Sequence record: NC_048048.2
Direction: 5' to 3' (one strand)
Length of the DNA: 64,000 nt
The notes under the pieces are model-generated. The model searched no databases and had not been told where the DNA came from. It was given only the letters and a program-made list of their open reading frames with translations. The translations under genes and the position numbers were made by a program. Position 1 is the first letter of the stretch, and the number at the start of each line of letters is the position of its first letter. Shown here piece after piece: positions 1 to 64,000 of the stretch.

Positions 1-2
1 GC

Positions 3-764
3 AAGATCGGGGAATTTTTGTGGGATTACTATCCGTTGTCCTACTTTGTTGACAAGAAGATTCAGTTTGGATTTTTGGGTTTCGCCCTCACCTACCAACA
101 GGTGTCGTCTGCCGCAAATCCCGACAACATCGCCAGCAAGTTCAACTTCTACGATTTTCTGCCCCACGAGTCGCCTGAAGCCAAGGCCCGCGCGCCGCTC
201 GACCAGTTCGGTCGGCCGCAGATTAACGAGAGTGATTTTTACCGGCGCACCATCGTCTCGGTCGACACCGCCTCCAAGACCACCGAACGGGCCGACTACA
301 CCGTCGTCCAGGTCTGGCGCGAGGATTTCAAGGGCAAGCACTATCTCGTCCATCAGGATCGCCGGAAGGTTGAGTTCAACGATCTGATCTCGATGATCGA
401 GGCGCCGGCCATCAAGTACCGGGCCGATCAAATCCTTGTCGAGGACAAGGGCTCGGGCACCCAGTACCTCCAGAACCGGGGCTCGACCGACAACCAGAAG
501 CGTCAGGCCCCCTGCCCGCTGGTGGCGGTCAATCCGGGCGTGGCCGGCAAGAGCTTCCGCTTCGATGGGGTCACGCCGATGATCGAGGCCGGCGATGTCT
601 GGCTGCCCAAGGACGCCCCCTGGATCGAGCAGCTTCTGGTCGAGGTGGGCCAGTTCCCCGACAGCGCCCACGATGACCAAGTCGACGCCATGAGCCAGTA
701 CCTCAACCACGCCAAGAAGAACCGCACCCGTTACGGCAGCCGCAAGATCACCAAGCACACCTGA
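3..764 (+). CDS. terL: Terminase large subunit, C-terminal nuclease domain (5' truncated by window edge)
   Basis: Frame open from position 3; RNase H-like terminase motifs IVSVDTASK, ADYTVVQVW, ILVEDKGSG and HDDQVDAMSQ. Confidence 0.92.
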   Translation, partial: KIGEFLWDYYPLSYFVDKKIQFGFLGFALTYQQVSSAANPDNIASKFNFYDFLPHESPEAKARAPLDQFGRPQINESDFYRRTIVSVDTASKTTERADYTVVQVWREDFKGKHYLVHQDRRKVEFNDLISMIEAPAIKYRADQILVEDKGSGTQYLQNRGSTDNQKRQAPCPLVAVNPGVAGKSFRFDGVTPMIEAGDVWLPKDAPWIEQLLVEVGQFPDSAHDDQVDAMSQYLNHAKKNRTRYGSRKITKHT

Positions 765-1204
765 TGACCACCCTGGCTTACAAGGACGGCGTCCTGGCCG
801 CCGACACCCGCATCTGCGACGGCACCCTGATGCTGGGCGTCTTCACCAAGATCAGGCGCATCGGCCCGGTCTTGACGGCCGGCTGCGGCAACGCCCAGGA
901 CGTGGCCAAGTTCAACGCCTGGGTCAGCAGCGGGATGGAGGGCGAGTTCAGTATGGGCGAAAGCGAGTGCTGGCTGATCGCCCCCGGCCAGCCTGTCCTG
1001 ATCTACGAGAACGACACCTTCCTGCGCATCGACGCGCCGTTCTACGCCAGCGGCACGGGCGGCGAGATCGCCCGAGGCGCCATGGCGATGGGGGCCGACG
1101 CGGTCACGGCCGTGCGCCAAGCCATCCTCCACGACAGCGCCACAGGCCCGCCGATCGACGTCCTCTACCTGGACGGCCGCCCCGGCGAGCGGCTGGCGGC
1201 CTGA
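764..1204 (+). CDS. HslV/proteasome-beta-like Ntn hydrolase
   Basis: Starts MTT (Thr1 nucleophile), GVLAAD, TKI, ASGTG; stop/start overlap with terL; paralogue at 47538. Confidence 0.75.
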   Translation: MTTLAYKDGVLAADTRICDGTLMLGVFTKIRRIGPVLTAGCGNAQDVAKFNAWVSSGMEGEFSMGESECWLIAPGQPVLIYENDTFLRIDAPFYASGTGGEIARGAMAMGADAVTAVRQAILHDSATGPPIDVLYLDGRPGERLAA

Positions 1205-1380
1205 TCCGCCCAAGACCACGATCGGCGACATCTTCAGACAGTCGCCGATCGTCGACTTTGCCCCCTGTGGGGCGCGTTAACCATGTTTGTTTACCCTCTT
1301 TGGCCCGTTAACCTTAATAAAATCCCTGGTAGTACCAAGTAGGACCGGCACTACCAGCGGTAATACCGGAGAAAACGCCC

Positions 1381-1944
1381 GTGTTTCGCTACATCGCTGC
1401 CCTTTTCGACCACATCGTCCACTACAAGCTCGCCCCCGCCCACCTGAAGGTGGAGAACCAGGGCGCCCTGGAGCGGCTCCAGGCGGCCGATCGCCAGATC
1501 GAGGCCGGCGTCTATGCCGGCAGCGACGTGCGCGGCACCCGCGCCTACGCCTTCCACCACATCCCGCCGCGCGAGCGCCTGATCGCCGCCAACAAGGGCC
1601 GCGACGTCACCAGCCTCACCCCGCGCCGCGAGCGTCGCCTGTCGGTGGCCGGCAAGAAGCCCTGGGAGCCGCTGCTGGTCACCGAGCCGCCGCGTGATCC
1701 CGAGGAACTGGCGCGCGAGCGCGAGGATGAGGCCCGTGCCCTGCGCGACAGCGCCGAGCATCTGGCCAAGCGCGCGGCCACGCGTCTGGCGCGCCAGCGG
1801 ATGCGCGAACGCTACGCGCCTTATCGCAGCGCGGGTCAGGAGGTGCTGAGCAACGTCGGCCTGGACGCCACCTGGGTGCGGGCTGGCTATCAGCAGGCCA
1901 TCGACGACGCCCATCCGATCGCCGAGACCCCGGACGAAGTCTAG
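1381..1944 (+). CDS. Hypothetical protein (187 aa)
   Basis: GGAGA RBS, GTG start, phage-like codon usage; GTTAACCAT (1276) and TTAACCTTAA (1308) upstream. Confidence 0.75.
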   Translation: MFRYIAALFDHIVHYKLAPAHLKVENQGALERLQAADRQIEAGVYAGSDVRGTRAYAFHHIPPRERLIAANKGRDVTSLTPRRERRLSVAGKKPWEPLLVTEPPRDPEELAREREDEARALRDSAEHLAKRAATRLARQRMRERYAPYRSAGQEVLSNVGLDATWVRAGYQQAIDDAHPIAETPDEV

Positions 1945-2043
1945 GGACCCTCGTCCCAACCGCTCGGGGACCCGGCCGGAAAAAGGCCAGGGACCCTGGC
2001 GGAAAAACCTCCAGGGACCCTGCGCCAGACGAGCCAGGGACCC
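1944..2043. repeat. Five GGGACCC repeats at 23-24 bp period
   Basis: GGGACCC at 1944, 1967, 1990, 2014, 2037; the last three lie in a CCAGGG-A-CCCTG(G) dyad. Confidence 0.85.
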
Positions 2044-2084
2044 TGGCCAAAATCGCTTCCAACCCAGACGGAAATTCGTAAGCC

Positions 2085-2231
2085 ATGCCCCACGACCTCC
2101 TCGCCCTCGTCTATTTCACCCTGGCCAGCCTCCTGGCGCTCGCCATCCTCTTTGGCGAACTCGACTGGGATATCGACGGCCGCCGGGGCAGCCTCAAAGG
2201 CCCGCTCGCCCCGCCCGGTCCTAGTTCATAG
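2085..2231 (+). CDS. Small membrane protein (48 aa)
   Basis: Manually translated MPHDLLALVYFTLASLLALAILFGELDW...; one hydrophobic helix; below the ORF-track cut-off. Confidence 0.5.
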   Translation: MPHDLLALVYFTLASLLALAILFGELDWDIDGRRGSLKGPLAPPGPSS

Positions 2232-2871
2232 TTTTCGTGACAACATTTGATTTCATTGGGCTTTTTGGCCTGCTGTCACGATTCAAAAGGTTTCACGCGT
2301 GCCCCGAGCCCTGCAAATCCACCCAAAATGGGCGATTTTGATCGATCTCGGGCTCTGGCTGATCGTCAGGATCATCGCATTGGTCCACAATGCGAGGCCG
2401 GAGGCCGGTGCGCCACCCACCAAAGCGTGAGACATGTCAAGCCCCCTGGCTTGGCGTGTCATAGTTTGTCCGAAAGGTGACAGGGCGGGCGCAAAAGAAA
2501 TCCGGTTGACTCCGCAAACCCAGGCCAGACTTGACGTTGCGCCATTCTCCGCAGGTCTTGCGGCGATTGCCCAGGCTATTCTCCGCACGTGTCCGCAAAA
2601 CCGCCTATGTGACGCCCTGCTTGACACGGCGGGGGCGCTGTGACACACAAAAGGCTCGGGCGTGCGCTCGGATGGAAAGCCCCGCTGTCGGCTTCACGCC
2701 AAGGCCTGGGTGGACCACCAGCGCTAGACCTGCCCGCCGGCGCCCTCGACCCCATGCGATCGCCGGCGGGACCCCACCGCCTTGGCCTGCCACACCCGGC
2801 GAGGACCCAGGGCGAGAAACGCCCACCAGAGCCCGCCGCCCTGGTGGGCGTTTTGGTGTCCGGGCCTGGAC

Positions 2872-3054
2872 TTGACGTCGGCCCATTTCGCCGCCGACTT
2901 GACGCCGGATCATTTGCCCGGCCGACTTGACGCCAGCGCATTTCCCCCAGACTTGACGCGAACGCATTTCGAATTTGACGCGAGCGCGTTTCCTTCCCAA
3001 ATTTGACGCGAGTCCATTTCAAACTTGACTTGACGTCATTTCATTTCCTTGACC
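2872..3054. repeat. Tandem TTGAC(G)..CATTTC array
   Basis: TTGAC at 2872, 2899, 2927, 2953, 2975, 3003, 3025, 3030, 3049, mostly followed by CATTT(C). Confidence 0.85.
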
Positions 3055-3079
3055 TGACGCCGTTCCGTTCCGCCGGGCC

Positions 3080-3305
3080 TTAAGGTTAACGGCGGATTAA
3101 CCATACGGCGAGTAAGGTTAATTTTCAAGGTTAACGGGTAGGATGAACGAACGTGGTTAACGGGCCTTAAGGTTAAATCTTAAGGTTAACAGGCGTTAAG
3201 GTTAACGCTTAGGGTGAAAAATTAAGGTTAACGCGCCCGGCCGGACCGCCCAGGCCCTACCGGCGCCGTTAAGGTTAACGCCAGGGGTCGAATCGTTAAG
3301 GTTAA
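3080..3305. repeat. Dense TTAAGGTTAA cluster
   Basis: Perfect 10-mers at 3080, 3167, 3180, 3196, 3222, 3269, 3296 plus partial copies, all in one orientation. Confidence 0.85.
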
Positions 3306-3310
3306 CACCC

Positions 3311-3427
3311 AAAAACAGCGAAAATCAGCAAAAATCGTCCAAAAACAGTGAAAATCAGCGAAAAATAGCGCTTTTCAGCCTGAAAATCGCAAAAAATCCG
3401 TGTTTTGGCCCATTTTTGGGTCATTTT
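3311..3427. repeat. Phased A/T tracts (intrinsically curved DNA)
   Basis: 12 A4-6/T4-5 tracts starting 3311, 3321, 3330, 3341, 3351, 3361, 3372, 3383, 3391, 3403, 3413, 3424 (about 10.3 bp period). Confidence 0.85.
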
Positions 3428-3496
3428 CGCGCTCTGACCCGCTTCTGGGCCAGCCCGAACGGGCGCCGGCCGGGTCGTGATCCCCCGGCCGGTGGG

Positions 3497-3607
3497 TCAG
3501 TGGAGAATCCAGAGCAACAGCGCCAGAGCCGCCAGTGACCAGCCGTTCAGCAATTTCAGGTGTGCGCCTCTCTCGTCTGCCGTGGCCGCTCGCCACGCTT
3601 CCTTCAT
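3497..3607 (-). CDS. Hydrophobic micropeptide, family copy 3 (36 aa from ATG or 20 aa from CTG at 3559)
   Basis: C-terminal LKLLNGWSLAALALLLWILH* aligns with the 20-aa peptides at 13822 and 17561. Confidence 0.55.
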   Translation of the reverse strand: MKEAWRAATADERGAHLKLLNGWSLAALALLLWILH

Positions 3608-3702
3608 CGCATACAAGAAAACTGTTGCCAAGCCCCAAAGATCGCTTGACAGCATAAAAGCCCAATGCGACAAGGGGACATCCAAACGGGAGACACCCCC
3701 CA

Positions 3703-4275
3703 ATGACCACCGAAACCCTCGACCTCCTCTATCCGGTCCTGATGCTGGAGCAGAAGATTCCCCACCGCGAAGGCATGTTGCGGCTGGCCATCGTCCTGCG
3801 CGACTTCGGCCCCAAGGCGCCCCATCGCTACGTCACCCACCTGCGGGCTGAAAACCCCGTGCCGGGCTCTGACCACGCCTTCACCTACAGCTATGAGCAT
3901 GGCACCTATTCGGCCGACCTGCGCCGCGCCCTGGCCGTCTATTTCGAGCGCGTCACCGAGCGGGTCATGACCGCCATGGTCGTGCTCCACGACCTGCCCG
4001 AGGTCGCGCCGCCGGCGCCGACCGTCACCGTGCCGCTCGAACTGGCCCAGACCGCCTATGGCCTGATCGATGACAACGAACTGGACCTCTCCAAGGCCTG
4101 CGGCAACGTCACCTTGGTCGAGGCCGCCATTACCGGTCTGGCCGCCGTCCTGGGACCGCGCCGCTACTTCCGCGATGTCGAGGAAGGCAACGCCAAGCTT
4201 CTGGAGGCCTTCGAAGCCCAGCAAGCCGCGCGTGACGCGGCCCTAGAAGCCGAATCCGAAGAGGAAGAGGCCTAA
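3703..4275 (+). CDS. Hypothetical protein (cassette gene)
   Basis: Follows promoter 3646 and GGGAGACACCCC leader/RBS. Confidence 0.85.
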   Translation: MTTETLDLLYPVLMLEQKIPHREGMLRLAIVLRDFGPKAPHRYVTHLRAENPVPGSDHAFTYSYEHGTYSADLRRALAVYFERVTERVMTAMVVLHDLPEVAPPAPTVTVPLELAQTAYGLIDDNELDLSKACGNVTLVEAAITGLAAVLGPRRYFRDVEEGNAKLLEAFEAQQAARDAALEAESEEEEA

Positions 4276-4445
4276 AAAGCCCGCCCAGGCCTCCCCGGCC
4301 TGGGCGTGAGCCCTCCAGGGGCCGTTAAGGTTAACGCCAGGGGCCGGGACGTTAAGGTTAAGGCCGAAAATAGTGCGAGAAACCTGTTGACACGCATTGC
4401 GGCCCTATGCGAGAACAAGGCTCCACTTCATGAGGAGCGCCAAGC

Positions 4446-5072
4446 ATGGCCCTGCCCGATCACTTCCTGGTTTCCGTCGACGGCTCGCTCTATGACACGC
4501 GGGTGCAAGGCTGGAACCAAGCCGCGCCGCTGCGGATCAATTACCGGATCGTCAATCGCGACATCCACGGCATGAGCGAGGTCAAGGCCGCCTTGCGCTG
4601 CGGCGCCTTTACCGACATCGGCGGCTATCCGCTGTATTTCGTCACGCAGGACGGCCGCGCCCTGTCCTTCGACAGCGCCCGCAAGATGCTCTATCAGATC
4701 GCCGACGATTTCCAGCATGGCGCCTCGACCGGCTGGCGGATCACCGGCGCCCTCATCAACTACGAGGATCACGACCTCGTCTGCGATCACAGCGGCGAGA
4801 AGATTCCGGCCGCCTATGATCCGGTGCAATGGGCCGCAGGCTGCAATGTCTCGGGCTTCATGCCCGACAGCGAGCCTTCCCACCATGCGACCTGGGAAGA
4901 GGCCAAGGAAGACTTGCGCGCCCAGGTCGAACTGGCGCGCGAGCCCTACGAGATCGGTTCGGACGAGGACGACGCCCTAGCCCGCGTCGCCCGCGCCCTG
5001 GAGGCCCTTAAGGAAGGCCAAGAGCTTAACATGGGCGCCATCGGCTATCGCTGGTGGGTCGAACGCCTGTAA
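4446..5072 (+). CDS. Hypothetical protein, conserved phage family (GGYPLYFVT..DG / INYED.DL.CDH)
   Basis: Follows promoter 4387; GAGGAG RBS. Confidence 0.85.
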   Translation: MALPDHFLVSVDGSLYDTRVQGWNQAAPLRINYRIVNRDIHGMSEVKAALRCGAFTDIGGYPLYFVTQDGRALSFDSARKMLYQIADDFQHGASTGWRITGALINYEDHDLVCDHSGEKIPAAYDPVQWAAGCNVSGFMPDSEPSHHATWEEAKEDLRAQVELAREPYEIGSDEDDALARVARALEALKEGQELNMGAIGYRWWVERL

Positions 5073-5093
5073 ACCAAGGAAAGGACCCCTTCC

Positions 5094-5240
5094 ATGTTCA
5101 TTCTCATCGTCGGCAATCCCAGCGACGGCTTCACTTATTACGGCCCCTTCGACGAGCATGACGACGCCGTCACCTATGCCGAGGCGACCGGCACCGAGGG
5201 CAACCCCTGGTGGGTCGCGCCCCTGGAAGCGGCGGACTAG
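5094..5240 (+). CDS. Small hypothetical protein (48 aa)
   Basis: AAGGA RBS; MFILIVGNPSDGFTYYGPFDEHDDAV...; manually translated. Confidence 0.7.
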   Translation: MFILIVGNPSDGFTYYGPFDEHDDAVTYAEATGTEGNPWWVAPLEAAD

Positions 5241-5246
5241 CCCGTC

Positions 5247-5381
5247 ATGACCGCTCTCGAAAAGCGCGGCTACAAGGCCGCCCAGGCGGGCGTCAAGTGG
5301 TGGAACAACCCCCACCCCAGCGGCTCCCCGGCCGCCTATCAGTGGGACAAGGGCCACACCCGCCACCGCCTCGGACGCTAG
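5247..5381 (+). CDS. Rmf/CrpP-fold-like small protein (44 aa)
   Basis: MTALEKRGYKAAQAGVKWWNNPHPSGSPAAYQWDKGH; the RGYxA..G....NP.......W..G pattern resembles Rmf RGYQAG...CPY...WLGGW. Confidence 0.5.
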   Translation: MTALEKRGYKAAQAGVKWWNNPHPSGSPAAYQWDKGHTRHRLGR

Positions 5382-5384
5382 CCG

Positions 5385-5410
5385 AGCCCAGGCCTTCGCG
5401 CCTGGGCTTT
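5385..5410 (+). terminator. Intrinsic terminator
   Basis: AGCCCAGGC/GCCTGGGCT stem followed by a short T run. Confidence 0.55.
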
Positions 5411-5560
5411 GCCCGCCCCCTGGGCGTTAAGGTTAAGGCCGAAAATAGTTCAAGAAACCTGTTGACACGCATCAGGCTCCCATGCGAGAACAGGATCAGA
5501 CGAAACGACAAGACCACAAAGGAGGCCGCCATGAAGTAGCGACAATCTGGAGCACAACTC

Positions 5561-5947
5561 ATGGAATTCTTCGTCCGCACCACGCTGGTCAGCATCGCCC
5601 GCCACTGGGAGGACGGCGCCGACGTGATCGCCACCTGCTATTGCGTCTGTGTCGAGTACCCGGACGGCGCCCGCTATGTCCACGACTATCAGCCGGTCGA
5701 CCGCTATGTCAGCGCCGACGACGAAGGCGAGCCCATCTATCCCTGGCGGGACGGCGAGGCCATCAAGGCCAAGCTGGACGCCTTGCGCGATGAGATCGCC
5801 GCCCACGTCGCCGCTGGCGGGAGCCTCGATCCTGGCCACTGGTTCGAGGTCGATCCGCGCTACGGCTCCCCGGCCTATATGGGCCTGGACGCCTTCGGGT
5901 TCTTCCGGGCGCGCGAAAAGCAAGAGGCCGCCGAGCGCGGCGACTGA
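5561..5947 (+). CDS. Hypothetical protein
   Basis: GGAG RBS, downstream of promoter 5462. Confidence 0.8.
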   Translation: MEFFVRTTLVSIARHWEDGADVIATCYCVCVEYPDGARYVHDYQPVDRYVSADDEGEPIYPWRDGEAIKAKLDALRDEIAAHVAAGGSLDPGHWFEVDPRYGSPAYMGLDAFGFFRAREKQEAAERGD

Positions 5948-5952
5948 CACCC

Positions 5953-5982
5953 AAAAGGCCCGCCCATCCGGCGGGCCTTTTT
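5953..5982 (+). terminator. Intrinsic terminator (possibly bidirectional)
   Basis: AAAAGGCCCGCC-CATCC-GGCGGGCCTTTTT. Confidence 0.85.
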
Positions 5983-6129
5983 CCTTGACCACCGCCTGGG
6001 GTTAACCTTAAGGCCGCGTTAAGGTTAAGCCCGCCCAGGCCCGTAAAAAGATGCAAGAAACCTGTTGACACGCATGGAAGGCCTATGCGAGAACAGGGCT
6101 CAACACCAACGCCAGCCGGGAGACACCCC

Positions 6130-6720
6130 ATGGCCCTCGTCACCGAATCCTTTGTCGTCGATCTGGCCTGCGGGCGCGCCCTGACCAACGGCGAGCGCCG
6201 CATGGTCGCCGCCGTGATCGACTCGCTTCTCGACCCGCATTTCAAGTCGACCGCCTGGGTCAAGGGCGGCGACCATCGCGAGGCCGTCCACTACTGCGAC
6301 CGCGTGACGCCCTACAGCCTGCACGGCGAGAACGCCAACGCCGCGCGCGTGCGCACCGAGGCCCTGACCACCCGCGACCATGACGCCCCCGTCCTGCTGT
6401 CGCTGTCGGTCGGCGACACCATCGGCGAAATCGCCCGCTTCTACACCATCGCCGCCGCTGTCGAATATCTCGACGGCAACCCCGATATCGATCCGACCTC
6501 GCTGCACATGGGCGCCTACACCATTGACGCCCCGTTCGGCGTGGCCAATGACATCGAGGCTGACAAGCTCCTCTATGACCTGGGCTATCGCCTGCACGCC
6601 ATGGCCGGCGGGTCCTGGACCTACAGCGATCCGCAGGGCCGCCTGTGGGACGGCGGCGGCAAGCGCGAAGCCGTGGTCATGATCGCTCTGAAGCAAGCCG
6701 CCGACGCTGAAGAGGCCTAA
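6130..6720 (+). CDS. Hypothetical protein
   Basis: Start reassigned to the ATG after GGGAGACACCCC; the ORF-track start at 6085 is the promoter ATG. Confidence 0.85.
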   Translation: MALVTESFVVDLACGRALTNGERRMVAAVIDSLLDPHFKSTAWVKGGDHREAVHYCDRVTPYSLHGENANAARVRTEALTTRDHDAPVLLSLSVGDTIGEIARFYTIAAAVEYLDGNPDIDPTSLHMGAYTIDAPFGVANDIEADKLLYDLGYRLHAMAGGSWTYSDPQGRLWDGGGKREAVVMIALKQAADAEEA

Positions 6721-6725
6721 GGCCC

Positions 6726-7049
6726 GTGAAGCGCCGTCACGCCCTCTTCCTGTCGGTGATCGCTTCGGCGCCCGACGTGGTGATCCTGCAAGCTCCGGCG
6801 CACTTCCTGCGCTGGAGCGACCACCGCAAGGCCATCCTGGCGTTCATGCGCCAGACCTACGGCGTCAAGGCCGCCGACGTTCACGCCGTCGAAGGCGTCG
6901 CCGGCTATGCCGAACCCGACCCGACCGACGACCCCGCCGTCCTGGCGCGCTTTCAAGCCGCCTTCGCCGGGTCTGACAACTTCCCCAAGGTCGCCCTGGC
7001 GGCCTGGGACGGGCAGGCCTATCGGCTGGTCCGCCGGCCTCTGGCGTGA
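6726..7049 (+). CDS. Hypothetical protein
   Basis: GTG start directly after the upstream gene. Confidence 0.7.
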   Translation: MKRRHALFLSVIASAPDVVILQAPAHFLRWSDHRKAILAFMRQTYGVKAADVHAVEGVAGYAEPDPTDDPAVLARFQAAFAGSDNFPKVALAAWDGQAYRLVRRPLA

Positions 7050-7173
7050 GGCCGCCACCGCCCAGGCTTAACCTTAACGTGGCGTTAAGGTTAAGGCCGA
7101 AAATAGTTCAAGAAAGCTGTTGACAGCATAGGAGGCTTATGCGAGAAAGGCTCATCGAAACGGGAGACACCCC

Positions 7174-7689
7174 ATGGACGACACCTATCCGCCCCTGACC
7201 CCCGGCCAGCAAGCCGCCCTGGTCGCCTTCGCCGACCAGCATGGCGGCCTGGGCGAGGCCTGGAAAGAGGCCCTGAGCGACGCCTGGAGGACGTGCAGCG
7301 AGCCCGATGCGCTCAAGGCCGACCTGCGGACCATCCGCAACACCTATGGCCCCTCCTGGCTCTATGACGAATACGCCTGGGGCTGGCGCCCGACCCTTCC
7401 CGACTGGGAGCGCGCCGGCCGCTGGACCGACACCCCGCCGCAGCCGACGCCGGGCAAGGCTCGCTGGAGCGCCGCCTTCGACCCGCCGGCCATCGGCGAC
7501 CGGGTGCGCGTGACCACCAACGGCCTGGGCTGGGCGCGGGTCACCGGCTACTTCGTCGAAGCCGACTGGCTGGGCGTGATTGTCAAGCTGGAGGCCCCGG
7601 CCGACTGGTATGTCAAACAGAACGGCGGCAACGTCCCCGGCCACAGCTTCGGGACCGAGATCGCCCTGACCGACCCCGCGACCGACTGA
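7174..7689 (+). CDS. Hypothetical protein
   Basis: Promoter 7120 plus GGGAGACACCCC leader. Confidence 0.85.
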   Translation: MDDTYPPLTPGQQAALVAFADQHGGLGEAWKEALSDAWRTCSEPDALKADLRTIRNTYGPSWLYDEYAWGWRPTLPDWERAGRWTDTPPQPTPGKARWSAAFDPPAIGDRVRVTTNGLGWARVTGYFVEADWLGVIVKLEAPADWYVKQNGGNVPGHSFGTEIALTDPATD

Positions 7690-7869
7690 CCTGGACGGCC
7701 CTGGCTGGGAGACCAGCCGGGGCGAGGCCTAACCCGGCGCGGTTAACCTTAACCGCCCATTAAGGTTAACCGCCGGCGCCCTGGGGCGGGCGAAAGAAAA
7801 TGCAAGAAAACTGTTGACACGCATCTGAGGGCTATGCGAGAAAGGGCCATCGAACAACGGAGGCCCCTC

Positions 7870-8712
7870 ATGGCCAAGCTATTCAGCGACCTTCAGGACC
7901 TTGCCAACTCGACCTATGTCGTGCGCATCGTCGACAATGGCGGCCAGAGCGCCGACCGCTACACGATCGTCACCGCCGATGGCGACTATTACGCCTACAG
8001 CGCCAATCCCGCCCATCCCCAAGGCGTGGGCCTGAGCGGCGAGGGCATCGACCCGCAAGTGCTGGTCGACTGGGTGGAGCGCGGCGAAGCCGTCGACCTG
8101 ACCATCGGCGAGCTACCCGAGGCCGCCGCCCGCTGTCTGCTGGCGTCGATCAACGCCAGCGTCGAGGACTTCCTGTCGGCTGTCGAGGACCCGACCAGCA
8201 ACGCCGTGGCCCCGACCCGCGAAAAGGCGGAGATCAATGACGGCGTGATGGATTGCTTCGGCAAGGGCATCTATCGCGTGGGCGAGGGTTTCGCCGTGCG
8301 CATGGATGGCCTGGACGCGGGCGATGATCGCGGCCCCTTCATGAGCGCTGTCGAGGCGGTCAAGGCCACCCTCCCCGATGAATACGCCTGGGCTGGCGAG
8401 GAATACCTGTCGCCGCGCGACATGACCAAGATCACGCCCGAAGCCAAGCCGCTCGTTCTGGTCCACGCCCTGGAGGCCATTCGCGACTATGAATATCAGC
8501 GCGACAACCCCGGCTCGTTCTTCGACGGGCTGAACGAGGACGACACTGACGCGGGCCTGGGCATCGTGCGCCGCACGCGCTACCTGTCCAAGGTCACCGA
8601 TGATGCGACCATCGTCGGGCTGATCGGCGAGGCGCCGGCCTTCGCCCTGGCCCATGAATGTCTCGACCAACTGTGGACCCTGGCGCAAGAGCGGTGGGAG
8701 GCGGGCCAGTGA
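7870..8712 (+). CDS. Hypothetical protein (acidic)
   Basis: Promoter 7814, GGAGG RBS; start reassigned to MAKLF. Confidence 0.85.
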   Translation: MAKLFSDLQDLANSTYVVRIVDNGGQSADRYTIVTADGDYYAYSANPAHPQGVGLSGEGIDPQVLVDWVERGEAVDLTIGELPEAAARCLLASINASVEDFLSAVEDPTSNAVAPTREKAEINDGVMDCFGKGIYRVGEGFAVRMDGLDAGDDRGPFMSAVEAVKATLPDEYAWAGEEYLSPRDMTKITPEAKPLVLVHALEAIRDYEYQRDNPGSFFDGLNEDDTDAGLGIVRRTRYLSKVTDDATIVGLIGEAPAFALAHECLDQLWTLAQERWEAGQ

Positions 8713-8912
8713 GCGCCCGCGAACGCCGCGCCCTCTCCGAACTGCTGGCCCTGTTCCACGCGGTCAACAGCGGCCACGTCAAGGGCCGCAACCCCTACGC
8801 CTTCCCGGCCGTCAAGCTCGCCAACGAGGTATTGACGGGCGACCCGCTGGACGGGGTTTCCACGTCGCCGAAGCCCTGGACCGGCATCGCGAGGCGGACG
8901 GCAAGGCCTTGA
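8709..8912 (+). CDS. Small hypothetical protein
   Basis: GTGA overlap with the upstream stop. Confidence 0.6.
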   Translation: MSARERRALSELLALFHAVNSGHVKGRNPYAFPAVKLANEVLTGDPLDGVSTSPKPWTGIARRTARP

Positions 8913-9067
8913 TTTTCGAGGTCGGCGGTTGCCCGGACGGCTGCTTGCTGTCCTACAGCGGCGCGGTTCCGCGCTGCGTCAACTGCGACACCGAATATCC
9001 CGAAGAAAACGGTTGACAGCATAAGGGAGCTATGCGAGAAAGGGTCATCAACGGAGACACCCCGCCC

Positions 9068-9208
9068 ATGTGGACCGAAAAGACCTTCAAGACCCGCGCC
9101 GCCAAGGAGGCCTGGATCGCCCGCAATGAAGACCGCTATCAGATCGTCGAGATCGTGGTCTGCAACGCCTACGGCGTGACCTACAAGCCCCTCCGACGCG
9201 TCTACTAG
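9068..9208 (+). CDS. Small hypothetical protein (46 aa)
   Basis: Promoter 9013, GGAGACACCC leader; MWTEKTFKTRAAKEAWIARN... Confidence 0.75.
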   Translation: MWTEKTFKTRAAKEAWIARNEDRYQIVEIVVCNAYGVTYKPLRRVY

Positions 9209-9218
9209 GAGACCTCGC

Positions 9219-9410
9219 ATGATCCCCGACTCGGTCCGTAACCCGCAAGATCATTGGACCCCCATCGCCACCCGCGCCAAGGCTGACGCCCTGGCCTATC
9301 GCTACAACCAAGATGACGCCGGCCCCGGCCTCTACGAGGTCCACGAAAAGGGCGAAAGCTTCGCCATCGCCTACTATGACGAAGACGGCGCCTTCTGCGG
9401 CTACGTCTAA
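9219..9410 (+). CDS. Small hypothetical protein
   Basis: AGGAG RBS; followed by a terminator. Confidence 0.75.
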   Translation: MIPDSVRNPQDHWTPIATRAKADALAYRYNQDDAGPGLYEVHEKGESFAIAYYDEDGAFCGYV

Positions 9411-9428
9411 CCCGCTCCTGTCAACTTG

Positions 9429-9466
9429 AAGGCCGGCGCCGCTCTCCTGGCGCCGGCCTTTTTCTT
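9429..9466 (+). terminator. Intrinsic terminator
   Basis: AAGGCCGGCGCC/GGCGCCGGCCTT stem plus TTTTTCTT. Confidence 0.85.
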
Positions 9467-9619
9467 GCCCGCCGCCTGGGTCTTAACCTTAAGGCGAGAT
9501 TAAGGTTAACGCCGCCTTAAGGTTAACCGGTGCCCCGCATCCCGCCCGGATGCAAAAAACCTGTTGACACGCATTTCGACCCTATGCGAGAAAGGCGACG
9601 AACACGGGAGACACCCCTT

Positions 9620-10618
9620 ATGACCACGACCATTCCCGGCGCCGAGCATACGATGATCGGACAAGCCGCCTATCGCTCGACCAAGCGCCCCGACCAAGTG
9701 CGCGAGATGGCCTATGGCGCGTTCCCGGCCGCGACGTCGGACTCGCCCTTCGCCGTCAAGCCGGCCTGTGGCAAGGTCCCGAGCGCGCGCGTGCTGGAGG
9801 ACTTCGACCCCGCCGACGTCTTCACGACCAGAGCCAATGATCGCGGCGGCTTCTATGCCTCCGCCAACTTCGGCGGCTCTGAGGTGTCGTGGATCAGCAT
9901 CGCCGGCTATGGCGACACCGAGGAGGCCGCCCGCGCCGATCTCATGGCCCGGTTCATCGCCGACCGCGACGGCAAGGGCAAATTTGGCCCTCACCATCCC
10001 CTGGTCGGCTATGACTGGGGCTATAAGCTCGCCCCGTTCTGGGACATGCTGGAGCGCGAGGCCGCCATTCGCCAGCCCTTCAAGCGCCAGCTTTACCTGG
10101 GCAAGCTGAAGTCCGGCCGCCCTAATCCCAAGGGCTTTGACGTGTTCGTCGATGTCGAATGGACCGGCGTGCGCCTGTCGCTGTCGGGCGTCATCGGCCC
10201 CAAGGCCAATGGCAACGCCTGGGACGGCGCAGGCCAGATCGTCGGCAGTCTCAAGCGCAAGGACTTTCTGGAGTTCGCCCCGTCCTGGCATTATGGATCG
10301 GCCCTTGACGGTCTGGTCCAGGCCTGGACCCGCTGGCACCTGAACGACCTGCGCGCCGGCACGCTTCGGCAGGAAGACCACCTGCGCGGCTATGAGGCCA
10401 AGCGCAACATTGAGCAGGCCAAGGCCGCCGGCGCCCATTCTCTCGACGCCACCCGCGCCGAACTGGCGCGCGTCCATATGGAGCCCGACACCTGGGAGCG
10501 CCACAACGGCCGGCCCTATAGCTACGGCTCCGCATGGCTTCGCGAGGAGGTCCCCACCTACGTTCTCGACTTCCTGCGCAATCTCCCCGCCCCCACCAAA
10601 ATCAGCCCCTGGAGGTAA
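9620..10618 (+). CDS. Hypothetical protein (332 aa; WHLNDLRAG / YGSAWLREE motifs)
   Basis: Promoter 9564 plus GGGAGACACCCC leader; start reassigned. Confidence 0.85.
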   Translation: MTTTIPGAEHTMIGQAAYRSTKRPDQVREMAYGAFPAATSDSPFAVKPACGKVPSARVLEDFDPADVFTTRANDRGGFYASANFGGSEVSWISIAGYGDTEEAARADLMARFIADRDGKGKFGPHHPLVGYDWGYKLAPFWDMLEREAAIRQPFKRQLYLGKLKSGRPNPKGFDVFVDVEWTGVRLSLSGVIGPKANGNAWDGAGQIVGSLKRKDFLEFAPSWHYGSALDGLVQAWTRWHLNDLRAGTLRQEDHLRGYEAKRNIEQAKAAGAHSLDATRAELARVHMEPDTWERHNGRPYSYGSAWLREEVPTYVLDFLRNLPAPTKISPWR

Positions 10619-10625
10619 CCCGCCC

Positions 10626-11060
10626 ATGGCCATCAACACCGCCGGCCTCGTCGGCAAGCTCAAGGAAGCCCTCGCCGCCGCCCCCAACCTGACCCTATGG
10701 GCCAAGGAACGCGGCCTCTTCCATCAGAACGTTTCGGCCGCCGCGCGCGGCGACACCGTGCCGCAAGAAAGCATCGCCAAGGCCCTGGGCTTCCGACGCG
10801 TCCACGTCCAGGCCTATCTGGCGCCGGGCGAAGCCCTGCCGCTCCTGCCGCCCGGCTGGGAGGAGGTGCTTCCCGGTTCGGCGACCCCGGTCGACTGGAA
10901 GCCCCGCGACAAGGCCGCCGCCCCCGCCCCGCGCCGGGTCGGTTCGCCCGACCAGATGGCCAAGGCCCGCGACGCGCGCCGGCCGCGTTCCGCGCCGGTC
11001 CAGCCCCCGGCCCAAACCGCCGGCAAGCCTCGCCGCAAGAAAGTGCAAGAAACCGGTTGA
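10626..11060 (+). CDS. Putative HTH DNA-binding protein
   Basis: GGAGG RBS; NLTLWAKERGLFHQNVSAAARGDTVPQESIAKALG resembles an XRE/Cro-type helix-turn-helix; basic Pro-rich tail. Confidence 0.6.
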   Translation: MAINTAGLVGKLKEALAAAPNLTLWAKERGLFHQNVSAAARGDTVPQESIAKALGFRRVHVQAYLAPGEALPLLPPGWEEVLPGSATPVDWKPRDKAAAPAPRRVGSPDQMAKARDARRPRSAPVQPPAQTAGKPRRKKVQETG

Positions 11061-11110
11061 CAGCATAAGGCGGCTATGCGAGAAAGGCTCATCACTTCTG
11101 GAGCAAGCCC

Positions 11111-11320
11111 ATGGCCGCCTTCATCTGCACCGCCGATCTCAACGCCCTGGTCGAGGACATCGCCTATGACGTGGAGATGGAAGACCGCGCCGCCGAGGAA
11201 CTCGACGGCCTGGACTTTGGCGACCGCTGTTACTACGGCGACCGCGCTTACCATGGCCAGCTTGAGCTTGCCCGGATCATCGAGACGGCCGTCGCCGCTC
11301 ATCCCATCCTGTACGCCTAG
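11111..11320 (+). CDS. Small acidic hypothetical protein
   Basis: Promoter 11057, GGAG RBS. Confidence 0.75.
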   Translation: MAAFICTADLNALVEDIAYDVEMEDRAAEELDGLDFGDRCYYGDRAYHGQLELARIIETAVAAHPILYA

Positions 11321-11336
11321 CAGAGGAGGCGCCGCT

Positions 11337-11549
11337 TTGCCACGCTACCGCACCGACTACAGCGAAGACGACGGAAAAACCGTCATCATCGAGGAAGGCC
11401 TGACGAGGACGCAGGCCATGCAAAAGGCCGCGATCCTGTCGCGCAAGCACGGGACCGCCTACGCCGTCGCCTCCGACGACAAGGGCCGCGACACCGGCCA
11501 AAGGGTCTATGCTGACGGCCGGTTCAGCTACCAAGACGACAAGTTCTAA
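11337..11549 (+). CDS. Small hypothetical protein
   Basis: GAGGAGG RBS, TTG start (LPRYRTDY...). Confidence 0.65.
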   Translation: MPRYRTDYSEDDGKTVIIEEGLTRTQAMQKAAILSRKHGTAYAVASDDKGRDTGQRVYADGRFSYQDDKF

Positions 11550-11555
11550 GGCAAG

Positions 11556-11580
11556 AGGCCCGGAGCGATCCGGGCCTTTT
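11556..11580 (+). terminator. Intrinsic terminator
   Basis: AGGCCCGGA-GCGA-TCCGGGCCT plus T run (GNRA loop). Confidence 0.85.
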
Positions 11581-11725
11581 GTCTGTCCCCCGCCCGGCGA
11601 TAACCTTAACGCCGCGTTAAGGTTAACCCCCTGGGACGGGGGGCGCCGCCGCAAAAACTGCAAGAAAACTGTTGACACGCATTTCGACCCTATGCGAGAA
11701 AGGCGCATCAACCACGGAGGACAAC

Positions 11726-12457
11726 ATGTCCACGCACCCGCTGATCGCCGCCGCCCTGGCCAATCTTCGCGAAGGCCCGGCCATGGTCGCCGGCCCCGAC
11801 CACGTCACCAAGGTCACGTCCTACGAACTGACCCGCGCGGTCATGTTCAAGGCCGCCGACCAGATCGAACGGGCTCTGAGCGATTTCCCCGCCCCGCCCG
11901 CCTGCCTGGGCGCCTTCCTGATGACCGAGTTCGACCGCCTGGGCGACAACTGGGGCGCCCTGGGCGACGCCATCACCGAAGGCGAGGCCCTGGCCAATGC
12001 TGAAACCGTCCTGGCGTGGTACTTCAACGCCACCCGTGACGACGGCGACCCGGACGGCTACACGCTCAAACTCGCTGGCGCCCTGCCCAACGACGCCGAG
12101 GCCGCCCGCATCCGCCGCGACTACGCCGCCGCCCTGGAGGCGCAAGAGCAGGCCAAGGCCGCCGAGGCTCGCGCCTTCGCCGACCGTCACGCCGCCCTAG
12201 GTTCGGCCGAAGCCGTCGCCGACCTCCTGGGCTCGCTGTTCGACACGCCGCGCACCGCCGCCGAGGCCCTGGGCTACAGCTTCCATTTCGTCCCGGTGAT
12301 CGGCGGCGAGATCGAGGGCGAACGCGCCTGGATCGGCGAGGACAAGGCCGGCGAGCGCGTCCATGGCGACTACGCCAGCGCCGACCAAGCCGCCCGCGCC
12401 GCCCTCATCTACCACGTGCGCGCCAACCAAGCCGCCCAAATCGTCAAGGACGCCTGA
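11726..12457 (+). CDS. Hypothetical protein
   Basis: Promoter 11672, GGAGG RBS; start reassigned to MSTHP. Confidence 0.85.
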
Positions 12458-12459
12458 CC

Positions 12460-13086
12460 ATGACCGCCGCCGCATCCCTCTTCGAACAAGCCCAGATCGA
12501 GGCCGCTCAAGCCGCCATCGACGCCAACACCGCGCGCGTTGGGCTGGAGACCGAGGACGCCACGCCCGGAACCGACCTTTTCCACCTGCTGGGCTCGCTG
12601 CTGACCTGGGCCGACGCCTGGGCCGTGGACTTCGACGACATCCTGTCTCAGGTCCGCGAACCGGTGAACCTCTCCAAGACCGTGACCCGCTTTGATCCGG
12701 CCACCTATGGCCAAGACCAGCGGCTTGCGGCCATCCGCGCCAATCTCGACCAGCGCAACACCCCTTCCGTTCCGGTCCTGACCCGCGACGAGGCCGAAAC
12801 CGAGGCCATGCGCGATCTCGCCGCCGTGGTCGGCAAGGTGATCAAGGTCCACGATATCACCGGCTATTTCGGCGAGACGGGCCAAGAGGACTTGCGCCCC
12901 CACGACGGCGCGCCGGCCTTTTCGGTGATCGTCCTGCCGTCCGACCGGGACGACGTGATCTACTGGAATGACGAGCATCTGGACGTTCGGTGGAACGTCA
13001 CCCCCGCGCCGGGCGAAACCCGCCTCTACGAACTGCGCTCGCTCTGGGTGTTCGGGCGCGGCTATGTCATCGAAGGCGAGGGCTGA
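12460..13086 (+). CDS. Hypothetical protein
   Basis: Operon-packed (TGACCATG junction). Confidence 0.8.
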   Translation: MTAAASLFEQAQIEAAQAAIDANTARVGLETEDATPGTDLFHLLGSLLTWADAWAVDFDDILSQVREPVNLSKTVTRFDPATYGQDQRLAAIRANLDQRNTPSVPVLTRDEAETEAMRDLAAVVGKVIKVHDITGYFGETGQEDLRPHDGAPAFSVIVLPSDRDDVIYWNDEHLDVRWNVTPAPGETRLYELRSLWVFGRGYVIEGEG

Positions 13087-13088
13087 TC

Positions 13089-13397
13089 ATGGCCATGCCC
13101 CTGGGCTTGCGGACCACCGCCACCAGCTACGCCATTGACGTGGACGATGACCAGTTTCTGGCCATGATCCAGGCCGAAGGCTACAAGGGCGGTGATTTCG
13201 AGCCGTCCCTGTTCGACAAGCTGCAAAAGACCCCCGCCCGCGACATCGAATATAACGGCCACTTCGGCGCGTCGGTCTATTTCACCCTCACCGAGGAAGA
13301 CGACACCCCCGCCCTACGCGCCGAGCTTGGCCGGATGATCGCCGAACACCTAACCCTCTGCGTCGCCCACATGGCGACCTACGACAAGGACGCCTGA
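13089..13397 (+). CDS. Hypothetical protein
   Basis: TGATCATG junction; start reassigned. Confidence 0.75.
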   Translation: MAMPLGLRTTATSYAIDVDDDQFLAMIQAEGYKGGDFEPSLFDKLQKTPARDIEYNGHFGASVYFTLTEEDDTPALRAELGRMIAEHLTLCVAHMATYDKDA

Positions 13398-13399
13398 CC

Positions 13400-13705
13400 A
13401 TGCTGAATATCGAGGACCAGACGATTCGCCTTCGCGAGGAAGGCAAGAACAAGACCACCACCGTCATTGGCGGGGTGCTGCTGTTCTTCTCCTATTCGAC
13501 CCTGGTCGGCTTTCGCTGTCCGCGCCTGGGGATGGTGATCAACCCGGCCGCCAAGAGCTACGGCGTCACCACCGCCCGCCACGTCGGCGAATTTGGCCTA
13601 GGCGCGCCGGGCGTGGGTAAAACCGCCACCGAAGAAGACTTTCAGCGCCTCGCCATGGGCGCGGTCATGGGTTCGTCCGGGCCTGACTACCTACTGTTGA
13701 ATTAA
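13400..13705 (+). CDS. Hypothetical protein
   Basis: TGACCATG junction. Confidence 0.75.
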   Translation: MLNIEDQTIRLREEGKNKTTTVIGGVLLFFSYSTLVGFRCPRLGMVINPAAKSYGVTTARHVGEFGLGAPGVGKTATEEDFQRLAMGAVMGSSGPDYLLLN

Positions 13706-13821
13706 GCCCCGAGACGAGCACTAGGGCTGTCACGAATCCCCTCATCTATGACAGCTTAAGAGCCCGTTTAGTCTTCCCTGTACTCTGTTGCGCCAGTATC
13801 GGCGCGGAAAGTGATGCGCCT

Positions 13822-13884
13822 ATGAAGCTCCTCGAAGGTGGCGGACTGCTGGCCCTGTGCTTCCTTTTCTGGCTCCTCCACTGA
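13822..13884 (+). CDS. 20-aa hydrophobic micropeptide, copy 1 (MKLLEGGGLLALCFLFWLLH)
   Basis: Near-identical protein at 17561 with almost only synonymous nucleotide differences. Confidence 0.75.
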   Translation: MKLLEGGGLLALCFLFWLLH

Positions 13885-13948
13885 CAAGGCTGTTGACAGC
13901 ATCAAGGCCCTATGCGAGAAAGGCTCATCGCCACCGGAGACACCCGCG

Positions 13949-14215
13949 ATGACCGATTACGACGATTGGGGCCAAGAGGCCTATATGGACCACCTCCATG
14001 ATCAGGCCGTTGACGAGGCTTTCGAGCGCCACGCCGACGACGCCTATGAGGACGACCTGGGCGCCGAAGACCCGGACCTCGAATTCCCCGATGAGGCGGA
14101 CGACGAGGAAGACCTTCGCCGGGCCGAAGGGCTCATGCCCTGGGCGACCCCCGAGGGCGTCGAGCCTGGGCAGTTCCCCCGCCGGGCCTATGACGACGAC
14201 GAAATCCCGTTCTGA
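13949..14215 (+). CDS. Highly acidic protein ending in an SSB-like tail (YDDDEIPF)
   Basis: Promoter 13893, GGAGACACCC leader; 32 of 88 residues D/E, no Lys. Confidence 0.85.
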   Translation: MTDYDDWGQEAYMDHLHDQAVDEAFERHADDAYEDDLGAEDPDLEFPDEADDEEDLRRAEGLMPWATPEGVEPGQFPRRAYDDDEIPF

Positions 14216-14228
14216 CCTCCTCCCTTCG

Positions 14229-14255
14229 AAAGGCCCCGCGCGGGCCTTTCTTTTT
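14229..14255 (+). terminator. Intrinsic terminator
   Basis: AAAGGCCC/GGGCCTTT stem plus CTTTTT. Confidence 0.75.
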
Positions 14256-14425
14256 GCCCCGCGCCTGGGGTTAACCTTAACGCCGCCTTAAGGTTAACCC
14301 GGCCGGATCGTTTTTCGTCTTTTGTGTCGGGCCGTCTTTCGTTTTCCGTGTCGAGGTGCAAGAAAGCTGTTGACAGCATAAAAGCCCTATGCGAGAAAGG
14401 CTCATCGCAACCAAGGAGCCCGACC

Positions 14426-14617
14426 ATGGGACTCAAGATCGAAATCGACACCGGCAACGAGGCCTTCCAAGGCGTGGCCGGCGAGCATTGCGCCACCCTC
14501 CTGCATGAGGTCGCCCGCAAGCTCGATCAAGGCGCCCGCGCCGGCAATATCTACGACGGCAACGGCAACAAGGTCGGGACCTACGAACTCGACCACACCG
14601 ACGCCCCGGAGTCGTGA
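14426..14617 (+). CDS. Small hypothetical protein
   Basis: Promoter 14370, AAGGAG RBS; MGLKIEIDTGNEAF... Confidence 0.8.
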   Translation: MGLKIEIDTGNEAFQGVAGEHCATLLHEVARKLDQGARAGNIYDGNGNKVGTYELDHTDAPES

Positions 14618-14620
14618 GCC

Positions 14621-14947
14621 GTGGCCAGCTACGTCATCCAGATCAGCGTGAACGTGGAGGTCGATGACCTCCCCGTTCTGTTGGCCGCCGCCATGGCCAA
14701 GGCCACGGGCGACGACGGCCTGACCGAAGATCAAGCCCGCGATATCCTGACCAACTCCGACCCTCTGGGCCGGCCGGATGTCAAGGCCTGTCTGACCATG
14801 CTGTTTGATCCGGGCGTCAGCCCGGACGGCACGTCGATCAATGACAGCATCGTCACCCGCGAGGACTACGACCAAGACGAGGCCATGGACGCCTATGAGG
14901 CCGCCCACGGCGAGGACGAGGAAGGGGAAGGCGATGACGAGGACTAG
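14621..14947 (+). CDS. Hypothetical acidic protein
   Basis: GTG start, operon-packed. Confidence 0.75.
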   Translation: MASYVIQISVNVEVDDLPVLLAAAMAKATGDDGLTEDQARDILTNSDPLGRPDVKACLTMLFDPGVSPDGTSINDSIVTREDYDQDEAMDAYEAAHGEDEEGEGDDED

Positions 14948-15284
14948 GAGCAAGAAGCGCGTCCCGCAACGCCTGCTTCTGGCCAATCGCGCGCCCCTGG
15001 TCGCCGGGCCTGACCCCGCCACCCGCCGCCACTGGTGGGAGCTTCTGGAGAGCGTCGGCGAGCCGCGCGACCTTGAGGCCCTGCTGGTCGTGGCGATTGA
15101 CCAAGACGCGGCCGAAACCGTCGCCGGGGTCTTTCCGCTCGCCGGCGCCGACTATGAAGCCCAGAGCCGCAAGGCCGACGCCCTGGCCGCCGCCACCACC
15201 CGCCCCCGCAGCCCTGGCCAGCGCGACGCGCTCAACGCCTATGTGCTGCACGTCAATGACCCGAACGCCGAGCATCATCCATGA
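14934..15284 (+). CDS. Hypothetical protein
   Basis: Start reassigned to MTRTRSKK; short overlap with the upstream gene. Confidence 0.65.
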   Translation: MTRTRSKKRVPQRLLLANRAPLVAGPDPATRRHWWELLESVGEPRDLEALLVVAIDQDAAETVAGVFPLAGADYEAQSRKADALAAATTRPRSPGQRDALNAYVLHVNDPNAEHHP

Positions 15285-15532
15285 GCTATTCCGGCCCGAT
15301 CACCATCGCCCAAGGCCAGCGCTTCCAACTAGACAGCTACGGCAACGGCGCGGCCTATGCCTTCTATGACCGCACCGCCGGCGCCAGCGTCTGGCTGGAC
15401 GGCGACGACGCCACCCAGTTTCGCGCCGACTTCGACAACGCCGAAGACCGCCGCCCCCATGACGGGCCTGACCAGATCATGGCCCATCTGTGGGACGAAC
15501 ACGACTACGGCGCCGCCGCCACGCCGCTCTAA
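15281..15532 (+). CDS. Hypothetical protein
   Basis: ATGA overlap; followed by a hairpin at 15535-15566. Confidence 0.75.
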   Translation: MSYSGPITIAQGQRFQLDSYGNGAAYAFYDRTAGASVWLDGDDATQFRADFDNAEDRRPHDGPDQIMAHLWDEHDYGAAATPL

Positions 15533-15675
15533 GTCAAGGCCCGCCCATCCCCCTGGGCGGGCCTTGTCCTGGGCGATCGGCGTTAACCTTAACGCGCAAG
15601 AAAACTGTTGACACGCATTGCAGCCCTATGCGAGAAAGAGCGCCTAGGCCGCTTTGGCCCCTGGAGACTTGCGTC

Positions 15676-16257
15676 ATGGAACACCGCGACTTCGTTCCCC
15701 ACATCATCACCGCCCGCACCGTGGATGGAACCGTCTACTACGAGTCCAGCCACTGCACCGCCTTCCATCTGGGCTATGCCCGCGCCATGGACAAGGCCGA
15801 CGCCGAGCGCCGGGCCGCCGCCTGGAAGCGCGCGGAAAAGGACGGCGCCCCGCAAGCCACCATCGACGAGGGAACCTATGGGATCACCGTCGTGGCCACC
15901 ACCTGGGAGGCCCTGGACAAGGCCCGCGCCCATCGCGCCGAGCTTGAGCGCCTGGAGGCCAATTTCCTCGCCGAGGAGGCCCATGACGACCAGTTCGACG
16001 ACTATGAAGAACCGGTCATGAGCCCCGAGGATATCGCTGCCGAGGAAGAGGCCGCCCGCGACTATCTGGCCACCATCCAGCCCCATAAGGCCGGCGACGT
16101 GGTGCGGATCACCGACGAGGGCCATCCCCATTTCGGGGCGCTGGCCACCGTCGCCGAGGCCGAATGGAGCGGCTATCTCGTCCTTGACCTGGGCGCGGGC
16201 CTGACCTGGGGCTGGGCGACGGGCGTGCAATCGACGGCCGATTTCCCCCAGCCTTGA
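15676..16257 (+). CDS. Hypothetical protein
   Basis: Promoter 15608, GGAGA RBS; start reassigned to MEHRD. Confidence 0.8.
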   Translation: MEHRDFVPHIITARTVDGTVYYESSHCTAFHLGYARAMDKADAERRAAAWKRAEKDGAPQATIDEGTYGITVVATTWEALDKARAHRAELERLEANFLAEEAHDDQFDDYEEPVMSPEDIAAEEEAARDYLATIQPHKAGDVVRITDEGHPHFGALATVAEAEWSGYLVLDLGAGLTWGWATGVQSTADFPQP

Positions 16258-16365
16258 AAGCTGGCCTCGCGCCAGCAAAAAGGCCCGTCCCCTGGCGGGG
16301 CGGGCCTTGTCCGGTCCGATCGGGATTAACCTTAACGAGAGATTAAGGTTAACGCGCCCTTAAGG

Positions 16366-16611
16366 TTAACTGGTGGCGTTCTTGCGCGTCGTGGCCTGGG
16401 GATTGGCCTTGAGCCATGCGTCGGCTTCCGTGCGGGTCGAGAACGGCGCCCCGCCAATGCCCTGCGTGCCGTCATCCCATTGAATGGTCCAACCCACGTC
16501 CTTGATTTCCCAATCCTCCGCCACGCCATGGGGAATCGGCGTATGAAGCGCGATGCGGGTAAAGGGCGCGCGCTTGAGTTGACGGATGCGCGCCGGAATG
16601 ACTTGCGGCAT
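16366..16611 (-). CDS. Hypothetical protein; the only substantial minus-strand gene inside the cassette array
   Basis: Own promoter on the minus strand (TTGACA 16690-16685, then GCTACATT); protein-like composition. Confidence 0.6.
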   Translation of the reverse strand: MPQVIPARIRQLKRAPFTRIALHTPIPHGVAEDWEIKDVGWTIQWDDGTQGIGGAPFSTRTEADAWLKANPQATTRKNATS

Positions 16612-16659
16612 GTGTGGAATTTCCTTGACAAAGGCCTTGCCCCATGGGCGGCCCGAAAG

Positions 16660-16697
16660 GCGAATGTAGCAAGCGGCGCTTTCGTGTCAAGAAATGC
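16660..16697 (-). promoter_or_regulatory. RpoD-type promoter (CGCATTTC-TTGACA-N14-GCTACATT)
   Basis: 7/8 match to the Caulobacter -10 GCTANAWC; divergent from cassette promoter 16717. Confidence 0.6.
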
Positions 16698-16789
16698 GAC
16701 ATGGGCTAGAATCCTGTTGACACGCATTGCGGTCCTATGCGAGAAAGATCGGGCAAAGGCGCATCCCGCGCCGCTGGGAGACACCCCGC

Positions 16790-17560
16790 ATGGACCTGAC
16801 CACCTTTACGGCCAAGGCTGATTTCGTGCTCTGCAATGAGCCGGTGACCATCACCGTCAAGCCCGCCGGCCGCCCGCTCTACCTGTCGTTTTCCATCGAC
16901 CAGATCGGCATGATCGGCGGCGCCGAGGAGCTTTACGCCAAGGCCGAACAACACGGCGTCGAGGACCTGATAACGGTTCTCAACATTTCCAACGTCCTGT
17001 CGCTGAAGTCCATCGAGACCTATGACGACGAAGACCGCGAGGCCGTCGAAAGCCTGCGCTACGCCCTGCTCATGCTCGACGGCGAGCGCTACGCTTCGGA
17101 TGTCCAGTTCGAGGACGTGGACGAGGCCGAGTTTTCCAACCGCGACGACACCATTGACAGCCGGCAAATCGTCGAGCGGGTCGAGGTGCTTCGGAGCGCC
17201 CTGGAAACCGCCGGCTTCGACACCGCCGACCTGTCCGCCCTGGAAGACCTCGACGCCGACGAAGCCGTCAAGGACGCCGACCAGCGCGACGCCTTCAACG
17301 CCATCCGCGAGGAATTCCTGATCCTGGCGCGCATGGTCGAGGAGGGCGGCAACTACGGCGAGGATTGGCGGTTCGGCGCGACTCTGGTCCGCGAATCCTA
17401 CTTCACCGAGTTCGCGCAAGAAGAGTGCGAAAGCCTGGGCTTCATCTCCAAGGACTTCCCGTCCTGGATCGCCATCGACTGGGAAAAGACCGCCGAAACG
17501 ATGCTACACGACTACACCGAAATCGACTTCGACGGCGTGAGCTACTACGTCCGCGCCTAG
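16790..17560 (+). CDS. ArdA-like acidic anti-restriction (DNA mimic) protein
   Basis: Very D/E-rich; C-terminal FPSWIAIDWEKTAETMLHDYTEIDFDGVSYYVR resembles the ArdA C-terminus from memory. Confidence 0.6.
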   Translation: MDLTTFTAKADFVLCNEPVTITVKPAGRPLYLSFSIDQIGMIGGAEELYAKAEQHGVEDLITVLNISNVLSLKSIETYDDEDREAVESLRYALLMLDGERYASDVQFEDVDEAEFSNRDDTIDSRQIVERVEVLRSALETAGFDTADLSALEDLDADEAVKDADQRDAFNAIREEFLILARMVEEGGNYGEDWRFGATLVRESYFTEFAQEECESLGFISKDFPSWIAIDWEKTAETMLHDYTEIDFDGVSYYVRA

Positions 17561-17623
17561 GTGAAGCTCCTCGAAGGCGGCGGCCTGCTCGCGCTCTGCT
17601 TCCTCCTCTGGTTGCTTCACTAA
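17561..17623 (+). CDS. 20-aa hydrophobic micropeptide, copy 2 (MKLLEGGGLLALCFLLWLLH)
   Basis: GTG immediately after the ArdA-like TAG; synonymous divergence from 13822. Confidence 0.75.
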   Translation: MKLLEGGGLLALCFLLWLLH

Positions 17624-17626
17624 ACC

Positions 17627-17662
17627 CGGCCGGCGTCCATGACCTGGGCGCCGGCCTTTTCT
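17627..17662 (+). terminator. Intrinsic terminator
   Basis: GGCCGGCG../..CGCCGGCC stem followed by TTTTCTT. Confidence 0.65.
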
Positions 17663-17720
17663 TACCGCGCCGATCGGGGTTAACCTTAACGCCGTCTTAA
17701 GGTTAACGGCGGGCCTGGAG

Positions 17721-17849
17721 GCGAGGGCGTCAAGGCCGCGAGCTAGGATTACACGCGATGGCTTAGCCGGCGTCCAGCCGGCGGCGCCTTCGACCACCGC
17801 GAGGCGGCCTTGACCCTCGCAATCTCGCCGATCCGCGACCAAGTGTCAA
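17721..17849 (-). ncRNA. Candidate antisense small RNA with its own promoter
   Basis: Minus-strand TTGACA (17849-17844)-N15-GCGAGATT (17828-17821); 11+6 bp closing stem 17721-17739/17804-17820; no credible ORF. Confidence 0.45.
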
Positions 17850-17934
17850 CCGTTTTCTTTTTCCAAGAAACCTGTTGACACGCATCGAACGCCTATGCGA
17901 GAAAGACTCAACGTCAACGCCTGGAACCCTATCC

Positions 17935-18591
17935 ATGCCCCGCACCGTCACCAAACAGGTCTACACCTTCAAGGAACTGAATCCCAAGGCCAAGCAAAAG
18001 GCCATCGAGTGGTATCGTGGCCTGAACGATCAAGACTCCGGTTGGTGGGATTTCGTCTATGACGAAGCCGACCGCATCGCCGAAGCCTTCGGGATCACCC
18101 TGCGCCGCAAGGAAGCCGGCAAGCCCAATAGCGGCCCGGACATCATGTTCACCGGCTTCTGGAGTCAAGGCGACGGCGCCTGTTTCCAAGGCCGCTACGA
18201 GTCGCCCCAAACCCCGGCCGTCGAAGCCTTCGCCGCCCTGGGGATCGAAGACGCCACGCTCAAGGCTCTGGCCGCCCGCCTCGACGCCCTGAGCGCCAAG
18301 GTGCGCTTGATCAGCACGGTCAAGCACTCCGGTCACTACTATCACGAGTATTGCACCGACTTCGAAACCGAGCGCATGGTTCCCGACGACGCCGGCGACG
18401 ACTTCGATATCTACGATTTCGACCACGAGGACGAAAAGGAACTGATCGACATTCTTCGCAGCTTCATGAAGTGGATTTATCGCCAGCTTGAGGCCGTGGA
18501 CGAAGATCGCAATTCCGATGAGACGATCAGCGAAACCCTGACCGACTCCGATTACGAATTCGAGGCGGACGGCTCGCCGACCAACGACTAG
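17935..18591 (+). CDS. Conserved MGE protein (family often auto-annotated 'antitoxin of toxin-antitoxin stability system')
   Basis: Motifs VYTFKELNPKAKQKAIEWYR and FTGFWSQGDGACF recalled from alphaproteobacterial ICE/plasmid proteins; function unproven. Confidence 0.6.
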   Translation: MPRTVTKQVYTFKELNPKAKQKAIEWYRGLNDQDSGWWDFVYDEADRIAEAFGITLRRKEAGKPNSGPDIMFTGFWSQGDGACFQGRYESPQTPAVEAFAALGIEDATLKALAARLDALSAKVRLISTVKHSGHYYHEYCTDFETERMVPDDAGDDFDIYDFDHEDEKELIDILRSFMKWIYRQLEAVDEDRNSDETISETLTDSDYEFEADGSPTND

Positions 18592-18765
18592 GCCAAGCCC
18601 GCCGCGCCCGGCCTCAACGCCGGGCGCGTGTCGGGTTTTGGTTTTTCAAGGTCCTGTTAAGGTTAACGAAAAAAGCCCTCGGACGGCCTGAGAAAAACGC
18701 AAGAAAACTGTTGACACGCATCCAAGCCCTATGCGAGAAAGGCTCATCGCAACGGGAGACACCCC

Positions 18766-19053
18766 ATGACGACCCAAGCCAAGAAGCGCCGCAAGCGCTA
18801 CCCGCCCAAGAGCGACGCGGCCAAGGCCCGCGCCGCCGCCAAGAGCAAGGCGTTCTTCGCCCGTCACGCGCTCAAGGCCACCGAGGCCACGATTGCCGCC
18901 ATGAAGGCCGGCGATCAAAAGGCCGTCCAACGCCACGCCAAGGACGCCCGGCGCCTGACCCGCTGGATGAACCACAAGCGCGACATCGCCGCCGCCTTCG
19001 CGGCCGTCTTCAACATTCGGGCCGCCGCCCAAGCCCTGAGAGCCGCCGCATGA
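18766..19053 (+). CDS. Basic Lys/Arg/Ala-rich small protein
   Basis: Promoter 18711 plus GGGAGACACCCC leader. Confidence 0.8.
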   Translation: MTTQAKKRRKRYPPKSDAAKARAAAKSKAFFARHALKATEATIAAMKAGDQKAVQRHAKDARRLTRWMNHKRDIAAAFAAVFNIRAAAQALRAAA

Positions 19054-19265
19054 CCCGTCGCCCTGCCTTTCTGACCGTCCTGGGCGGGATTGGCCTCATC
19101 CTGGCCAGCTTCGTCCTTTCGGCCGCCAGCGCCCCGGAAAAGCGGGTTCTCGTGGGTCAATACTGCGACGGCGACCCCGTGCGCCTCTACGGCCTGGAAG
19201 ACGGCGAGGAAGCCGCGCAAGCGTGCGCCATCGTCGAAGTCCACGCCCTGCCCAAGGGCTTCTGA
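19050..19265 (+). CDS. Small secreted/membrane protein
   Basis: ATGA overlap; N-terminal hydrophobic segment. Confidence 0.65.
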   Translation: MTRRPAFLTVLGGIGLILASFVLSAASAPEKRVLVGQYCDGDPVRLYGLEDGEEAAQACAIVEVHALPKGF

Positions 19266-19267
19266 CC

Positions 19268-19525
19268 ATGGCCGCCCCGAACGACAGCCGCGAGGAGCCG
19301 GTCAAGGTCGAAGACCTCAAGGGCGGCATGATGTGCGATCTTGAGGGCGACATGTACGCCGACAACGCCGGGCGCTTCCCGGAATTCGAGTTCGCCTATG
19401 CCGTCGTCGTCGAAGTCGACACGGCCCCGCGCTACGAGGCGCCGGGGACGGTCCTGGTCGAGTTCGACAAGATCACCGTGGCCTTTCCCAAGGGCCACAC
19501 CCTGCCGACCATCAAGGAACCCTAG
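19268..19525 (+). CDS. Hypothetical protein
   Basis: TGACCATG junction. Confidence 0.7.
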   Translation: MAAPNDSREEPVKVEDLKGGMMCDLEGDMYADNAGRFPEFEFAYAVVVEVDTAPRYEAPGTVLVEFDKITVAFPKGHTLPTIKEP

Positions 19526-19527
19526 AC

Positions 19528-20061
19528 ATGGAACGCCTCAACGTCCACGTGCTGACCGTCACCTATGACAGCGGCAACCCCGTCCCGCCGTTCGTCGCCC
19601 TGGGCATGTCCAAGGAGGAACTTGACGACACCCTGGAGGCCCTGGCGCGCGAGGAAGTCGATAACCGCTATTTCGAGGAAGAAGACCTCTTAGACGACCT
19701 CGCCAAGTTCCTGACCGCCGAACGCGTCGCCGAGCTTGAGCCCCTGGGCCTGGACGCCATCGGCCTACTGACTCCGGTCGAAATCGTCGACATGGCCAAG
19801 CGCTTCGCCTCGATCACGCCAAGCTTTGACGTGCTCCCGCTCTACCGCGACCCGCCGCCCGTCCGCGCCTTCGATCTCGACGACCGCGAAGCCGCCGCCG
19901 TCCTGACCGGCCTGCGCATGATCCAAGCCCAAGGCGTCCCGGACGATCTCGACGACCTCGCCACCAATGGCGGCGCCTTCGAGCCCCTGGACGGCGACGC
20001 CATCGACGGGCTCTGTGTGCGGATCAATTTCGACGTGACCGGCGAGGCGCCGGCCTCCTGA
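19528..20061 (+). CDS. Hypothetical acidic protein
   Basis: Operon-packed. Confidence 0.8.
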   Translation: MERLNVHVLTVTYDSGNPVPPFVALGMSKEELDDTLEALAREEVDNRYFEEEDLLDDLAKFLTAERVAELEPLGLDAIGLLTPVEIVDMAKRFASITPSFDVLPLYRDPPPVRAFDLDDREAAAVLTGLRMIQAQGVPDDLDDLATNGGAFEPLDGDAIDGLCVRINFDVTGEAPAS

Positions 20062-20141
20062 CGCAAGAAAGCTGTTGACAGCATAATCCGCCTATGCGAG
20101 AAAAGGCTGTCAACGGCGATCCCCGCCGCATGGAGACACCC

Positions 20142-20486
20142 ATGAAGTTCATCAAGACCGACATCCTCGACCACGGCCGCGCCTCGACCCTGCGCAACGC
20201 CCTGGGCACGGCCCTGGAGCGCTACACCGAAATCGGCAAGGAATTCGAGGGCTACCTGAACGACTATCAGGCCCTGGACGAGGCGGGCAAGGAAGCCTGG
20301 AAGGCCCGCAACCACTGGATCAACCCGCGCGCCCTGCCCGACCTCAAGACCCAGTTCGAGCGCCAAGCCGCCGACGTGCAAGACCTCATCAACTGGCTTG
20401 ACGGCGACAAGTTCATGAACGAAGACGGCGATTTCCCCAAAGGGACCGAGTTCACCATTGTCGCCGGCCTGATCCGCGACTTCTAA
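20142..20486 (+). CDS. Hypothetical protein
   Basis: Promoter 20075, GGAGACACCC leader; start reassigned. Confidence 0.8.
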   Translation: MKFIKTDILDHGRASTLRNALGTALERYTEIGKEFEGYLNDYQALDEAGKEAWKARNHWINPRALPDLKTQFERQAADVQDLINWLDGDKFMNEDGDFPKGTEFTIVAGLIRDF

Positions 20487-20497
20487 ACGCCCTGGTC

Positions 20498-20524
20498 AAG
20501 GCCCGCCCTCACGGCGGGCCTTTT
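20498..20524 (+). terminator. Intrinsic terminator
   Basis: AAGGCCCGCC-CTCAC-GGCGGGCCTT plus T run. Confidence 0.85.
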
Positions 20525-20680
20525 CCTTGACCTCGCGCCGTTGTTAACCTTAACGTGCAATCGTTCGCCTGTTAACCTTAACGGGACATGCCTGATCCGT
20601 TAACCATAGCCTGCAAAAAAGCTGTTGACTCGCATCCAAGCCCTATGCGAGAAAGGGTCATCAGCAACGGGAACGATCCC

Positions 20681-21079
20681 ATGACCCAAGAATACACCGC
20701 CGAAGAACGCCAAGCCAAGTTGACCGAAATGGCCGATCACTGGCGCGAGCAACTGAAGGACGCCCAAGCCCGCCTGGACATGACCGTCCTCGTCGGTCAA
20801 GGATTCGTCTGCGCTCTGGAGCGCGATCTTTCCATGGCTATCCGCGCTGACGGTCCCGACCGCTATCGCCTGTGGCCAGTATCGGCGCGCATGGTTCCCA
20901 TCCTCCACTTCACCAAACTTGACGCCATGCGGGTCGCCGCGCACTGGAATGGCAACCTCCCCGACGATAAGCAGGACCTGCGAGTCGTCGCCACCCATTA
21001 CCGCGACGTGCTTCAAGCCTATGTCGAGACCGCAACGGCGCAAATCGCCTGGATCGAAGGCGGCTGCAAGGCCGCCTGA
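20681..21079 (+). CDS. Hypothetical protein
   Basis: Promoter 20625; start reassigned to MTQEY. Confidence 0.75.
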   Translation: MTQEYTAEERQAKLTEMADHWREQLKDAQARLDMTVLVGQGFVCALERDLSMAIRADGPDRYRLWPVSARMVPILHFTKLDAMRVAAHWNGNLPDDKQDLRVVATHYRDVLQAYVETATAQIAWIEGGCKAA

Positions 21080-21269
21080 CCTTGACGCCCTCCGGCTCCG
21101 GCCGGAGGGTTAATTTCTGCCCAGCCCGCGTTAAGGTTAACCCGCCGCCGGCCTGGGATTAACCTTAACCCGCAACCGTTTGCGGGTTAACCATTCGATG
21201 CAAGAAAGGTGTTGACACGCATTTAGGCCCTATGCGAGAAACGCCTATCAGCAACCGGGAAACACCCCC

Positions 21270-21833
21270 ATGCCGCAATTCGTTCTCGACACTTCGGGCA
21301 AGGCCCGTGTTGGCGCCACCAAGAATTTTCCGAACGGCGTCACCATCAACTGGAATGATCTCGACGCCTTCACCCAAGGCTATATCGAGGCGCTGTTTTT
21401 CACCGAAAATTCCCCGGCCTTCACGTCGGACGAATGGCACGGCGAGGAATGTCAAGCCGCGCTTGAGGCCGGCACGTCTGACGGCTCGCTCCCCGGTGAC
21501 GCCGGTTTCGCCGACCTTCATGAAACCGCCCTGGCCACCATCGTCGAGGAGTGCGCCGCCTTCCAACGCGAAAACGCCGACCTGTTGGCGCAAGCCTATG
21601 GCCACAACTTCCCGGCGCGGGTGATCGGCGACGGCACCTTGCCCGATTCCCACCGCCCGGCGTGGGACTATGACGAGGCGGCGGCGGGGCGGGATTTCTG
21701 GTACACTCGCAACGGCCATGGCGTCGGCTTTTGGGATCGCGGCCTAGGCGAGGTCGGCGACAAGCTTTCCGACGCCTGCCGTTACTCTGAGGTTTACGTG
21801 TCGTTCGAGGCTGACGGCAAGGTTCATCTCTAA
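21270..21833 (+). CDS. Conserved phage hypothetical (AGRDFWYTRNGHGVGFWDRG motif)
   Basis: Promoter 21212 plus GGGAAACACCCC leader. Confidence 0.85.
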   Translation: MPQFVLDTSGKARVGATKNFPNGVTINWNDLDAFTQGYIEALFFTENSPAFTSDEWHGEECQAALEAGTSDGSLPGDAGFADLHETALATIVEECAAFQRENADLLAQAYGHNFPARVIGDGTLPDSHRPAWDYDEAAAGRDFWYTRNGHGVGFWDRGLGEVGDKLSDACRYSEVYVSFEADGKVHL

Positions 21834-21839
21834 CCCGGC

Positions 21840-21867
21840 AAAGGCCCGCTTGACAGCGGGCCTTTTT
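21840..21867 (+). terminator. Intrinsic terminator
   Basis: AAAGGCCCGCT-TGAC-AGCGGGCCTTT plus TT. Confidence 0.85.
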
Positions 21868-21995
21868 CGTGCCTGCCCCACCTGGGTTAACCTTAACGCC
21901 AGCCCGCTTCGCCTTAACGCTCTTTTTGCAAGAAAACAGTTGACTCGCATCCAAGCCCCATGCGAGAAAAGGTCATCAACCACGGAGCGCCGCAC

Positions 21996-22370
21996 ATGGC
22001 CAAAACCGAAACCGTCGACCTCGCCCTGGTCATGCTCGATGAGCAAAAGGCCGCCCTGGGCGCCTCCCGGACCTTCACCTTTCACGAAGTCCGCGCGGCG
22101 TTCATCGACGCCAAGGCCCTGACCACGCTTGAGGCCACCTTGCACAAGATCGCTGAACACGAGTGCAACGGCTATCGCAGCGACATCACCGAACGTTTCG
22201 ACATCCGCCGCCGCGACAAGGCGCAAGCCGCCGCCACGGCCATTGCCGAGCGCTACGGCCTGACGCTCGATTTCAACGGCGACCCGCGCGGTTCGGCCCT
22301 GAAGATCAAGACCCCGCACACCGGCCGTTACAACGGCTTTGGCGGGCGTGAGGATGGATGGTGCGTCTAG
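21996..22370 (+). CDS. Conserved phage hypothetical (FNGDPRG..LKI motif)
   Basis: Promoter 21940, GGAG RBS; start reassigned. Confidence 0.8.
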   Translation: MAKTETVDLALVMLDEQKAALGASRTFTFHEVRAAFIDAKALTTLEATLHKIAEHECNGYRSDITERFDIRRRDKAQAAATAIAERYGLTLDFNGDPRGSALKIKTPHTGRYNGFGGREDGWCV

Positions 22371-22439
22371 CGCCATCCTGACCCCCTTCCACCCCCTGTA
22401 GCGCGTCCCTCTCAAACCCCTGGCCCTAGGAGACACCCC

Positions 22440-22610
22440 ATGGCCCGCACCACCACCCACACCCGCACCGACAAGGCCAAGCGCGAGACGCTGGCGCCGT
22501 GGGAATATGACCGCCAGCACAAGGCGGACAAGAAAGCCGCCAAGGCGTGGCGCACCGATCGCCAAGGCCGCCGCGCCCTGGCCTCTTCGGACGCCTTCAA
22601 GGCCCACTAG
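22440..22610 (+). CDS. Small basic protein (56 aa)
   Basis: AGGAGACACCCC leader; manually translated MARTTTHTRTDKAKRE... Confidence 0.75.
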   Translation: MARTTTHTRTDKAKRETLAPWEYDRQHKADKKAAKAWRTDRQGRRALASSDAFKAH

Positions 22611-22703
22611 GCGGGCTCGAAAAAAGTTCGGCTCGATGCGAGAAAGCTGTTGACTCGCATCGAGCCCCTATGCGATAAAGGGTCATCAAACGGAGACACC
22701 GAC

Positions 22704-22868
22704 ATGACCCACCTGCAACGCGCCACCACCGACCAAGTCACCGTCGAGCACTACGCCGTTTCGGGCGGTCAACTGACCGTCACCCGCGCCCCCGCCCGCG
22801 CCCCGATCTATCGCCTGAACGGCTTCAAGATCACCTACTTCGAGGCCAAGCGTAAGCTCGCCGCCTAA
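22704..22868 (+). CDS. Small hypothetical protein (54 aa)
   Basis: Promoter 22650, GGAGACACC leader. Confidence 0.75.
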   Translation: MTHLQRATTDQVTVEHYAVSGGQLTVTRAPARAPIYRLNGFKITYFEAKRKLAA

Positions 22869-22882
22869 GACCCCTCCCCGAT

Positions 22883-22912
22883 AAGGCCCCCTCCCTGGAG
22901 CGGGGCCTTTTT
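22883..22912 (+). terminator. Intrinsic terminator
   Basis: AAGGCCCC..GGGGCCTT stem plus TTT. Confidence 0.75.
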
Positions 22913-23102
22913 CGTGGCCGTTAGCCAAGCGTTAAGGTTAACCCGTAGGGTTGATTTCGTTAACCTTAATGGGGCGTTAAGGTTAACGGGCCGGCCCAGG
23001 CTGTTAACCCTGCGGGCGAAGAAAGTGCGATCCTGTGCAAGAAAGCTGTTGACTGCATAAGCGTCCTATGCGACAAAGGGTCATCAACAACGGAGCTACC
23101 CG

Positions 23103-23273
23103 ATGTCCTTCCGCCTGACCCTCACTGACGAAGCCCGCTTCACCGCCGCGCGCGGCGCGGTCCGCACCGTCCGCGAACAGGCCCGCCCTGAGCCGGCCAA
23201 GGACGGCTCGGGCAAGTACGTCCTGGCCTCGCAAGACGCTCTGTCGCGCATCCGCGCCGTGCTGGGCAACTAA
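23103..23273 (+). CDS. Small hypothetical protein (56 aa)
   Basis: Promoter 23049, GGAG RBS; MSFRLTLTDEARF... Confidence 0.7.
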   Translation: MSFRLTLTDEARFTAARGAVRTVREQARPEPAKDGSGKYVLASQDALSRIRAVLGN

Positions 23274-23276
23274 GCC

Positions 23277-23462
23277 ATGAAGGTCACGGCGCACTATGGC
23301 AACGGGCTCTCGCGGGTGATCCCCTGCGAGACGCCGCAAGCCGCTCTGGACGCGATCAAAGCCGCGCTGCGCTATGATCGTTCGGCGACCTTCACGGTTG
23401 ACAAGCGCCTCACCCAAGGCGCGCCGACCCGCGCGGCCTCCGAACGGGTTTGGCTGCTGTAG
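23277..23462 (+). CDS. Small hypothetical protein
   Basis: Operon-packed. Confidence 0.65.
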   Translation: MKVTAHYGNGLSRVIPCETPQAALDAIKAALRYDRSATFTVDKRLTQGAPTRAASERVWLL

Positions 23463-23548
23463 AAGAAAAAAGCGAGTCGACGCAAAAAAGCTGTTGACTC
23501 GCATAAGGCCCGTATGCGATAAAAGGTCATCAGCAACGGAGACACCCG

Positions 23549-23746
23549 ATGACCTTCCACCACACCATGATGAGCAAGCTGGACGCGGCCCAACAGTCGG
23601 GCGAACTGTCCTATGCCCAGCACGCCGACATGCGCGCCACCCTGCGCGAGGCGAACATGCGCGGTCAGGTCTTCACCTCGATGATCGAACTGCGCCAAGC
23701 CTGCAAGGGCGCGGGCCGCGACTATCAGGGCCGCTTCGCCAGCTAA
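23549..23746 (+). CDS. Small hypothetical protein
   Basis: Promoter 23494, GGAGACACCC leader. Confidence 0.8.
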   Translation: MTFHHTMMSKLDAAQQSGELSYAQHADMRATLREANMRGQVFTSMIELRQACKGAGRDYQGRFAS

Positions 23747-23779
23747 GGCGGCCCAAACCCTCCCAAAGCCCCGACCCCT

Positions 23780-23806
23780 AGGCCCGCCCTTCGAGGCGGG
23801 CCTTTT
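23780..23806 (+). terminator. Intrinsic terminator closing the cassette array
   Basis: AGGCCCGCC-CTTCGA-GGCGGGCCT plus TTT. Confidence 0.85.
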
Positions 23807-24051
23807 GGCGTCTGCGCCTCGGGGAGGCTCCAAGCCCCCGCCCGCCGGCGACGGTAAATAAGAAGGTTCCAAGAAAGTATGGCCCTACCGGAAGGGGTCC
23901 AGGGACCCAAGGCCGGGGTCTGTTGCATTTCTGCCACAGGCCCCTCAGGCGCCTAGGAATCACATTGAATTTTTCATATACCGAGGGTCGCTCAAAATCG
24001 AGACCCTGTTTTCCGGCCGGCGATCGCGGCCAGATACAGCTATGTCCTTGA

Positions 24052-24155
24052 AATTTTTTATAAAAAATTCCGCCACAGGGAAAGGGGTCCCCATTTTCCG
24101 GCAGAGACTTTTTCTCAGAAACCACCTATGGTCAAAAATTTTTTATAAAAAATTT
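24052..24155. repeat. Two copies of the perfect AT palindrome AATTTTTTATAAAAAATT
   Basis: 24052-24069 and 24137-24154 (second extends to 20 bp, 24136-24155), 85 bp apart. Confidence 0.9.
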
Positions 24156-24355
24156 CTGGTTGTATAATGCACCTATAGGTTGCATAACCGGCCACCTTGG
24201 CCGGATCAATCCGGCCGTATCCGGCCATCAATCGGACATCGAGCGATGTCCAGCTTTTCAGGCGCTGTCAACGAAAACAAAGGCTTAGCAAGAAAGCTGG
24301 ACATTTCCCGGACATCGACCGGCCAAATCCGGCCAAACGGAACGCGATCCGGCCA

Positions 24356-24874
24356 CTACCTCCGGTCGATATTGTAGCACCCGACGCTGCGCGCATCGAC
24401 ATGCTCATGCACCTCGTAGGCCGGATCGCTCAGGTCCAGCACCACGCTGGCTTCGATGAAGTCGGCGCAGATCGTCATCACCTCGCCGGCCTCGCCCTCG
24501 TGATCGATGACGATAGTGCAGTCGATCGCGTCCCAGCGCTCGGGCTCGGTGAGCGGATAGACCTCGATCTCGGCGGGGCTGATCATCGTGCCCGAGATCA
24601 GGGTCTCCACCAAGTTGTAGACCTGGAAGCCCTGCACCGGCCCGGTGACCTCGCTGGCGCGGGGATTGTCGAGATCGGGACTGACGACCACATACCAGTT
24701 GAGCGGGCTGTAGGGCTCCCGGCGCGGATCATGCTCGACGCTGAACGATTCGCCGGCGCGCAGCGCGCCCAGACGCAGGGCGTCCTGGACACGCGCCTTC
24801 AGGTCGGGCGCGGCGCTGGCCGGATCGCAATAGGCCTCGAAGAGTTCGGCGCACAGCGCGCGGTAGTCGATCAT
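24356..24874 (-). CDS. Hypothetical protein
   Basis: Last gene of the minus operon; start reassigned to MIDYR (ATGA overlap). Confidence 0.75.
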   Translation of the reverse strand: MIDYRALCAELFEAYCDPASAAPDLKARVQDALRLGALRAGESFSVEHDPRREPYSPLNWYVVVSPDLDNPRASEVTGPVQGFQVYNLVETLISGTMISPAEIEVYPLTEPERWDAIDCTIVIDHEGEAGEVMTICADFIEASVVLDLSDPAYEVHEHVDARSVGCYNIDRR

Positions 24875-25221
24875 GACATCACCGGGGCTTTGAGGTCTTC
24901 GCAGGCGTCCTCCAGCGGCGGGGCGGCGCGATAGGCCAGCGGATGGGCGCCGGCTTCCCACTGCGCCAGCAAGAGGCGATTGTAGCGCGCGGCCGAGTGC
25001 ATGTAGAGGACATACATCTGCGTGGCCAGATAGGTGCCCGGCTGCTGGGCGCGCACCTTGCAGGCGGCCTCGGCGGCGGCCCGCCACTCGATCTGGGCCT
25101 GGGCCAGGGGAGACGGCGCCGGCGGCTTGAGCGTCTGGCGCGCCGCCCACAGCATGCAGGCCAGACAGAAGCCGGCGATCACCGTCTGGCAGGCGATCAG
25201 GATGAACTTGCTGCGGGTCAT
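24871..25221 (-). CDS. Hypothetical membrane-anchored protein
   Basis: N-terminal hydrophobic helix; ATGA overlaps. Confidence 0.75.
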   Translation of the reverse strand: MTRSKFILIACQTVIAGFCLACMLWAARQTLKPPAPSPLAQAQIEWRAAAEAACKVRAQQPGTYLATQMYVLYMHSAARYNRLLLAQWEAGAHPLAYRAAPPLEDACEDLKAPVMS

Positions 25222-25412
25222 GCGCGCGCCTCACGCTTCAGTCGCTTGACGGCTGTCATCTCGACCATGTCGGCGTCGCGCCGCAGCGCCTGGGCCTTGC
25301 GCTCGTGCTGGGCGGCCATCTCGTCTTCCAGGTGCGCCTGATAGCGCAACTCGGCGGCCTTGATGCGCGTCTCAAGCGGCAGGCGCTTGCGCCAGTCGAT
25401 CTGGGCGTCCAT
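25218..25412 (-). CDS. Small hypothetical protein
   Basis: Operon-packed. Confidence 0.7.
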   Translation of the reverse strand: MDAQIDWRKRLPLETRIKAAELRYQAHLEDEMAAQHERKAQALRRDADMVEMTAVKRLKREARA

Positions 25413-25637
25413 CTATTCGACCGCCTTGTTGCGCACCGCCCAGTACCAGCCCGCGATCATGTCGACGATGATGTCGCCATCGCAGCCCTCGATCGCATCG
25501 CCGATCATCGCGCGGTCGGTGAGGTCGCGATAGATGAAGGCGACCGTCTGGGCGGCCGGGTCATCCTTGCGCGCCGCCAGGGCCTGGATCACCTCGGCGG
25601 GGTCTTGCAGTTCGAAGAGGGCGGTGATCTCACTCAT
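25413..25637 (-). CDS. Small hypothetical protein (paralogue of 25634-25897)
   Basis: Shared D.AA..V..I..D..R....GWY pattern. Confidence 0.75.
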   Translation of the reverse strand: MSEITALFELQDPAEVIQALAARKDDPAAQTVAFIYRDLTDRAMIGDAIEGCDGDIIVDMIAGWYWAVRNKAVE

Positions 25638-25897
25638 GACGTTCCTTTCGTGGGCACATGCGTGGCCACCAGTTTGTACCAGCCGACGACCAGGGAGATG
25701 ACGTCATCATCCTCCATGTTCGTCAGGATCGCGTTCAGGCCGGGCCGCTCGTGCATGTCATCCCAGATGCCCAGCACCACATAGGCGGCGTCATCGCCAG
25801 CCTCGGCCGCGTCTTCCAGCGCGCCCATGATCTCATCGACCTCGCGCACGCCATAGAGGCGGTCGAGCAGCGTGCGGGCCTGGGCTTCGGTGGTCAT
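25634..25897 (-). CDS. Small hypothetical protein (paralogue of 25413-25637)
   Basis: Start reassigned to MTTEAQ; ATGA overlaps. Confidence 0.75.
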   Translation of the reverse strand: MTTEAQARTLLDRLYGVREVDEIMGALEDAAEAGDDAAYVVLGIWDDMHERPGLNAILTNMEDDDVISLVVGWYKLVATHVPTKGTS

Positions 25898-26118
25898 CGG
25901 GTCTTCATCCAGTCCAGTAGCGGCGGCAGGAAGCCGTCGTAGAAAGCAAAGGCCAGCGCGACCAGGAACACCAGCCACAGGCCAAGGCCGATGACGGTCT
26001 TCAACAGCCAGTGCTCCTCCTCCGGCTGGACTTCCCAGCCGGTCCCGTCGCACTCGCCCATCTGGCAGAGGATGCAGTCCTCGTGATGGTGGTAGAGGAC
26101 CTTGTCAGTCGTCGTCAT
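25894..26118 (-). CDS. Small membrane protein with Cys/His cluster
   Basis: HHHEDCILCQMGEC followed by a TM helix. Confidence 0.65.
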   Translation of the reverse strand: MTTTDKVLYHHHEDCILCQMGECDGTGWEVQPEEEHWLLKTVIGLGLWLVFLVALAFAFYDGFLPPLLDWMKTR

Positions 26119-26329
26119 CGAACTCGTCCGGGTTCTCTTCGTCATAGACGCAGTCGGGGCAGGTCAGCACGCCGTCGATCGTCACGCGCCAGCCATTGGC
26201 CTCCAACTCCGTCTTGCCCTCTTCCAGCGACAGCGTGAAAGGCCCCGCCGTGCGGAAGGCTTCCACCGGAACGCTTTCCGTCCGGCACTTGTCACATGAC
26301 ACGTCTACGATCGCGCGGTCAAATCCCAT
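26105..26329 (-). CDS. Small Zn-ribbon protein
   Basis: CDKC...CPDC pairs. Confidence 0.7.
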   Translation of the reverse strand: MGFDRAIVDVSCDKCRTESVPVEAFRTAGPFTLSLEEGKTELEANGWRVTIDGVLTCPDCVYDEENPDEFDDDD

Positions 26330-26342
26330 GACACGCCTCCTC

Positions 26343-26903
26343 TCAGATTTCCGACAGATGGTCCATGACCGTCGGGTATTTTTCCATCATCTTGTTCGCG
26401 AAGTCCTCGGCGTGCAGTCGGCCATCCTTCGTCGCGCCGCCGGCCGCCAGGGCCTCGATCCGATCCAGCAGCAGGCAGGCGTCGCGCTCGCAGCCCACAT
26501 AGTAGGGCTCCATCATCCCGATCAGCGAGCGGATTTCATCGGCGATCTCGTCGAGGAACCCGCCGGTCACCACGATCTTGCGGGTGACGCGATCGCGCGC
26601 CTCCTTCTCCTCGGCCTTCTGGGCCGCGTCCCTGGCCGCCTCGACTTCGTGGCACACCCACTTGATCGTGTTGTTGAACATCGCGCCCTTTTCGGGATGC
26701 ACCGACTGGATGTGGTCGCGCACGGGGGCGAACAGGCGGTGATAGTGATAGCCGCTGCGCATCCAGGTCTTGCCACAATAGGGGCAGGCCATCCGCCCGC
26801 CCATGGCCATCTGCCGCAGCGCGGCGGCGACCCCTGGCTCGGCCAGCGGCGTGGCCTCCATCATCTGGCTGGCATAGTCCTGGTAGGGGCGGGCCTCGAA
26901 CAT
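26343..26903 (-). CDS. Hypothetical protein with Zn-finger-like motif
   Basis: CPYCGKTW...H...H. Confidence 0.7.
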   Translation of the reverse strand: MFEARPYQDYASQMMEATPLAEPGVAAALRQMAMGGRMACPYCGKTWMRSGYHYHRLFAPVRDHIQSVHPEKGAMFNNTIKWVCHEVEAARDAAQKAEEKEARDRVTRKIVVTGGFLDEIADEIRSLIGMMEPYYVGCERDACLLLDRIEALAAGGATKDGRLHAEDFANKMMEKYPTVMDHLSEI

Positions 26904-27703
26904 CAGAACCCCGCGTCGACCGGCGGCGCCTGGAAGATCGCGCAGCGATTGAACGCCACCTCGGCCAGGACCCGCAGGGCTCCATCGCGATCGCCGCTCT
27001 CATAGGTTGGCTTGGCGTAGTCGTTGACGCCGATCACCATGTTGTTGCGCGTCACGGTGTCATTGGCCAGGACCAGTTGCGTCCCGGCGCCCTGGAGGCT
27101 CTTGAAGCCGGCGGCAAGCTGTTCCTCGGGACTGGCGCCCGTGGTCGTCTTGAAGCCGACCACGAAGACGTCGGGCCGCGTCTTGCGGATCGAGCCGATC
27201 AGCTTGTCGGCCGGCGTCAGCCGCATCATCTGCCAGCCGTCCTCGGTCTTCAGCCGCGTCTCGTGCGGCCCGGACTTGGTCGACAGGTACCCGCCGCCCC
27301 AGTCGTCGTGGCTGTCGCCCGAGGTCTCCTTCAGGATCGAGCCCTCGTAGTCGCATAGCGCCGCGCTCATCACGATCATCTTCGTCTCGGGATCGGCCAG
27401 CAGCTTGTCGAGCAGCGCCTTGACGTCGCTGTTGTAGACGAGCTTGCTATAGGGATCGGCCATCTTGGTCAGATGCAGCTTGACCCGCTGGCGCGAGTAG
27501 AGGCTGTAGTGCCGCTCCTCCAGCGGGTGCGCGTAATAGGCCTCATAGGTCGCCTTGTTGCGCCGCATGTGCCATTCCATCTCGATACTGAAGTCGACAT
27601 GCAGTTTCTTGGCCGCCCCGCCGAACGCCTGGGCCGCCAGCGACAGATGGTTACGCACGGGCGCGAAGGTGCCGCCGCCCAGGATGTGAATCTTGCCGTC
27701 CAT
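26903..27703 (-). CDS. CoaB-like phosphopantothenate-cysteine ligase fold protein
   Basis: ILGGGTFAPVRNHL, VMSAALCDY, FVVGFKTTTG and LVLANDT match the CoaB/DFP C-terminal motif order; start reassigned to MDGK. Confidence 0.65.
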   Translation of the reverse strand: MDGKIHILGGGTFAPVRNHLSLAAQAFGGAAKKLHVDFSIEMEWHMRRNKATYEAYYAHPLEERHYSLYSRQRVKLHLTKMADPYSKLVYNSDVKALLDKLLADPETKMIVMSAALCDYEGSILKETSGDSHDDWGGGYLSTKSGPHETRLKTEDGWQMMRLTPADKLIGSIRKTRPDVFVVGFKTTTGASPEEQLAAGFKSLQGAGTQLVLANDTVTRNNMVIGVNDYAKPTYESGDRDGALRVLAEVAFNRCAIFQAPPVDAGF

Positions 27704-28017
27704 CAGTCGTCTCCAAGGCGCGGAGCCATGCTGGCGTTCCACCACGCGCCGGCCGGCAACGTCTCCCCCGGATGCAGCCAGTGCGTGAACGGCGCGAACG
27801 GATAGCCCTTCTCCAGGACGCCGTGAATCCAGGCGCCCATCACCGGCACGCGCTCCTTGTTGGCCGCCAGCCAGCAGAGCGCGTTGTGCTCATGCCGATA
27901 GGGCTTGCGCGCGTCGGCCCAGCCCTTGCCGTTCCCGGACGGGAACAGGCTGAAGGTCAGCATCTCGCCCAGGATGTAGCCCAGGTGGGCGATCTCGTCT
28001 TCGGGTAGGGTGCTCAT
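27703..28017 (-). CDS. Hypothetical protein
   Basis: Start reassigned to MSTLPE; coupled overlaps. Confidence 0.7.
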   Translation of the reverse strand: MSTLPEDEIAHLGYILGEMLTFSLFPSGNGKGWADARKPYRHEHNALCWLAANKERVPVMGAWIHGVLEKGYPFAPFTHWLHPGETLPAGAWWNASMAPRLGDD

Positions 28018-28253
28018 GATCTCGCCGGGAAGCTGTTCTTCATGTCCACGTAGAGATAGTGGATCAGTTTGGTCTGAAGGCGCGCATCGAACGGCGCAAG
28101 GCCCAACTCCTGCAAGGTGTTCCAGGCGCTCAGCGTCGCCAGGGCGCACGGATTGATCCGCTGGTCGCGCTGAAGGACCTTCAACATGTCCTTGGTCGTG
28201 CCGTCGTCCGCATGGAAGATCGCCAGGAGGTCCTCGTGGGTGCGTCCGATCAT
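28014..28253 (-). CDS. Hypothetical protein
   Basis: ATGA overlap with the upstream stop. Confidence 0.65.
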   Translation of the reverse strand: MIGRTHEDLLAIFHADDGTTKDMLKVLQRDQRINPCALATLSAWNTLQELGLAPFDARLQTKLIHYLYVDMKNSFPARS

Positions 28254-28711
28254 GAAATCCACTTCTCCACGCTCAGCGCCGGCGCCTCCGGCTCAGCCTC
28301 CACCGGCGCGGCCGGCAGCGGCGGGAACACCGACAGGTCGATGTAGGTCCAGGACTTGATCCACCAGCACCAGACAAGGCGCCCATGCGGCTTGGGATGG
28401 AATTGGTTGGGCGGCACCTCGCCCTTGATGCCGTAGAGCTTCTTCAACTCATGGCGCAGGGCCTTGGCCAGCTTCTCGGGCGGCGCGGCGTCAGCCGTCC
28501 AGGGTACGGCCACCAGATCGATGTCGCGCTTGCGGCTGCCGTGGATCGCCAGGGCGTAGCCGAGATTGCGGGCCTCGCGCCGCAGCGGGCGCATCAGCCG
28601 GCGCGCCAGGGCCTTGACCTTGCGCGGATCGGCCGCGTCGGTGGAATGACCGCCGTTGTGGACCTTGATCGGCTCGACCGACTTGTCGGGGGACTTCTTC
28701 TTCATGCTCAT
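28250..28711 (-). CDS. Minimal nucleotidyltransferase-like protein
   Basis: LAIHGSRKRDIDLVAVPW fits the Pol-beta superfamily hG[GS]..DhDh motif. Confidence 0.55.
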   Translation of the reverse strand: MSMKKKSPDKSVEPIKVHNGGHSTDAADPRKVKALARRLMRPLRREARNLGYALAIHGSRKRDIDLVAVPWTADAAPPEKLAKALRHELKKLYGIKGEVPPNQFHPKPHGRLVWCWWIKSWTYIDLSVFPPLPAAPVEAEPEAPALSVEKWIS

Positions 28712-29082
28712 GGGTCTACGCCTTCGGCCTGCGGCCTTTCCAATCTGCCCAAGTTGGCCAGGAGCATTTCCGGGAATAGCTTTGGGTGGTTCCAGCGCGT
28801 GTCGGGCGGGAAAAGGACCAAACTCTCGCCACTGAGATAGGTGAAGACCCTGTCGACGATCTCGATCATCAGCGCCTTCATCTCGTCGTTGTTGAAGCGA
28901 CTAAGGTCGTTCCAGGCGATCTCCCCATAGGGAGTGACAACTTTCACGTCGCTGTAGTCACCGGTCTTGGTCGACGGAGAGATGCCAGCGTGCAGGTCTT
29001 CTAGCCCGGTGTTGCGTACGCAGTTGAGCACCAACGACAGGGCGTCGAGTTCATCAGGCTCCCATCCAGGGAAGCGGTCCAT
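28708..29082 (-). CDS. Hypothetical protein
   Basis: Coupled overlaps; visibly lower GC than its neighbours. Confidence 0.7.
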   Translation of the reverse strand: MDRFPGWEPDELDALSLVLNCVRNTGLEDLHAGISPSTKTGDYSDVKVVTPYGEIAWNDLSRFNNDEMKALMIEIVDRVFTYLSGESLVLFPPDTRWNHPKLFPEMLLANLGRLERPQAEGVDP

Positions 29083-29315
29083 CAGTAGTCCCTCGGCGGG
29101 TCATAGGTCCGCTTGTTGTGGTCGATCACGGCCTCGTCCATGTATTCGTCCACCAGATCGGCGAACGCCTCGGCTGCCTTCTTGTCCGTGAAGCGCGACG
29201 ACAGCCCGATGCCGTGACGGAAACGTTCGGTCTCCAGGGGCACGAGGCGCACGTAGAAGAACGGCCCGTCGGCGTCCGCGTCGCCATAGACCTGGGTCCA
29301 GTCGCTATCACGCAT
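29082..29315 (-). CDS. Small hypothetical protein
   Basis: Start MRDSDW overlapping the upstream stop. Confidence 0.65.
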   Translation of the reverse strand: MRDSDWTQVYGDADADGPFFYVRLVPLETERFRHGIGLSSRFTDKKAAEAFADLVDEYMDEAVIDHNKRTYDPPRDY

Positions 29316-29889
29316 CGTGTTCACGCCCTTCCAGCATCGCCTTGTGGCGCTCGGGCCGCATCAGCAACCAGACCTCTTCGTCCTTGCTGCCGTCGATCCC
29401 TTCGACCTTGATCCCGTGGTTGACGCCCAGGATCGCCCAGAAGCCCACGTGCGCGCCCTTGACGGCCTTGGGCACGTCGATCAGCACCGCCCCCAGGGCG
29501 CGGGCCAGCAGGTACTTGCTGTAGCGCAGCGTCAGGTCCAGGTCCTCCGGCCCATAGGTCGGATCGAAGGTGCAGCGCACCGTCTTTTCGTTCCCCGCGT
29601 CGATGACGCTGTCTTCCACCGCCTCGATCACCACGATCCCGTCATCGTCGCGGCCGTCGGACAGGATGAACCACTCGGCCTTGTAGTCCTTGTAGTCGCG
29701 CCAGATGCGGTGACGCTCCTCGATCTGGAAGATCATCACCGCGTCGAGAAAGCCCCGCTCCAGGGCGTGATCGATGTCGCCCAGCCGCGCCTTGCCGGTG
29801 ATCGGCGTGTGGTCCTCGTTGTGCGGGAACTCGATCCGCAGCGTGACGATCTCGTGGGCTTCGCCCGACAGATGCTTCATGGCGCTCAC
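29308..29889 (-). CDS. Hypothetical protein
   Basis: GTGA overlap. Confidence 0.75.
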   Translation of the reverse strand: MSAMKHLSGEAHEIVTLRIEFPHNEDHTPITGKARLGDIDHALERGFLDAVMIFQIEERHRIWRDYKDYKAEWFILSDGRDDDGIVVIEAVEDSVIDAGNEKTVRCTFDPTYGPEDLDLTLRYSKYLLARALGAVLIDVPKAVKGAHVGFWAILGVNHGIKVEGIDGSKDEEVWLLMRPERHKAMLEGREHDA

Positions 29890-30173
29890 CAGTCGCGCCC
29901 GAAACCGTCGTCATCGTCGTCGAAGTCGATGTCCCGGTCGCCTTCGGATTGGGGTTCGTAGTCCAGGAGCCACCAGACAGCGCCGGAGGCGTCGGCCCAG
30001 ATGCCGTGGATGAACCACGTGCCCCAGTAGTCCTCGCCCATCTCGATCTCGGTATCCTGGCCAGCATAGAACTCGCCCTCGGCGGTGATCACCGCCAGCA
30101 GGTCGTTCCGCACGTCGATGCGGCTATCGTCCAGGCCGACGCGGTCGGCGAACTTCAGGTTGACGGTCTTCAT
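29886..30173 (-). CDS. Small acidic hypothetical protein
   Basis: ATGA overlap. Confidence 0.7.
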   Translation of the reverse strand: MKTVNLKFADRVGLDDSRIDVRNDLLAVITAEGEFYAGQDTEIEMGEDYWGTWFIHGIWADASGAVWWLLDYEPQSEGDRDIDFDDDDDGFGRDW

Positions 30174-30478
30174 GATTCCCCCGACCAGCCGGAATACCGG
30201 CGCGGCTTGATATGCTCGATGACGTTGGCGGTGACGGTCAGGTGGTTGATGGCCACGTCCCCATACTCGTCGACATTGTCGACGTCCTTGCGGACGCGCA
30301 CGACCATGACGACGTAGTCGCCTTCGGCCGACTCGTCGTTGACCGAGAACGCCAGTTCCTCGCCGGCCTTGATCGATAGCGCAAGGTCCGCCGGCCAGTC
30401 GCGGCTGTAGACCACGACCCGCTCGCCGTCCTCGGAGAGGAGGTTGAAGGTGATGTCGAAATCGCGAAGGACGCTCAT
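30170..30478 (-). CDS. Small beta-rich protein, paralogue family A
   Basis: YSRDWPADLALSIKAGE...YVVMVVRVRKDV. Confidence 0.75.
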   Translation of the reverse strand: MSVLRDFDITFNLLSEDGERVVVYSRDWPADLALSIKAGEELAFSVNDESAEGDYVVMVVRVRKDVDNVDEYGDVAINHLTVTANVIEHIKPRRYSGWSGES

Positions 30479-30783
30479 GTGGGCTTCAGTCTCCTTTCCA
30501 GGTCTTGCACGACTTCCCAGGCGCCGACCGCCAGGGCGGTCTGGAACTGGGTCTCGATGATCGCGCGGCGCAGGGCGTCCTTCATCGGTTGCAGCCCCAG
30601 GTCAGTGCGCCCCTTGATCGTGTCGATCGCGATCTGCTTGGCGATGGCCCGCTCGATCCGCTTGGCCTCCGTCACCGCCCGCTGGCAGCCCCAGTAATGC
30701 TCCTGGGCCTTGCGCAGGCGCTCGCGCACCTTGATCGCGTCGGCGATCTGCTCGTACATCTCGATGACGGCGGGCGTGTCCAT
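30475..30783 (-). CDS. Hypothetical helical protein
   Basis: Start reassigned to MDTPAV. Confidence 0.7.
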   Translation of the reverse strand: MDTPAVIEMYEQIADAIKVRERLRKAQEHYWGCQRAVTEAKRIERAIAKQIAIDTIKGRTDLGLQPMKDALRRAIIETQFQTALAVGAWEVVQDLERRLKPT

Positions 30784-30788
30784 GGCGC

Positions 30789-31091
30789 CTAGCGGATCGC
30801 CTTCCAGCCCTGCGGCTTGTTCGCGCCATAATCGACCACGCAGTCGCCGGTCACTTCCGTCAGGCGCCCCGTCGTCTGGCTGACGAAGTAGAAGCCGTCG
30901 CTCTCGCCATGCTTTTCGACCTTGCCGGTCGAGAAGTCGTCGAAGTAGGGGCCGGCGGCCGAATGGCAGGTCACCCGACCCGGCTTGCCGTAATTGAAGG
31001 TGCGCTCGCTCTCGGCGTCGGTGCAGGCCACCAGCCCAGCGGTCGCCAGGGCCACGGCTCCGGCGATCAGCGCGATTCGAAACTTGGTCAT
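30789..31091 (-). CDS. Putative lipoprotein
   Basis: Signal peptide with lipobox LVA-C; AAGGAG RBS. Confidence 0.75.
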   Translation of the reverse strand: MTKFRIALIAGAVALATAGLVACTDAESERTFNYGKPGRVTCHSAAGPYFDDFSTGKVEKHGESDGFYFVSQTTGRLTEVTGDCVVDYGANKPQGWKAIR

Positions 31092-31100
31092 GAGGTCTCC

Positions 31101-31388
31101 TTAGATATTCGAAAGACGGGTATGTTCGTCGAACCGTCGCTGGGCTTCCAGGTAGACGGACTCGGCGACAAGCTGATCGATGATGGCCTCTCGCAAGTCC
31201 GCGCGCAGGCTGCTCACCTGATAGGCCTCGGGTGGCGTGTCGGGGTAGTGCTCGTCGCCTTCGTCGAAGTGCATCCGGTCGCAGATCATGCCCGCGAGGC
31301 CTTGGACAACGAGGCGCGCCGACAGCAGCTTGGCGTCGGCCACTTCCTTGAGCATCAGCGGCGACAAGGGCGCGTTGTCCTCGCTCAC
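31101..31388 (-). CDS. Hypothetical protein
   Basis: Operon-packed. Confidence 0.65.
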   Translation of the reverse strand: MSEDNAPLSPLMLKEVADAKLLSARLVVQGLAGMICDRMHFDEGDEHYPDTPPEAYQVSSLRADLREAIIDQLVAESVYLEAQRRFDEHTRLSNI

Positions 31389-31612
31389 AGCGACACCGTG
31401 TCGATCTCGACGCTCGACAGCCGCAGCGGCCCACAGCCAACGTCGTTGCGATAACCGAAGGTGCGTTCGACCCTGGTGATTTTCAGCGACGGCTCACGGG
31501 GCAGATTGATCGTCTCGCCCTTGCGGATCGCGGCGGCTTCCTCCGCATCGATATCGAAGCTGCGCAGGTACGTGCCGCCAACCAGGACGGCCAGGGTGAT
31601 GTCGCGGTTCAT
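31385..31612 (-). CDS. Small beta-rich protein, possible family A
   Basis: RSFDIDAEEAAAIRKGE...LKITRVERTF. Confidence 0.65.
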   Translation of the reverse strand: MNRDITLAVLVGGTYLRSFDIDAEEAAAIRKGETINLPREPSLKITRVERTFGYRNDVGCGPLRLSSVEIDTVSL

Positions 31613-31914
31613 GCTTCGTCTTCCTCGCTCGCCGGGCCGTAGTCGACCACATGCACTTCGATCGTATGGGCCAAGCCGCCCCACGGCGGATTGTCGGCGT
31701 CGCCCACCCGGCCCACCGGCGTCTTCTTGACCATGGTCACGCCCATCAGGCGCGCCCCCGCCGGGATGCTGCCCATCGGCTCGGCCAGATCGAGCACCAC
31801 ATAGTCGCGCGTCGACAGCGTCAGCGCCTCGATCGCTGGCCAGGAGCGCGAGACGAACTCGCCGACCTGATCGTCGCGATCGCGGATGAAGAAGTGGACG
31901 TGGTACAGCGACAA
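31609..31914 (-). CDS. Small beta-rich protein, family A
   Basis: VSRSWPAIEALTLSTRDYVVL...VTMVKKT. Confidence 0.7.
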   Translation of the reverse strand: MSLYHVHFFIRDRDDQVGEFVSRSWPAIEALTLSTRDYVVLDLAEPMGSIPAGARLMGVTMVKKTPVGRVGDADNPPWGGLAHTIEVHVVDYGPASEEDEA

Positions 31915-31947
31915 GCGGGGCTCCGGGCTGGATGACTTGCAGATGGT

Positions 31948-32331
31948 CTAGCGGGACAGTGGCGGACGTGTCAACGACTTTCTTGCAGGGTTGTGCTCGT
32001 CCTCGTAAGCCTTCCGGCGCTCCCAGGCATCGTCACACAGCGCCTGGGCCACGAGCACGTCGATCGCGCGCACTCGCAGGGTCTGACGCGCCATGTACGA
32101 GGCGCCGGTGCCGCGCTCGACGATCAGCGGAACGCCCTTCTCGGACGCATAGTAGTCGGCGCGCTTGATCTGCTCGAACACGGCCAAATCGTTGACCTCG
32201 CTGGCCGCCTCCGCCAGGGCGATGCGCGCCTGGAGCAACGCATCCCTGCGGCTAAAATGCAGGGCGATCGGCTCTGGGGCGAACTTCTTCGGGTCGGTCT
32301 CGACCCCGAAATCAGGTGGCGCCATGCGCAT
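31948..32331 (-). CDS. Hypothetical protein
   Basis: GGAG RBS; start MRMAPP. Confidence 0.65.
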   Translation of the reverse strand: MRMAPPDFGVETDPKKFAPEPIALHFSRRDALLQARIALAEAASEVNDLAVFEQIKRADYYASEKGVPLIVERGTGASYMARQTLRVRAIDVLVAQALCDDAWERRKAYEDEHNPARKSLTRPPLSR

Positions 32332-32518
32332 GCTTATGCTCCCCGAGAGGCTTCTGCTTAAAGATCGCCCCGAAGAACGGCTCGATCCCTGGTGAGTAGG
32401 CCGTGATCGGCTGCCAGCGCCAGCGTTCCTGCCAGGGATCGGGCCGCACGGCGGTGACCTGCACGCCGATCCCGCCGCCCAGGTGCGAGAAGTCGGATAT
32501 TTCGTTTTCAGCGGCCAT
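32312..32518 (-). CDS. Small hypothetical protein
   Basis: Operon-packed. Confidence 0.55.
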   Translation of the reverse strand: MAAENEISDFSHLGGGIGVQVTAVRPDPWQERWRWQPITAYSPGIEPFFGAIFKQKPLGEHKHAHGAT

Positions 32519-32840
32519 CGAAGGGCTCCGGCGGCGGCCGGCGTTCGATCACCTGCACCAGGACCTGCACATGCGATACGAACGGCTCGGGGATGTTGAG
32601 CCCGCCGTCCACGTGCTTGATGACATTGAGCACCTTGACCCGGTAGACGCCCGGCTCGACCTTCACCGCCTCGGCGCCAAGGTCGCCTTCGATCCGCACC
32701 GGGATCACGAGGTAGTCGCCGCCCTTGATCGTCAGGGCGTGCATCGTCGGCCAGCCCTTCGACCACACCGTGCCCATGGACAGGCGCGTGGAGTCGACGA
32801 AGTTGACCTCCAGGTCGATTGCCTTAGCCTCGATGGTCAT
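32508..32840 (-). CDS. Small beta-rich protein, family A
   Basis: WSKGWPTMHALTIKGGDYLVI...YRVKVLNVIKHV. Confidence 0.75.
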   Translation of the reverse strand: MTIEAKAIDLEVNFVDSTRLSMGTVWSKGWPTMHALTIKGGDYLVIPVRIEGDLGAEAVKVEPGVYRVKVLNVIKHVDGGLNIPEPFVSHVQVLVQVIERRPPPEPFDGR

Positions 32841-33091
32841 GCGCCCTCGCCATTGCCATAGACGATCACCGGATCGGCCCGCATGTCGACGACCACGCAC
32901 CGCGCGCCGTGCAGCGCCGTCTGGTGGGCGGCCAGCCGCTCCAGACGCTCGCGGTTGGGACTGCGGATCGGCCCGTGCTCGTTGCCCATCTCAGCCCAGC
33001 CGTCGGGCGTCAGGACATAGCAACGAAACAGCGACATCTCCTCGGCCAGCGCCGCGATCAGTTCTTCGTCGGTCAGGGGGCGCAGGCTCAT
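32837..33091 (-). CDS. Small hypothetical protein
   Basis: ATGA overlap. Confidence 0.7.
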   Translation of the reverse strand: MSLRPLTDEELIAALAEEMSLFRCYVLTPDGWAEMGNEHGPIRSPNRERLERLAAHQTALHGARCVVVDMRADPVIVYGNGEGA

Positions 33092-33321
33092 GGGATCAGA
33101 GGACTCGTGTGGCAGGAAGCAGGCGTCACCAGGGCCTTGATCAGGGTGACTTCCACGGCGGGCGGCTTGAGACCCACTTCGCGCAGCACATCACTGATCA
33201 GCCAGTACCGGCCGCCCACCTTGATCTTGGCGCCCTGGACGATGGTGACCGCAAGATCGGCGGGAGCCAGGAAGGTCGAGACGACCTGACCTCGGTAGAT
33301 GAATTCGACCTTGGTCGTCAC
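33088..33321 (-). CDS. Small beta-rich protein, family A
   Basis: MTTKVEF...PADLAVTIVQGAKI...ISDVLREV. Confidence 0.75.
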   Translation of the reverse strand: MTTKVEFIYRGQVVSTFLAPADLAVTIVQGAKIKVGGRYWLISDVLREVGLKPPAVEVTLIKALVTPASCHTSPLIP

Positions 33322-33614
33322 GCCTCGATCCCCCGCTGGAGCGCCGCGCGGCGCACGATCGCCTGGATGATCCTGATCGACTGGGTGTGGGCCAGCGTCG
33401 TGTTCTTGTGAACCGTCATGGCGCCGGGATGGCTGTCGATGTCGCGATGCACGCGGTCGACGATCCAGAAGACGCCTTGCAGCTTGAACTTGACGCCTTC
33501 CTGGATACTCAGCGCCAGGAGATCGTCGGCCTCGAACGAGGAGACCATGACGTTGGTGGGACGCCCGCCTGGAACGTCCTCGATCTCCTGCCAGAATTCA
33601 ACCTTCGTCGTCAT
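33318..33614 (-). CDS. Small beta-rich protein, family A
   Basis: MTTKVEF...DDLLALSIQEGVKF...VDRVHRDI; same first 7 residues as its neighbour. Confidence 0.75.
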   Translation of the reverse strand: MTTKVEFWQEIEDVPGGRPTNVMVSSFEADDLLALSIQEGVKFKLQGVFWIVDRVHRDIDSHPGAMTVHKNTTLAHTQSIRIIQAIVRRAALQRGIEA

Positions 33615-33949
33615 GTAGAAGCCTTTTGCAGTTCGGGTCCGTCCGTGACATCCACCGACAGATGGACCTCGGAGATGAACGGCGTGCCCGCCTCATCTGT
33701 ATGACGCGCGATCGTCTTGGTGATGCCGAAGACTGTGCCGATGTAGTCGCCCTCCATTTTCTTGTTGAGGACATTGTCGCCGGGACGGATGCGCAGCATG
33801 ATGTCGTCGCCCCACCGGAAACCCATCGCGACCACTTCCGAGAAATGGCCTATCTCAACGATCGCCAGCGGAGGTATGCCGGTAATGTCGGTAGGCTCAT
33901 CGTTCAGAATGAAAAGCGTGGCGATCACGTGGATCGGGTCGTGGCTCAT
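33611..33949 (-). CDS. Small beta-rich protein, possible family A
   Basis: EGDYIGTVFGITKTI...SEVHLSVDV. Confidence 0.7.
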   Translation of the reverse strand: MSHDPIHVIATLFILNDEPTDITGIPPLAIVEIGHFSEVVAMGFRWGDDIMLRIRPGDNVLNKKMEGDYIGTVFGITKTIARHTDEAGTPFISEVHLSVDVTDGPELQKAST

Positions 33950-34230
33950 TCTTCGTCGTCCTTGTCGAGCACGCCGCGCAGCATGCAGGTCAGGAAAATC
34001 CCGTCGATCTTGGCCTTGCCCTCGGTCCCGAACGCGATCTCCCGGTCGACCGTCAGCACCTTGACCTCGTAGGTCTTGCCGTCGGTCGCCATGAAGCTGA
34101 ATCGGTCGGTCTTGGCGAACGACAGCGCGTCGCGCCGGGGAAACCGGCCGAGGAAGTGAGCGTCGATCAGGACCTCGGCGTATTTCGCGCCGGCGGCCCT
34201 GACCGTCACATGGACAGGGATTTTGGCCAT
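33946..34230 (-). CDS. Small beta-rich protein, family A
   Basis: GRFPRRDALSFAKTDRF...YEVKVLTVDREI. Confidence 0.75.
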   Translation of the reverse strand: MAKIPVHVTVRAAGAKYAEVLIDAHFLGRFPRRDALSFAKTDRFSFMATDGKTYEVKVLTVDREIAFGTEGKAKIDGIFLTCMLRGVLDKDDEE

Positions 34231-35015
34231 CAGCCAACGCCCCTGGCGATTTCTTCCTGCGCCACGGTCGCGGCCTGCTTGCCGTCGTAGCGGCCGGCAT
34301 AGTTGGCCTTCAGGTGCGCCATGACGTCGCCGAGCTTGGCGTCGGGCTTGTCGAGCTTGAAGACGCCGATGATGCCGCGCAGTTCCGGGACCGTCAGAGG
34401 CTCGGGCTCGGCCGGCACATAAGCCTCCAGCACGAAGATTTCGCCGGCGGCCTTGCGCGCGCCCGCTTCGTCGCCGCGCTGGATCATCGCCGCGTGCGTG
34501 GCCTTGGCGCCCTTCAGGAAGACGCGCGCGATCTCGATCACCTCGTCGTCGGACGGGTCCTTGCGCGATTCCGCACCCAGGTCGATCAGCGCCTGCTCCA
34601 GGCGACCCAGCGGCCAGCCTTCCTCGGCGGCGGTCTGTTCGGCAGCCGCGTCGGCGCCGGCCAGCAGGGTGTCGAACTCGTCATTGACCACGCCGATGGC
34701 GTCCAGCACGGCTTGCTCGCCGCGCGGCGCGAACTCGGCCTGGACCTTGGCCAGGGCTTCGGCGCGCAGCGGCTTGAAGAAGCCGGCGTTGTCCTTCTTG
34801 GCCTGTTCGAGTTGGCCCAGCGGCCAGCCTTCCTTCTCGGCCTGCTTGCGCAGCGCCTTGGCCCCGGAGGTGAACTTGGTCGACGACACCGTCGCGGTGA
34901 TCTCCGACAGCAGCAGGTTCAGCAGCGTCACGTCAGCGGGCCGGGCGGCGACGCCATTCTTTGGGTCGCCCTTGGCGGCGGCCAGATCGCTGCGGATTTT
35001 CTCGATGAGGCTCAA
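34230..35015 (-). CDS. GatB/YqeY-like protein with internal duplication
   Basis: N-terminal MSLIEKIRSDLAAAK and C-terminal LGDVMAHLKANYAGRYDGK typical of YqeY; EGWPLG.LEQA occurs twice. Confidence 0.65.
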   Translation of the reverse strand: MSLIEKIRSDLAAAKGDPKNGVAARPADVTLLNLLLSEITATVSSTKFTSGAKALRKQAEKEGWPLGQLEQAKKDNAGFFKPLRAEALAKVQAEFAPRGEQAVLDAIGVVNDEFDTLLAGADAAAEQTAAEEGWPLGRLEQALIDLGAESRKDPSDDEVIEIARVFLKGAKATHAAMIQRGDEAGARKAAGEIFVLEAYVPAEPEPLTVPELRGIIGVFKLDKPDAKLGDVMAHLKANYAGRYDGKQAATVAQEEIARGVG

Positions 35016-35058
35016 GGTGGTAGTCCTTCTTGCGGGGTTTTACGGGACCCGGCCCAGT

Positions 35059-35099
35059 AAAGAAAACGAGCCGCCTTTCACAGTCTTCGGCGGCTCGTT
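35059..35099 (-). terminator. Intrinsic terminator/attenuator upstream of the minus operon
   Basis: Minus strand AACGAGCCGCC...GGCGGCTCGTT followed by TTCTTT. Confidence 0.8.
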
Positions 35100-35283
35100 A
35101 TGGTTCCAATCGGCCGGACATGCTCCGGTGGGCGAACGCTCACTTCATCTCAGCCTCCTGCGCTACCTTCGGTCCACTTGCGCCTCTCATGTGGGCGCGT
35201 GGCAATAGAGAGCCCCGACGTTCCTCCACCTCAAGGTTGCTGTCAAGCAGGAAATCACCGTGACGCGATCTACGTCACATGCT

Positions 35284-35317
35284 GCATTTCTTGACACGTG
35301 TCGTTAACCATGGCACA
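35284..35317 (+). promoter_or_regulatory. Class II (middle/late) promoter upstream of the portal gene
   Basis: GCATTTC-TTGACAC-N6-GTTAACCATG, near-identical to 57303-57331; contains the CtrA half-site TTAACCAT. Confidence 0.7.
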
Positions 35318-35457
35318 CCGGCCTCACGGTCGAGCCACATCCCGTGGCTGGATCGCCTTTCGTCATCGGCCTTGGGCGGGGCCAGTAAAGCCGGATCAGC
35401 ATGCCGGCCTGAATACCCCGCCTCTTTTTCGGCCGCTCACCCAGGTCAAACGCTCTC

Positions 35458-37266
35458 ATGGCTGGTCAGTCCGCCAATTCCGCCAACATCGATCGCGTCG
35501 CGCGTCCCAAGTCGAACGCCGTCAACGCGATCCTGAACCCGGAATACGTCTACTGGGAGCCGGACTGGGTCAAGGTCCGCGACACCCTGGCCGGTCAGCG
35601 CGCCGTCAAGTCCAAGGGCCAAGCCTACCTGCCCAAGAACCTGGGCTCTGACGACAGCGAATATGCCGCCTATCTGGCCGGCGCCATCTTCCACAACATG
35701 GTCGACCAGACGCTGAACGGCATGACCGGTCAGGTCTTCCGTCGCGCCCCGATCATCCGCAATCTCCCCGAGAAGCTTCAGGAGAAGGTCATCCAACTGG
35801 GCCAGGACGGCTCGGGGCACGTGGCCTTCACCAAGACCGTCGTGCGCGAGGTCTGCTCGATGGGCCGCTATGGCGTCCTGGTCGATGCCCCCACCACCTC
35901 CGGTGACAGCTACGCCGTCGGCTATCGCGCCGAGGACATCCTGGACTGGGAGATCGAGCGCGTCGATGGCGTCCAGCGCCTGACCCGCGTCCTGCTGCGC
36001 GAGTTCCGTCGCGTGCGCTCGGTCCTGGCCGGCCGCGCCCGTATCCGTTCGGGCGGCGGCGCCTACCAGTACGAGACCATCTATCGCGAACTGGTCCTCG
36101 AAAACATCGACGGCCGCTGGACCTACTACCAGAACATCTACGACAAGGTCGGCCCGCAGGGCGTGCCCACCGACATCCTGCGTCCGGTGATCAACGGCAA
36201 TCCGCTGACCGCCATTCCGTTCGTGTTCTTCGGCCCGACGGGCAACACGCCCGACTGCGAGAAGCCGCCGCTCCTCGACATCGCCGAACTGAACATCTCC
36301 CACTACCAGGACTATGCCGACTTCCAGCACGGCAAGAAGTACACCTCCCTGCCGATCTACGTCGTACCGGGCGGCAGCGAAGGCGGCGCCGACGAGTACA
36401 AGATCGGCCCCAACACCATCTGGGAAGTGCCGCTCCAGTCGACGCCGGTCATCCTGGAGTACAAGGGCGATGGCCTGAAGACCCAGATGAACGCCCTGGC
36501 CACCAAGGAGCGCCAGATCGCCGCGATCGGCGGCCGTCTGCTGCCGGGCCTGGGCCAGGGCATCAGCGAATCGAGCGAGCAGGCGACCATGCGCGGCGCC
36601 TCCGAGCAGTCGATCCTGATGAACGTCATCCTGGCGGTCCAGGACGGCATGTCGCTGGTTCTGCGCTACTGGGCCGCGTGGCGCGATGTTCCGATGAACA
36701 CCACCGCCTCGCTGCGCTACGTCATCAACTCCAACTTCCTGACCGGCTTCGCCGACGCCCGCGTGCTGCGCGCGATCCAGATGATGTGGGAAGCCGGCCT
36801 CGTGCCGATCGAGGTTCTGTTCGAGAACCTGCGCGACCTGGAGGTCCTGTCCGACGACTGGACCATCGAGATGTTCACCGATCGCATGCAGGACCCGACG
36901 GCCTTCATCAACAACCCCGACGCCCAGGCCAAGGTTCGCGGCTACGCCAACCGCAAGCAGGAACTGGACGAGGCCGCCCGCAAGATCGAGCAAGGCCAAG
37001 CCGACCGCGCCCTGGACATCCAGGAAGAGAGCATCGACGGCCTGGACGATGGTGACGTGCTGCGTCGCCGCGAGGACCAGCAGATGGACTTCGAGCGCCA
37101 GCAGCACGAGGACCAGATGCAGTTCCAGTACGACAAGCTGGCCTCCGACGAGGAACTGGCCAAGCAGAAGCTCGCCACCCAGAAGGCCATCGCCGCCAAG
37201 AACGCCCAGGCGGCGGCGCAGCGATCGGCCAATCCGACTCAGCCGCGTACCCCCGGCTCCCTCTAG
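35458..37266 (+). CDS. Portal protein (DUF4055-type)
   Basis: 602 aa; W.KVRDTLAGQRAVK, Y.AYLAGAIFHN, GRYGVLVD, IPFVFFG and PPLLDIAELNISHY motifs of DUF4055/phiCbK-like portals. Confidence 0.85.
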   Translation: MAGQSANSANIDRVARPKSNAVNAILNPEYVYWEPDWVKVRDTLAGQRAVKSKGQAYLPKNLGSDDSEYAAYLAGAIFHNMVDQTLNGMTGQVFRRAPIIRNLPEKLQEKVIQLGQDGSGHVAFTKTVVREVCSMGRYGVLVDAPTTSGDSYAVGYRAEDILDWEIERVDGVQRLTRVLLREFRRVRSVLAGRARIRSGGGAYQYETIYRELVLENIDGRWTYYQNIYDKVGPQGVPTDILRPVINGNPLTAIPFVFFGPTGNTPDCEKPPLLDIAELNISHYQDYADFQHGKKYTSLPIYVVPGGSEGGADEYKIGPNTIWEVPLQSTPVILEYKGDGLKTQMNALATKERQIAAIGGRLLPGLGQGISESSEQATMRGASEQSILMNVILAVQDGMSLVLRYWAAWRDVPMNTTASLRYVINSNFLTGFADARVLRAIQMMWEAGLVPIEVLFENLRDLEVLSDDWTIEMFTDRMQDPTAFINNPDAQAKVRGYANRKQELDEAARKIEQGQADRALDIQEESIDGLDDGDVLRRREDQQMDFERQQHEDQMQFQYDKLASDEELAKQKLATQKAIAAKNAQAAAQRSANPTQPRTPGSL

Positions 37267-37283
37267 CCTAGTTCCAAAGTTCC

Positions 37284-37451
37284 ATGGCCACCACGCGTTA
37301 CGAGACCTTCGAGGACTTCCAGCACGATCTGGATGAGTCCGGTCATCTCTCCAACGATCCGTTCGGGATCGACGTCGACATCGGGTCTCTCGACGAACAG
37401 GACCTGGAATTCCTGCTCCCCGCCACCAAGAAGCCCAAGAAGGCAAGCTGA
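37284..37451 (+). CDS. Small acidic protein (55 aa)
   Basis: Manually translated MATTRYETFEDFQHDL... Confidence 0.6.
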   Translation: MATTRYETFEDFQHDLDESGHLSNDPFGIDVDIGSLDEQDLEFLLPATKKPKKAS

Positions 37452-37453
37452 TC

Positions 37454-37588
37454 ATGAGCACCACCACCGACGCCCTCGGCGACAAGGCCGAAAAGGCCAT
37501 CAACAAGGCCGGCGCCTGGATTCAGAACCACACGACCCTCGTGCTGGTCTTCCTGCTGGGCTTCGCCGCCGGCGCGCTGCTGATCTAG
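37454..37588 (+). CDS. Small tail-anchored membrane protein (44 aa)
   Basis: ...AWIQNHTTLVLVFLLGFAAGALLI*; resembles an ElaB/YqjD-type C-terminal anchor. Confidence 0.6.
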   Translation: MSTTTDALGDKAEKAINKAGAWIQNHTTLVLVFLLGFAAGALLI

Positions 37589-37591
37589 GCC

Positions 37592-37840
37592 ATGTTCGCC
37601 TACGACCACGACGTGCCACACGTCCTGTCCATGTCCGCCAGCCGCCGCGAGGAGTACCCGATCCAGGTGCGCGGCAACGTGATCGACGAAGGCATCGTCG
37701 ACCATGGTGATGGCACGGCCAGCTACAGCTACTACGCCAACCTCGCCTTCGAGATGGACGGCGATCTGTTCGATCTTGGTCCGGTGGACCTGACCCGCTT
37801 CCAGGGCCGTGTCCCCAAGACGATCAGCTTCGGCTTCTAG
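37592..37840 (+). CDS. Small hypothetical protein
   Basis: Operon-packed. Confidence 0.7.
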   Translation: MFAYDHDVPHVLSMSASRREEYPIQVRGNVIDEGIVDHGDGTASYSYYANLAFEMDGDLFDLGPVDLTRFQGRVPKTISFGF

Positions 37841-38014
37841 CCTTGCGCCCCTGAAACGATAGGGGGCCTCTGCCGCGCCAGCTTTGAGCATTGCCCGCGC
37901 GGGGGCGAGCCTGAGGTCCTAAAGCCTCCCGACCCTGGTCGGTTATTGCGCAGATCGAGCCAGCCAGGGCGGCGCGGTCACACCCCGACAACAAGACCCC
38001 GAAAGTCTCACCCG

Positions 38015-38257
38015 ATGACCGACTACCTGTCGCACGACGACGAGTGCGTGAACACCTGCGCCTATGCCCCGATCAACATCTCGGTGGTGCGCGGTCTCTT
38101 CCTGGATGACGGCGCCGATCGCAGCCGGGGCGGTCCGCGCTTCGTGGCCGACGAGTCCGGCCGCTACATCGCCTTCGACACCCCCGCCTTCGAGGGCGTC
38201 CTGCACGAGGACGAGGCCTATCCGCTGCTCAAGCAACTGACGGCGGTGCTGCTGTGA
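38015..38257 (+). CDS. Small hypothetical protein
   Basis: Start reassigned to MTDYL. Confidence 0.65.
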   Translation: MTDYLSHDDECVNTCAYAPINISVVRGLFLDDGADRSRGGPRFVADESGRYIAFDTPAFEGVLHEDEAYPLLKQLTAVLL

Positions 38258-38493
38258 TCGTCGAGTTCACCAGCGCCCATACCGAAGCCCCGGTAGCGGT
38301 GTCGGCCCTGCACGTGGTGCAGATCGTTCGCAGCGGGTCCGGCACGTCGATCAAGATGGGCGAAAACAGGTCGATCCAAGTCACCGACTCCTATGGCGAC
38401 GTCGTCGCCGCGATCGCCCAGGCCCTGGCGCCGGCTCCCTTCGACTACACCTCGCTGCTGGCGATGGTCCAGGCCCTGAAGGCTCCCCAATGA
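38254..38493 (+). CDS. SwrD/flagellar-FlbD-family-like small protein (family B)
   Basis: MIVEFT...PVAVSALHVVQI...TSIKM...IQVTDSYGDV. Confidence 0.55.
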   Translation: MIVEFTSAHTEAPVAVSALHVVQIVRSGSGTSIKMGENRSIQVTDSYGDVVAAIAQALAPAPFDYTSLLAMVQALKAPQ

Positions 38494-38813
38494 TCTTCCT
38501 CCACCGGCTCGTTCCGAACCGCGACAACACCATCCAGCGCCAACGCATCGCCGTCCGCGCCGACGCCATCGATCTGATCATCGACAACGGCGAGGGCGTG
38601 CCGGCCAACATCGAGGTCCACGGCGATCGCTACCGCGTCGAGGAGGACTTCGAGGCCGTTCTGCACCTCAAGCGGGCCTGGACCAGGATCAACGATCACG
38701 CCGATCGTCATGCGATCCCCCCGGCCGACATCCTGGGCGTCAGCTTCGACGACAGCGACCCCAGCGCGCCGGTCGTGATCGAAAACTCCAAGACCTCGAT
38801 CAACGACATATGA
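38490..38813 (+). CDS. Family B-like protein
   Basis: MIFLHRL...IAVRADAIDLI...YRVEEDFEAV. Confidence 0.55.
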   Translation: MIFLHRLVPNRDNTIQRQRIAVRADAIDLIIDNGEGVPANIEVHGDRYRVEEDFEAVLHLKRAWTRINDHADRHAIPPADILGVSFDDSDPSAPVVIENSKTSINDI

Positions 38814-39091
38814 TCGCCCTCCAGCCGTCCTACGTCCACGATCGCCCGATCTTCCTGGACCCCACCACCATCCGGCGCATGCAGCGTCCGTCGACGACCC
38901 AAATCTGGGTCGAGGGCTACGACGAGTGCATCCAGGTCCAGGAAACTCCCGAGCAGGTCGCGGCCCTGGCGTCGGCCTGGAGCAATCGCTGGGAATTCGA
39001 AAAGCACCTCGGTGTCCACGCCACCTACGTCGACTTCCGCGACCAGCGTGTGACCTACCATTATCTGGAGAAAAACTTCCATGACCAGTAA
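38810..39091 (+). CDS. SwrD/flagellar-FlbD-family-like small protein (family B)
   Basis: MIALQ...PIFLDPTTIRRM...TQIWV...IQVQETPEQV. Confidence 0.6.
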   Translation: MIALQPSYVHDRPIFLDPTTIRRMQRPSTTQIWVEGYDECIQVQETPEQVAALASAWSNRWEFEKHLGVHATYVDFRDQRVTYHYLEKNFHDQ

Positions 39092-39332
39092 GCACCTCCA
39101 GCAGGTCCAGGCCGACGCCGAGAAGCTGACCGTGATCGCCGAAGGCGTCATGGAGGCCTCCAACCTGCTGCGCGAAAAGCTCGCCCAGGTTCCGTCCAGC
39201 CGTGACACCTCCCTGGCCGTCACCAAGCTCGACGAGTTCGACTTCTGGGCCGGCCGCGCCCTGTCGACGGTGCTCCAGCCGCTGCTCCAGGAACTGCACG
39301 ACGCGGGCCTGCTCGAAGTCGTCCCCGACTAA
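39081..39332 (+). CDS. Acb2/Tad1-domain-like helical hairpin protein
   Basis: PSSRDTSLAVTKLDEFDFWAGRAL resembles the family motif SRE.SLA.TKLEEA.MWA. Confidence 0.55.
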   Translation: MTSKHLQQVQADAEKLTVIAEGVMEASNLLREKLAQVPSSRDTSLAVTKLDEFDFWAGRALSTVLQPLLQELHDAGLLEVVPD

Positions 39333-39460
39333 GTCGCCGACGGGCTAACTGGCCATATCTGGACAGTTAGCCCGCTCAATGCCTCACAACTGGCCACATG
39401 CGGCCAATTCAGCCCTGGCGGAGTCAGGGTTGCAAGTCCCAAGCAAAAGACCAAGCACCC

Positions 39461-40213
39461 ATGACCATCGCCCTCATCAAGGCGCTCGCGTCCGCCGCCG
39501 AGCACGCCCTTGCCGAAGCCCTCGCCGGCAAGAAAATCTACCCCGAAAACGAGCAGATGCTGGCTGCCCTCATGGAGGAAGTCGGCGAAGTGGCCGAAGC
39601 CCTGCTCGAAGCCCATCGCGATCCCGACAGCACCACCAAGCAGGCCAAGGTCTATGCCGAGGCCATGCAGGTCGCCGCCCTGGCCCTGCGGATCGCGCTC
39701 GAAGGCAGCGGCGAGTTCTCCTACGAGTTCCGCCAGGAATACGCCGACGCGTTCAAGACCGTCGAGCCGCCGGCCCCCAAGAAGGCCGCCAAATCCTCCC
39801 CCAAGAAGACCACCGACGATCTGGCCAAGGAAGTCGAGCAGCAGAAGGCCATCGACCGGCTGATCGACGAATTCCGCGAGATCAACAAGCGCCCGGTCCC
39901 GCCCTACGAGTACCCGATGTGGGTGGGTGTTGGCAGCGCCGGCCGCGCCATGTGGTCGGGCGGCGGCACGGGCTACCGGGGTGAAGGCGTTGGCGTGGCC
40001 GGCGGCTGTTCGACCTATGTGGGCGGCCATGGCGGTGGCGGAGGCTACAGCTTCAATGGTTTGGCCGCCGGCGGCCCGCCCATCACCGCCAGCTACCCGC
40101 CGATCAACGCGCCCGAGGGCGTGGACATCACCATCGCCGCCAAGCTGCCGGCCAAGCGGCTATCGACCGTCAAGGACGACGACGCCAACTCCACCACGGG
40201 CATGTATCACTGA
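39461..40213 (+). CDS. MazG-like NTP pyrophosphohydrolase with Gly/Pro-rich extension
   Basis: LMEEVGEVAEAL...EAMQVAALALR (EExxE...ExxQ metal-binding pattern). Confidence 0.65.
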   Translation: MTIALIKALASAAEHALAEALAGKKIYPENEQMLAALMEEVGEVAEALLEAHRDPDSTTKQAKVYAEAMQVAALALRIALEGSGEFSYEFRQEYADAFKTVEPPAPKKAAKSSPKKTTDDLAKEVEQQKAIDRLIDEFREINKRPVPPYEYPMWVGVGSAGRAMWSGGGTGYRGEGVGVAGGCSTYVGGHGGGGGYSFNGLAAGGPPITASYPPINAPEGVDITIAAKLPAKRLSTVKDDDANSTTGMYH

Positions 40214-40464
40214 TGGCCGCGCCCCACACCCTCAAGGTCGGTGATCGCGTCACCCATCCCGATTGGGAGCCCGGAACCATCCGTATCGTCGAGGGCGTCG
40301 CCCCGATGATGCGCTCCACCAGGGTCAACGGCCGTCAGAAGCTGATCGAGGACCCGCAGTTGAACATCATCTGCCTCGATCAGGCTGTCGTCGACAGCGA
40401 CGGCTTTGCCGACAACGCCTGGATGGAACCGGGCCTCATCCTTATCGAAAGCCCCGCCCCGTGA
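40213..40464 (+). CDS. Small hypothetical protein (SH3-like)
   Basis: LKVGDRVTHPDW.PGTIRIV pattern; TGATG overlap. Confidence 0.65.
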   Translation: MAAPHTLKVGDRVTHPDWEPGTIRIVEGVAPMMRSTRVNGRQKLIEDPQLNIICLDQAVVDSDGFADNAWMEPGLILIESPAP

Positions 40465-40631
40465 TCGACGAACGTCCCACCATCCAGGTCCTGGCTCTCC
40501 ACGACGACGAGATCGAGACCTTCGTGCCGACCCCCGAGCAAGCCGCCGCGATCGCCGACGGCAGCCTGATCATCGGCCGCATCCGCTACGCCCCCAATCC
40601 CGACTACGTGCCGCCCCAGGAAGCCGCCTGA
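40461..40631 (+). CDS. Small hypothetical protein
   Basis: GTGA overlap. Confidence 0.6.
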   Translation: MIDERPTIQVLALHDDEIETFVPTPEQAAAIADGSLIIGRIRYAPNPDYVPPQEAA

Positions 40632-40633
40632 CC

Positions 40634-41968
40634 ATGATCGCCGCCACCTTCGACAAGATCGCCCAGGACCTCGCGATCGACGAACACGCCTCGCCGGCCG
40701 CGCGCCTGCTGGCCAACGCCTTCCTGCTGCGCGTGATCGAGGATGACGACCTCGCCGCCGAGAATGAGGCTCTCGACAAGACCGTCGCCTCGCTCAAGGG
40801 CCGCCTGCGCGAGGCCGAGGGCAAGCTGGAGAGCGCCTATCAGATCGGCCGCGACGGCGTCCTGGCCGTGCAGAACATCGAGCAGGCCAAGTACCAGCAA
40901 CTCTATGACGACCACATGGAGACGGTCACCCGCCTCCAGGCCTTGGAAGTGCGCCTGAAGGACGTCCAGGACCAGCCGGTGGTCGACGAGACTCTGGTCG
41001 CCAAGCTGCGTCGCGACATCAAGGACTACCAGGATCGCGACGCCAAGTTCCAGGACAAGATCAGCCAGTTCCGCGACGCCAATATCAGTCTCCTCAAGGA
41101 GCGTGAGGAGATCGTGACCGCCCGCGAGGCGCTGAGCGAGGAAAACGACTCCCTGGCCAAGGAACTGGAGATGGCCGACGCCGCGCTCCAGGAACTGCAC
41201 AAGGAGTGGCGCGGCATGGAGGCGCGCGCCCTGGGCGCCGAGAAGGCCCATGACGAGCTTCAGATCAAGCTCAAGACGGCCGACGCCGAGGTCCGCTTCC
41301 GCGCCGCCCGTATCGAGGGCCTGGAACGGCAACTGGCCGACAGCCGCGATCGCGTCGAGCAGAAGACTAGCGAGCATCGCGCCGCCCTGGCCAATCTGCG
41401 CGACCTGGAGCAGCAGAACCTCAAGCTGCGCACCGCCGCCGAGGTCACCCTGAACGACGATCTCCTGATGGAGAACGCCAAGCTGCAAGCCCAGGTCAAG
41501 CAGTTGACCCAGGAAAGCGCCTGGAAGGACAAGACCATCGCCAGCTATCAGGCCGACGCCCTGGTCAAGACCCCTTCGGACGAGACCTTGCTGGCCACGG
41601 TCAACGCCCAGGCCGCCGAGATCGCCAAGCTCCAGGCCAAGCTGCGTGACGGCTTCGAAGGTGGCTCGATCGAGCATGCCGAGGCCGCCCCGGTGCTGAT
41701 CGCCTGCCAGTCGAGCGTCGACCTGCTGAGCCTGCGCAACAACCTCTGGCAGACCACCCTGGCGCCGCACCTGATCTTCGCCGTGATTGGCGAGGACAAG
41801 CCCGCCGGCCCGCTGGGCGGCATCATCGTCATGCCGACCCAGGCCGTGGGCCTGAAGAAGCCCGACGCTGTGCGCACTCACGACGCCATCCGCAAGCTCG
41901 ACTGGCTCGCCGACGTCAAGAAGCAACTGGCCGACGGCGCCGGCCTCCTCACCCTCCAGCCGCAGTGA
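40634..41968 (+). CDS. Long coiled-coil protein (444 aa)
   Basis: Heptad-rich E/K/L/A/Q composition; start reassigned to MIAAT. Confidence 0.85.
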   Translation: MIAATFDKIAQDLAIDEHASPAARLLANAFLLRVIEDDDLAAENEALDKTVASLKGRLREAEGKLESAYQIGRDGVLAVQNIEQAKYQQLYDDHMETVTRLQALEVRLKDVQDQPVVDETLVAKLRRDIKDYQDRDAKFQDKISQFRDANISLLKEREEIVTAREALSEENDSLAKELEMADAALQELHKEWRGMEARALGAEKAHDELQIKLKTADAEVRFRAARIEGLERQLADSRDRVEQKTSEHRAALANLRDLEQQNLKLRTAAEVTLNDDLLMENAKLQAQVKQLTQESAWKDKTIASYQADALVKTPSDETLLATVNAQAAEIAKLQAKLRDGFEGGSIEHAEAAPVLIACQSSVDLLSLRNNLWQTTLAPHLIFAVIGEDKPAGPLGGIIVMPTQAVGLKKPDAVRTHDAIRKLDWLADVKKQLADGAGLLTLQPQ

Positions 41969-42174
41969 TCACGATGACCAATCCGACCCTCTCCCTGACC
42001 GTCTCGGGCGCGCGCGGCGCCGGCAAGACCGTCCTGATCCGCAAGGTGGCCCAGTTCCTGCGCGAGCAGGGCTATGCGGTCGACACCCAGCGCCTGCCGC
42101 GCGGTACCGACTACGCCTATGACGGCGTCAAGGGCGATGGCCGCACCATCACCCTGTTCGAAGGCGGCCTCTGA
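41965..42174 (+). CDS. Walker-A-containing microprotein
   Basis: LTVSGARGAGKTVLIRKVAQFL; only about 66-69 aa. Confidence 0.6.
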   Translation: MITMTNPTLSLTVSGARGAGKTVLIRKVAQFLREQGYAVDTQRLPRGTDYAYDGVKGDGRTITLFEGGL

Positions 42175-43121
42175 TGCTGGCCTCCCTCCTCGAAGACGTC
42201 ATCGAAGGCACGCGTCTGCGCGCCAGCCAGGGCGATTGTCCCATTCATGACGCCTACTCGGTCGAGTGGCTGGAGGACGCCCTGCTGACCCTGGTTGATG
42301 AGCGCGACGCGCTCAAGAAGCAGGTCGAGGACCTGTCGTTCGATCTCAGCCTAAAGAAGATTCGCATCGACTACCTGGAGGCCGTCGCGGCGTTCTCCAA
42401 GCCCGCCGAGACGGCCGTCCCCTTCGCCAATGTCCGCGACGACCTGCGCTTCAATGACCCGGTCGCCTACGACAACATGAACCGTGTCCAGGTCACCGCC
42501 AAGGACGCGGTGATTACCATTACGCCAGCCCCGGCGCCGCCGGCCAACGACACCACCTCGCCGATCTTCCAGAGCGGCTGCTACCTCTCGACCGACACCA
42601 TGGTCAGCAGCGAGCGCGACTTCCTGGGCTACACCGGTGGCATCGTCGTGGGCGAGGCGCCGGACCTGGGCCTTTCGCGGGGCGAACTGCGCCATACCGT
42701 GACCGATTGCGCCGCGCGGTTTGCCAGCGCCGGCCCGTTCCAAGGTTTCCCAGGCACGGGCGACTATCCTGTCCGTGATCTGTACGCCGTGGGCTTTTGC
42801 GATCCCGTCGTCTTCACCGGCGAGCCGGAAATCCCCGGCGAGGAATTCAGCGAAGCCACCAGCAACGTCATCGCCGCCATCGAGCGCAAGAAGCAGCCGC
42901 CCCTGACCCCCGAGGAAGAGGCCGACAAGCTGGCCCAGGCCGACGCCGCCGCCCTGGAGTTCGTCAAGGCCATGATGCGCCGGGAACTTCCGGTCGAGCG
43001 CTTGAAGACGGGCCAGCCGATGATCCCCACGCGCCCCGGCTATGGGATCGCCGTGGTCGACACGCCCTACGGCAACAAGAGTCGCGAGATGCGGGTCTAT
43101 CGCGGCGAGACGCGCGACTGA
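42174..43121 (+). CDS. Hypothetical protein (315 aa)
   Basis: TGATG overlap, typical codon usage. Confidence 0.8.
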   Translation: MLASLLEDVIEGTRLRASQGDCPIHDAYSVEWLEDALLTLVDERDALKKQVEDLSFDLSLKKIRIDYLEAVAAFSKPAETAVPFANVRDDLRFNDPVAYDNMNRVQVTAKDAVITITPAPAPPANDTTSPIFQSGCYLSTDTMVSSERDFLGYTGGIVVGEAPDLGLSRGELRHTVTDCAARFASAGPFQGFPGTGDYPVRDLYAVGFCDPVVFTGEPEIPGEEFSEATSNVIAAIERKKQPPLTPEEEADKLAQADAAALEFVKAMMRRELPVERLKTGQPMIPTRPGYGIAVVDTPYGNKSREMRVYRGETRD

Positions 43122-43645
43122 TGCTCTCTCAGCCCCTGCGTATCCAGGCCAGCGACAAGACGTGGCAGGCCGAGCATGCCGGCGCCCTGCTCTCGTCGGT
43201 CACCAATCTGGAACTGATCCTCAAGGCCGGCGAGGTCCCGAGCGTGACCCTTACGCTCGACACCCTGGCCGCCGGCACCAACTTCCTGGCCGAGGCCCGC
43301 TGGCGGTTCATCAAGGCCAACCGCGCCCTGCGGCTGGCCCAGGTCTACGGCAAGGCCCTGGCCGCCTCGGATGAGCCGCCGATCCTGCGGCAGGTGGAAG
43401 TCCTCAACACCGGCGGCGGCGCCGGTGACTGGATGGTCCGCTACCTCGACCGGACCGCCACCCCGCCGCTGCGCAAGGTCAAGGTCAGCGTTCGCGGCAA
43501 CCCACCGATCGTCGTCGCCGACCTCTGGGTCCAGGACGACATCATCGACCATGCCGATGACGCCACCCTGCGCCGTCTCTTCCCGCTCGACTTCGTCACC
43601 GAACTCTTGGGCGCCAACTTCCTGGAACTCGTCGATGCCGATTGA
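43121..43645 (+). CDS. Hypothetical protein
   Basis: TGATG overlap; start MLSQP. Confidence 0.75.
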   Translation: MLSQPLRIQASDKTWQAEHAGALLSSVTNLELILKAGEVPSVTLTLDTLAAGTNFLAEARWRFIKANRALRLAQVYGKALAASDEPPILRQVEVLNTGGGAGDWMVRYLDRTATPPLRKVKVSVRGNPPIVVADLWVQDDIIDHADDATLRRLFPLDFVTELLGANFLELVDAD

Positions 43646-44120
43646 GCAACGCTACGCCATCCTCCGTGAGCCCGAGCCGTCGTTCGAGGAGGAAAAGGAG
43701 CGCAACGCCCGCAAGATGGGCAAGGCATGGCGCTGGCAGACCCAGCGCCTCCACGACAAGGACGCCGGCGTGGAGGGCAACTGCACCACCGTGGCCCTGG
43801 CCAGCCTCCTGGCCATGCCGGTCAGCCACGTGCCCGACTTCATCACCCTCTATCCCGACGCCGGCGAGTTCTGGTTCGCGATTGAGCGCTGGGTGGCCGA
43901 GCAAGGCTACCACCTGCAAATGATGCGCAAGGAATTTGCCCCCAGGACCCTCTATCTGGCCTCGGGACCCTCGCCGCGCGACGCCGAACTGTCCCACATG
44001 GTCGTGATGCAGGACGGCAAGCTCTATCACGACCCTCATCCGTCGGGCGCGGGCATCACCGAGGTCAAGCACGTGTGGATTCTGCTGCCGACCGACCCCG
44101 GCAAGCTGCGAATCTTCTAA
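43635..44120 (+). CDS. Papain-like (C39-type) peptidase-fold protein
   Basis: NCTTVALASLL ... HMVVM...LYHDP fits a Cys-His-Asp triad order. Confidence 0.5.
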   Translation: MPIEQRYAILREPEPSFEEEKERNARKMGKAWRWQTQRLHDKDAGVEGNCTTVALASLLAMPVSHVPDFITLYPDAGEFWFAIERWVAEQGYHLQMMRKEFAPRTLYLASGPSPRDAELSHMVVMQDGKLYHDPHPSGAGITEVKHVWILLPTDPGKLRIF

Positions 44121-44133
44121 AAATCAACAAGAG

Positions 44134-44562
44134 ATGACGAAAATGGCCCTTCCCGACCCTCAGAATGTCGGCCACATGCAGATGGTCGCCCATCTCGCCG
44201 ACGAAATGGCCAAGATCACGGCCTTGAGCGACCGCCACGATCCGAACGACCACTATCCGCCCAAGGGCACGCCCGACGGCTGTCTGATCCTGGCGCTGTC
44301 CTGCGACAATTTCACCGTCCTGGGCCACACCGGGCGCTATCTGCACGCCATGATCAACTGCGCCGGCTTCAACGGCGAGGAACTGGGCCTGGAGGGCGTA
44401 CCCGACGAGCCCGGCTATTGGGTCTGCGAGAACGGCTCGGTCAATGCCGGCACCGACAGCTACACCGGCGAGGGCTATGCCGAGATGTACGGCGACTGGC
44501 GCCCGGCGCGCCGCGAGGACTTCGAGCACTACGGCGTCGACCTGCCGGCGATGCTGCTCTGA
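44134..44562 (+). CDS. Hypothetical protein
   Basis: Operon-packed. Confidence 0.75.
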   Translation: MTKMALPDPQNVGHMQMVAHLADEMAKITALSDRHDPNDHYPPKGTPDGCLILALSCDNFTVLGHTGRYLHAMINCAGFNGEELGLEGVPDEPGYWVCENGSVNAGTDSYTGEGYAEMYGDWRPARREDFEHYGVDLPAMLL

Positions 44563-45260
44563 TGGGCGGCTATGCCCCAAGGCCCGCGAAACGCGCCCGC
44601 CTGCGCCCTTCGCCGCCCAACTTCAAGTCCGACTACGCGCGCCACCGCGAGAAGGAGGAGCGCATCGCCGCCAAGGTTGGCGGCGAGCAGGAGTTGAAGC
44701 GCCTGCTGCGCGAGCAGGAGGAAAAAGGCCCTTTCGCCGTCCTTTGTCAGGACGTCCAGACCGGTCGTTACCACTTCCTGTCCGCTGTCGAGCACCAGCG
44801 GCAGACCAGGGCCTATTTCCAGCCCAAGATCGCCGAGTCGATCGACAGCCTGAACGACATCATGGGTATGCTGACGCCGTCGGTCGCCAGCACCGCGCCC
44901 AGGACCGCCACCTCCAGCCTCTATGCCGAGGTCCAGGCCCTGCCGGTGGGCGGCCGGATGGTCATCGACGACTTCAAACGCAAGCCTCAGGAACTGGGGC
45001 CGAACGTCAAGGTCGTCTACGACGCCTCCATCGACGCTCACATCGTCACCAAGCTGCCACCTTCGCCGTTCCTGTCCGTCGACAAGCCGCCCAGGCCGGC
45101 CAAGCAAGGACCGACCGGCCCCCTACCGCCGGTGACGATCGAGCAAAAGGTCAAGGACGGGCCATCGCCCTTCTGGTGCCGGGTCATCGAAATCGTCGGT
45201 GTCCTCCTGGGAAGTGTCATCGGCAGCGCCATCTACCACACCATCACCGGGCCGTCCTAA
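44562..45260 (+). CDS. Hypothetical protein with C-terminal TM helix
   Basis: TGATG overlap; start MGGYA. Confidence 0.75.
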   Translation: MGGYAPRPAKRARLRPSPPNFKSDYARHREKEERIAAKVGGEQELKRLLREQEEKGPFAVLCQDVQTGRYHFLSAVEHQRQTRAYFQPKIAESIDSLNDIMGMLTPSVASTAPRTATSSLYAEVQALPVGGRMVIDDFKRKPQELGPNVKVVYDASIDAHIVTKLPPSPFLSVDKPPRPAKQGPTGPLPPVTIEQKVKDGPSPFWCRVIEIVGVLLGSVIGSAIYHTITGPS

Positions 45261-45275
45261 GGGCGGCCCTTTCCA

Positions 45276-45362
45276 TGTCACGCGCCGTGACACGAGACGC
45301 CGGAAAGATTCATGCGCAATTTTTCTTGACCTGTGACGCGCAGCATGACATGACATGGTTAA
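45276..45362 (+). promoter_or_regulatory. Class II promoter with TGTCACG-N3-CGTGACA palindrome
   Basis: Palindrome 45276-45292; TTTTC-TTGACC at 45326; GGTTAAC downstream. Confidence 0.5.
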
Positions 45363-45376
45363 CGCAAGAGGTTGCC

Positions 45377-45970
45377 ATGTCCCCCGACGACACGAAACGC
45401 CAGATCGACGCTCTCTTTAAGGAGCCGATCGCTTCCTACCCCATTTCCTCGGCCTTCTACCGCACCACACCGGCGAAGATCGCGGCCGATGACCTGATCG
45501 TCATCGACGAAGCCCCGCCGCTGGGTTTCACCGAGGCGCTGCTGCACGGCGCCGAGGCGGTCATCCCGCTGTCGCGCAGCCGGGCCATCCCGATCGAGGC
45601 CTATCAGGGTCCCCTGCCCGAGAACGGTCCAGGCCGCATCATCGACGGCGGGACCGTCGAGATGTTCGTCAACACCCTGGCCGTCTACGACAGCGCCACC
45701 GATCCGGGCGCCGGCAGTCAGAGCGAGCCGGAATACTTCCTCGATCAGGTCCATCCCGGCGGCATCTGGTACCTGATCCCCGACGCTGATCGTCTGGCCT
45801 GGAACGACTACTGCGCCGTCGTTGAGCCGATCTACCGCCGCTACATCGACGAGCACATCGAACTGTCGGCCGAGGAAGAAGACCTCGTGGCCACGCCCTC
45901 GTTCGCCAAGCCCTTGCTGGCCCATCCGCGCTGGACGGTCTTCAAGTCGCCCCGCCAAAAGTTCTCCTAA
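45377..45970 (+). CDS. Hypothetical protein
   Basis: GAGG RBS; start MSPDD. Confidence 0.75.
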   Translation: MSPDDTKRQIDALFKEPIASYPISSAFYRTTPAKIAADDLIVIDEAPPLGFTEALLHGAEAVIPLSRSRAIPIEAYQGPLPENGPGRIIDGGTVEMFVNTLAVYDSATDPGAGSQSEPEYFLDQVHPGGIWYLIPDADRLAWNDYCAVVEPIYRRYIDEHIELSAEEEDLVATPSFAKPLLAHPRWTVFKSPRQKFS

Positions 45971-45984
45971 CACAGGCCTCACCA

Positions 45985-46263
45985 ATGCCCAAGATCGCCA
46001 AGACCTATGCCGAATTCGCGGCCGAAGATCGAGACCTGATCGCCGGCGGCCTCAACCCGGTCGCCCGCGAGCGCTTCGTCGCCGGCAAGCTGAGCCTGGA
46101 AGTCATCGAGTTCCGAGGCGAAGGCGTCCGCTCGATGGAGCGCGAGATCGCCGAGAAGAAGCGCCAGGGCCTGCCGGTCAAGGAAGACCTCGAAGCCCTG
46201 GCCTTCGCCAAGAAGTGGACGGCCGAGCCGATCGTCGTCATCCCGACCGATCTGGCCGCCTGA
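45985..46263 (+). CDS. Small hypothetical protein
   Basis: Operon-packed. Confidence 0.75.
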   Translation: MPKIAKTYAEFAAEDRDLIAGGLNPVARERFVAGKLSLEVIEFRGEGVRSMEREIAEKKRQGLPVKEDLEALAFAKKWTAEPIVVIPTDLAA

Positions 46264-46481
46264 TGATCGACTACGACCTCCGCCAGCAGCACGATGAGTG
46301 GGGCAACAACCCCGCCCTCCTGTCGGCGGAGGATCGCAGCGCCATCGACCTTGGAGCCTGGAAGCGGGCCGGTCACGAGACCCTCTGCGAGACCTGCGAC
46401 CGACCCTACTGGAAACACCCCGAGGTCATCGGAGCCCTCTGGCTTCATCGCCTCTGCGACAACACCCTGGTGAAGCTATGA
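46263..46481 (+). CDS. Small Cys/His-containing protein
   Basis: CETC...H...C motif; TGATG overlap. Confidence 0.7.
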   Translation: MIDYDLRQQHDEWGNNPALLSAEDRSAIDLGAWKRAGHETLCETCDRPYWKHPEVIGALWLHRLCDNTLVKL

Positions 46482-46726
46482 GCAAGATCAACGGCCCCTT
46501 CTGGGCTGTCACCTACAAGACCGAAAGCGGCGACGAGGGCTTCTACGGCATCTTCAACGAGGAGCCGACCGACGCCCACTTCCTGGCCTTCGCCCTGGAG
46601 GATTTCTCCGAGGAAGTAATCGAGGAAGAAGACGACGAGGGCGGCGTTACCCGCACGCTCTACATCTACTTCACCGCCCACGAGGTCGAAAGCATCGTCG
46701 ACCTGCCCGACCCGGTGGAGGACTGA
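46478..46726 (+). CDS. Small acidic protein
   Basis: ATGA overlap. Confidence 0.7.
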   Translation: MSKINGPFWAVTYKTESGDEGFYGIFNEEPTDAHFLAFALEDFSEEVIEEEDDEGGVTRTLYIYFTAHEVESIVDLPDPVED

Positions 46727-46728
46727 TC

Positions 46729-47040
46729 ATGGTGGACATCCCCACCGCCGCCTCGGTCCTGGCCCTGGTGCCCGGCGTCTCTTTCGAGACCTTCAGCCGC
46801 ACCATCGTCAACCAGATCACCACAGCCGCCAACAGCGGCCGGCGTGAGATCACCATCATGAACAACGCCGTCAAGGGCAACCTCGTGGCCGATTATGTGA
46901 AGGGCGCCACCACCGGCGACGACATCGTCGCCAAGCTCATGCGCGAGTTGGCGGCCAAGGGCTACAAGATCACCCGCCACAGCGAGGACTATCGCGATCA
47001 GCGCGACTACTCGCCGGCCTACATCTCCATCTCCTGGTAG
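46729..47040 (+). CDS. Small hypothetical protein
   Basis: Operon-packed. Confidence 0.7.
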   Translation: MVDIPTAASVLALVPGVSFETFSRTIVNQITTAANSGRREITIMNNAVKGNLVADYVKGATTGDDIVAKLMRELAAKGYKITRHSEDYRDQRDYSPAYISISW

Positions 47041-47044
47041 CGAC

Positions 47045-47260
47045 ATGGCCCACCCCGACGACATCGTTGCCTGTCCCTACTGCACCTCGATCAACACCGA
47101 GGCGCATTTCGAGGACCATCCCGGCGGCTTTGGCGGCCACATCCAGGTCGGCCCCTACTCGTGCTTCGAGTGCGACGCCGTCGAGATGAGCCCGTACGAG
47201 GACTACCCCGAGGCTACGGCCGAGGAGAAGCAGAAGTTCTGGCTGCGGGGGACGGTCTGA
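47045..47260 (+). CDS. Small Zn-ribbon protein
   Basis: CPYC...CFEC. Confidence 0.7.
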   Translation: MAHPDDIVACPYCTSINTEAHFEDHPGGFGGHIQVGPYSCFECDAVEMSPYEDYPEATAEEKQKFWLRGTV

Positions 47261-47523
47261 TGATCCAGGTCACCGAGCCCAACCGTAAGGTCACCTACCT
47301 CAACCCCGACTACATCGTGGCGGTCAATCGCTACGACGCGACCGAGGACGACACGGCGATCATCATCCGAGGCTGGGACGGATACCTGAGGGTCAGCGAA
47401 AGCGTCATCGACGTGACTCGCATGATCCGCGCCTCGCGCAAATACGGCGACCACTACGACTTCGTCTTCATCGACAAGGGCGTCCTGAAGGCCGAGCGCG
47501 ACGAGCGCACCACTGTACTGTAA
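47260..47523 (+). CDS. SwrD/flagellar-FlbD-family-like protein (family B)
   Basis: MIQVTEPNRKVTYLNPDYIVAV...DTAIII..G.LRVSESVIDV fits the PF06289-type pattern from memory. Confidence 0.65.
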   Translation: MIQVTEPNRKVTYLNPDYIVAVNRYDATEDDTAIIIRGWDGYLRVSESVIDVTRMIRASRKYGDHYDFVFIDKGVLKAERDERTTVL

Positions 47524-47537
47524 CCGGAGTACCCCGC

Positions 47538-47969
47538 GTGACCACCATCGCTTTTCGCGACGGCGTCCTGGCCGCTGACCGCCTCATCACCGATCGAGGC
47601 GCCCGGCTGGGCTACAAGACCAAGATTGTCCAGCGCAAGGGCATCTTGGCCTGCGGCGCGGGGTCGACCATCGTGTGCCGCGAGTTCACCGACTGGTTCT
47701 TGAAGGGCATGAAGGGCTCGCCGCCCTCGATGCGCCTGCATCCCGATCGGCCGGCCTCCGAGTGCGTCATCTACTTCGCCAAGGACCGGTTCCTGACCTT
47801 CGACGGGGACGGGATCGCCGAGGTGGAGGCTGAGTACCACACCCTCGGTTCCGGCGCGGCCTTCGCCAAGGGCGCTATGGCCGCCGGAGCCGACCCCGTC
47901 AGGGCCGTCGAGATCGCCATCCAGTTCGATCTCTACAGCGGTGGCGACATCCAAACCTACAAGCTCTGA
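47538..47969 (+). CDS. Second HslV/proteasome-beta-like Ntn hydrolase
   Basis: MTTIAFRDGVLAAD, TKI, LGSGAAFAKGAMAAGAD; aligns over its full length with 764-1204. Confidence 0.75.
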   Translation: MTTIAFRDGVLAADRLITDRGARLGYKTKIVQRKGILACGAGSTIVCREFTDWFLKGMKGSPPSMRLHPDRPASECVIYFAKDRFLTFDGDGIAEVEAEYHTLGSGAAFAKGAMAAGADPVRAVEIAIQFDLYSGGDIQTYKL

Positions 47970-47978
47970 GCCCTCCTC

Positions 47979-48776
47979 ATGCCCGCCTGCATCGTGATCC
48001 GTCCCAAGCCCAAGGACGGCAAGCCCGCCCCGAAGCTGAAGGCCTATACGGTCCTGGAGACCTGTGAGAGCACCGGCGGCATCGTCTTCGCCGCCCACCA
48101 TGCCGTGGCCCGCCGCGCCGGCGCCAACGAATGGGGCGACGGGGATTGGGACTATGTCGAGTGTCATCGCTCGCCGCAGTACGACGATCTCGGCCCCGAG
48201 GGCGTCAATGATCTCGTCCTCTGGCGCAACGGCTGGTGGTTCGAGTGCGCCTGCGGCCGGCGCATCGACAGTGACTTCGAGTGGCAGAACGCCGACATGG
48301 TCTGGAGCGCCAAGCACGGCGAGTTCATCGACCGCGAACACAAGACCAAGCGCCTCTACTGCGCGCCGGTCCTCAAGGAACCGATCCTCCACGGATCGTG
48401 CCTCTACTGCTCGCCCTGGTGTGCAATGAACCGCCGCAACTGGGAAGCCGGCCGCGAGCGCGACAGGAAGCTGGCCCTGACCATGGCGCGCCTGTCGGGC
48501 ACCCTGGAGGGCTGCGAAATTCTCGGCGCCAGGAAAACCACCGAGGCGGTGGAGACCGGCGAGATCAAGGTCGTCGAGGGCTGGGGCGGCCGGCAACGCG
48601 AAGTCAAGGTGACCAAGGACGTCCACGTCTACCACGTCGCCTTCAAGTTCCCAGGCTGCCTCTACCCAGGCGACTGGAAGCACAACGACCCAACCAAGGT
48701 CTACCTGTCGAGACTCGACGTGGAGGCTTGGTGCCAATTCAAGGGAAAGCCCTACGATGCGGAACTATATGGATGA
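47979..48776 (+). CDS. Conserved phage hypothetical, Cys/Trp-rich
   Basis: LKAY.V...GIVFA..VARR.GANE and GWWFEC.CGRRI motifs. Confidence 0.8.
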   Translation: MPACIVIRPKPKDGKPAPKLKAYTVLETCESTGGIVFAAHHAVARRAGANEWGDGDWDYVECHRSPQYDDLGPEGVNDLVLWRNGWWFECACGRRIDSDFEWQNADMVWSAKHGEFIDREHKTKRLYCAPVLKEPILHGSCLYCSPWCAMNRRNWEAGRERDRKLALTMARLSGTLEGCEILGARKTTEAVETGEIKVVEGWGGRQREVKVTKDVHVYHVAFKFPGCLYPGDWKHNDPTKVYLSRLDVEAWCQFKGKPYDAELYG

Positions 48777-49299
48777 TGACGAAGATGATCTGAGCTTTGG
48801 CGGGGCAATTCGCCCCTTCAAGCAAAAGGTCGCCAAGATCAAGAACGGGGCCAAGCGCCGAGCCTACGAAAAGTACATCAAGAAAGACTACGAACTCAAG
48901 AACATCGCTCCGATCTGTATTGAGTGCGGCAGTCTGGCGACCCTGGTGGCGGGCGATATCGCCTATCCCAACAAGCCCGAGTTCCGTCGCGAGCAGGCCT
49001 ATCTATGCCAGTGCGGCGGGCGCGTGCGCTGCCATCCGGGCACCACCATCGCCCAGGGCTATCCGGCCAACCACAAGACGGCCGAGGCGCGCTGGAACAC
49101 CCACAACGCCTTCGACGCCCTGTGGCGCGACGGCCCGTTCACGCGGTTCCTGGACGCCCGCTCCCGCGCCTATGCGTGGCTGGCGGCCGAACTCGAACTC
49201 GATCTCGACGACTGCCACATCGGCATGTTCAACGCCAAGACCTGCCAGCGCGTCCAGACGCTCTGCGCGGTCAAGGCCCGCGAAGGAAACCTGCATTGA
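48757..49299 (+). CDS. DUF3268-like zinc-finger protein
   Basis: CIECG...YLCQCG..V.CHPGT...H.AFDALW...RAYAWLA...CHIGMF. Confidence 0.75.
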   Translation: MRNYMDDDEDDLSFGGAIRPFKQKVAKIKNGAKRRAYEKYIKKDYELKNIAPICIECGSLATLVAGDIAYPNKPEFRREQAYLCQCGGRVRCHPGTTIAQGYPANHKTAEARWNTHNAFDALWRDGPFTRFLDARSRAYAWLAAELELDLDDCHIGMFNAKTCQRVQTLCAVKAREGNLH

Positions 49300-49487
49300 C
49301 CACCGACTGGCGCCGGGTCTCCTACATCGAAGAGACCCTCAAGAAGATGGGCGATCTGACCCTGCGTGAGATCGCCGAGTGGATCGACGATCTCACGGTC
49401 CAGGTCGATCACCTGGAGGCCGAGAACGCCCGGCTCGCCAACGAGATCGACGATCTGGAAACCCAGATGGCTGGAGAAGACCTGTGA
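49296..49487 (+). CDS. Small coiled-coil protein
   Basis: TTGA overlap. Confidence 0.6.
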   Translation: MTTDWRRVSYIEETLKKMGDLTLREIAEWIDDLTVQVDHLEAENARLANEIDDLETQMAGEDL

Positions 49488-49933
49488 TCGAGAGCCCCTA
49501 CGAAGACCGCGTCAAAGAAGTCCTGAGCGCCAACACCGCCTGGGAGTTGGCCGAGCTTTTCATGGTCATCTCCGAGGAGAACGCCAAGCTGCGAAGCGAG
49601 TGGCGCGCCCTGATCGCCGAAAATCAGGCGACCCTGGCCGACAGCGCCCAGGCCATCAAGGTCTTGGTCGATGAACGCGACGAAGCGCGCGCCGCCCAGG
49701 CCCTGGCCGAGGAGAAATACGCCAAGCTGGCCGAGGTCGCCGGCGGACAGAACCTCGATGAGCAGATCAGGCGCGCCAAGTTCCAGCGCGAGATGGACGG
49801 GCTGCGTAAGGCTCTGGGCGAAGCCAGGGCCTGGGCTTTGAAGGAAAGACTGATCGAACCGGACGAGTCGGCCTTGGACATCATCGCTCGGCTCGGAACC
49901 GACGCCTTCGTTCACTACGGGACCAAGCCGTGA
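49484..49933 (+). CDS. Coiled-coil protein
   Basis: GGAGA RBS, GTGA overlap. Confidence 0.7.
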   Translation: MIESPYEDRVKEVLSANTAWELAELFMVISEENAKLRSEWRALIAENQATLADSAQAIKVLVDERDEARAAQALAEEKYAKLAEVAGGQNLDEQIRRAKFQREMDGLRKALGEARAWALKERLIEPDESALDIIARLGTDAFVHYGTKP

Positions 49934-50259
49934 AGCCAGACCCGCGTCAGATCGAACCGACCGACATCTTTCCGGCGACTTTTCTGGCGGCCTCGGGGCG
50001 GTTCTTCCCCTGCACCATGATGTCCTACGCCTTCGACGGCGCCGCGCCCGACGAGGTGCTGATCGAGGCTTCCAAGACGATCCACGCCAAGGTCCACGAC
50101 TGGATCACCGCCCAGATCGTCGAACACGACTGCCACTGCGCCTGGGTCCGCGTCGTCGGAGATCAGGTCATGCAGGACCACCCCTGGCTTCTGGTCAGGT
50201 TCACCCAACCGGCCGTCCAGGCCGCTTTCACCCAAGACTTCAAGGACTACCTCCGTTGA
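49930..50259 (+). CDS. Hypothetical protein
   Basis: GTGA overlap. Confidence 0.7.
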   Translation: MKPDPRQIEPTDIFPATFLAASGRFFPCTMMSYAFDGAAPDEVLIEASKTIHAKVHDWITAQIVEHDCHCAWVRVVGDQVMQDHPWLLVRFTQPAVQAAFTQDFKDYLR

Positions 50260-50456
50260 GCAAGATCATCTCCTTCCAGGACGTCACCAACGAACTCGGC
50301 AATCGCATCTCGCTGTCGGTCGTGCTGAACGACGACGCCACCCTGACCGTCAAGGTCGCCGGCCCCGACAGCGAAAGCACCAACACCCTGACCCCGGTCG
50401 AGTTCAAGGCCCTGGCCGGCGTGCTGCGCACCGCCCTGCCGTCGATCACCTTCTAG
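50256..50456 (+). CDS. Small hypothetical protein
   Basis: TTGA overlap. Confidence 0.7.
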   Translation: MSKIISFQDVTNELGNRISLSVVLNDDATLTVKVAGPDSESTNTLTPVEFKALAGVLRTALPSITF

Positions 50457-50468
50457 GAGCCCGCGCCG

Positions 50469-51017
50469 GTGGACGTCGAGGCCTACAGGAAAGCCATCCA
50501 CGAGGCCACCCACCGGCGGCTTGCGCTGGAAAACCCTTGCCGCGAGTGCGGCGCCCTCGGGACCCTCAAGATCGAGGGCTCCGAGGACAGCGAGGGCTAT
50601 TACCGCTGCAAGCCTTGCGAGGCCTGCGCTGGCAAGGGCTGGATCAAAAAGCCCCTGGCCGAGGTCATGGCCATGCGCTTTGGCCCCGAATGGCCCACCG
50701 TCCTGACCCCGCGCCAGAAGCTGATGGCTCTGGAGAACCGCTTCTACAGCCGCCAGACCTGGACGCCCAAAGCCGGCGATCTCTACACCACCTCGCGAGC
50801 CGATTATGAGCTATACGAGATCGTCGACATCGACACAGACGACCACACTACCCACCGACGTATTCGCACACGCTACCGGGCAAAACCGGACGGCCCGATC
50901 TCGGAGTGGTTCGCGCACGAATTCCTCTCCGAGCACACCTTTGGCTACGCCCGGACCCACGTACCCAATTGGATTTTCGCCGTTCCCGAGGGGCCAGCAC
51001 AGGGTCTGGCCGGGTAA
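50469..51017 (+). CDS. Hypothetical protein with DnaJ-like CxxCxGxG zinc repeats
   Basis: CRECGALG ... CKPCEACAGKG; AGGAG RBS. Confidence 0.7.
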   Translation: MDVEAYRKAIHEATHRRLALENPCRECGALGTLKIEGSEDSEGYYRCKPCEACAGKGWIKKPLAEVMAMRFGPEWPTVLTPRQKLMALENRFYSRQTWTPKAGDLYTTSRADYELYEIVDIDTDDHTTHRRIRTRYRAKPDGPISEWFAHEFLSEHTFGYARTHVPNWIFAVPEGPAQGLAG

Positions 51018-51039
51018 GTTCGCCCCCTTCGAGCGCGGC

Positions 51040-51498
51040 ATGTGCCGCTGGTGCGGCGCCGTCATCCTCCGGGCCGACGGCTCGGTCAACAAGCGCAAGC
51101 AGTTCTGCGATCGCCACTGCGTCCACGAATTCCTCCTGAGGACCGACCCGACCCGCTGGCGCAAGAACACCTACAAGGAGTCGATGGGCATCTGCCACCG
51201 GTGCAGCGAGGTCTTCGACTACTACGAGGACGACGGATGGGAGGCCGATCACATCGTGCCGCTCTACCACGCCCACCGGATCGGGGACTGGACCGCCTGG
51301 GACCCAGAGAACCTCCAGCTTCTCTGCATCCCCTGCCACAAGGACAAGACGCAGGAAGACTACGCCACCTACGGCCGGCCCTGGCTGGGTGAAAGCCCTG
51401 ACGTCCTGCCCGACAGCGACGTGCCCCACCCCGACGACCTGCCCGACTTCGGCGAGGAAGACGAGATCGACTTCGACGCCGATGAAATCCCGTTCTAA
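51040..51498 (+). CDS. HNH endonuclease with acidic SSB-like tail (start uncertain)
   Basis: CRWC..FC...C, CHRC, WEADHIVPL, NLQLLCIPCHKDKT; ends DFDADEIPF. Confidence 0.8.
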   Translation: MCRWCGAVILRADGSVNKRKQFCDRHCVHEFLLRTDPTRWRKNTYKESMGICHRCSEVFDYYEDDGWEADHIVPLYHAHRIGDWTAWDPENLQLLCIPCHKDKTQEDYATYGRPWLGESPDVLPDSDVPHPDDLPDFGEEDEIDFDADEIPF

Positions 51499-51515
51499 GA
51501 CAAAGACTTAAAGCC

Positions 51516-52403
51516 ATGATCATCGACCGTATGCAGAAGGACGGGATCATCTTCCCGCCCAAATGGCTGCCGGCCAATACCCACTACCTGACGATGATGG
51601 GCTCGATTGCCTATGCCGTCAGCGGTGACACGAGCGACTGTGATGTCGCCGGCTTCGCCATCCCGTCCAAGGAAGTGATCTTCCCGCATTTGGCCGGCCA
51701 CATCCCCGGCTTTGGCAAGCAGCCCGAGGCGTTCAACGTCTGGACCGAGCACCACAAGATCGATCCGCGCACCAGCAAAGAATACGACTTCACGGTCTAC
51801 TCGATCGTCAAGTTCTTCCAGCTTTGCCTGGAGAACAACCCCAACATGATCGACACCCTGTTCACGCCGCGCCGCTGCGTGCTGCATGCGTCGAACATCG
51901 GCAACTATGTCCTGGAAAACCGGAAGTTGTTCCTCCACAAGGGCAGCTACCACAAGTTCCGGGGCTACGCCTACGCGCAACTGGCCAAGATCAGGTCCAA
52001 GCAGACCTCCGACAACCCCAAGCGCCAGGAGTCGATCGACAAGTACGGCTACGACGTCAAGCACGCCTACCACGTCGTGCGGCTGGCGCTGGAGGCTGAG
52101 CAAATCCTGATCGAGGGCGACCTGGACCTGGAACGCAACGCCGCCATCCTCAAGGACATCCGCGCCGGCCAGTGGAAGCTGGATCACCTGGAGCGCTGGT
52201 TCCAGGACAAGGAAAAGGCCCTGGAGGTCCTGCACGGTCAGTCGACCCTGCCGCACAAGGCCGACGAGGCCCAGATCAAGGCCGTGCTGATGCACGCCCT
52301 GGAGATGCACTATGGCTCGATCTCCAAGGCCATCGTGCGCGAGACCGATCTGGGCCGGGTCCTGGGCGAAATGAAGGCGGTCATCGACCGATATGCCGCG
52401 TGA
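51516..52403 (+). CDS. Pol-beta superfamily nucleotidyltransferase (RlaP/YcgL-like)
   Basis: GSIAYAVSGDTSDCDVAG, NPNMID.LF, YDVKHAYHVVRL. Confidence 0.8.
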   Translation: MIIDRMQKDGIIFPPKWLPANTHYLTMMGSIAYAVSGDTSDCDVAGFAIPSKEVIFPHLAGHIPGFGKQPEAFNVWTEHHKIDPRTSKEYDFTVYSIVKFFQLCLENNPNMIDTLFTPRRCVLHASNIGNYVLENRKLFLHKGSYHKFRGYAYAQLAKIRSKQTSDNPKRQESIDKYGYDVKHAYHVVRLALEAEQILIEGDLDLERNAAILKDIRAGQWKLDHLERWFQDKEKALEVLHGQSTLPHKADEAQIKAVLMHALEMHYGSISKAIVRETDLGRVLGEMKAVIDRYAA

Positions 52404-52987
52404 GCGCGCTGCCGGCGGCCAAGAAGGACATCGTCGACTGGGTCCAGGCGCAAATCCCCGCCTGGATGCCGCCGGCGGTGGCCGCCAAGTTCGGCGATGA
52501 TCCCGAAGACGGGCCGGTGGAGGACTTCACCAGCCCCTATTCGCTCAAAGCCCTGCTGGCCGACGCCCTGCCGTTCGGCGCGGTGATCGAGGAGGACTTC
52601 TACTATCGGATCGGGTTCGTCCACGGCGCCCTGGCGCACGGGGCGGGCCGGTTTGACTGGCCTGCTGCCTACGCCGATCTGAAGAAGATCATGCGTCTGC
52701 GGCGCGGAGAGGAGCCGGTCCAGGCGCCCCAGCCGGTCACCAAGCCCTACCGTCACCCCGATTGGTACGATGGCCCGTGTGAGCATCCGGCCAAGGACCG
52801 CATCCACGGCGGCTACAATGGCGAGGTCCTGCGCCGCTATCCGCTGCGCTACGGCAGCGCCGAGGTCGAGGCCTGCGGCGCGTGCCACGCCTACCGGCTC
52901 AACGTCCACGACCCCAAGACGTGGTGGAAGGGTCCCTACGCCCTCGCCTACGCCAAGGCCATGCGCGAGATGGAGGAAGAGTGCTGA
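52400..52987 (+). CDS. Hypothetical protein
   Basis: GTGA overlap. Confidence 0.7.
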   Translation: MSALPAAKKDIVDWVQAQIPAWMPPAVAAKFGDDPEDGPVEDFTSPYSLKALLADALPFGAVIEEDFYYRIGFVHGALAHGAGRFDWPAAYADLKKIMRLRRGEEPVQAPQPVTKPYRHPDWYDGPCEHPAKDRIHGGYNGEVLRRYPLRYGSAEVEACGACHAYRLNVHDPKTWWKGPYALAYAKAMREMEEEC

Positions 52988-53175
52988 TGACCCAGTCCGA
53001 CAAGCTGCGAGACCTGCTCGCCATCGCCGAGCGCGCCTTGCAGGAAATCTACCACGGCGACAAGGGGCCGCTGCTCCTGGCCAACCACCACGCCGCACGC
53101 TGCTACCGCCGGGCGCTCGCTGAAGACGCCCTCAAGGATTTGGCGCGCACACGCACTTCCCATCAGGACCTTTGA
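52987..53175 (+). CDS. Small hypothetical protein
   Basis: TGATG overlap. Confidence 0.65.
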   Translation: MTQSDKLRDLLAIAERALQEIYHGDKGPLLLANHHAARCYRRALAEDALKDLARTRTSHQDL

Positions 53176-53178
53176 CCC

Positions 53179-53598
53179 ATGCCAATGATCATCTTCGACA
53201 CCTTGCATCATGCGCCGGAATCGTTGCGTTCTTTCCTGCGCCCAGAGCAGACGCCCAACGCCGACGGCCGCTACGTCTTCGAGTTCGTAAGCTATTCGGA
53301 TCACACCGATCTGGCCCAGCGTCTGCGCGCCCAGATCGACACGGCTGAGACCACCATTTCCGACCTGCGCGAGTCGATCACCAACCTGGAACACGCCGTC
53401 CAGGACGAAGAGGCGGTGACCGAAATCTATAAGAGCGTCGCCCACCAGAACGCCGACGCCGTGGGCGACCTCAAGCGCTTCATCCTTCAGGGCCTGGGCT
53501 ACGACCCCGCGCCGCTGCGCGACATCATCCGCCACCTCGACAACGTCGCCGGCCTACTGGGTCCGGGCGACGAACCCACCAGCACCATTCTCAACTAG
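53179..53598 (+). CDS. Scaffold-N-terminus paralogue with coiled coil
   Basis: MPMIIFDTLHHAPESLRSF aligns with the 54629 N-terminus. Confidence 0.75.
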   Translation: MPMIIFDTLHHAPESLRSFLRPEQTPNADGRYVFEFVSYSDHTDLAQRLRAQIDTAETTISDLRESITNLEHAVQDEEAVTEIYKSVAHQNADAVGDLKRFILQGLGYDPAPLRDIIRHLDNVAGLLGPGDEPTSTILN

Positions 53599-53606
53599 GT
53601 CCCCAA

Positions 53607-54212
53607 ATGCCCATCCTCAACTTCACCAACTTCGATCAAATCCCCGAAACCCTGCGCGCCTTCGCCAAGGTCTCCACGACCACCTCGGGCTACGAGGTCG
53701 ACGTCGCGCCCACCCTGGTGCTGAACGAGTACCTCAACAGCAACGCTGAGTTGATCAAGGAGCGTGACGATGCCCAGGCCAGGGCCACACGCGTCCTCGA
53801 AGAAGAACTGGCCCGGCGCACCCAGGAGATGTTCGACGCCTTCACGGCCCAGATCGCCGACCGCGACGCCGTCATCGAAGCGTTGCGCGAGCAGGTCGAC
53901 CTCAACATGGCGCTGGCCGAGAACAAGCAGCAGCAGATCAACACCTTGGCCCAGACGGCGGACGAGGACGGCCGCCTCATCGACGCCCTGGTCGCCCAAC
54001 TCGAACAGGCCAAGGCTGCCGACATCGGGCATCTGACCGCCGAACGCGACGCCTACCGTCACTCGTGCCAGGAATGGCTGGAGATCGCCGATGACGCCGC
54101 GCGTGAGGTCGATCTGCTCTCGCAGTACATCCTGAGCAAGACCACCTTCGAGGCGGTCGCCGACGAGCACGCGGCCCTGGGCCAGATCGTCGATCTCCTG
54201 GCGATCCAGTAA
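53607..54212 (+). CDS. Scaffold-N-terminus paralogue with coiled coil
   Basis: MPILNFTNFDQIPETLRAFAK...GYEVDV aligns with the 54629 N-terminus. Confidence 0.8.
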   Translation: MPILNFTNFDQIPETLRAFAKVSTTTSGYEVDVAPTLVLNEYLNSNAELIKERDDAQARATRVLEEELARRTQEMFDAFTAQIADRDAVIEALREQVDLNMALAENKQQQINTLAQTADEDGRLIDALVAQLEQAKAADIGHLTAERDAYRHSCQEWLEIADDAAREVDLLSQYILSKTTFEAVADEHAALGQIVDLLAIQ

Positions 54213-54235
54213 ACCTCCAGCCAATTCAAACAATT

Positions 54236-54275
54236 AGGCCCGCCACGAGGACATCGTGGCGGGCCTTTTGCTTTT
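54236..54275 (+). terminator. Intrinsic terminator
   Basis: 13 bp stem AGGCCCGCCACGA/TCGTGGCGGGCCT plus TTTGCTTTT. Confidence 0.9.
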
Positions 54276-54426
54276 CGTCATCGACCTGGGCAGGTCATCG
54301 GCGGCGGACCCACGAGGAGACACCCAAGTCGGTCCGCCGCCGGGGCGCTTCGGTCGGTGGGGGCACCGCGCGCGCCTTCATCAACAGTGCCTAAGAAGAT
54401 TGTCGCCGTCAACCCAGAGAAAGTGC

Positions 54427-54490
54427 TTGACAAAGGACGCAATTGGCGCCGTGACGCATTTCTTGACATTAGGAATATTTTCCTATACGT
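54427..54490 (+). promoter_or_regulatory. Promoter(s) of the head operon
   Basis: TTGACA at 54427 and GCATTTC-TTGACA at 54463, followed by the TAGGAA-TATT-TTCCTA dyad. Confidence 0.6.
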
Positions 54491-54628
54491 TGCGCCTCAA
54501 TCCCGACAAAAGCGGCGGTGGCGCCCCACGCCACGGCCAACCAGTGTGTCTTAGCTCGACTGCACGAGACGGGTCGTCACGCGCGCTCCCCAGGGTGGGG
54601 CTGCCAAACCGAGAAAGTCTGAATTTAC

Positions 54629-55447
54629 ATGCCCATCATTACCTTCGAGGACCTGAACGCGGTCCCGGAAGCCCTTCGTACCTACGCCAAGACCGAGGAA
54701 GCGACCGGTAAGGTTACCGTCAACGTCGTTCCCGAGGTCAAGCTGTCCGAGTTCCGTGACAAGAACATCGAACTGACCAAGTCGAACGAAGACCTGAACG
54801 CCAAGGTGACCCTGCTCTCCGGCATCGTCGGCGAGGACCCGGAAGCCTTCAAGGCCGATATCGCAGACATGCGCGCCGTGCGGCAGCGCGTCTCGGACGG
54901 CGAACTGCGCGAAGGTCGCCAGATCGAAGAAGCCATCGCCAAGCGCACCGAGGAAATGCGCAAGGGCTACACGGACCAACTGACGGCCGAGAGCCGTGAG
55001 AAGGCCCTGTGGAAGCAGAAGTGGGAACAAGAGAACCTGAAGTACAAGGAGCAGATCGTCGTCGGCGCGATCAAGGATGCGTGTATGGACCCGGCCCTGG
55101 GCGTGATTCCCTCGGCCATCGGCGACATCACGCAGCGCGCCAAGTCGGTCTTCCGCGTCTCGGACGACGGCCGTCTGACGGCCTACAACGGTGAAGCCGT
55201 GATCTACGGCGGTGACGGCACCTCGTCGATCACCCCCAAGGATTGGGTCGGCAAGCTGAAGGACGAGGCCGACTACTTCTTCAAGGGCAGCCACGGTGGT
55301 GGCGCCGGCGGTGAAGGTGGTCGTGGGTCGTCGACCGACAAGAAGGTCGCCGGCAAGTATTCGCCCGAACAGTGGGCCAAGATGGACGCTCGCGCCCGTC
55401 TGGCCGCCGCCAACGGTCAAGACCCCAACGCGGCGCTGGGTTTCTAA
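54629..55447 (+). CDS. Putative capsid scaffolding/assembly protein
   Basis: Directly upstream of the MCP; coiled coil, DYFFKGSHGGGAGG motif and C-terminal helix typical of scaffolds. Confidence 0.7.
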   Translation: MPIITFEDLNAVPEALRTYAKTEEATGKVTVNVVPEVKLSEFRDKNIELTKSNEDLNAKVTLLSGIVGEDPEAFKADIADMRAVRQRVSDGELREGRQIEEAIAKRTEEMRKGYTDQLTAESREKALWKQKWEQENLKYKEQIVVGAIKDACMDPALGVIPSAIGDITQRAKSVFRVSDDGRLTAYNGEAVIYGGDGTSSITPKDWVGKLKDEADYFFKGSHGGGAGGEGGRGSSTDKKVAGKYSPEQWAKMDARARLAAANGQDPNAALGF

Positions 55448-55649
55448 GCGCCCAACCGGCTTGCAGGCCCGCGCGGTGATCCGCTGCGGGCCTCGCCACC
55501 CAAGAGTTTCGCAAGCGGTCCTCTCGACCTCAGGTCGGTGGGCTGATGGCGCAAAAGCATACCCTCGGTGTCGCTGACGGCCGAGGGGCGATCCGAGGCG
55601 GGGGCCGTCTCTCAACTGTCAGTATTTTTCACCTAGAGGAGCTAGCCCC

Positions 55650-56585
55650 ATGGCTGCTTTGACCCTTCTGCAAGCCGCCGAAATGGCGAACGGCCGCGAC
55701 GAAGTTAAGCGCGGCGCTATCATCGAACTGTTCGCGGAGCCCGATCTGCTGCGCGTCCTGCCGTTCATGAACGTGACCGGCTCGGCCTACTCGTACATCC
55801 AAGAAGGCCAACTGCCCGGCGTCGCCTTCCGTGGTATCAACGAGTCGTACACCACCACGACCGGCGTCGTGAACCCGCAGACCGAGCGCCTGCGCATCGC
55901 CGGTGGTGACCTGGACGTCGACAAGTCGCTGATCAAGACCCACGGCGCCGACGTGCGTGGCACCCAGGAAGCCATGAAGGTCAAGGCCCTGGCCCTGTAC
56001 CTCGCTGGCAAGATCGTCAACGGCGACAGCGAAGCCGATCCGCGTGAGTTCGACGGCCTGCGCAAGCGCATCGTCGGCGACCAACTGATCCCGGCCGGCG
56101 CCACCGCCGGTGGTGACGCTCTCTCGCTGACGGTGCTGGACACCGCCATCGACCAAGTCGACGGCGCGACCCACATCATCATGTCGAAGAAGATGCGCAA
56201 CCGTCTGAACGCGGCTTCGCGTCAGACCGGCGTCGCGGGCTTCATCACCTGGGACAAGAACGAGTTCGGCACCCGTATCGCGTTCTACAACGACCTGCCG
56301 ATCCTCGTCACCGACTACGATGACAAGAACCAGCAAGTCATCGCCTTCAACGAAGCCTGCCCCGGCGGCGGCGCCACGGTCGGCACCTCGATCTACGTCG
56401 TGAACATCTCGGAAGCCGGCGTTGTCGGTCTCCAGAACGGCGTGATGGACGTCACCGACCTGGGCGAAGTCCAAGACAAGCCGGTGCTCCGCACCCGCGT
56501 CGAGTGGCTGATCTCGCTCGCCGTCCTGAACGGCCGCGCTGCGGCCCGTATCTGGGGCATCAAGGACGCGGCGGTGGTGGCCTAA
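55650..56585 (+). CDS. Major capsid protein
   Basis: 311 aa; LPF.NVTG.AY.Y.QEG.LPGVAFRGINESY, GDSEADPREFDGLRKR; GAGGAG RBS; highly biased codons; resembles the phiCbK MCP from memory. Confidence 0.9.
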   Translation: MAALTLLQAAEMANGRDEVKRGAIIELFAEPDLLRVLPFMNVTGSAYSYIQEGQLPGVAFRGINESYTTTTGVVNPQTERLRIAGGDLDVDKSLIKTHGADVRGTQEAMKVKALALYLAGKIVNGDSEADPREFDGLRKRIVGDQLIPAGATAGGDALSLTVLDTAIDQVDGATHIIMSKKMRNRLNAASRQTGVAGFITWDKNEFGTRIAFYNDLPILVTDYDDKNQQVIAFNEACPGGGATVGTSIYVVNISEAGVVGLQNGVMDVTDLGEVQDKPVLRTRVEWLISLAVLNGRAAARIWGIKDAAVVA

Positions 56586-56615
56586 CGGTCACTACCACCT
56601 CCTCCTTCTAGGACC

Positions 56616-56656
56616 GTGAGGGAGGGCCTTCGGGCTCTCCCGTCACTCTCCTTCTT
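56616..56656 (+). terminator. Hairpin after the MCP gene (UUCG loop; partial terminator or processing site)
   Basis: GGGAGGGCC-TTCG-GGCTCTCCC stem with a pyrimidine tail. Confidence 0.6.
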
Positions 56657-56685
56657 CAACCTCTTTTTCTAGGGAAGCTCCTGAT

Positions 56686-57126
56686 ATGGAATCCGCCGTC
56701 CGTCACCAATACGATGCCTCGCTCGCTCTGCAAGCGATCGGCTCGGCCGCTGTCACCGCCACCGCCGTCGGCACCGGTAAGATCAGCCTGCAACGCCTGA
56801 CCGCCGGTCGCGGCGATCTGGCCAACCGCTACGGCCAAGGCGCCTTCGACGTCGTGGCCTACTTCTCGGCTCTCGACACCACGTCGGGCAACGAGACGTA
56901 CGAACTGCAATTCTGCACCTACGACGCCGCCGGCGCCAACGAGACCGTCGTCGAAAAGGCCACCATCACGGCGGCCCAGGTCGGTGAAGTCCTGGAATTC
57001 AAGTTCCAGCCGATCACCCTCCAGAAGTTCGACGCCGACGCCGCCCAGTTCGGTGTCAAGCTGGTCGTCGCCGGCACCACGCCGTCGGCCACCTACTACG
57101 CCTTCGCCTCGCAGGACACCCACTAA
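56686..57126 (+). CDS. Probable minor capsid/decoration protein
   Basis: Immediately after the MCP, same strong codon bias, Ala/Thr-rich beta protein. Confidence 0.65.
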   Translation: MESAVRHQYDASLALQAIGSAAVTATAVGTGKISLQRLTAGRGDLANRYGQGAFDVVAYFSALDTTSGNETYELQFCTYDAAGANETVVEKATITAAQVGEVLEFKFQPITLQKFDADAAQFGVKLVVAGTTPSATYYAFASQDTH

Positions 57127-57162
57127 CCCTGGGTTTCCTGCCGCAAGGCACTGACTACCAAG

Positions 57163-57192
57163 AAGCCGCTGGCCCCAAACCGGCGGCTTTTT
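57163..57192 (+). terminator. Intrinsic terminator
   Basis: AAGCCGCTGG/CCGGCGGCTT stem plus TTT. Confidence 0.8.
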
Positions 57193-57302
57193 GCTGCCTG
57201 TAATAGTAGAGCTATGTGCCTTTTCGCATAAGTCGATTCTATGCTTGAAGGCGCATAATGTGACGTGAATCATGACCCTTGACAGGATGCGTGACTTGTG
57301 CC

Positions 57303-57335
57303 GCATTTCTTGACACGGCTCGTTAACCATGTCAT
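57303..57335 (+). promoter_or_regulatory. Class II promoter
   Basis: GCATTTC-TTGACAC-N6-GTTAACCATG, same layout as 35284. Confidence 0.7.
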
Positions 57336-57415
57336 CAAGATACCCTCTTCCGCACGCCCGCGAGTGGCGTCGCGTTGGCCGCTTCCAGGCCCACCCCCAC
57401 CACATCGAGAGCCTC

Positions 57416-57826
57416 ATGTCGATCACCCACGTCACCATCTACAATGAAGACGGCGAAGCCGAGACGCACACCCGCCTGAACGCCGTCGATCTCGTCCGCA
57501 ACAACGGCTACACCTACAAGTACGGCAAGACCTATACCCCGGTCGACAGCGCCGCCTACGCCCAGGCCAAGGCTCCGGCCAACACGCCCGAGCCCGCCCA
57601 CGCCGTCCTGGCCTCGGTCGGCAGCGGTTCGGCCATCGGCGCCATGGACCAGCCGGTCACCTTCAACGCTCCGATCGCCGAAACCACCGCCCCGGTCGAA
57701 GAAGTCTTCGACGCCGGTAAGGAAGAAGAAGCCCCGGTCGTGGCCACCGAGAGCAAGCCGGCCCGTCGTGGTCGTCCCTCCAAGGCCCAACTGGAAGCCG
57801 AAGCCGCCGCTGCGGCCGGCGAATAA
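57416..57826 (+). CDS. Hypothetical (probably virion/head-associated) protein
   Basis: Start MSITHV; Ala/Glu/Pro-rich tail ending RRGRPSKA. Confidence 0.75.
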   Translation: MSITHVTIYNEDGEAETHTRLNAVDLVRNNGYTYKYGKTYTPVDSAAYAQAKAPANTPEPAHAVLASVGSGSAIGAMDQPVTFNAPIAETTAPVEEVFDAGKEEEAPVVATESKPARRGRPSKAQLEAEAAAAAGE

Positions 57827-57929
57827 GCCTCACGGCCAGGGCGCGAACAGTACCGCGCCCTGAGCCAGCGTCCAGCTTGAGCCCGCCGATCTGTTCGGCG
57901 GGCTTTGCTGTTTTTCCCCAGGAGCACCC

Positions 57930-58214
57930 ATGGATACGCCCATCACGTTCGGGGCCACCGACAAGCAGACGCTGGTCGAAGGCACGCCCAACACCTTCAC
58001 CGCCGCCAAGCCCTATACCTCCGTGATCATTCACAGTGATCGCAACCTCTATGTCCGCCTGGACGGCGAAGATGCTGCCGACACCGACTTCTATTGGCTC
58101 AAGGACGCCTACCTGACCGTCCGCGCCGAATGGGGCGTGCCGGTCTCGGTTCTGGTCGCCGACGACCAGGACAGCGGCGGCGTGGTCCGCTTCACGGAGG
58201 CGGCGATCGTCTAG
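57930..58214 (+). CDS. Hypothetical virion protein
   Basis: AGGAG RBS. Confidence 0.8.
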   Translation: MDTPITFGATDKQTLVEGTPNTFTAAKPYTSVIIHSDRNLYVRLDGEDAADTDFYWLKDAYLTVRAEWGVPVSVLVADDQDSGGVVRFTEAAIV

Positions 58215-58215
58215 G

Positions 58216-58611
58216 ATGCCGTCTCTCTCCTACCCGGTTCACGCCAAACTCTTCAACTGGATGAAAGGGGCCTCCTTTGGCAGCGCCCCATCCTCCCTGC
58301 GCGTCGCCCTGCTGACCGCCGCCCCGAACCCGGACGGCACCGGCATCGCTGAACCCTCGGGCCTGGGCTATGCGCGTCAGCCCCTGACCTTGAGCGCCAT
58401 CAGCGTCGCCGATGGCATCTCCACGGTCAAGAACGACAACGCCATCATCTTCGGTGCCGCCACCGCCCAGTGGCCGGCGGTGACGCATCTGGGCGTCTTC
58501 GGCAGCGACGGCACGCTGCTGTTCTATGGGCCGCTGGCGGCCTCTCGCGTCTGCACCGCTGGCGATAGCATCGCCTTCGGCATCGGCTCGGTGCAACTGC
58601 GCCTGCGGTGA
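58216..58611 (+). CDS. Virion structural protein (GYARQ...F..AT..W..VTH family), paralogue of 61008
   Basis: Common phage head/tail-fibre-associated beta motif. Confidence 0.75.
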   Translation: MPSLSYPVHAKLFNWMKGASFGSAPSSLRVALLTAAPNPDGTGIAEPSGLGYARQPLTLSAISVADGISTVKNDNAIIFGAATAQWPAVTHLGVFGSDGTLLFYGPLAASRVCTAGDSIAFGIGSVQLRLR

Positions 58612-59090
58612 GCAAGCTTTCGGCTTCCTTCGTCGGCAACGGCGGCGCGATCCCGGACCAGCCCCTGGCCCGGCCCAAGCTGCTGCTCTATGTCGAAACG
58701 GCGCTGTTTTCTGACACCGGTGGCGCATTTCCCGATCCTTCGGGAATCATGGATGGCAGGGCTGAGCTTTTCGCCGACACCTCGGGCTCAATCTGGGAAA
58801 ACGGAGCCTATGGGCTCCAGGCTACCCTGTTCGCCAACGCGGTGGCCAACATGTCGTTCGGCGATGACGTGATCGCCGTCGCCGATGACGCCTCGACCGC
58901 CTGTGACGCGATCGGCGGCGCCATCGACGAGTCCATCGAAGCCATCCTCGACATCCCCAAGCTCCTGGCCATCACCGAAGCCCAGCTTGCCGAACTCGGC
59001 GAAGCCTTCCGCAACGCCGGCCTCGATCCCGAACAACCTGACGATCCCGACGACGTCAACTTCGTCCTCATCTTCAACGCCAATCTGTAG
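58608..59090 (+). CDS. Hypothetical acidic virion protein
   Basis: GTGA overlap; ends NFVLIFNANL, like the NFVSVFNAGL end of the next gene. Confidence 0.7.
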   Translation: MSKLSASFVGNGGAIPDQPLARPKLLLYVETALFSDTGGAFPDPSGIMDGRAELFADTSGSIWENGAYGLQATLFANAVANMSFGDDVIAVADDASTACDAIGGAIDESIEAILDIPKLLAITEAQLAELGEAFRNAGLDPEQPDDPDDVNFVLIFNANL

Positions 59091-59096
59091 AGACCC

Positions 59097-59603
59097 ATGG
59101 CCACACTCGTCACCCGCATTTCCGATCTCGCCACGCGCATTGCCGCCGAGATCAAGTCGCTTCATACCCTGGTCAACGGCAACGCCGCCGACCTGTCGGC
59201 CCTGACCACCACCGACAAGTCCAGCCTCGTCGCCGCCCTGAACGAACTGCGCACCTACGCCGTCTCGGTCATCGACGACACCGCCACCTCCGCCTCGACC
59301 GCCAAGACGTGGTCGGCTTCCAAGATCACTGGCCAGATCAACGCGGCGATCTCGGCCCTGGTCAATTCCTCGCCGACGGCGCTCGACACGCTGAAGGAAC
59401 TGGCCGACGCCCTGGGCAACGACCCCAACTTCGCCGCGTCCATGACCACCGCCCTGGGCAACCGCGTGCGCATCGACGCTGCCCAGACCCTGACTGCGCC
59501 GCAGACCGCCCAGGCGCGCGCCAACATCGACGCGGCGCAGGCCAGCGCCATCGGTGATCCCGACACCAACTTCGTGTCGGTCTTCAACGCCGGCCTGACC
59601 TAA
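59097..59603 (+). CDS. Fibre-like structural protein
   Basis: ALDTLKELADALGNDPNFA motif common in phage fibre proteins; LTTTDKSSLVAALNE. Confidence 0.8.
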   Translation: MATLVTRISDLATRIAAEIKSLHTLVNGNAADLSALTTTDKSSLVAALNELRTYAVSVIDDTATSASTAKTWSASKITGQINAAISALVNSSPTALDTLKELADALGNDPNFAASMTTALGNRVRIDAAQTLTAPQTAQARANIDAAQASAIGDPDTNFVSVFNAGLT

Positions 59604-59608
59604 AGCCC

Positions 59609-60019
59609 ATGACGCTCGCGGCCCGGATCAGCGCCCTCGCCGGCGCCATCCGCGACAAGCTCAACACCATGACCCCGCGACTGCTGCCGGCTGGCGGCGG
59701 CGCAGGGCAGGTGCTGACCAAGACCACGAGCGCCGACTACGCCGCCGCCTGGGCGGGGCTTCCAGCCCCCAAGAGCGCGACGGTGACGGTACCCTGGCCA
59801 CCCCGCTACGAGTGGGAACAGGCCATCAACGACGCCAGTCTCACCGGTTCCGAGGTGATTCAGACGTGGCTCGCGCCCGCCAGCAGTAGCGATGAGAACG
59901 AGCCCGAAATGCTCGATCTCGTCGCACTGACGGCCCAGGCCAGCGCCGGTGTCGTGATCTTCAAGCTCTCCTTCTCCGAACTCACCAGCGGCCCCATCCG
60001 GCTGCACTACAAGGCATAG
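59609..60019 (+). CDS. Structural protein
   Basis: LPAGGGAGQVLTKTTSADY motif of fibre shafts. Confidence 0.75.
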   Translation: MTLAARISALAGAIRDKLNTMTPRLLPAGGGAGQVLTKTTSADYAAAWAGLPAPKSATVTVPWPPRYEWEQAINDASLTGSEVIQTWLAPASSSDENEPEMLDLVALTAQASAGVVIFKLSFSELTSGPIRLHYKA

Positions 60020-60020
60020 A

Positions 60021-60758
60021 ATGGCTCGCCTTTCAAAGGATCAAAGCAGCGGAACCCTGCACCCGCGCGAAAACATCGTCGCCAATGGTACGCTCAGCGC
60101 CGTCAATTCCGAGATCGTCTTGGAAACGCACGGCAATGCCTCGGTCTATGTTGACCTGCGCGGCACCTTCAACCTGACCGTCGAGGTCCAGGGCTCGGTG
60201 GACCTGATCAACTGGGTGCCGATCGCCATGGCGCCGATCGCCGAGAACGCCGGACTGGTCGCCAACATCTCCGGCTCCACGCCCGGCGCCTGGATGGGCA
60301 AGTGCGCCGGCTTCACGCGACTGAAGGCCAAGGTCACCGCCTGGACGAGCGGCGCGGCCACCGCCGTCATGGTCGCCACCCTGGCGCCGTTCGACGCGGG
60401 CGAGCAGACCACGTCGAGCGCGGTCACCGCCACCGGTTCCTCGGGCGCGGCCGTGACCCTGACCCTGCCGACCAGCGCGCCCCTGACCCACCATCTGACC
60501 TACATCACCATCACCCGCTTTGCCGCCACGGCCCTGACGGCGGTAGGCTCCCCGACGGTGGCCACCACCACCAACCTTCCCGGCGCCATGGCCTTCACCC
60601 TGCCGCGCGAAGCCGCCGCCCTGGGATCGGTGTTCACGCTGCACGAGGATTACCCCAGACCGCTGCGGGCCAGCGATGTGGGACCCACGACCATCGTGCT
60701 GCCGGCCACGTCCGGTGTCATCTGGCGCGTCACCGCCGGCTACTATAACGCGCCTTAA
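60021..60758 (+). CDS. Thr/Ala-rich structural protein
   Basis: Operon-packed in the virion module. Confidence 0.75.
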   Translation: MARLSKDQSSGTLHPRENIVANGTLSAVNSEIVLETHGNASVYVDLRGTFNLTVEVQGSVDLINWVPIAMAPIAENAGLVANISGSTPGAWMGKCAGFTRLKAKVTAWTSGAATAVMVATLAPFDAGEQTTSSAVTATGSSGAAVTLTLPTSAPLTHHLTYITITRFAATALTAVGSPTVATTTNLPGAMAFTLPREAAALGSVFTLHEDYPRPLRASDVGPTTIVLPATSGVIWRVTAGYYNAP

Positions 60759-60845
60759 GCGCGATCCATGGCGTTATTCTTGACACGAGTCACAATCTGT
60801 GGCACATGTCAAGATCAATTTCCCCAAAAATTTGGAGAGCGCGCC

Positions 60846-60986
60846 ATGCGTCGTTTCGACGTGCGTCACGAGGGTTTCGGCGGCCTGAAGGTCGACCCCT
60901 ACAACACCCTGGGCGATGGGGGCGGCGGCTGTGTCGGAGACGGCGGCTCCGTAGGCATCCAGCCCGATGGCGGGACCCGAGTTTAA
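60846..60986 (+). CDS. Small Gly-rich peptide (46 aa)
   Basis: Class II-like promoter TTC-TTGACAC at 60780 and GGAGAG RBS. Confidence 0.45.
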   Translation: MRRFDVRHEGFGGLKVDPYNTLGDGGGGCVGDGGSVGIQPDGGTRV

Positions 60987-61007
60987 CCTTAACCAGCGGA
61001 CCCCTCA

Positions 61008-61379
61008 GTGCCGAATTTCACCTACACCATCCACGACGAACTGGTTGACCGCCTTGCCGGCGCGAAGGCCGGCGTCCTGACGGCCGCGCCGCTGCCGGAT
61101 GGCACGGGCGTGTTCGAGCCGAACGTCGCCGACGGCTACGCGCGCCAGGACTTCGTTTTCACCACGACCCAGGCCCAGGGCGTGACCACCATCTCCAACG
61201 CCCAGCCGCTGGTCTTTGGTCCGGCGATCAACGAGTGGCTGGCCGTCACCTACTTTGGCCTCTTCGACGGGGTCAACGGCGACCTGCTGCTCTATGGCCG
61301 TCTGCGCTCCACGCGCGTGGCCCACGCCGGCGACAGCCTTTCGTTCCAGGTTGATGCGATCAACATCGGGCTGCGGTAA
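61008..61379 (+). CDS. Virion structural protein, paralogue of 58216
   Basis: LTAAP.PDGTG..EP...GYARQ and AGDS..F shared. Confidence 0.75.
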   Translation: MPNFTYTIHDELVDRLAGAKAGVLTAAPLPDGTGVFEPNVADGYARQDFVFTTTQAQGVTTISNAQPLVFGPAINEWLAVTYFGLFDGVNGDLLLYGRLRSTRVAHAGDSLSFQVDAINIGLR

Positions 61380-61382
61380 TTC

Positions 61383-63263
61383 GTGGCCGTCGCGCAGCTT
61401 CAATCCACCGCCAAGCTGGAGGTCACGACAGACGCGAACCTGAGCGTCTTTCTGGCCAACCCGCCGGCTGGCGACAACGAACTGCGCTGCAACACCTTCG
61501 ACATGTGGCTGGAGGTCGAGGAGGACATCAACGTCCGCCACGCCCAGCCGCTGGTCTTCGGCACCGCGCCCGAACCCGAGGGGCAGACGGCCGGTGTTCT
61601 GGACGCCTGCGACGTGGAGACCTTCTGTGGTCCCTGCGGTGAAGGCGGATCGGGCAACGGCGGTGGCGGGGAGTTCGACGGCACCGGCTTTGACATCATC
61701 CTCGGTCCGGTCGCCCAGCAAGGCGATGGCTCCTGGGACGGCGCCGCGCCGCTGAACGATTCCACCCCGGTGTCGGAGGCCATCGACCGGCTGAATGAAA
61801 TCCTGGGCCGGCTGGTGCCCAGTGCGCCGCCCGAGTTCCCCAACGCCTCGCTGTCGGTCTCCAACAGCAGTGGCGCCTCGCCCCGTCTGGCCACGGGCGT
61901 TGCGGACAACTCGGGCGATGCGCCCTATGCGCCCGGCGCCTCGGTGACGCGGATCACCTCCACGGGCGTGTCGAGCTTCACGTTCGGCGATGTGGGTCCG
62001 GGCAACAGCGGTGCCGTCCAGGTCCTGGTCAACGGCGCGCTGGCCGCCACCCGGACCCTGACGGGCTCCGACGAGGGCAACTACGCCGGCTTGGTCATCG
62101 CCGACCAGAAGGACTACCCGCCCGCGACGCCGGGCTTCTACAAGTCGATCGACGTCACCGCGTCCAACGTCGCCGCCCCGGTCGGCGTCAACAAGTTCCA
62201 GATGAAGCATACCGGCGCGGGCCAGACCAACGTCGTCTACTTCGTCCGCGACGCCTTTACCGCATCCCCGGCGGTCAGCGACACCTCCCTGGCGCTCCAG
62301 AGCCTGGGTACGTTGGCCTACTCCTCGGGCGTGCCGCACTTCGGGACCGGCGGCCAGCTTCTGGTTGGCGCCTCGACCAACAACTTTTCGGGTGAGACCT
62401 ACTATGGTGGGTCTGACCCGTTCAGCGTTTCGGGCTCGGGCGGCATCATGTCCACCCAGAGCTTTGGCTACGCGGCCCTGGGCCTGACCACGCCGTTCGC
62501 GCGCAACACGACCGCCACCGCCGCCCTGACGCCCCAGATCGTCAGCATCAACGGTTCGGTCCACGGCTCGGGGCAGGTCTCGGGCACGGCGCGCAACGTC
62601 AATGGCTCCGGCTCGGCGCTTTTGTCGACGACCACGATCCTGGTCAAGAACGGCAGCGCTGGCGGGCGCATCGACGAGAACGCCGTCACCGTCTCGGGCC
62701 TGGGGTCGAGCCCCAACGGCAATCCGGCCGTCCGGGTCAAGCTCGGCGCGGGCGACACGCCCGGCGGCGCCTATCAGGCCTGGGTCTCGGCCGACCCGCT
62801 CGATACCTGGGAAGCCGCCGTCGTCGCCGGCGTCCTGGCCCACAACCAGACGGACTATACGGTGGGCGTTCTGCCGCAAGGTCCCGACTATTCGATCGGG
62901 CGCAGCGGCGCCCAGTACGTCACCTTCCTGTTCCAGCGCGCGCCGCTGTCGCAGTTCAAGATCGCCGTCACGGGCGCCTATGCCGGCTGCTGGACCAAGC
63001 TGCCCGGCGTGTCCGACGCCACCCCCAACGCCCCGAACGGCTGGTGGAATGGCTTCAAGGCCTATGACGGCGCCGGCGTCCCCGGCGAAGCAGGCGATCC
63101 CGACGCCGGCTGCGCCACGGGCGCGGTCATGACCGGGGGGTCGGGGACCTTCACCATGACCTTCGGCACCCAGTCCTCCACCAACGCGACCGGCAACACG
63201 ATCCTGGTCCGCTTCAAGCTCAACCCAGGGCAGTCGATCACTGCCCTCTCCTTCACCGCCTAG
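61383..63263 (+). CDS. Large Gly/Ser/Thr-rich virion protein (fibre/filament candidate)
   Basis: 626 aa, beta-rich, in the structural module. Confidence 0.8.
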   Translation: MAVAQLQSTAKLEVTTDANLSVFLANPPAGDNELRCNTFDMWLEVEEDINVRHAQPLVFGTAPEPEGQTAGVLDACDVETFCGPCGEGGSGNGGGGEFDGTGFDIILGPVAQQGDGSWDGAAPLNDSTPVSEAIDRLNEILGRLVPSAPPEFPNASLSVSNSSGASPRLATGVADNSGDAPYAPGASVTRITSTGVSSFTFGDVGPGNSGAVQVLVNGALAATRTLTGSDEGNYAGLVIADQKDYPPATPGFYKSIDVTASNVAAPVGVNKFQMKHTGAGQTNVVYFVRDAFTASPAVSDTSLALQSLGTLAYSSGVPHFGTGGQLLVGASTNNFSGETYYGGSDPFSVSGSGGIMSTQSFGYAALGLTTPFARNTTATAALTPQIVSINGSVHGSGQVSGTARNVNGSGSALLSTTTILVKNGSAGGRIDENAVTVSGLGSSPNGNPAVRVKLGAGDTPGGAYQAWVSADPLDTWEAAVVAGVLAHNQTDYTVGVLPQGPDYSIGRSGAQYVTFLFQRAPLSQFKIAVTGAYAGCWTKLPGVSDATPNAPNGWWNGFKAYDGAGVPGEAGDPDAGCATGAVMTGGSGTFTMTFGTQSSTNATGNTILVRFKLNPGQSITALSFTA

Positions 63264-63271
63264 GAACTCCA

Positions 63272-64000
63272 GTGGCCATCAGCACCGATGAAAAGGTCGA
63301 CTTCCTCTGGAAGAAGATCGTCTATGGCGCCACCAAGACGGCGAGCGCCGCCAACAAGGCTGGCTCGAACGAAGCCATCCCCTCGCCGGTGGTGGCCTTC
63401 TCCGACTACGTCTGGACGCAGTCGAACCTGATCCCGCTGAGCCCGCCGACCGACAGCACTCCGATCGTCGAGGTCTGGGTTGGTCCCGAGCGGATCAAGA
63501 TGACCAACGACCCGACGTCGCCGGTCAATCAGTCCTGGCTGGCCACCATCCTGCCGCCGGACCTGACCAGCCGCATCGGTGACTTCGTCCCGCCGGCCTT
63601 TGGCACTGGCTATGCTGTCAAGGTCTTCATCGGCGACCCGTCGACCGGTCCTGCCGCCCGTATCTTCCCCGAGACGACCAACGAAGAGTGGGTGTTCGAC
63701 TATTCTGCCGGCGTCCTCAACTTCCCCAATTCGATCCCGGCCTCCAAGACCGCCACGATCGGCACGGGCACCGTGGCCGTCGGCACCCATGGCATCTACA
63801 TCGAAGGCTACCAGTACATCGGCAAGACCGGCGGCGGCGCGGGCGAACTGGTCATCGAGAGCGGCTATGACCTGCCGCTGGGCGAGACGGCGACGGCCGG
63901 CGACGGCTCCTGGACCGACGGCGCGATCCCGCTGACCGACGACACCAAGGTCTCCGAAGCCATCGACCAGTTGAACGAGGTCTTGGGCCTGCTGGTCCCG
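63272..64000 (+). CDS. Large virion protein, 3' truncated by window edge
   Basis: GTG start, frame open to 64000 (MAISTDEKVDFLWKKIVYG...); ends in GDGSW.DGAIPL.D.T.VSEAID.LNE.LG.LVP, shared with 61383. Confidence 0.8.
   Translation, partial: MAISTDEKVDFLWKKIVYGATKTASAANKAGSNEAIPSPVVAFSDYVWTQSNLIPLSPPTDSTPIVEVWVGPERIKMTNDPTSPVNQSWLATILPPDLTSRIGDFVPPAFGTGYAVKVFIGDPSTGPAARIFPETTNEEWVFDYSAGVLNFPNSIPASKTATIGTGTVAVGTHGIYIEGYQYIGKTGGGAGELVIESGYDLPLGETATAGDGSWTDGAIPLTDDTKVSEAIDQLNEVLGLLVP

Follow-up and report, generated by a model that had tools for sequence, protein, structure and literature searches.

Cro proteins of the lambdoid phages (lambda, 434, P22) bind dyad operators of 14-18 bp which overlap the early promoters. 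HipB and DdrO, XRE-family dimers of the cell, are toxin-antitoxin and stress regulators with few operators, and HipB-type dimers bind TATCC-N8-GGATA, in which the half-sites are spaced by 13 bp from centre to centre. For the C1 operators of P1 and the gp71 stoperators of mycobacteriophage L5, a short site is repeated tens of times and one protein acts on many units; these sites are asymmetric, bound by monomers and served by the immunity repressors of temperate phages, and the L5 stoperators act inside transcribed regions by stopping elongation. The shut-off of the T5 pre-early (first-step-transfer) genes depends on the A1 protein, and we know of no spacer dyad shared by their promoters. Finally, the direct terminal repeats (DTRs) of phiCbK-like phages hold clusters of CtrA boxes (Mascolo et al. 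2022, PMC9437464).

Here, bases 1-64000 of the Caulobacter phage CcrSC (Bertelyvirus, a jumbo phage) were analysed as the window. It can be observed that the window contains 25 exact copies of GCAT-N9-ATGC, against 0.95 +/- 0.96 in shuffled sequences (largest count 4), and that 24 of these copies fall within 3652-23518, an array in the 23.9-kb DTR. Twenty-three of the 24 lie directly 3' of TTGAC[A/T] and 5' of G-A-n-A-A-A (Table 1), and this context agrees with the motif count in bearing out an earlier note that 23 promoters all keep the dyad. The 25th copy, at 2377, lies beyond this range without promoter association. In the whole genome 54 dyads are present, namely 25 in each of the two DTR copies, which together carry 46 dyad promoters, and four in the remaining ~270 kb, a number at chance level. 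Among half-site spacings from N0 to N20, none apart from N9 was enriched. The dyad is flush with the -35 element in 8 of the 23 promoters and one base away in 15, exactly as had been counted before, the extra base always being C, which gives CGCAT-N9-ATGCG.

Table 1. Predicted DTR promoters with their dyads (offset from the -35 element given as flush or +1), the additional dyad, and the genes of the gp017-gp018 operon.
Feature	Coordinates	Strand	Remarks
Promoter 1	3646..3674	+	dyad 3652-3668, flush
Promoter 2	4387..4416	+	dyad 4394-4410, +1 (C)
Promoter 3	5462..5491	+	dyad 5469-5485, +1
Promoter 4	6065..6094	+	dyad 6072-6088, +1
Promoter 5	7120..7148	+	dyad 7126-7142, flush
Promoter 6	7814..7843	+	dyad 7821-7837, +1
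Promoter 7	9013..9041	+	dyad 9019-9035, flush
Dyad without a promoter of its own	9537..9553	.	GCATCC-N5-GGATGC
Promoter 8 (gp017 + gp018)	9564..9593	+	dyad 9571-9587, +1
gp017, first operon gene	9620..10618	+	no family or feature match
gp018, 144 aa, candidate dyad binder	10626..11060	+	N-terminal Cro/XRE-fold HTH (predicted)
Promoter 9	11057..11085	+	dyad 11063-11079, flush
Promoter 10	11672..11701	+	dyad 11679-11695, +1
Promoter 11	13893..13921	+	dyad 13899-13915, flush
Promoter 12	14370..14398	+	dyad 14376-14392, flush
Promoter 13	15608..15637	+	dyad 15615-15631, +1
Promoter 14	16717..16746	+	dyad 16724-16740, +1
Promoter 15	17875..17904	+	dyad 17882-17898, +1; C2 orthologue flush
Promoter 16	18711..18740	+	dyad 18718-18734, +1; BL9 orthologue flush
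Promoter 17	20075..20103	+	dyad 20081-20097, flush
Promoter 18	20625..20654	+	dyad 20632-20648, +1
Promoter 19	21212..21241	+	dyad 21219-21235, +1
Promoter 20	21940..21969	+	dyad 21947-21963, +1
Promoter 21	22650..22679	+	dyad 22657-22673, +1
Promoter 22	23049..23077	+	dyad 23055-23071, flush
Promoter 23	23494..23523	+	dyad 23501-23517, +1; C2 orthologue flush

The 23 sites are predicted to be promoters of the DTR gene cassettes for host RNA polymerase (sigma-73/sigma-70 type). An A-rich upstream element, GCAAGAAAnCTG, is followed by a consensus -35 (TTGACA or TTGACT), a spacer of 17 or 18 bp which the dyad occupies, an extended -10 (TG-C), the non-canonical hexamer G-A-n-A-A-A and, 3' of it, a conserved start region, GGCTCATC; with this -10 and start the promoters are presumably active. 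When the hexamer is set at -12 to -7, the right half of the dyad spans approximately -16 to -13 and includes the TG of the extended -10 (-15/-14), while the left half spans approximately -29 to -26, where we know of no role in polymerase recognition and no sigma-70 contact. The hexamer has T at neither -12 nor -7, and a promoter scan of the E. coli type does not recognise it. The symmetric core comprises only 4 bp, or 5 bp in the class with the extra base, and in promoter 18 TTGACT-C extends it to 6 bp (TCGCAT/ATGCGA). Conservation is not fully symmetric, because GCCC[T/C] is conserved at the 3' end of N9 and has no mirror on the left.

Like the P1 and L5 sites, the dyad is short and repeated tens of times, but it is symmetric, positioned in the promoter spacer and confined to the DTR. 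As in T5, a long terminal repeat is filled with small genes of unassigned function behind strong host-type promoters, a gene set needing joint shut-off. The dyad shares the DTR compartment with the CtrA-box clusters, and in both cases many promoters would be wired to one regulator, whereas the CtrA motif (TTAA-N7-TTAA) is placed 5' of the promoter, not within the spacer, and its regulator is a host protein. Twelve full CtrA boxes were found in CcrSC, all within the DTR, and 8 of the 23 dyad promoters have them upstream. Mascolo et al. 2022 (PMC9437464) make no mention of the GCAT dyad.

Comparison of orthologous promoters shows strong purifying selection on the dyad. Between CcrSC and CcrBL9 (15 pairs) the dyad displayed 0/120 changes and N9 28/135 (21%); between CcrSC and C2 (11 pairs) the values were 0/88 and 57/99 (58%), so that the pooled count for the dyad is 0/208. 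In three pairs (SC 18711/BL9 17907, SC 17875/C2 19363 and SC 23494/C2 23965) the offset from the -35 element switches between flush and one base while the length of N9 stays constant, which upholds the previous claim that the geometry of the dyad is under tighter constraint than the distance from -35 to -10. Of the DTR promoters, 23/24 in CcrBL9, 22/24 in C2 and 32/34 in BL47 carry the dyad, which also occurs beside a gp018 homologue in a metagenomic relative; no such sites were found in phiCbK and CcrPW.

The best candidate for the binder is encoded inside the array. In the gp018 product the HTH helices occupy residues 22-28 and 33-41, the Pro-rich motif PLLPPGWEEV is invariant, and the basic tail varies. 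It gave no direct match in Pfam, PHROGs or NCBIfam; a profile search yielded 31 relatives at E < 1e-3, several of them tandem duplications of the HTH domain, and in an alignment of 29 sequences (26 of these relatives, gp018 and two orthologues) Pfam assigned YdaS, a Cro-like HTH, to 11, HTH_31 to 8 and HTH_3 to 7. The AF2 model (pLDDT 93.9) has DdrO, HipB, 434 Cro and repressor, and P22 c2 as its top Foldseek matches and superimposes on 434 Cro at 2.5 A over 53 columns. By this indirect route, the XRE/Cro-like HTH recognised earlier in this ORF is confirmed, and gp018 is placed in the Cro/XRE fold. The accompanying claim, that the ORF is transcribed from an array promoter, stands by way of promoter 8 alone, as gp018 is the second gene after gp017 and has no promoter of its own. 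Promoter 8 is also the only array promoter, in CcrSC and CcrBL9, with a second dyad upstream; this lies 34 bp upstream of the promoter's dyad, between the CtrA boxes and the A-rich element, and is kept in CcrBL9 and missing in C2.

As with lambdoid Cro, a small HTH protein would be made from an early operon, its candidate operator of ~17 bp with two-fold symmetry overlaps the polymerase site, and early transcription, that of the regulator included, would be expected to be turned down. In contrast to the tripartite OL/OR at two promoters, CcrSC has one operator in each of its 23 promoters (46 per genome); it also has no evident divergent cI partner, one operator half coincides with the promoter's extended -10, the half-sites are spaced by 13 bp from centre to centre, and gp018 carries the conserved Pro-rich extension and basic tail. 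This spacing equals that of the HipB-type site, and HipB and DdrO are the best structural matches of the model, although homology of gp018 to them is not above threshold at the sequence level.

Whether gp018 is the binder must be weighed against its competitors. Homologues of gp018 were found only in dyad-bearing phages, their putative recognition helix, HQNVSA..RG, does not vary, and among the HTH proteins identified gp018 alone has the phyletic distribution of the dyad. This match is not unique to gp018, because approximately half of the DTR genes are likewise genus-restricted, and in BL47 and J4 the orthologue is frameshifted by a 1-bp deletion at approximately codon 18 while all dyads are kept. 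The dyad could instead be the operator of another protein, namely a further phage HTH protein (gp479, gp450 or gp461), one of unrecognised fold or a host regulator coupling early expression to the cell state in the manner of CtrA boxes, which we regard as rather unlikely. At least four HTH proteins besides gp018 are encoded, including a 460-aa multi-HTH ORF missing from the C2 clade, and through its CtrA boxes the DTR already has a link to a host factor (PMC9437464). Within this group, gp479 (147182-147880) is a possible binder, since the recognition helix of its CI-like HTH does not vary within Bertelyvirus and its closest relatives, yet differs in the dyad-less phiCbK and CcrPW; no dyad was found near its gene, however, and gp479, gp450 and gp461 are distributed across the subfamily whereas the dyad is genus-specific. 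The other DTR proteins contain no Pfam DNA-binding domain, and the composite promoter-plus-dyad pattern was above chance in no bacterial species genome, none of its occurrences being from Caulobacter, which speaks against a host binder.

Alternatively, all the invariant bases could be contacts of host polymerase, resulting in very strong promoters in which the palindrome is coincidental and no regulator exists. Polymerase alone can account for most of the right half, through the TG of the extended -10 and the GC with which the Caulobacter consensus GCTANAWC begins; the full published consensus is TTGACgS-N10-14-GCtANAWC, and the GC before the hexamer and the S after TTGACg conform to it. Because ATGC is at least partly explained in this manner, binding of the spacer would really mean that the binder and sigma share the extended -10. 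No variation was seen in the right half, while three natural Bertelyvirus promoters have lost the left half alone. The orthologues of promoter 3 in BL9 (GCTT-N8) and C2 (GCCT) are without the left half, and the conservation of N9 is asymmetric. In a sister clade, whose large terminase (TerL) is 57-58% identical, the same cassette array with homologous genes follows the terminase gene, the TTGACA-N17-TAGGAT-type promoters are without the dyad, and the GA-type hexamers (GAnAAg) are always preceded by ATGn, with no GCAT in these promoters. These comparisons indicate that the right half as extended -10 is ancestral and the left half a Bertelyvirus innovation, and that the left half is probably dispensable for polymerase. 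Approximately 28 other CcrSC promoters share the upstream element and -35 and have a canonical C[C/T]-TA[G/A]A -10 without the dyad; they and the sister-clade promoters, judged functional by conservation, manage without GCAT, which is moreover the exact reverse complement of the right half, kept at a fixed distance even where the -35 is displaced by 1 bp. An explanation by polymerase contacts only is therefore considered unlikely.

A third alternative is an activator site, where a MerR-like protein on the spacer face opposite polymerase, or a sigma-appropriating factor, allows use of the weak GAnAAA, so that the DTR genes would form a delayed class and not an immediate-early one. Lacking T-12 and T-7, the dyad promoters may depend on an activator; the dyad is centred at approximately -21, as in MerR-family operators, and the dyad-less promoters with canonical -10 could be the true immediate-early class. 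Against this, the spacer is 17-18 bp rather than the 19-20 bp of MerR-type promoters, the genome contains no MerR-family gene (one sub-threshold match, E 0.014) and no phage sigma, GcrA or T7-type RNA polymerase was found, and the consensus -35, upstream element and extended -10 predict strength without help, making activation improbable. Least credible of all are common descent alone (recent copies or gene conversion), a hairpin or cruciform formed by the DNA, and a site at which a recombinase would shuffle cassettes: a promoter module of ~55 bp is indeed repeated 23 times, BL47 has a tandem cassette amplification and a tyrosine recombinase is encoded, but N9 has diverged strongly between unchanged halves, which disfavours conversion because it cannot pass over the 9 bp in between, the hairpins have little stability (-2.3 to -5.6 kcal/mol, 7-9-nt loops), and arms of 4 bp are far below known tyrosine-recombinase core sites.

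As described above, class specificity, selection and absence from sister arrays fit a trans-acting binder of two-fold symmetry, and a protein quite probably binds the dyad. Taken as a whole, the dyads are best explained, with modest confidence, as operators of one regulator for which gp018 is the best candidate, its identification as the binder being tentative. A dimeric, sequence-specific protein would occupy a single site in each promoter and control the entire DTR regulon jointly. Competition with polymerase would be its most likely effect, because the dyad overlaps the sigma region 3 contacts, and repression or shut-off is thus somewhat favoured overall. The master switch and autoregulation proposed earlier would follow the same logic: gp018, made inside the array from a dyad promoter, may exert Cro-like negative feedback on early transcription.

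The window corresponds, at 100% identity, to positions 1-64000 in the genome of Caulobacter phage CcrSC (MH588547.2 / NC_048048.2; Bertelyvirus SC; genome 317,489 bp). The direct terminal repeat (DTR) holds about 42 small genes, mainly rightward and nearly all annotated as hypothetical, and all cassette promoters with the GCAT-N9-ATGC dyad fall inside it. The window contains 25 copies of the dyad, where dinucleotide-preserving shuffles give 0.95 ± 0.96. In the whole genome 54 copies were counted, 25 in each DTR copy and four elsewhere in coding-looking DNA; among the spacings from N0 to N20 tested genome-wide, none besides N9 was enriched. The 23 promoters claimed in the earlier note were recovered, as 23 of the 25 copies sit directly between TTGAC[A/T] and a hexamer G-A-n-A-A-A. 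Its counts of the two arrangements were confirmed as well: the -35 abuts GCAT in eight promoters (flush), while one additional base, always C, lies between them in 15 (+1). The dyad spans approximately -29 to -13 and overlaps the promoter. The copy in the leader of the array is in line with chance, which gives about one copy per 64 kb. A scan of genome contigs for the promoter-dyad pattern returned 29 single matches, which is the chance level, and a search of IMG/VR for wider relatives returned CcrBL9 alone; the sequencing runs with sequence related to CcrSC were DNA metagenome runs only. The literature searched contained no description of these DTR promoters or of the dyad.

Coordinates of the features discussed (genome positions in CcrSC unless another phage or contig is named)
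Feature	Source	Position (strand)	Remark
Left DTR	CcrSC	1-23946	as annotated; second copy at right genome end
Leader dyad	CcrSC	2377-2393	non-coding, ahead of first cassette, without promoter context; CcrBL9 (L002) 1599
Full CtrA boxes	CcrSC	3086-22966	12 in the window, e.g. 9489, 9506
Free-standing second dyad	CcrSC	9537-9553	CcrBL9 (L002) 8861-8877
gp017-gp018 promoter	CcrSC	9564-9593	dyad at 9571
gp017	CcrSC	9620-10618 (+)	first operon gene
gp018	CcrSC	10626-11060 (+)	second operon gene, 8 bp after gp017
gp031	CcrSC	16366-16611 (-)	81 aa
gp031 promoter	CcrSC	16663-16690 (-)	TTGACA-N16-TG-n-TACATT
Dyad promoter back to back with it	CcrSC	16717-16746	
Dyad-less promoter (example)	CcrSC	31974 (-)	class also at genome 165-281 kb
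gp479 upstream region	CcrSC	147040-147180	TCGCGTC-N5-GACGCGA
gp479	CcrSC	147182-147880	
Tyrosine recombinase gene	CcrSC	155264-155992	
MerR_1 match	CcrSC	204300	E 0.014
Multi-HTH ORF	CcrSC	276832-278214	460 aa
Sister-clade cassette array	L079	14452-22571	
Sister-clade cassette array	L080	14474-22661	
Frameshifted gp018 orthologue	BL47 (L004)	11927-12198	
Tandem amplification	BL47 (L004)	~25300-30000	
Three promoters sharing one motif	L113	8195-8240, 11130-11170, 11290-11330	

Promoter anatomy was analyzed in an alignment of 77 unique sequences from CcrSC, CcrBL9, C2 and BL47. These were chosen for the dyad, so half-site invariance in this alignment follows from the choice, and the unbiased counts are those of the genus-wide and orthologue comparisons. 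An A-rich upstream element, GCAAGAAAnCTG, lies 5' of the -35, which is TTGACA or TTGACT in all 23 CcrSC promoters. Positions 1-4 of N9 are essentially random, and its last five bases are semi-conserved as GCCC[T/C], without a mirror on the left. Unselected yet invariant, or nearly so, are the G and A after the dyad and the two As that stand two bases further on. The hexamer lies 17 bp (flush) or 18 bp (+1) from the -35; its second base, an invariant A, would be A-11, and T-12 and T-7 are absent. The TG of the right half, at -15/-14, occupies the extended -10 position and is invariant in the 77 promoters, and GGCTCATC is conserved downstream of the hexamer; transcription is predicted to start at the A of TCATC, 6-7 nt past the hexamer. 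A standard promoter scan of the E. coli type detected none of the 23, because T is missing at -12 and -7. We infer that the 23 sites are promoters from the perfect -35 with its upstream element, the position before every cassette and the homology to canonical promoters of a sister clade. TATGCG as the -10, with a 12-13-bp spacer, was ruled out, since the C2 clade reads CATGCG there, and a sigma-32-like reading was rejected because the spacing does not fit.

Orthologous promoters were paired by similarity of the downstream 200 bp. Between CcrSC and CcrBL9 (15 pairs), 0 of 120 dyad positions changed, against 28 of 135 in N9 and 3 of 90 in the -10 hexamer; between CcrSC and C2 (11 pairs) the corresponding values were 0/88, 57/99 and 14/66. 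The dyad is thus unchanged while N9 turns over, and recent duplication or gene conversion was therefore rejected as the source of its conservation. The -35 offset flips between flush and +1 in three orthologous pairs, with the N9 length constant in all, so the suggestion of a tighter constraint on the geometry of the dyad than on -35/-10 spacing held. The exact dyad is present in 23 of 24 DTR promoters of CcrBL9, 22 of 24 in C2 and 32 of 34 in BL47. The exceptions (GCTT with N8, GCCT and ACAT) hit the left half only, two of the three being one orthologous promoter in two phages. In a metagenomic relative the dyad is kept and N9 is different again. In BL47, a three-gene unit of ~885 bp with two dyad promoters is amplified in tandem about fivefold, extending the terminal repeat to 30 kb.

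About 28 CcrSC promoters outside the DTR carry GCAAGAAAnCTG and GTTGACA as in the DTR class, with a canonical C[C/T]-TA[G/A]A -10 at 17-18 bp and without the dyad. This dyad-less class drives regions of replication and nucleotide metabolism on both strands. In phiCbK and CcrPW no such promoters were found, and dyads occur at chance level only. The sister clade consists of two metagenomic contigs whose TerL is 57-58% identical to that of CcrSC. It has the same kind of cassette array 3' of the terminase gene, and several of the CcrSC DTR genes have homologues in it. All promoters of this array have the form AACAAAAGAG-TTGACA-N17-TAGGAT/TAGATT-GGCTCATCAAC without the dyad, and CATCAAC is conserved in the start region; through the common GGCTCATC start region, G-A-n-A-A-A aligns with the canonical TAGGAT. 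In four sister-clade promoters the hexamer is of the GA type and follows ATGn or GTGn, one being ATGC-GACAAA, yet GCAT is absent from all four. For this reason the right half, ATGC, is largely an ancestral extended -10, and the left half, GCAT, a Bertelyvirus innovation that copies the right half exactly, in inverted form and at a fixed distance.

The dyad is a different motif from the box of the host regulator CtrA, TTAA-N7-TTAA. All full CtrA boxes of the window fall inside the DTR, as do 109 of its 118 TTAAC/GTTAA half-sites. The full boxes form elements of their own, 50-100 bp ahead of eight promoters, and about 14 of the 23 promoters have boxes and half-sites clustered in the region 30-110 bp ahead of them. 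These sites agree with Mascolo et al. 2022 (PMC9437464), where the GCAT dyad is not mentioned. The sole leftward gene of the array, gp031, gave no informative matches, and its own promoter is canonical.

The candidate binder of the dyad is gp018, a product of 144 aa. The earlier note had its gene transcribed from a dyad promoter, and this is predicted from its place in the operon behind 9564-9593; gp017 gave no informative matches. The operon promoter alone carries a second dyad upstream, in CcrSC as in CcrBL9, and it deviates most among the promoters of the C2 clade. The second dyad has 6-bp arms, GCATCC/GGATGC, and lies 34 bp 5' of the promoter dyad, with two CtrA boxes on one side and the A-rich element on the other. 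CcrBL9 retains it with a single change in N9, whereas C2 lacks it; it could serve as an auxiliary operator or have arisen by chance. Direct searches with gp018 (Pfam, PHROGs, NCBIfam, PDB sequences) gave nothing significant. Its protein-language-model neighbours were XRE, CII or DUF739-like (0.93-0.94, at the level of a lead only), and a first AF2 model from four sequences was poor (pLDDT 47.6). When 1.84 billion representatives were searched with a profile built from residues 1-95, 31 proteins matched at E < 1e-3. Among 29 aligned sequences (26 profile matches, gp018 and two orthologues), Pfam identified YdaS, a Cro-like HTH, in 11, HTH_31 in eight and HTH_3 in seven. With this alignment, AF2 reached a pLDDT of 93.9 and a pTM of 0.82, with helices at 5-18, 22-28, 33-41 and 48-53. 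The best Foldseek matches of this model were DdrO, HipB, 434 Cro (2.5 Å over 53 columns), 434 repressor and P22 c2, all XRE-family HTH proteins; weak E-values are expected here because the domain has only ~55 residues. The HTH assigned earlier to this product is thus borne out by the profile search, Pfam on its matches, the AF2 model and Foldseek. In several family members the HTH domain is duplicated in tandem, an indirect hint that gp018 may dimerise.

The most economical reading would be a Cro-like circuit. Host RNAP would fire the 23 strong DTR promoters (46 per genome), after which an early product would dimerise and bind the 17-bp dyad across the spacer and extended -10. The bound dimer would exclude or stall RNAP, and the whole terminal-repeat regulon would go down together. 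As in Cro/CI systems, there is an XRE-clan HTH protein, judged from profile and AF2/Foldseek, a two-fold symmetric site that overlaps the promoter (CGCAT/ATGCG in 15 of 23), and a regulator gene behind its own candidate operator. HipB-type XRE dimers bind TATCC-N8-GGATA, which has the same 13-bp centre-to-centre spacing of half-sites as the dyad. Stoperators and P1 C1-type sites are asymmetric, in one orientation and also found outside promoters, whereas the CcrSC dyad is symmetric and, save for chance-level copies, confined to promoter spacers.

A reading that overlaps with this circuit, and that is rather unlikely but has to be taken seriously, keeps the dyad as an operator and assigns its binding to some protein besides gp018. 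Close homologues of gp018 are confined to Bertelyvirus genomes and one metagenomic relative, every one dyad-bearing; all share the putative recognition helix, HQNVSA..RG, which is invariant. In the other DTR proteins, scanned except for two under 50 aa, no recognisable DNA-binding domain was found. Against gp018, BL47 and J4 carry a frameshifted orthologue that lacks 1 bp of a C-run near codon 18; around the BL47 deletion the DNA is identical to C2, and the frameshift may be either genuine or an error of sequencing. Moreover, about half of the DTR genes are as genus-restricted as gp018, and the recognition helix of gp479 varies between genera as a specificity switch would require. The CI-like gp479, with HTH_3 and a conserved C-terminal domain, is kept throughout Dolichocephalovirinae, and the 266-kb metagenomic contig JASCQV010009068.1 encodes a homologue with the same recognition helix. 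The CcrSC gp479 gene adjoins those for RNR and dUTPase, and upstream of it lies a 7-bp inverted repeat instead of the GCAT dyad; hhalign of gp018 against the gp479 family gave nothing significant. Together with gp450 and gp461, gp479 is common to phiCbK, Colossus and CcrPW, all without the dyad. A single ORF with at least three HTH motifs (HTH_23, HTH_30 and Sigma70_r4-like), annotated as two hypothetical proteins, matches CcrBL9 over the C-terminal 57 aa only and the C2 clade not at all. All four differ from the dyad in distribution. The contexts of distant gp018 homologues (contigs L112 and L113) contained no comparable promoter arrays. L113 comes from a metagenomic phage and encodes one of these distant HTH proteins of the gp018 family; three promoters on it share GAGAGTGTTGACTCCCGAC, another case of invariant spacer bases beside the -35.

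That the dyad serves RNAP only, without a separate regulator, is unlikely, for the occurrence of GCAT as an exact inverted copy at a fixed distance argues against it and for a two-fold symmetric trans-acting binder. An activator bound in the spacer is given little credence. MerR-type operators have an overlong spacer of 19-20 bp, unlike the 17 or 18 bp of CcrSC, and a MerR-like reading was rejected because the spacing does not fit; the only trace of a MerR-family protein in CcrSC is a sub-threshold MerR_1 match. Slightly less probable still is a Bertelyvirus-only factor, gp018 or other, that would sit in the spacer with RNAP, sharing the extended -10, and define the promoter class in place of an off-switch. 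Such a co-activator or appropriator could license sigma-73 holoenzyme on -10s without T-12 and T-7, or could buffer the output of 46 x N strong promoters against copy number as the phage genome replicates. If so, the conversion of the array, compared with the canonical -10s of the sister clade, would be a wholesale rewiring of the pre-early regulon. Descent, a hairpin or a recombination site is most improbable, N9 turnover between orthologous promoters speaking against descent or gene conversion and weak folding energies against a hairpin or cruciform.

Read as a Cro-like circuit, the CcrSC system would be of a familiar kind, a candidate HTH regulator of phage origin whose operator overlaps early promoters, and holds no conceptual surprise. 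What appears unusual is one candidate operator per promoter over the whole array, the coincidence of half of that operator with the extended -10, and a genus-wide conversion of the array; beside the sister clade, a whole promoter array seems to have been converted to a new regulatory design with the genes behind it unchanged. Jumbo phiCbK-like phages are standard tools of Caulobacter biology. The 17-bp site common to every terminal-repeat promoter of the dyad class offers a direct experimental handle on their early transcription programme, with a single candidate regulator and operator and with 23 natural variants of N9. About 40 genes of the terminal repeat lack an assigned function. The system could provide Caulobacter genetics with a promoter/operator pair that is compact and orthogonal. 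It may also bear on the persistence of phiCbK-like phages as episomal pseudolysogens (PMC12195562).

What the first reader, a model, noticed from the sequence alone, without database searches (positions are those of the whole stretch)
13949..14215. Acidic protein that is essentially an SSB C-terminal tail: candidate decoy for host genome-maintenance enzymes
Seen: 88 aa, 32 D/E, no Lys, no room for an OB fold, ending YDDDEIPF, in its own promoter-terminator cassette. The HNH nuclease at 51040-51498 likewise ends DFDADEIPF. Established: bacterial SSB ends in DDDIPF-type tails that dock ExoI, RecQ, PriA, RecO, RNase HI and others. Inference: an SSB-tail mimic that sequesters or redirects host repair and replication enzymes on entry, and an HNH nuclease using the same tail to reach replication forks.
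Basis: partly seen in the sequence, partly recalled or inferred. Interest (0 to 1): 0.7.

Follow-up and report, generated by a model that had tools for sequence, protein, structure and literature searches.

The report
Phage protein carrying host SSB tail
An early gene of the giant Caulobacter phage CcrSC encodes a small, extremely acidic protein with no DNA-binding fold. [quoted passage not shown]

Summary
The window is bases 1-64000 of Caulobacter phage CcrSC (Bertelyvirus). The ORF at 13949-14215 is CcrSC_gp025, annotated as hypothetical. It is 88 aa with 32 D/E, no Lys and net charge -27, and it ends YDDDEIPF.

- **Expression signals:** It has its own promoter-like site, one of 18 same-sense copies confined to the 23.9-kb terminal repeat, and a hairpin-plus-T terminator.
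- **Match to host:** SSBs of Caulobacter and close relatives end DLDDEIPF (118 of 120).
- **Chance:** DEIPF occurs three times in the 294-kb unique genome, each time as the last five residues of an ORF. About 8e-5 would be expected by chance.
- **Conservation:** All 11 Bertelyvirus genomes keep the last 33 residues of gp025 unchanged, with only synonymous differences. The acidic N-half changes freely. A more distant relative still ends DDDEIPF.
- **Not an SSB:** No OB fold, Pfam, PHROG or PDB match was found, and no SSB gene was found in the phage.
- **Other tail carriers:** The HNH tail is less constrained. It is absent from phiCbK-type homologues and cut off by one in-frame stop in 7 of 11 Bertelyviruses.
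- **Wider pattern:** In phage contigs this tip sits mostly on non-SSB proteins.

The decoy function is plausible but untested. I found no published description of a tail-only protein of this kind.

The parts
13893..13920 (+). Promoter-like site (TTGACAGCAT-N8-CTATGCGAGAA) upstream of gp025
   Evidence: It is one of 18 exact same-sense matches, all within 3646-21240 of the terminal repeat, against 0.01 expected. It is conserved in CcrBL9 and C2. Activity was not tested, and the generic sigma-70 scan did not call it.
13936..13939 (+). GGAG ribosome-binding site, 9 nt before the ATG
   Evidence: Read directly from the sequence.
13949..14215 (+). CcrSC_gp025 coding sequence (88 aa plus stop)
   Evidence: Homologues occur in all 11 Bertelyvirus records at 84-90% identity, two places per record because of the terminal repeat.
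13949..14113 (+). Variable hyper-acidic N-terminal half (residues 1-55; 25 D/E, 1 R)
   Evidence: Composition is. AlphaFold2 predicts helices at 4-35 and 49-59 with low confidence. Codons 15-55 show 5-14 non-synonymous against 2-7 synonymous differences between lineages.
14114..14212 (+). Invariant C-terminal module (residues 56-88, LRRAEG...DDDEIPF)
   Evidence: There are 0 non-synonymous against 2-7 synonymous differences in the three pairwise comparisons, and every column is invariant. The model shows coil here.
14192..14212 (+). SSB-type tip DDDEIPF at the free C-terminus
   Evidence: The last six residues equal those of Caulobacter-lineage SSBs. The tip is kept in the divergent Logan relative L006.
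14228..14255 (+). Intrinsic-terminator-like hairpin plus T5
   Evidence: The fold is -16.4 kcal/mol. Equivalent hairpin-plus-U structures of different sequence occur in C2 and L006.
14270..14298 (.). Palindrome GTTAACCTTAA-N7-TTAAGGTTAAC holding a TTAA-N7-TTAA (CtrA-box consensus). It is a neighbour of the cassette, not part of the protein.
   Evidence: There are four exact copies in the window, all in the terminal repeat. The consensus, and CtrA sites in the terminal repeats of these phages, are described in PMC9437464.
51040..51498 (+). CcrSC_gp112, an HNH endonuclease with a 40-aa acidic extension ending DADEIPF
   Evidence: PF01844 at 35.8 bits over residues 52-105 and phrog_11604. The tail is shown.
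51475..51495 (+). SSB-type tip DADEIPF of the HNH protein
   Evidence: It is absent from phiCbK and Kabachok homologues and separated from the gene by one in-frame stop in the C2 group.

Best explanation
gp025 is a stand-alone imitation of the protein-docking end of the host's SSB. It is probably made from the terminal repeat early in infection by host RNA polymerase. It is a largely unfolded or helical polyanion.

Its free C-terminal ...DDDEIPF should fit the pockets with which Caulobacter SSB-partner enzymes grip the SSB tip. In E. coli the known partners include the clamp-loader chi subunit, PriA, RecQ, RecO, RecJ, exonuclease I, RNase HI and Ung. Because gp025 cannot bind ssDNA, occupying those pockets would uncouple the enzymes from SSB-coated DNA. 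That makes it a competitive decoy.

The acidic N-half may add affinity by lying on the adjacent DNA-binding surfaces of the same enzymes. The whole protein would then imitate 'SSB tail plus nucleic acid'.

**Shown:** the tip identity, its terminal position, its selective constraint, the lack of an OB fold, and the transcription signals.
**Inferred:** binding, competition, early timing, and the role of the N-half.
For: - **Match to host:** the tip matches the host lineage. 118 of 120 closest relatives of a Caulobacter sp. SSB end DLDDEIPF, and Caulobacter and Phenylobacterium genomes show FSADLDDEIPF. LDDEIPF is the common alphaproteobacterial SSB C7 motif (PMC13490951).
- **Specific to SSB in bacteria:** 103 of 112 bacterial ORFs carrying the same DNA pattern are SSB-like.
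- **Not chance:** all three DEIPF occurrences in the phage are exact C-termini, against 8e-5 expected.
- **Selection:** the last 33 codons show 0 non-synonymous against 2-7 synonymous changes. Codons 15-55 show 5-14 non-synonymous changes. The divergent relative L006 keeps DDDEIPF while the residues before it differ.
- **Not an SSB:** there is no Pfam, PHROG or PDB hit and the model has no strands. Charge and hydropathy lie far on the disordered side.
- **No phage SSB found:** none is annotated, and none was detected with an SSB profile or with other tail-bearing phage proteins as queries. Host SSB is therefore likely to be in play during infection.
- **Transcription signals:** the gene has its own promoter-like site and terminator in the terminal-repeat array, and two gene copies per genome.
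- **Precedent:** published work shows phage proteins copying the host tip (PMC13687109; bioRxiv 10.64898/2026.04.29.721553).
Against: - No interaction, expression or phenotype data exist for this protein or any homologue.
- The family is confined to one phage genus, so conservation is measured over shallow divergence (84-90% identity).
- Residues -7 and -8 (D, Y) differ from the host's (L, D).
- The constrained block is 33 residues, far more than a tip needs, so a second, unknown contact is implied.
- One tip per monomer would need high copy number to compete with tetrameric SSB.
- The phage's own T7-like polymerase or helicases could be the true docking partners.
- The structure model is low confidence (pLDDT 57).
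Confidence: 0.45

Rival explanations
1. The tip docks on the phage's own replication proteins, following the T7 model, in which the acidic Phe-ended tails of the SSB and the helicase both bind the polymerase. gp025 would then regulate or hold a place in the phage replisome rather than attack host enzymes.
For: - CcrSC encodes a T7-like DNA polymerase, two helicases and a Pol III epsilon-like exonuclease, and no SSB was found. Its replisome therefore probably reads the host-type tip.
- In viral contigs the same tip sits on primases, DnaB-like and SF2 helicases, primase-helicases and Sak4-like ATPases. This looks like intra-replisome docking.
- The T7 tail-docking model itself is my own knowledge. 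The relevant literature is listed (PMC10359462, PMC12339929).
Against: - gp025 lies in the terminal-repeat gene array, 110 kb from the replication module, under a host-type -35 element.
- It has no recognisable enzymatic or DNA-binding domain for the tail to deliver.
Confidence: 0.17
2. gp025 is a specific bivalent inhibitor of one host enzyme, for example a nuclease or helicase that threatens incoming DNA ends. The acidic helices would mimic DNA and the tip would act as an anchor. It would not be a general decoy.
For: - The protein has extreme negative charge, with 25 D/E in 55 residues and predicted helices. This resembles known small acidic phage DNA mimics (own knowledge; gp5.9 is covered in PMC9836394, listed).
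- The invariant block is longer than a tip.
- gp025 is the most acidic of the 22 small non-SSB tip-bearing proteins (110 aa or fewer) sampled.
Against: - The N-half is the fast-evolving part, which is unexpected for a precise DNA-mimic scaffold.
- No homology to any known mimic was found.
- The model confidence is low.
Confidence: 0.2
3. gp025 is a generic acidic anti-restriction or DNA-mimic protein, or a polyanion that binds host SSB's DNA groove, and the SSB-like ending is incidental.
For: - The composition is strongly acidic.
- Several terminal-repeat proteins are acidic.
Against: - The ending is the invariant part of the protein.
- It matches the host SSB tip.
- It recurs on two unrelated proteins of the same phage only at the exact C-terminus.
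Confidence: 0.08
4. gp025 is not a real gene, or the motif is a chance feature.
For: The ORF is short, low in complexity and confined to one genus.
Against: - The substitution pattern is purely synonymous in the last 33 codons.
- The ribosome-binding site, promoter-like site and terminator are conserved.
- The chance expectation is 8e-5.
Confidence: 0.02

Closest known systems
C-terminal tip of bacterial SSB (SSB-Ct; DDDIPF in E. coli, (D)LDDEIPF in alphaproteobacteria)
   Same: Both have an acidic run followed by I-P-F with the Phe as the free C-terminus, preceded by a flexible Pro/Gly-containing stretch. The last six residues are identical to those of Caulobacter-lineage SSBs.
   Different: gp025 has no OB fold and no sign of a tetramerisation domain. 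In place of a Gly/Gln/Pro-rich linker it has a polyanionic, probably helical N-half.
Phage and prophage SSB-like proteins that copy the host tip (DUF669 proteins, Bas52_0087 of a BASEL phage)
   Same: These are phage proteins ending in the host's SSB tip, and they have been proposed to plug into host DNA-processing factors (PMC13687109; bioRxiv 10.64898/2026.04.29.721553).
   Different: Those proteins have ssDNA-binding folds and can replace SSB on DNA. gp025 has none, so it can only compete for the partners.
T7 gp2.5 and gp4 acidic C-terminal tails (own knowledge; related papers listed)
   Same: The same acidic, Phe-terminated tail appears on more than one protein of a phage and is used as a shared docking element.
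   Different: The T7 tails serve the phage's own polymerase and differ in sequence from the host tip. The CcrSC tails copy the host tip.
Small acidic phage DNA-mimic inhibitors (Ocr, gp5.9, Gam-type; own knowledge; gp5.9 in PMC9836394)
   Same: These are small, very acidic early proteins aimed at host DNA enzymes.
   Different: gp025 shows no sequence or confident structural likeness to them. The known mimics do not carry an SSB tip.

Membership tests
SSB-Ct-type docking tip (short linear motif) | Phe is the very last residue, with a free carboxylate | tested here: met
   The stop codon follows the Phe codon directly. The same holds in all 11 homologues and in L006.
SSB-Ct-type docking tip (short linear motif) | Hydrophobic-Pro-Phe preceded by three or more acidic residues | tested here: met
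   D-D-D-E-I-P-F.
SSB-Ct-type docking tip (short linear motif) | Matches the tip of the host's own SSB | tested here: met
   118 of 120 closest relatives of a Caulobacter sp. SSB end DLDDEIPF, and gp025 shares DDEIPF. The SSB of strain CB15 itself was not retrieved by name.
SSB-Ct-type docking tip (short linear motif) | Tip is under purifying selection | tested here: met
   The last 33 codons show 0 non-synonymous against 2-7 synonymous differences.
SSB-Ct-type docking tip (short linear motif) | Binds the tip pocket of SSB-partner proteins | not testable with these tools
   No complex prediction or binding assay was available.
Bacterial-type SSB (PF00436) | OB-fold ssDNA-binding domain | tested here: not met
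   There is no Pfam hit at E up to 1 and no PDB sequence hit at E up to 10. The model has helices only. An SSB profile finds nothing in the whole phage.
Acidic DNA-mimic inhibitors (Ocr/ArdA/gp5.9-like) | Very high negative charge in a small early protein | tested here: met
   Net charge is -27 over 88 aa, and the gene lies in the terminal-repeat promoter array.
Acidic DNA-mimic inhibitors (Ocr/ArdA/gp5.9-like) | Homology or a defined fold that displays charges like a DNA backbone | tested here: inconclusive
   There are no family hits. The model, at pLDDT 57 and pTM 0.20, is too uncertain to judge.
HNH endonuclease (gp112) | HNH catalytic domain | tested here: met
   PF01844 at 35.8 bits against a cut-off of 21.4, and phrog_11604 at E 2.8e-36.

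The most novel reading that the evidence does not exclude
gp025 is the minimal form of a wider phage strategy. The host SSB tip would be used as a portable docking motif that phages graft onto many unrelated proteins. A tail-only, DNA-blind version would act as a general switch that disconnects the host's whole SSB-partner network (repair, restart, exonucleases) as soon as the phage genome end enters the cell.
Probability: 0.3. Interest if true: 0.8.

Novelty: new variant of a known kind. Interest (0 to 1): 0.62.

Why it matters
The SSB tip is the single handle by which well over a dozen bacterial replication, repair and recombination enzymes find their substrate. A natural protein that presents only that handle would be a simple viral way of switching off the whole hub. 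It would also be a ready-made probe for identifying the hub's members in Caulobacter.

The survey carries its own message. In bacterial genomes the tip marks SSB almost exclusively (103 of 112). In phage contigs three quarters of its carriers are not PF00436-type SSBs (84 of 112). This suggests that motif mimicry of the SSB tip is common in phages and largely unannotated.

Tried and rejected
- **Searches for relatives of gp025.** The Pfam, PHROG and PDB sequence searches found nothing. The 5.8-billion-protein word search and the 1.84-billion-protein HMMER search found only Bertelyvirus-type relatives, plus one low-complexity hit in a 2108-aa protein that I discount.
- **A hidden phage SSB.** An SSB profile with tails removed, and all tail-bearing viral proteins used as queries, were run against every CcrSC ORF of 50 aa or more. 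Nothing turned up. A very divergent SSB cannot be excluded.
- **gp372.** There were no Pfam or PDB hits. Its AlphaFold2 model was too poor (pLDDT 60.6) to justify a fold search, and the same applies to gp025. No fold search was run.
- **A split SSB.** I considered whether gp025 is the detached tail of an SSB gene broken from the upstream gene. I rejected this. The neighbours have no SSB-like hits, and a promoter-like site and a 243-bp spacer separate them.
- **Host strain SSB.** I could not fetch the CB15 SSB by name. Supplementary tables of PMC13490951 are not held. I used Caulobacter sp. genomes and the 120 closest relatives instead.
- **Literature.** Searches for a tail-only SSB decoy in phages found none.

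Full report
**Where the window comes from**

Bases 12000-17000 of the window are 100% identical to the same coordinates of Caulobacter phage CcrSC (MH588547.2, 317,489 bp, genus Bertelyvirus, host C. vibrioides CB15). The finding is the annotated gene CcrSC_gp025, 'hypothetical protein'. It lies inside the 23,946-bp direct terminal repeat, so the genome carries two copies (two places per record).

**The observation**

- The ORF at 13949-14215 gives 88 residues with 19 D, 13 E, no K and 5 R. Its pI is about 4.05 and its net charge is -27. It ends YDDDEIPF.
- The HNH gene at 51040-51498 (PF01844, 35.8 bits) ends DFDADEIPF.
- Upstream of gp025 lies TTGACAGCAT-N8-CTATGCGAGAA. The looser pattern TTGACA-N10-20-ATGCGANAA has 18 exact matches in the window against 0.01 expected. 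All are on the + strand and all lie between 3646 and 21240, inside the terminal repeat.
- GGAG sits 9 nt before the ATG.
- A 9-bp GC-rich hairpin plus T5 follows the stop codon. C2 and the metagenomic relative L006 have hairpin-plus-U structures of different sequence at the same place. This argues for a conserved terminator.
- The generic sigma-70 scan did not call the promoter, so promoter function rests on the repeated motif alone.

**Is the tail more than chance?**

I assembled the unique genome (1-294000) from the window and five fetched stretches.

- Exactly three ORFs end in [ILVMF]-P-F, and all three end DEIPF. They are gp025, the HNH gp112, and gp372 (record 235819-236250, 143 aa, ending EPLDDEIPF). 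gp372 is outside the window.
- DEIPF occurs nowhere else in 410,760 residues of six-frame ORFs.
- The composition-based expectation for about 520 C-termini is 8e-5.

**Does the tail match the host?**

- A published survey reports LDDEIPF as the SSB C-terminal heptad in 5795 of 18,841 alphaproteobacterial assemblies (PMC13490951).
- I scanned one genome per species for a GC-rich DDEIPF-stop pattern. It returned a Caulobacter sp. genome, a Caulobacteraceae genome and several Phenylobacterium genomes, whose housekeeping-type SSBs all end FSADLDDEIPF.
- Of the 120 closest database relatives of that Caulobacter SSB (76-98% identity, four of them named Caulobacter sp.), 118 end DLDDEIPF and 2 end DMDDEIPF.
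- gp025 therefore shares the last six residues with the host lineage's SSB, gp372 the last seven, and gp112 the last five. The SSB of strain CB15 itself was not retrieved by name.

**Conservation**

- gp025 homologues exist only in the 11 Bertelyvirus records (84-90% identity) and in one Logan contig.
- Residues 56-88 are invariant. At codon level this block shows 0 non-synonymous against 2, 5 and 7 synonymous differences in the three pairwise comparisons. Codons 15-55 show 5-14 non-synonymous against 2-7 synonymous differences.
- In the more divergent Logan contig L006 the gene as assembled carries one frameshift. The downstream reading frame still ends DDDEIPF, although the residues just before it differ. 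An MPW...P-G...P-R pattern is also kept.
- The constrained unit is therefore a 33-residue C-terminal module, not only the tip.

**What gp025 is not**

- It has no Pfam, PHROG or PDB sequence match.
- AlphaFold2, run on a two-sequence alignment, gives helices at 4-35 and 49-59 and a coil from residue 60 onward, with no strands. Mean pLDDT is 57 and pTM is 0.20.
- Its charge and hydropathy fall well on the disordered side of the Uversky boundary (0.362 against 0.523).
- It is therefore not an SSB.
- I found no SSB gene in CcrSC. None is annotated. An SSB profile with tails removed gives no hit better than E = 0.5. None of the tail-bearing viral proteins I collected has a relative in the phage.
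- The neighbouring genes have no informative matches.

**The other two tail carriers**

- *HNH gp112.* This domain has homologues throughout the phiCbK-like phages of Caulobacter and Brevundimonas, at about 47% identity. The phiCbK and Kabachok proteins end in basic sequences. In the C2 group (seven records) the gene has one in-frame stop, after which the tail-coding stretch is still intact.
- *gp372.* Its homologues in the C2 group (43% identity) end ...EDHIPFE, so the Phe is no longer terminal.
- Only gp025 keeps a canonical tip in every genome.

**Context from other phages**

- A capped scan of IMG/VR for DDDEIPF-stop gave 119 ORFs in 50 sequence clusters. These included:
  - PF00436 SSBs (22);
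  - DUF669 and T7-type SSBs;
  - AEP primases, SF2 helicases, DnaB-like helicases and Toprim-DnaB primase-helicases;
  - a Sak4-like AAA_24 ATPase and an AAA_5 ATPase;
  - Pam3_Gp34-like proteins;
  - many small proteins with no family.
- With one and the same DNA pattern, 103 of 112 bacterial ORFs were SSB-like, against 28 of 112 complete viral ORFs.
- Two caveats apply. The SSB profile was built from the bacterial set, and other SSB families count as 'not PF00436-like'.
- Among the 22 small non-SSB carriers sampled (110 aa or fewer), gp025 is the most acidic at 38% D/E.
- Two recent papers note that phage SSB-like proteins copy the host tip. My literature searches found no description of an OB-less, tail-only protein.

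**Interpretation**

- *Best-supported reading.* The gp025 tip is a functional copy of the host SSB tip. The protein competes with SSB for the tip-binding pockets of host genome-maintenance enzymes. The acidic N-half possibly adds contacts on their DNA-binding surfaces. I rate tip mimicry itself as likely, at about 0.75. I rate the decoy mechanism at about 0.45, because no binding, timing or phenotype data exist.
- *Main rivals.* The tip may dock on the phage's own T7-like replisome, or gp025 may be a specific bivalent inhibitor of a single enzyme.

The script printed a translation in which the in-frame stop of the C2-group HNH gene is visible. I list no position and no change here.

Noticed in passing
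window 3646-21240: There are eighteen same-sense copies of TTGACA(C)GCAT-N8-9-YTATGCGAGAA, all inside the terminal repeat. This looks like an array of promoter-like sites in front of small genes.
   Followed up: partly
window 7742-7770, 14270-14298, 17679-17707, 22959-22987: GTTAACCTTAA-N7-TTAAGGTTAAC palindromes contain the TTAA-N7-TTAA CtrA-box consensus. One lies 20 bp after the gp025 terminator. CtrA sites in the terminal repeats of these phages are already published (PMC9437464).
   Followed up: partly
L010:21819-22250 (CcrSC record 235819-236250, outside the window): A third protein, gp372 (143 aa, no family hit), ends EPLDDEIPF. That is the host SSB heptad exactly. In the C2 group the end reads ...EDHIPFE, so the Phe is not terminal.
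   Followed up: partly
L254 (phage C2 HNH gene) and six sister genomes: The HNH homologue has one in-frame stop ahead of a still-intact tail-coding stretch. phiCbK and Brevundimonas-phage homologues have basic ends instead.
   Followed up: partly
L006:3755-4212 (Logan contig SRR27946880_1473): A divergent gp025 homologue is assembled with one frameshift. It could be a real change or an assembly error. The downstream frame keeps DDDEIPF.
   Followed up: partly
loci L012-L130 and L257 onward (IMG/VR), L131-L250 (genomes): The host-type SSB tip marks SSB in bacteria (103 of 112). In viral contigs it sits mostly on other proteins (84 of 112), including helicases, primases and many small unknown proteins.
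   Followed up: partly
window 51516-52403: The gene next to the HNH (gp113) matches RlaP, an RNA-repair-pathway polymerase-beta-family nucleotidyltransferase (PF10127, 59 bits).
   Followed up: no
L011:27491-30000 (record 291491-294307) and window 1-764: The annotated large terminase gene runs across the start of the right terminal repeat (293544). Its 3' end should therefore also lie in the first ~760 bases of the window.
   Followed up: no
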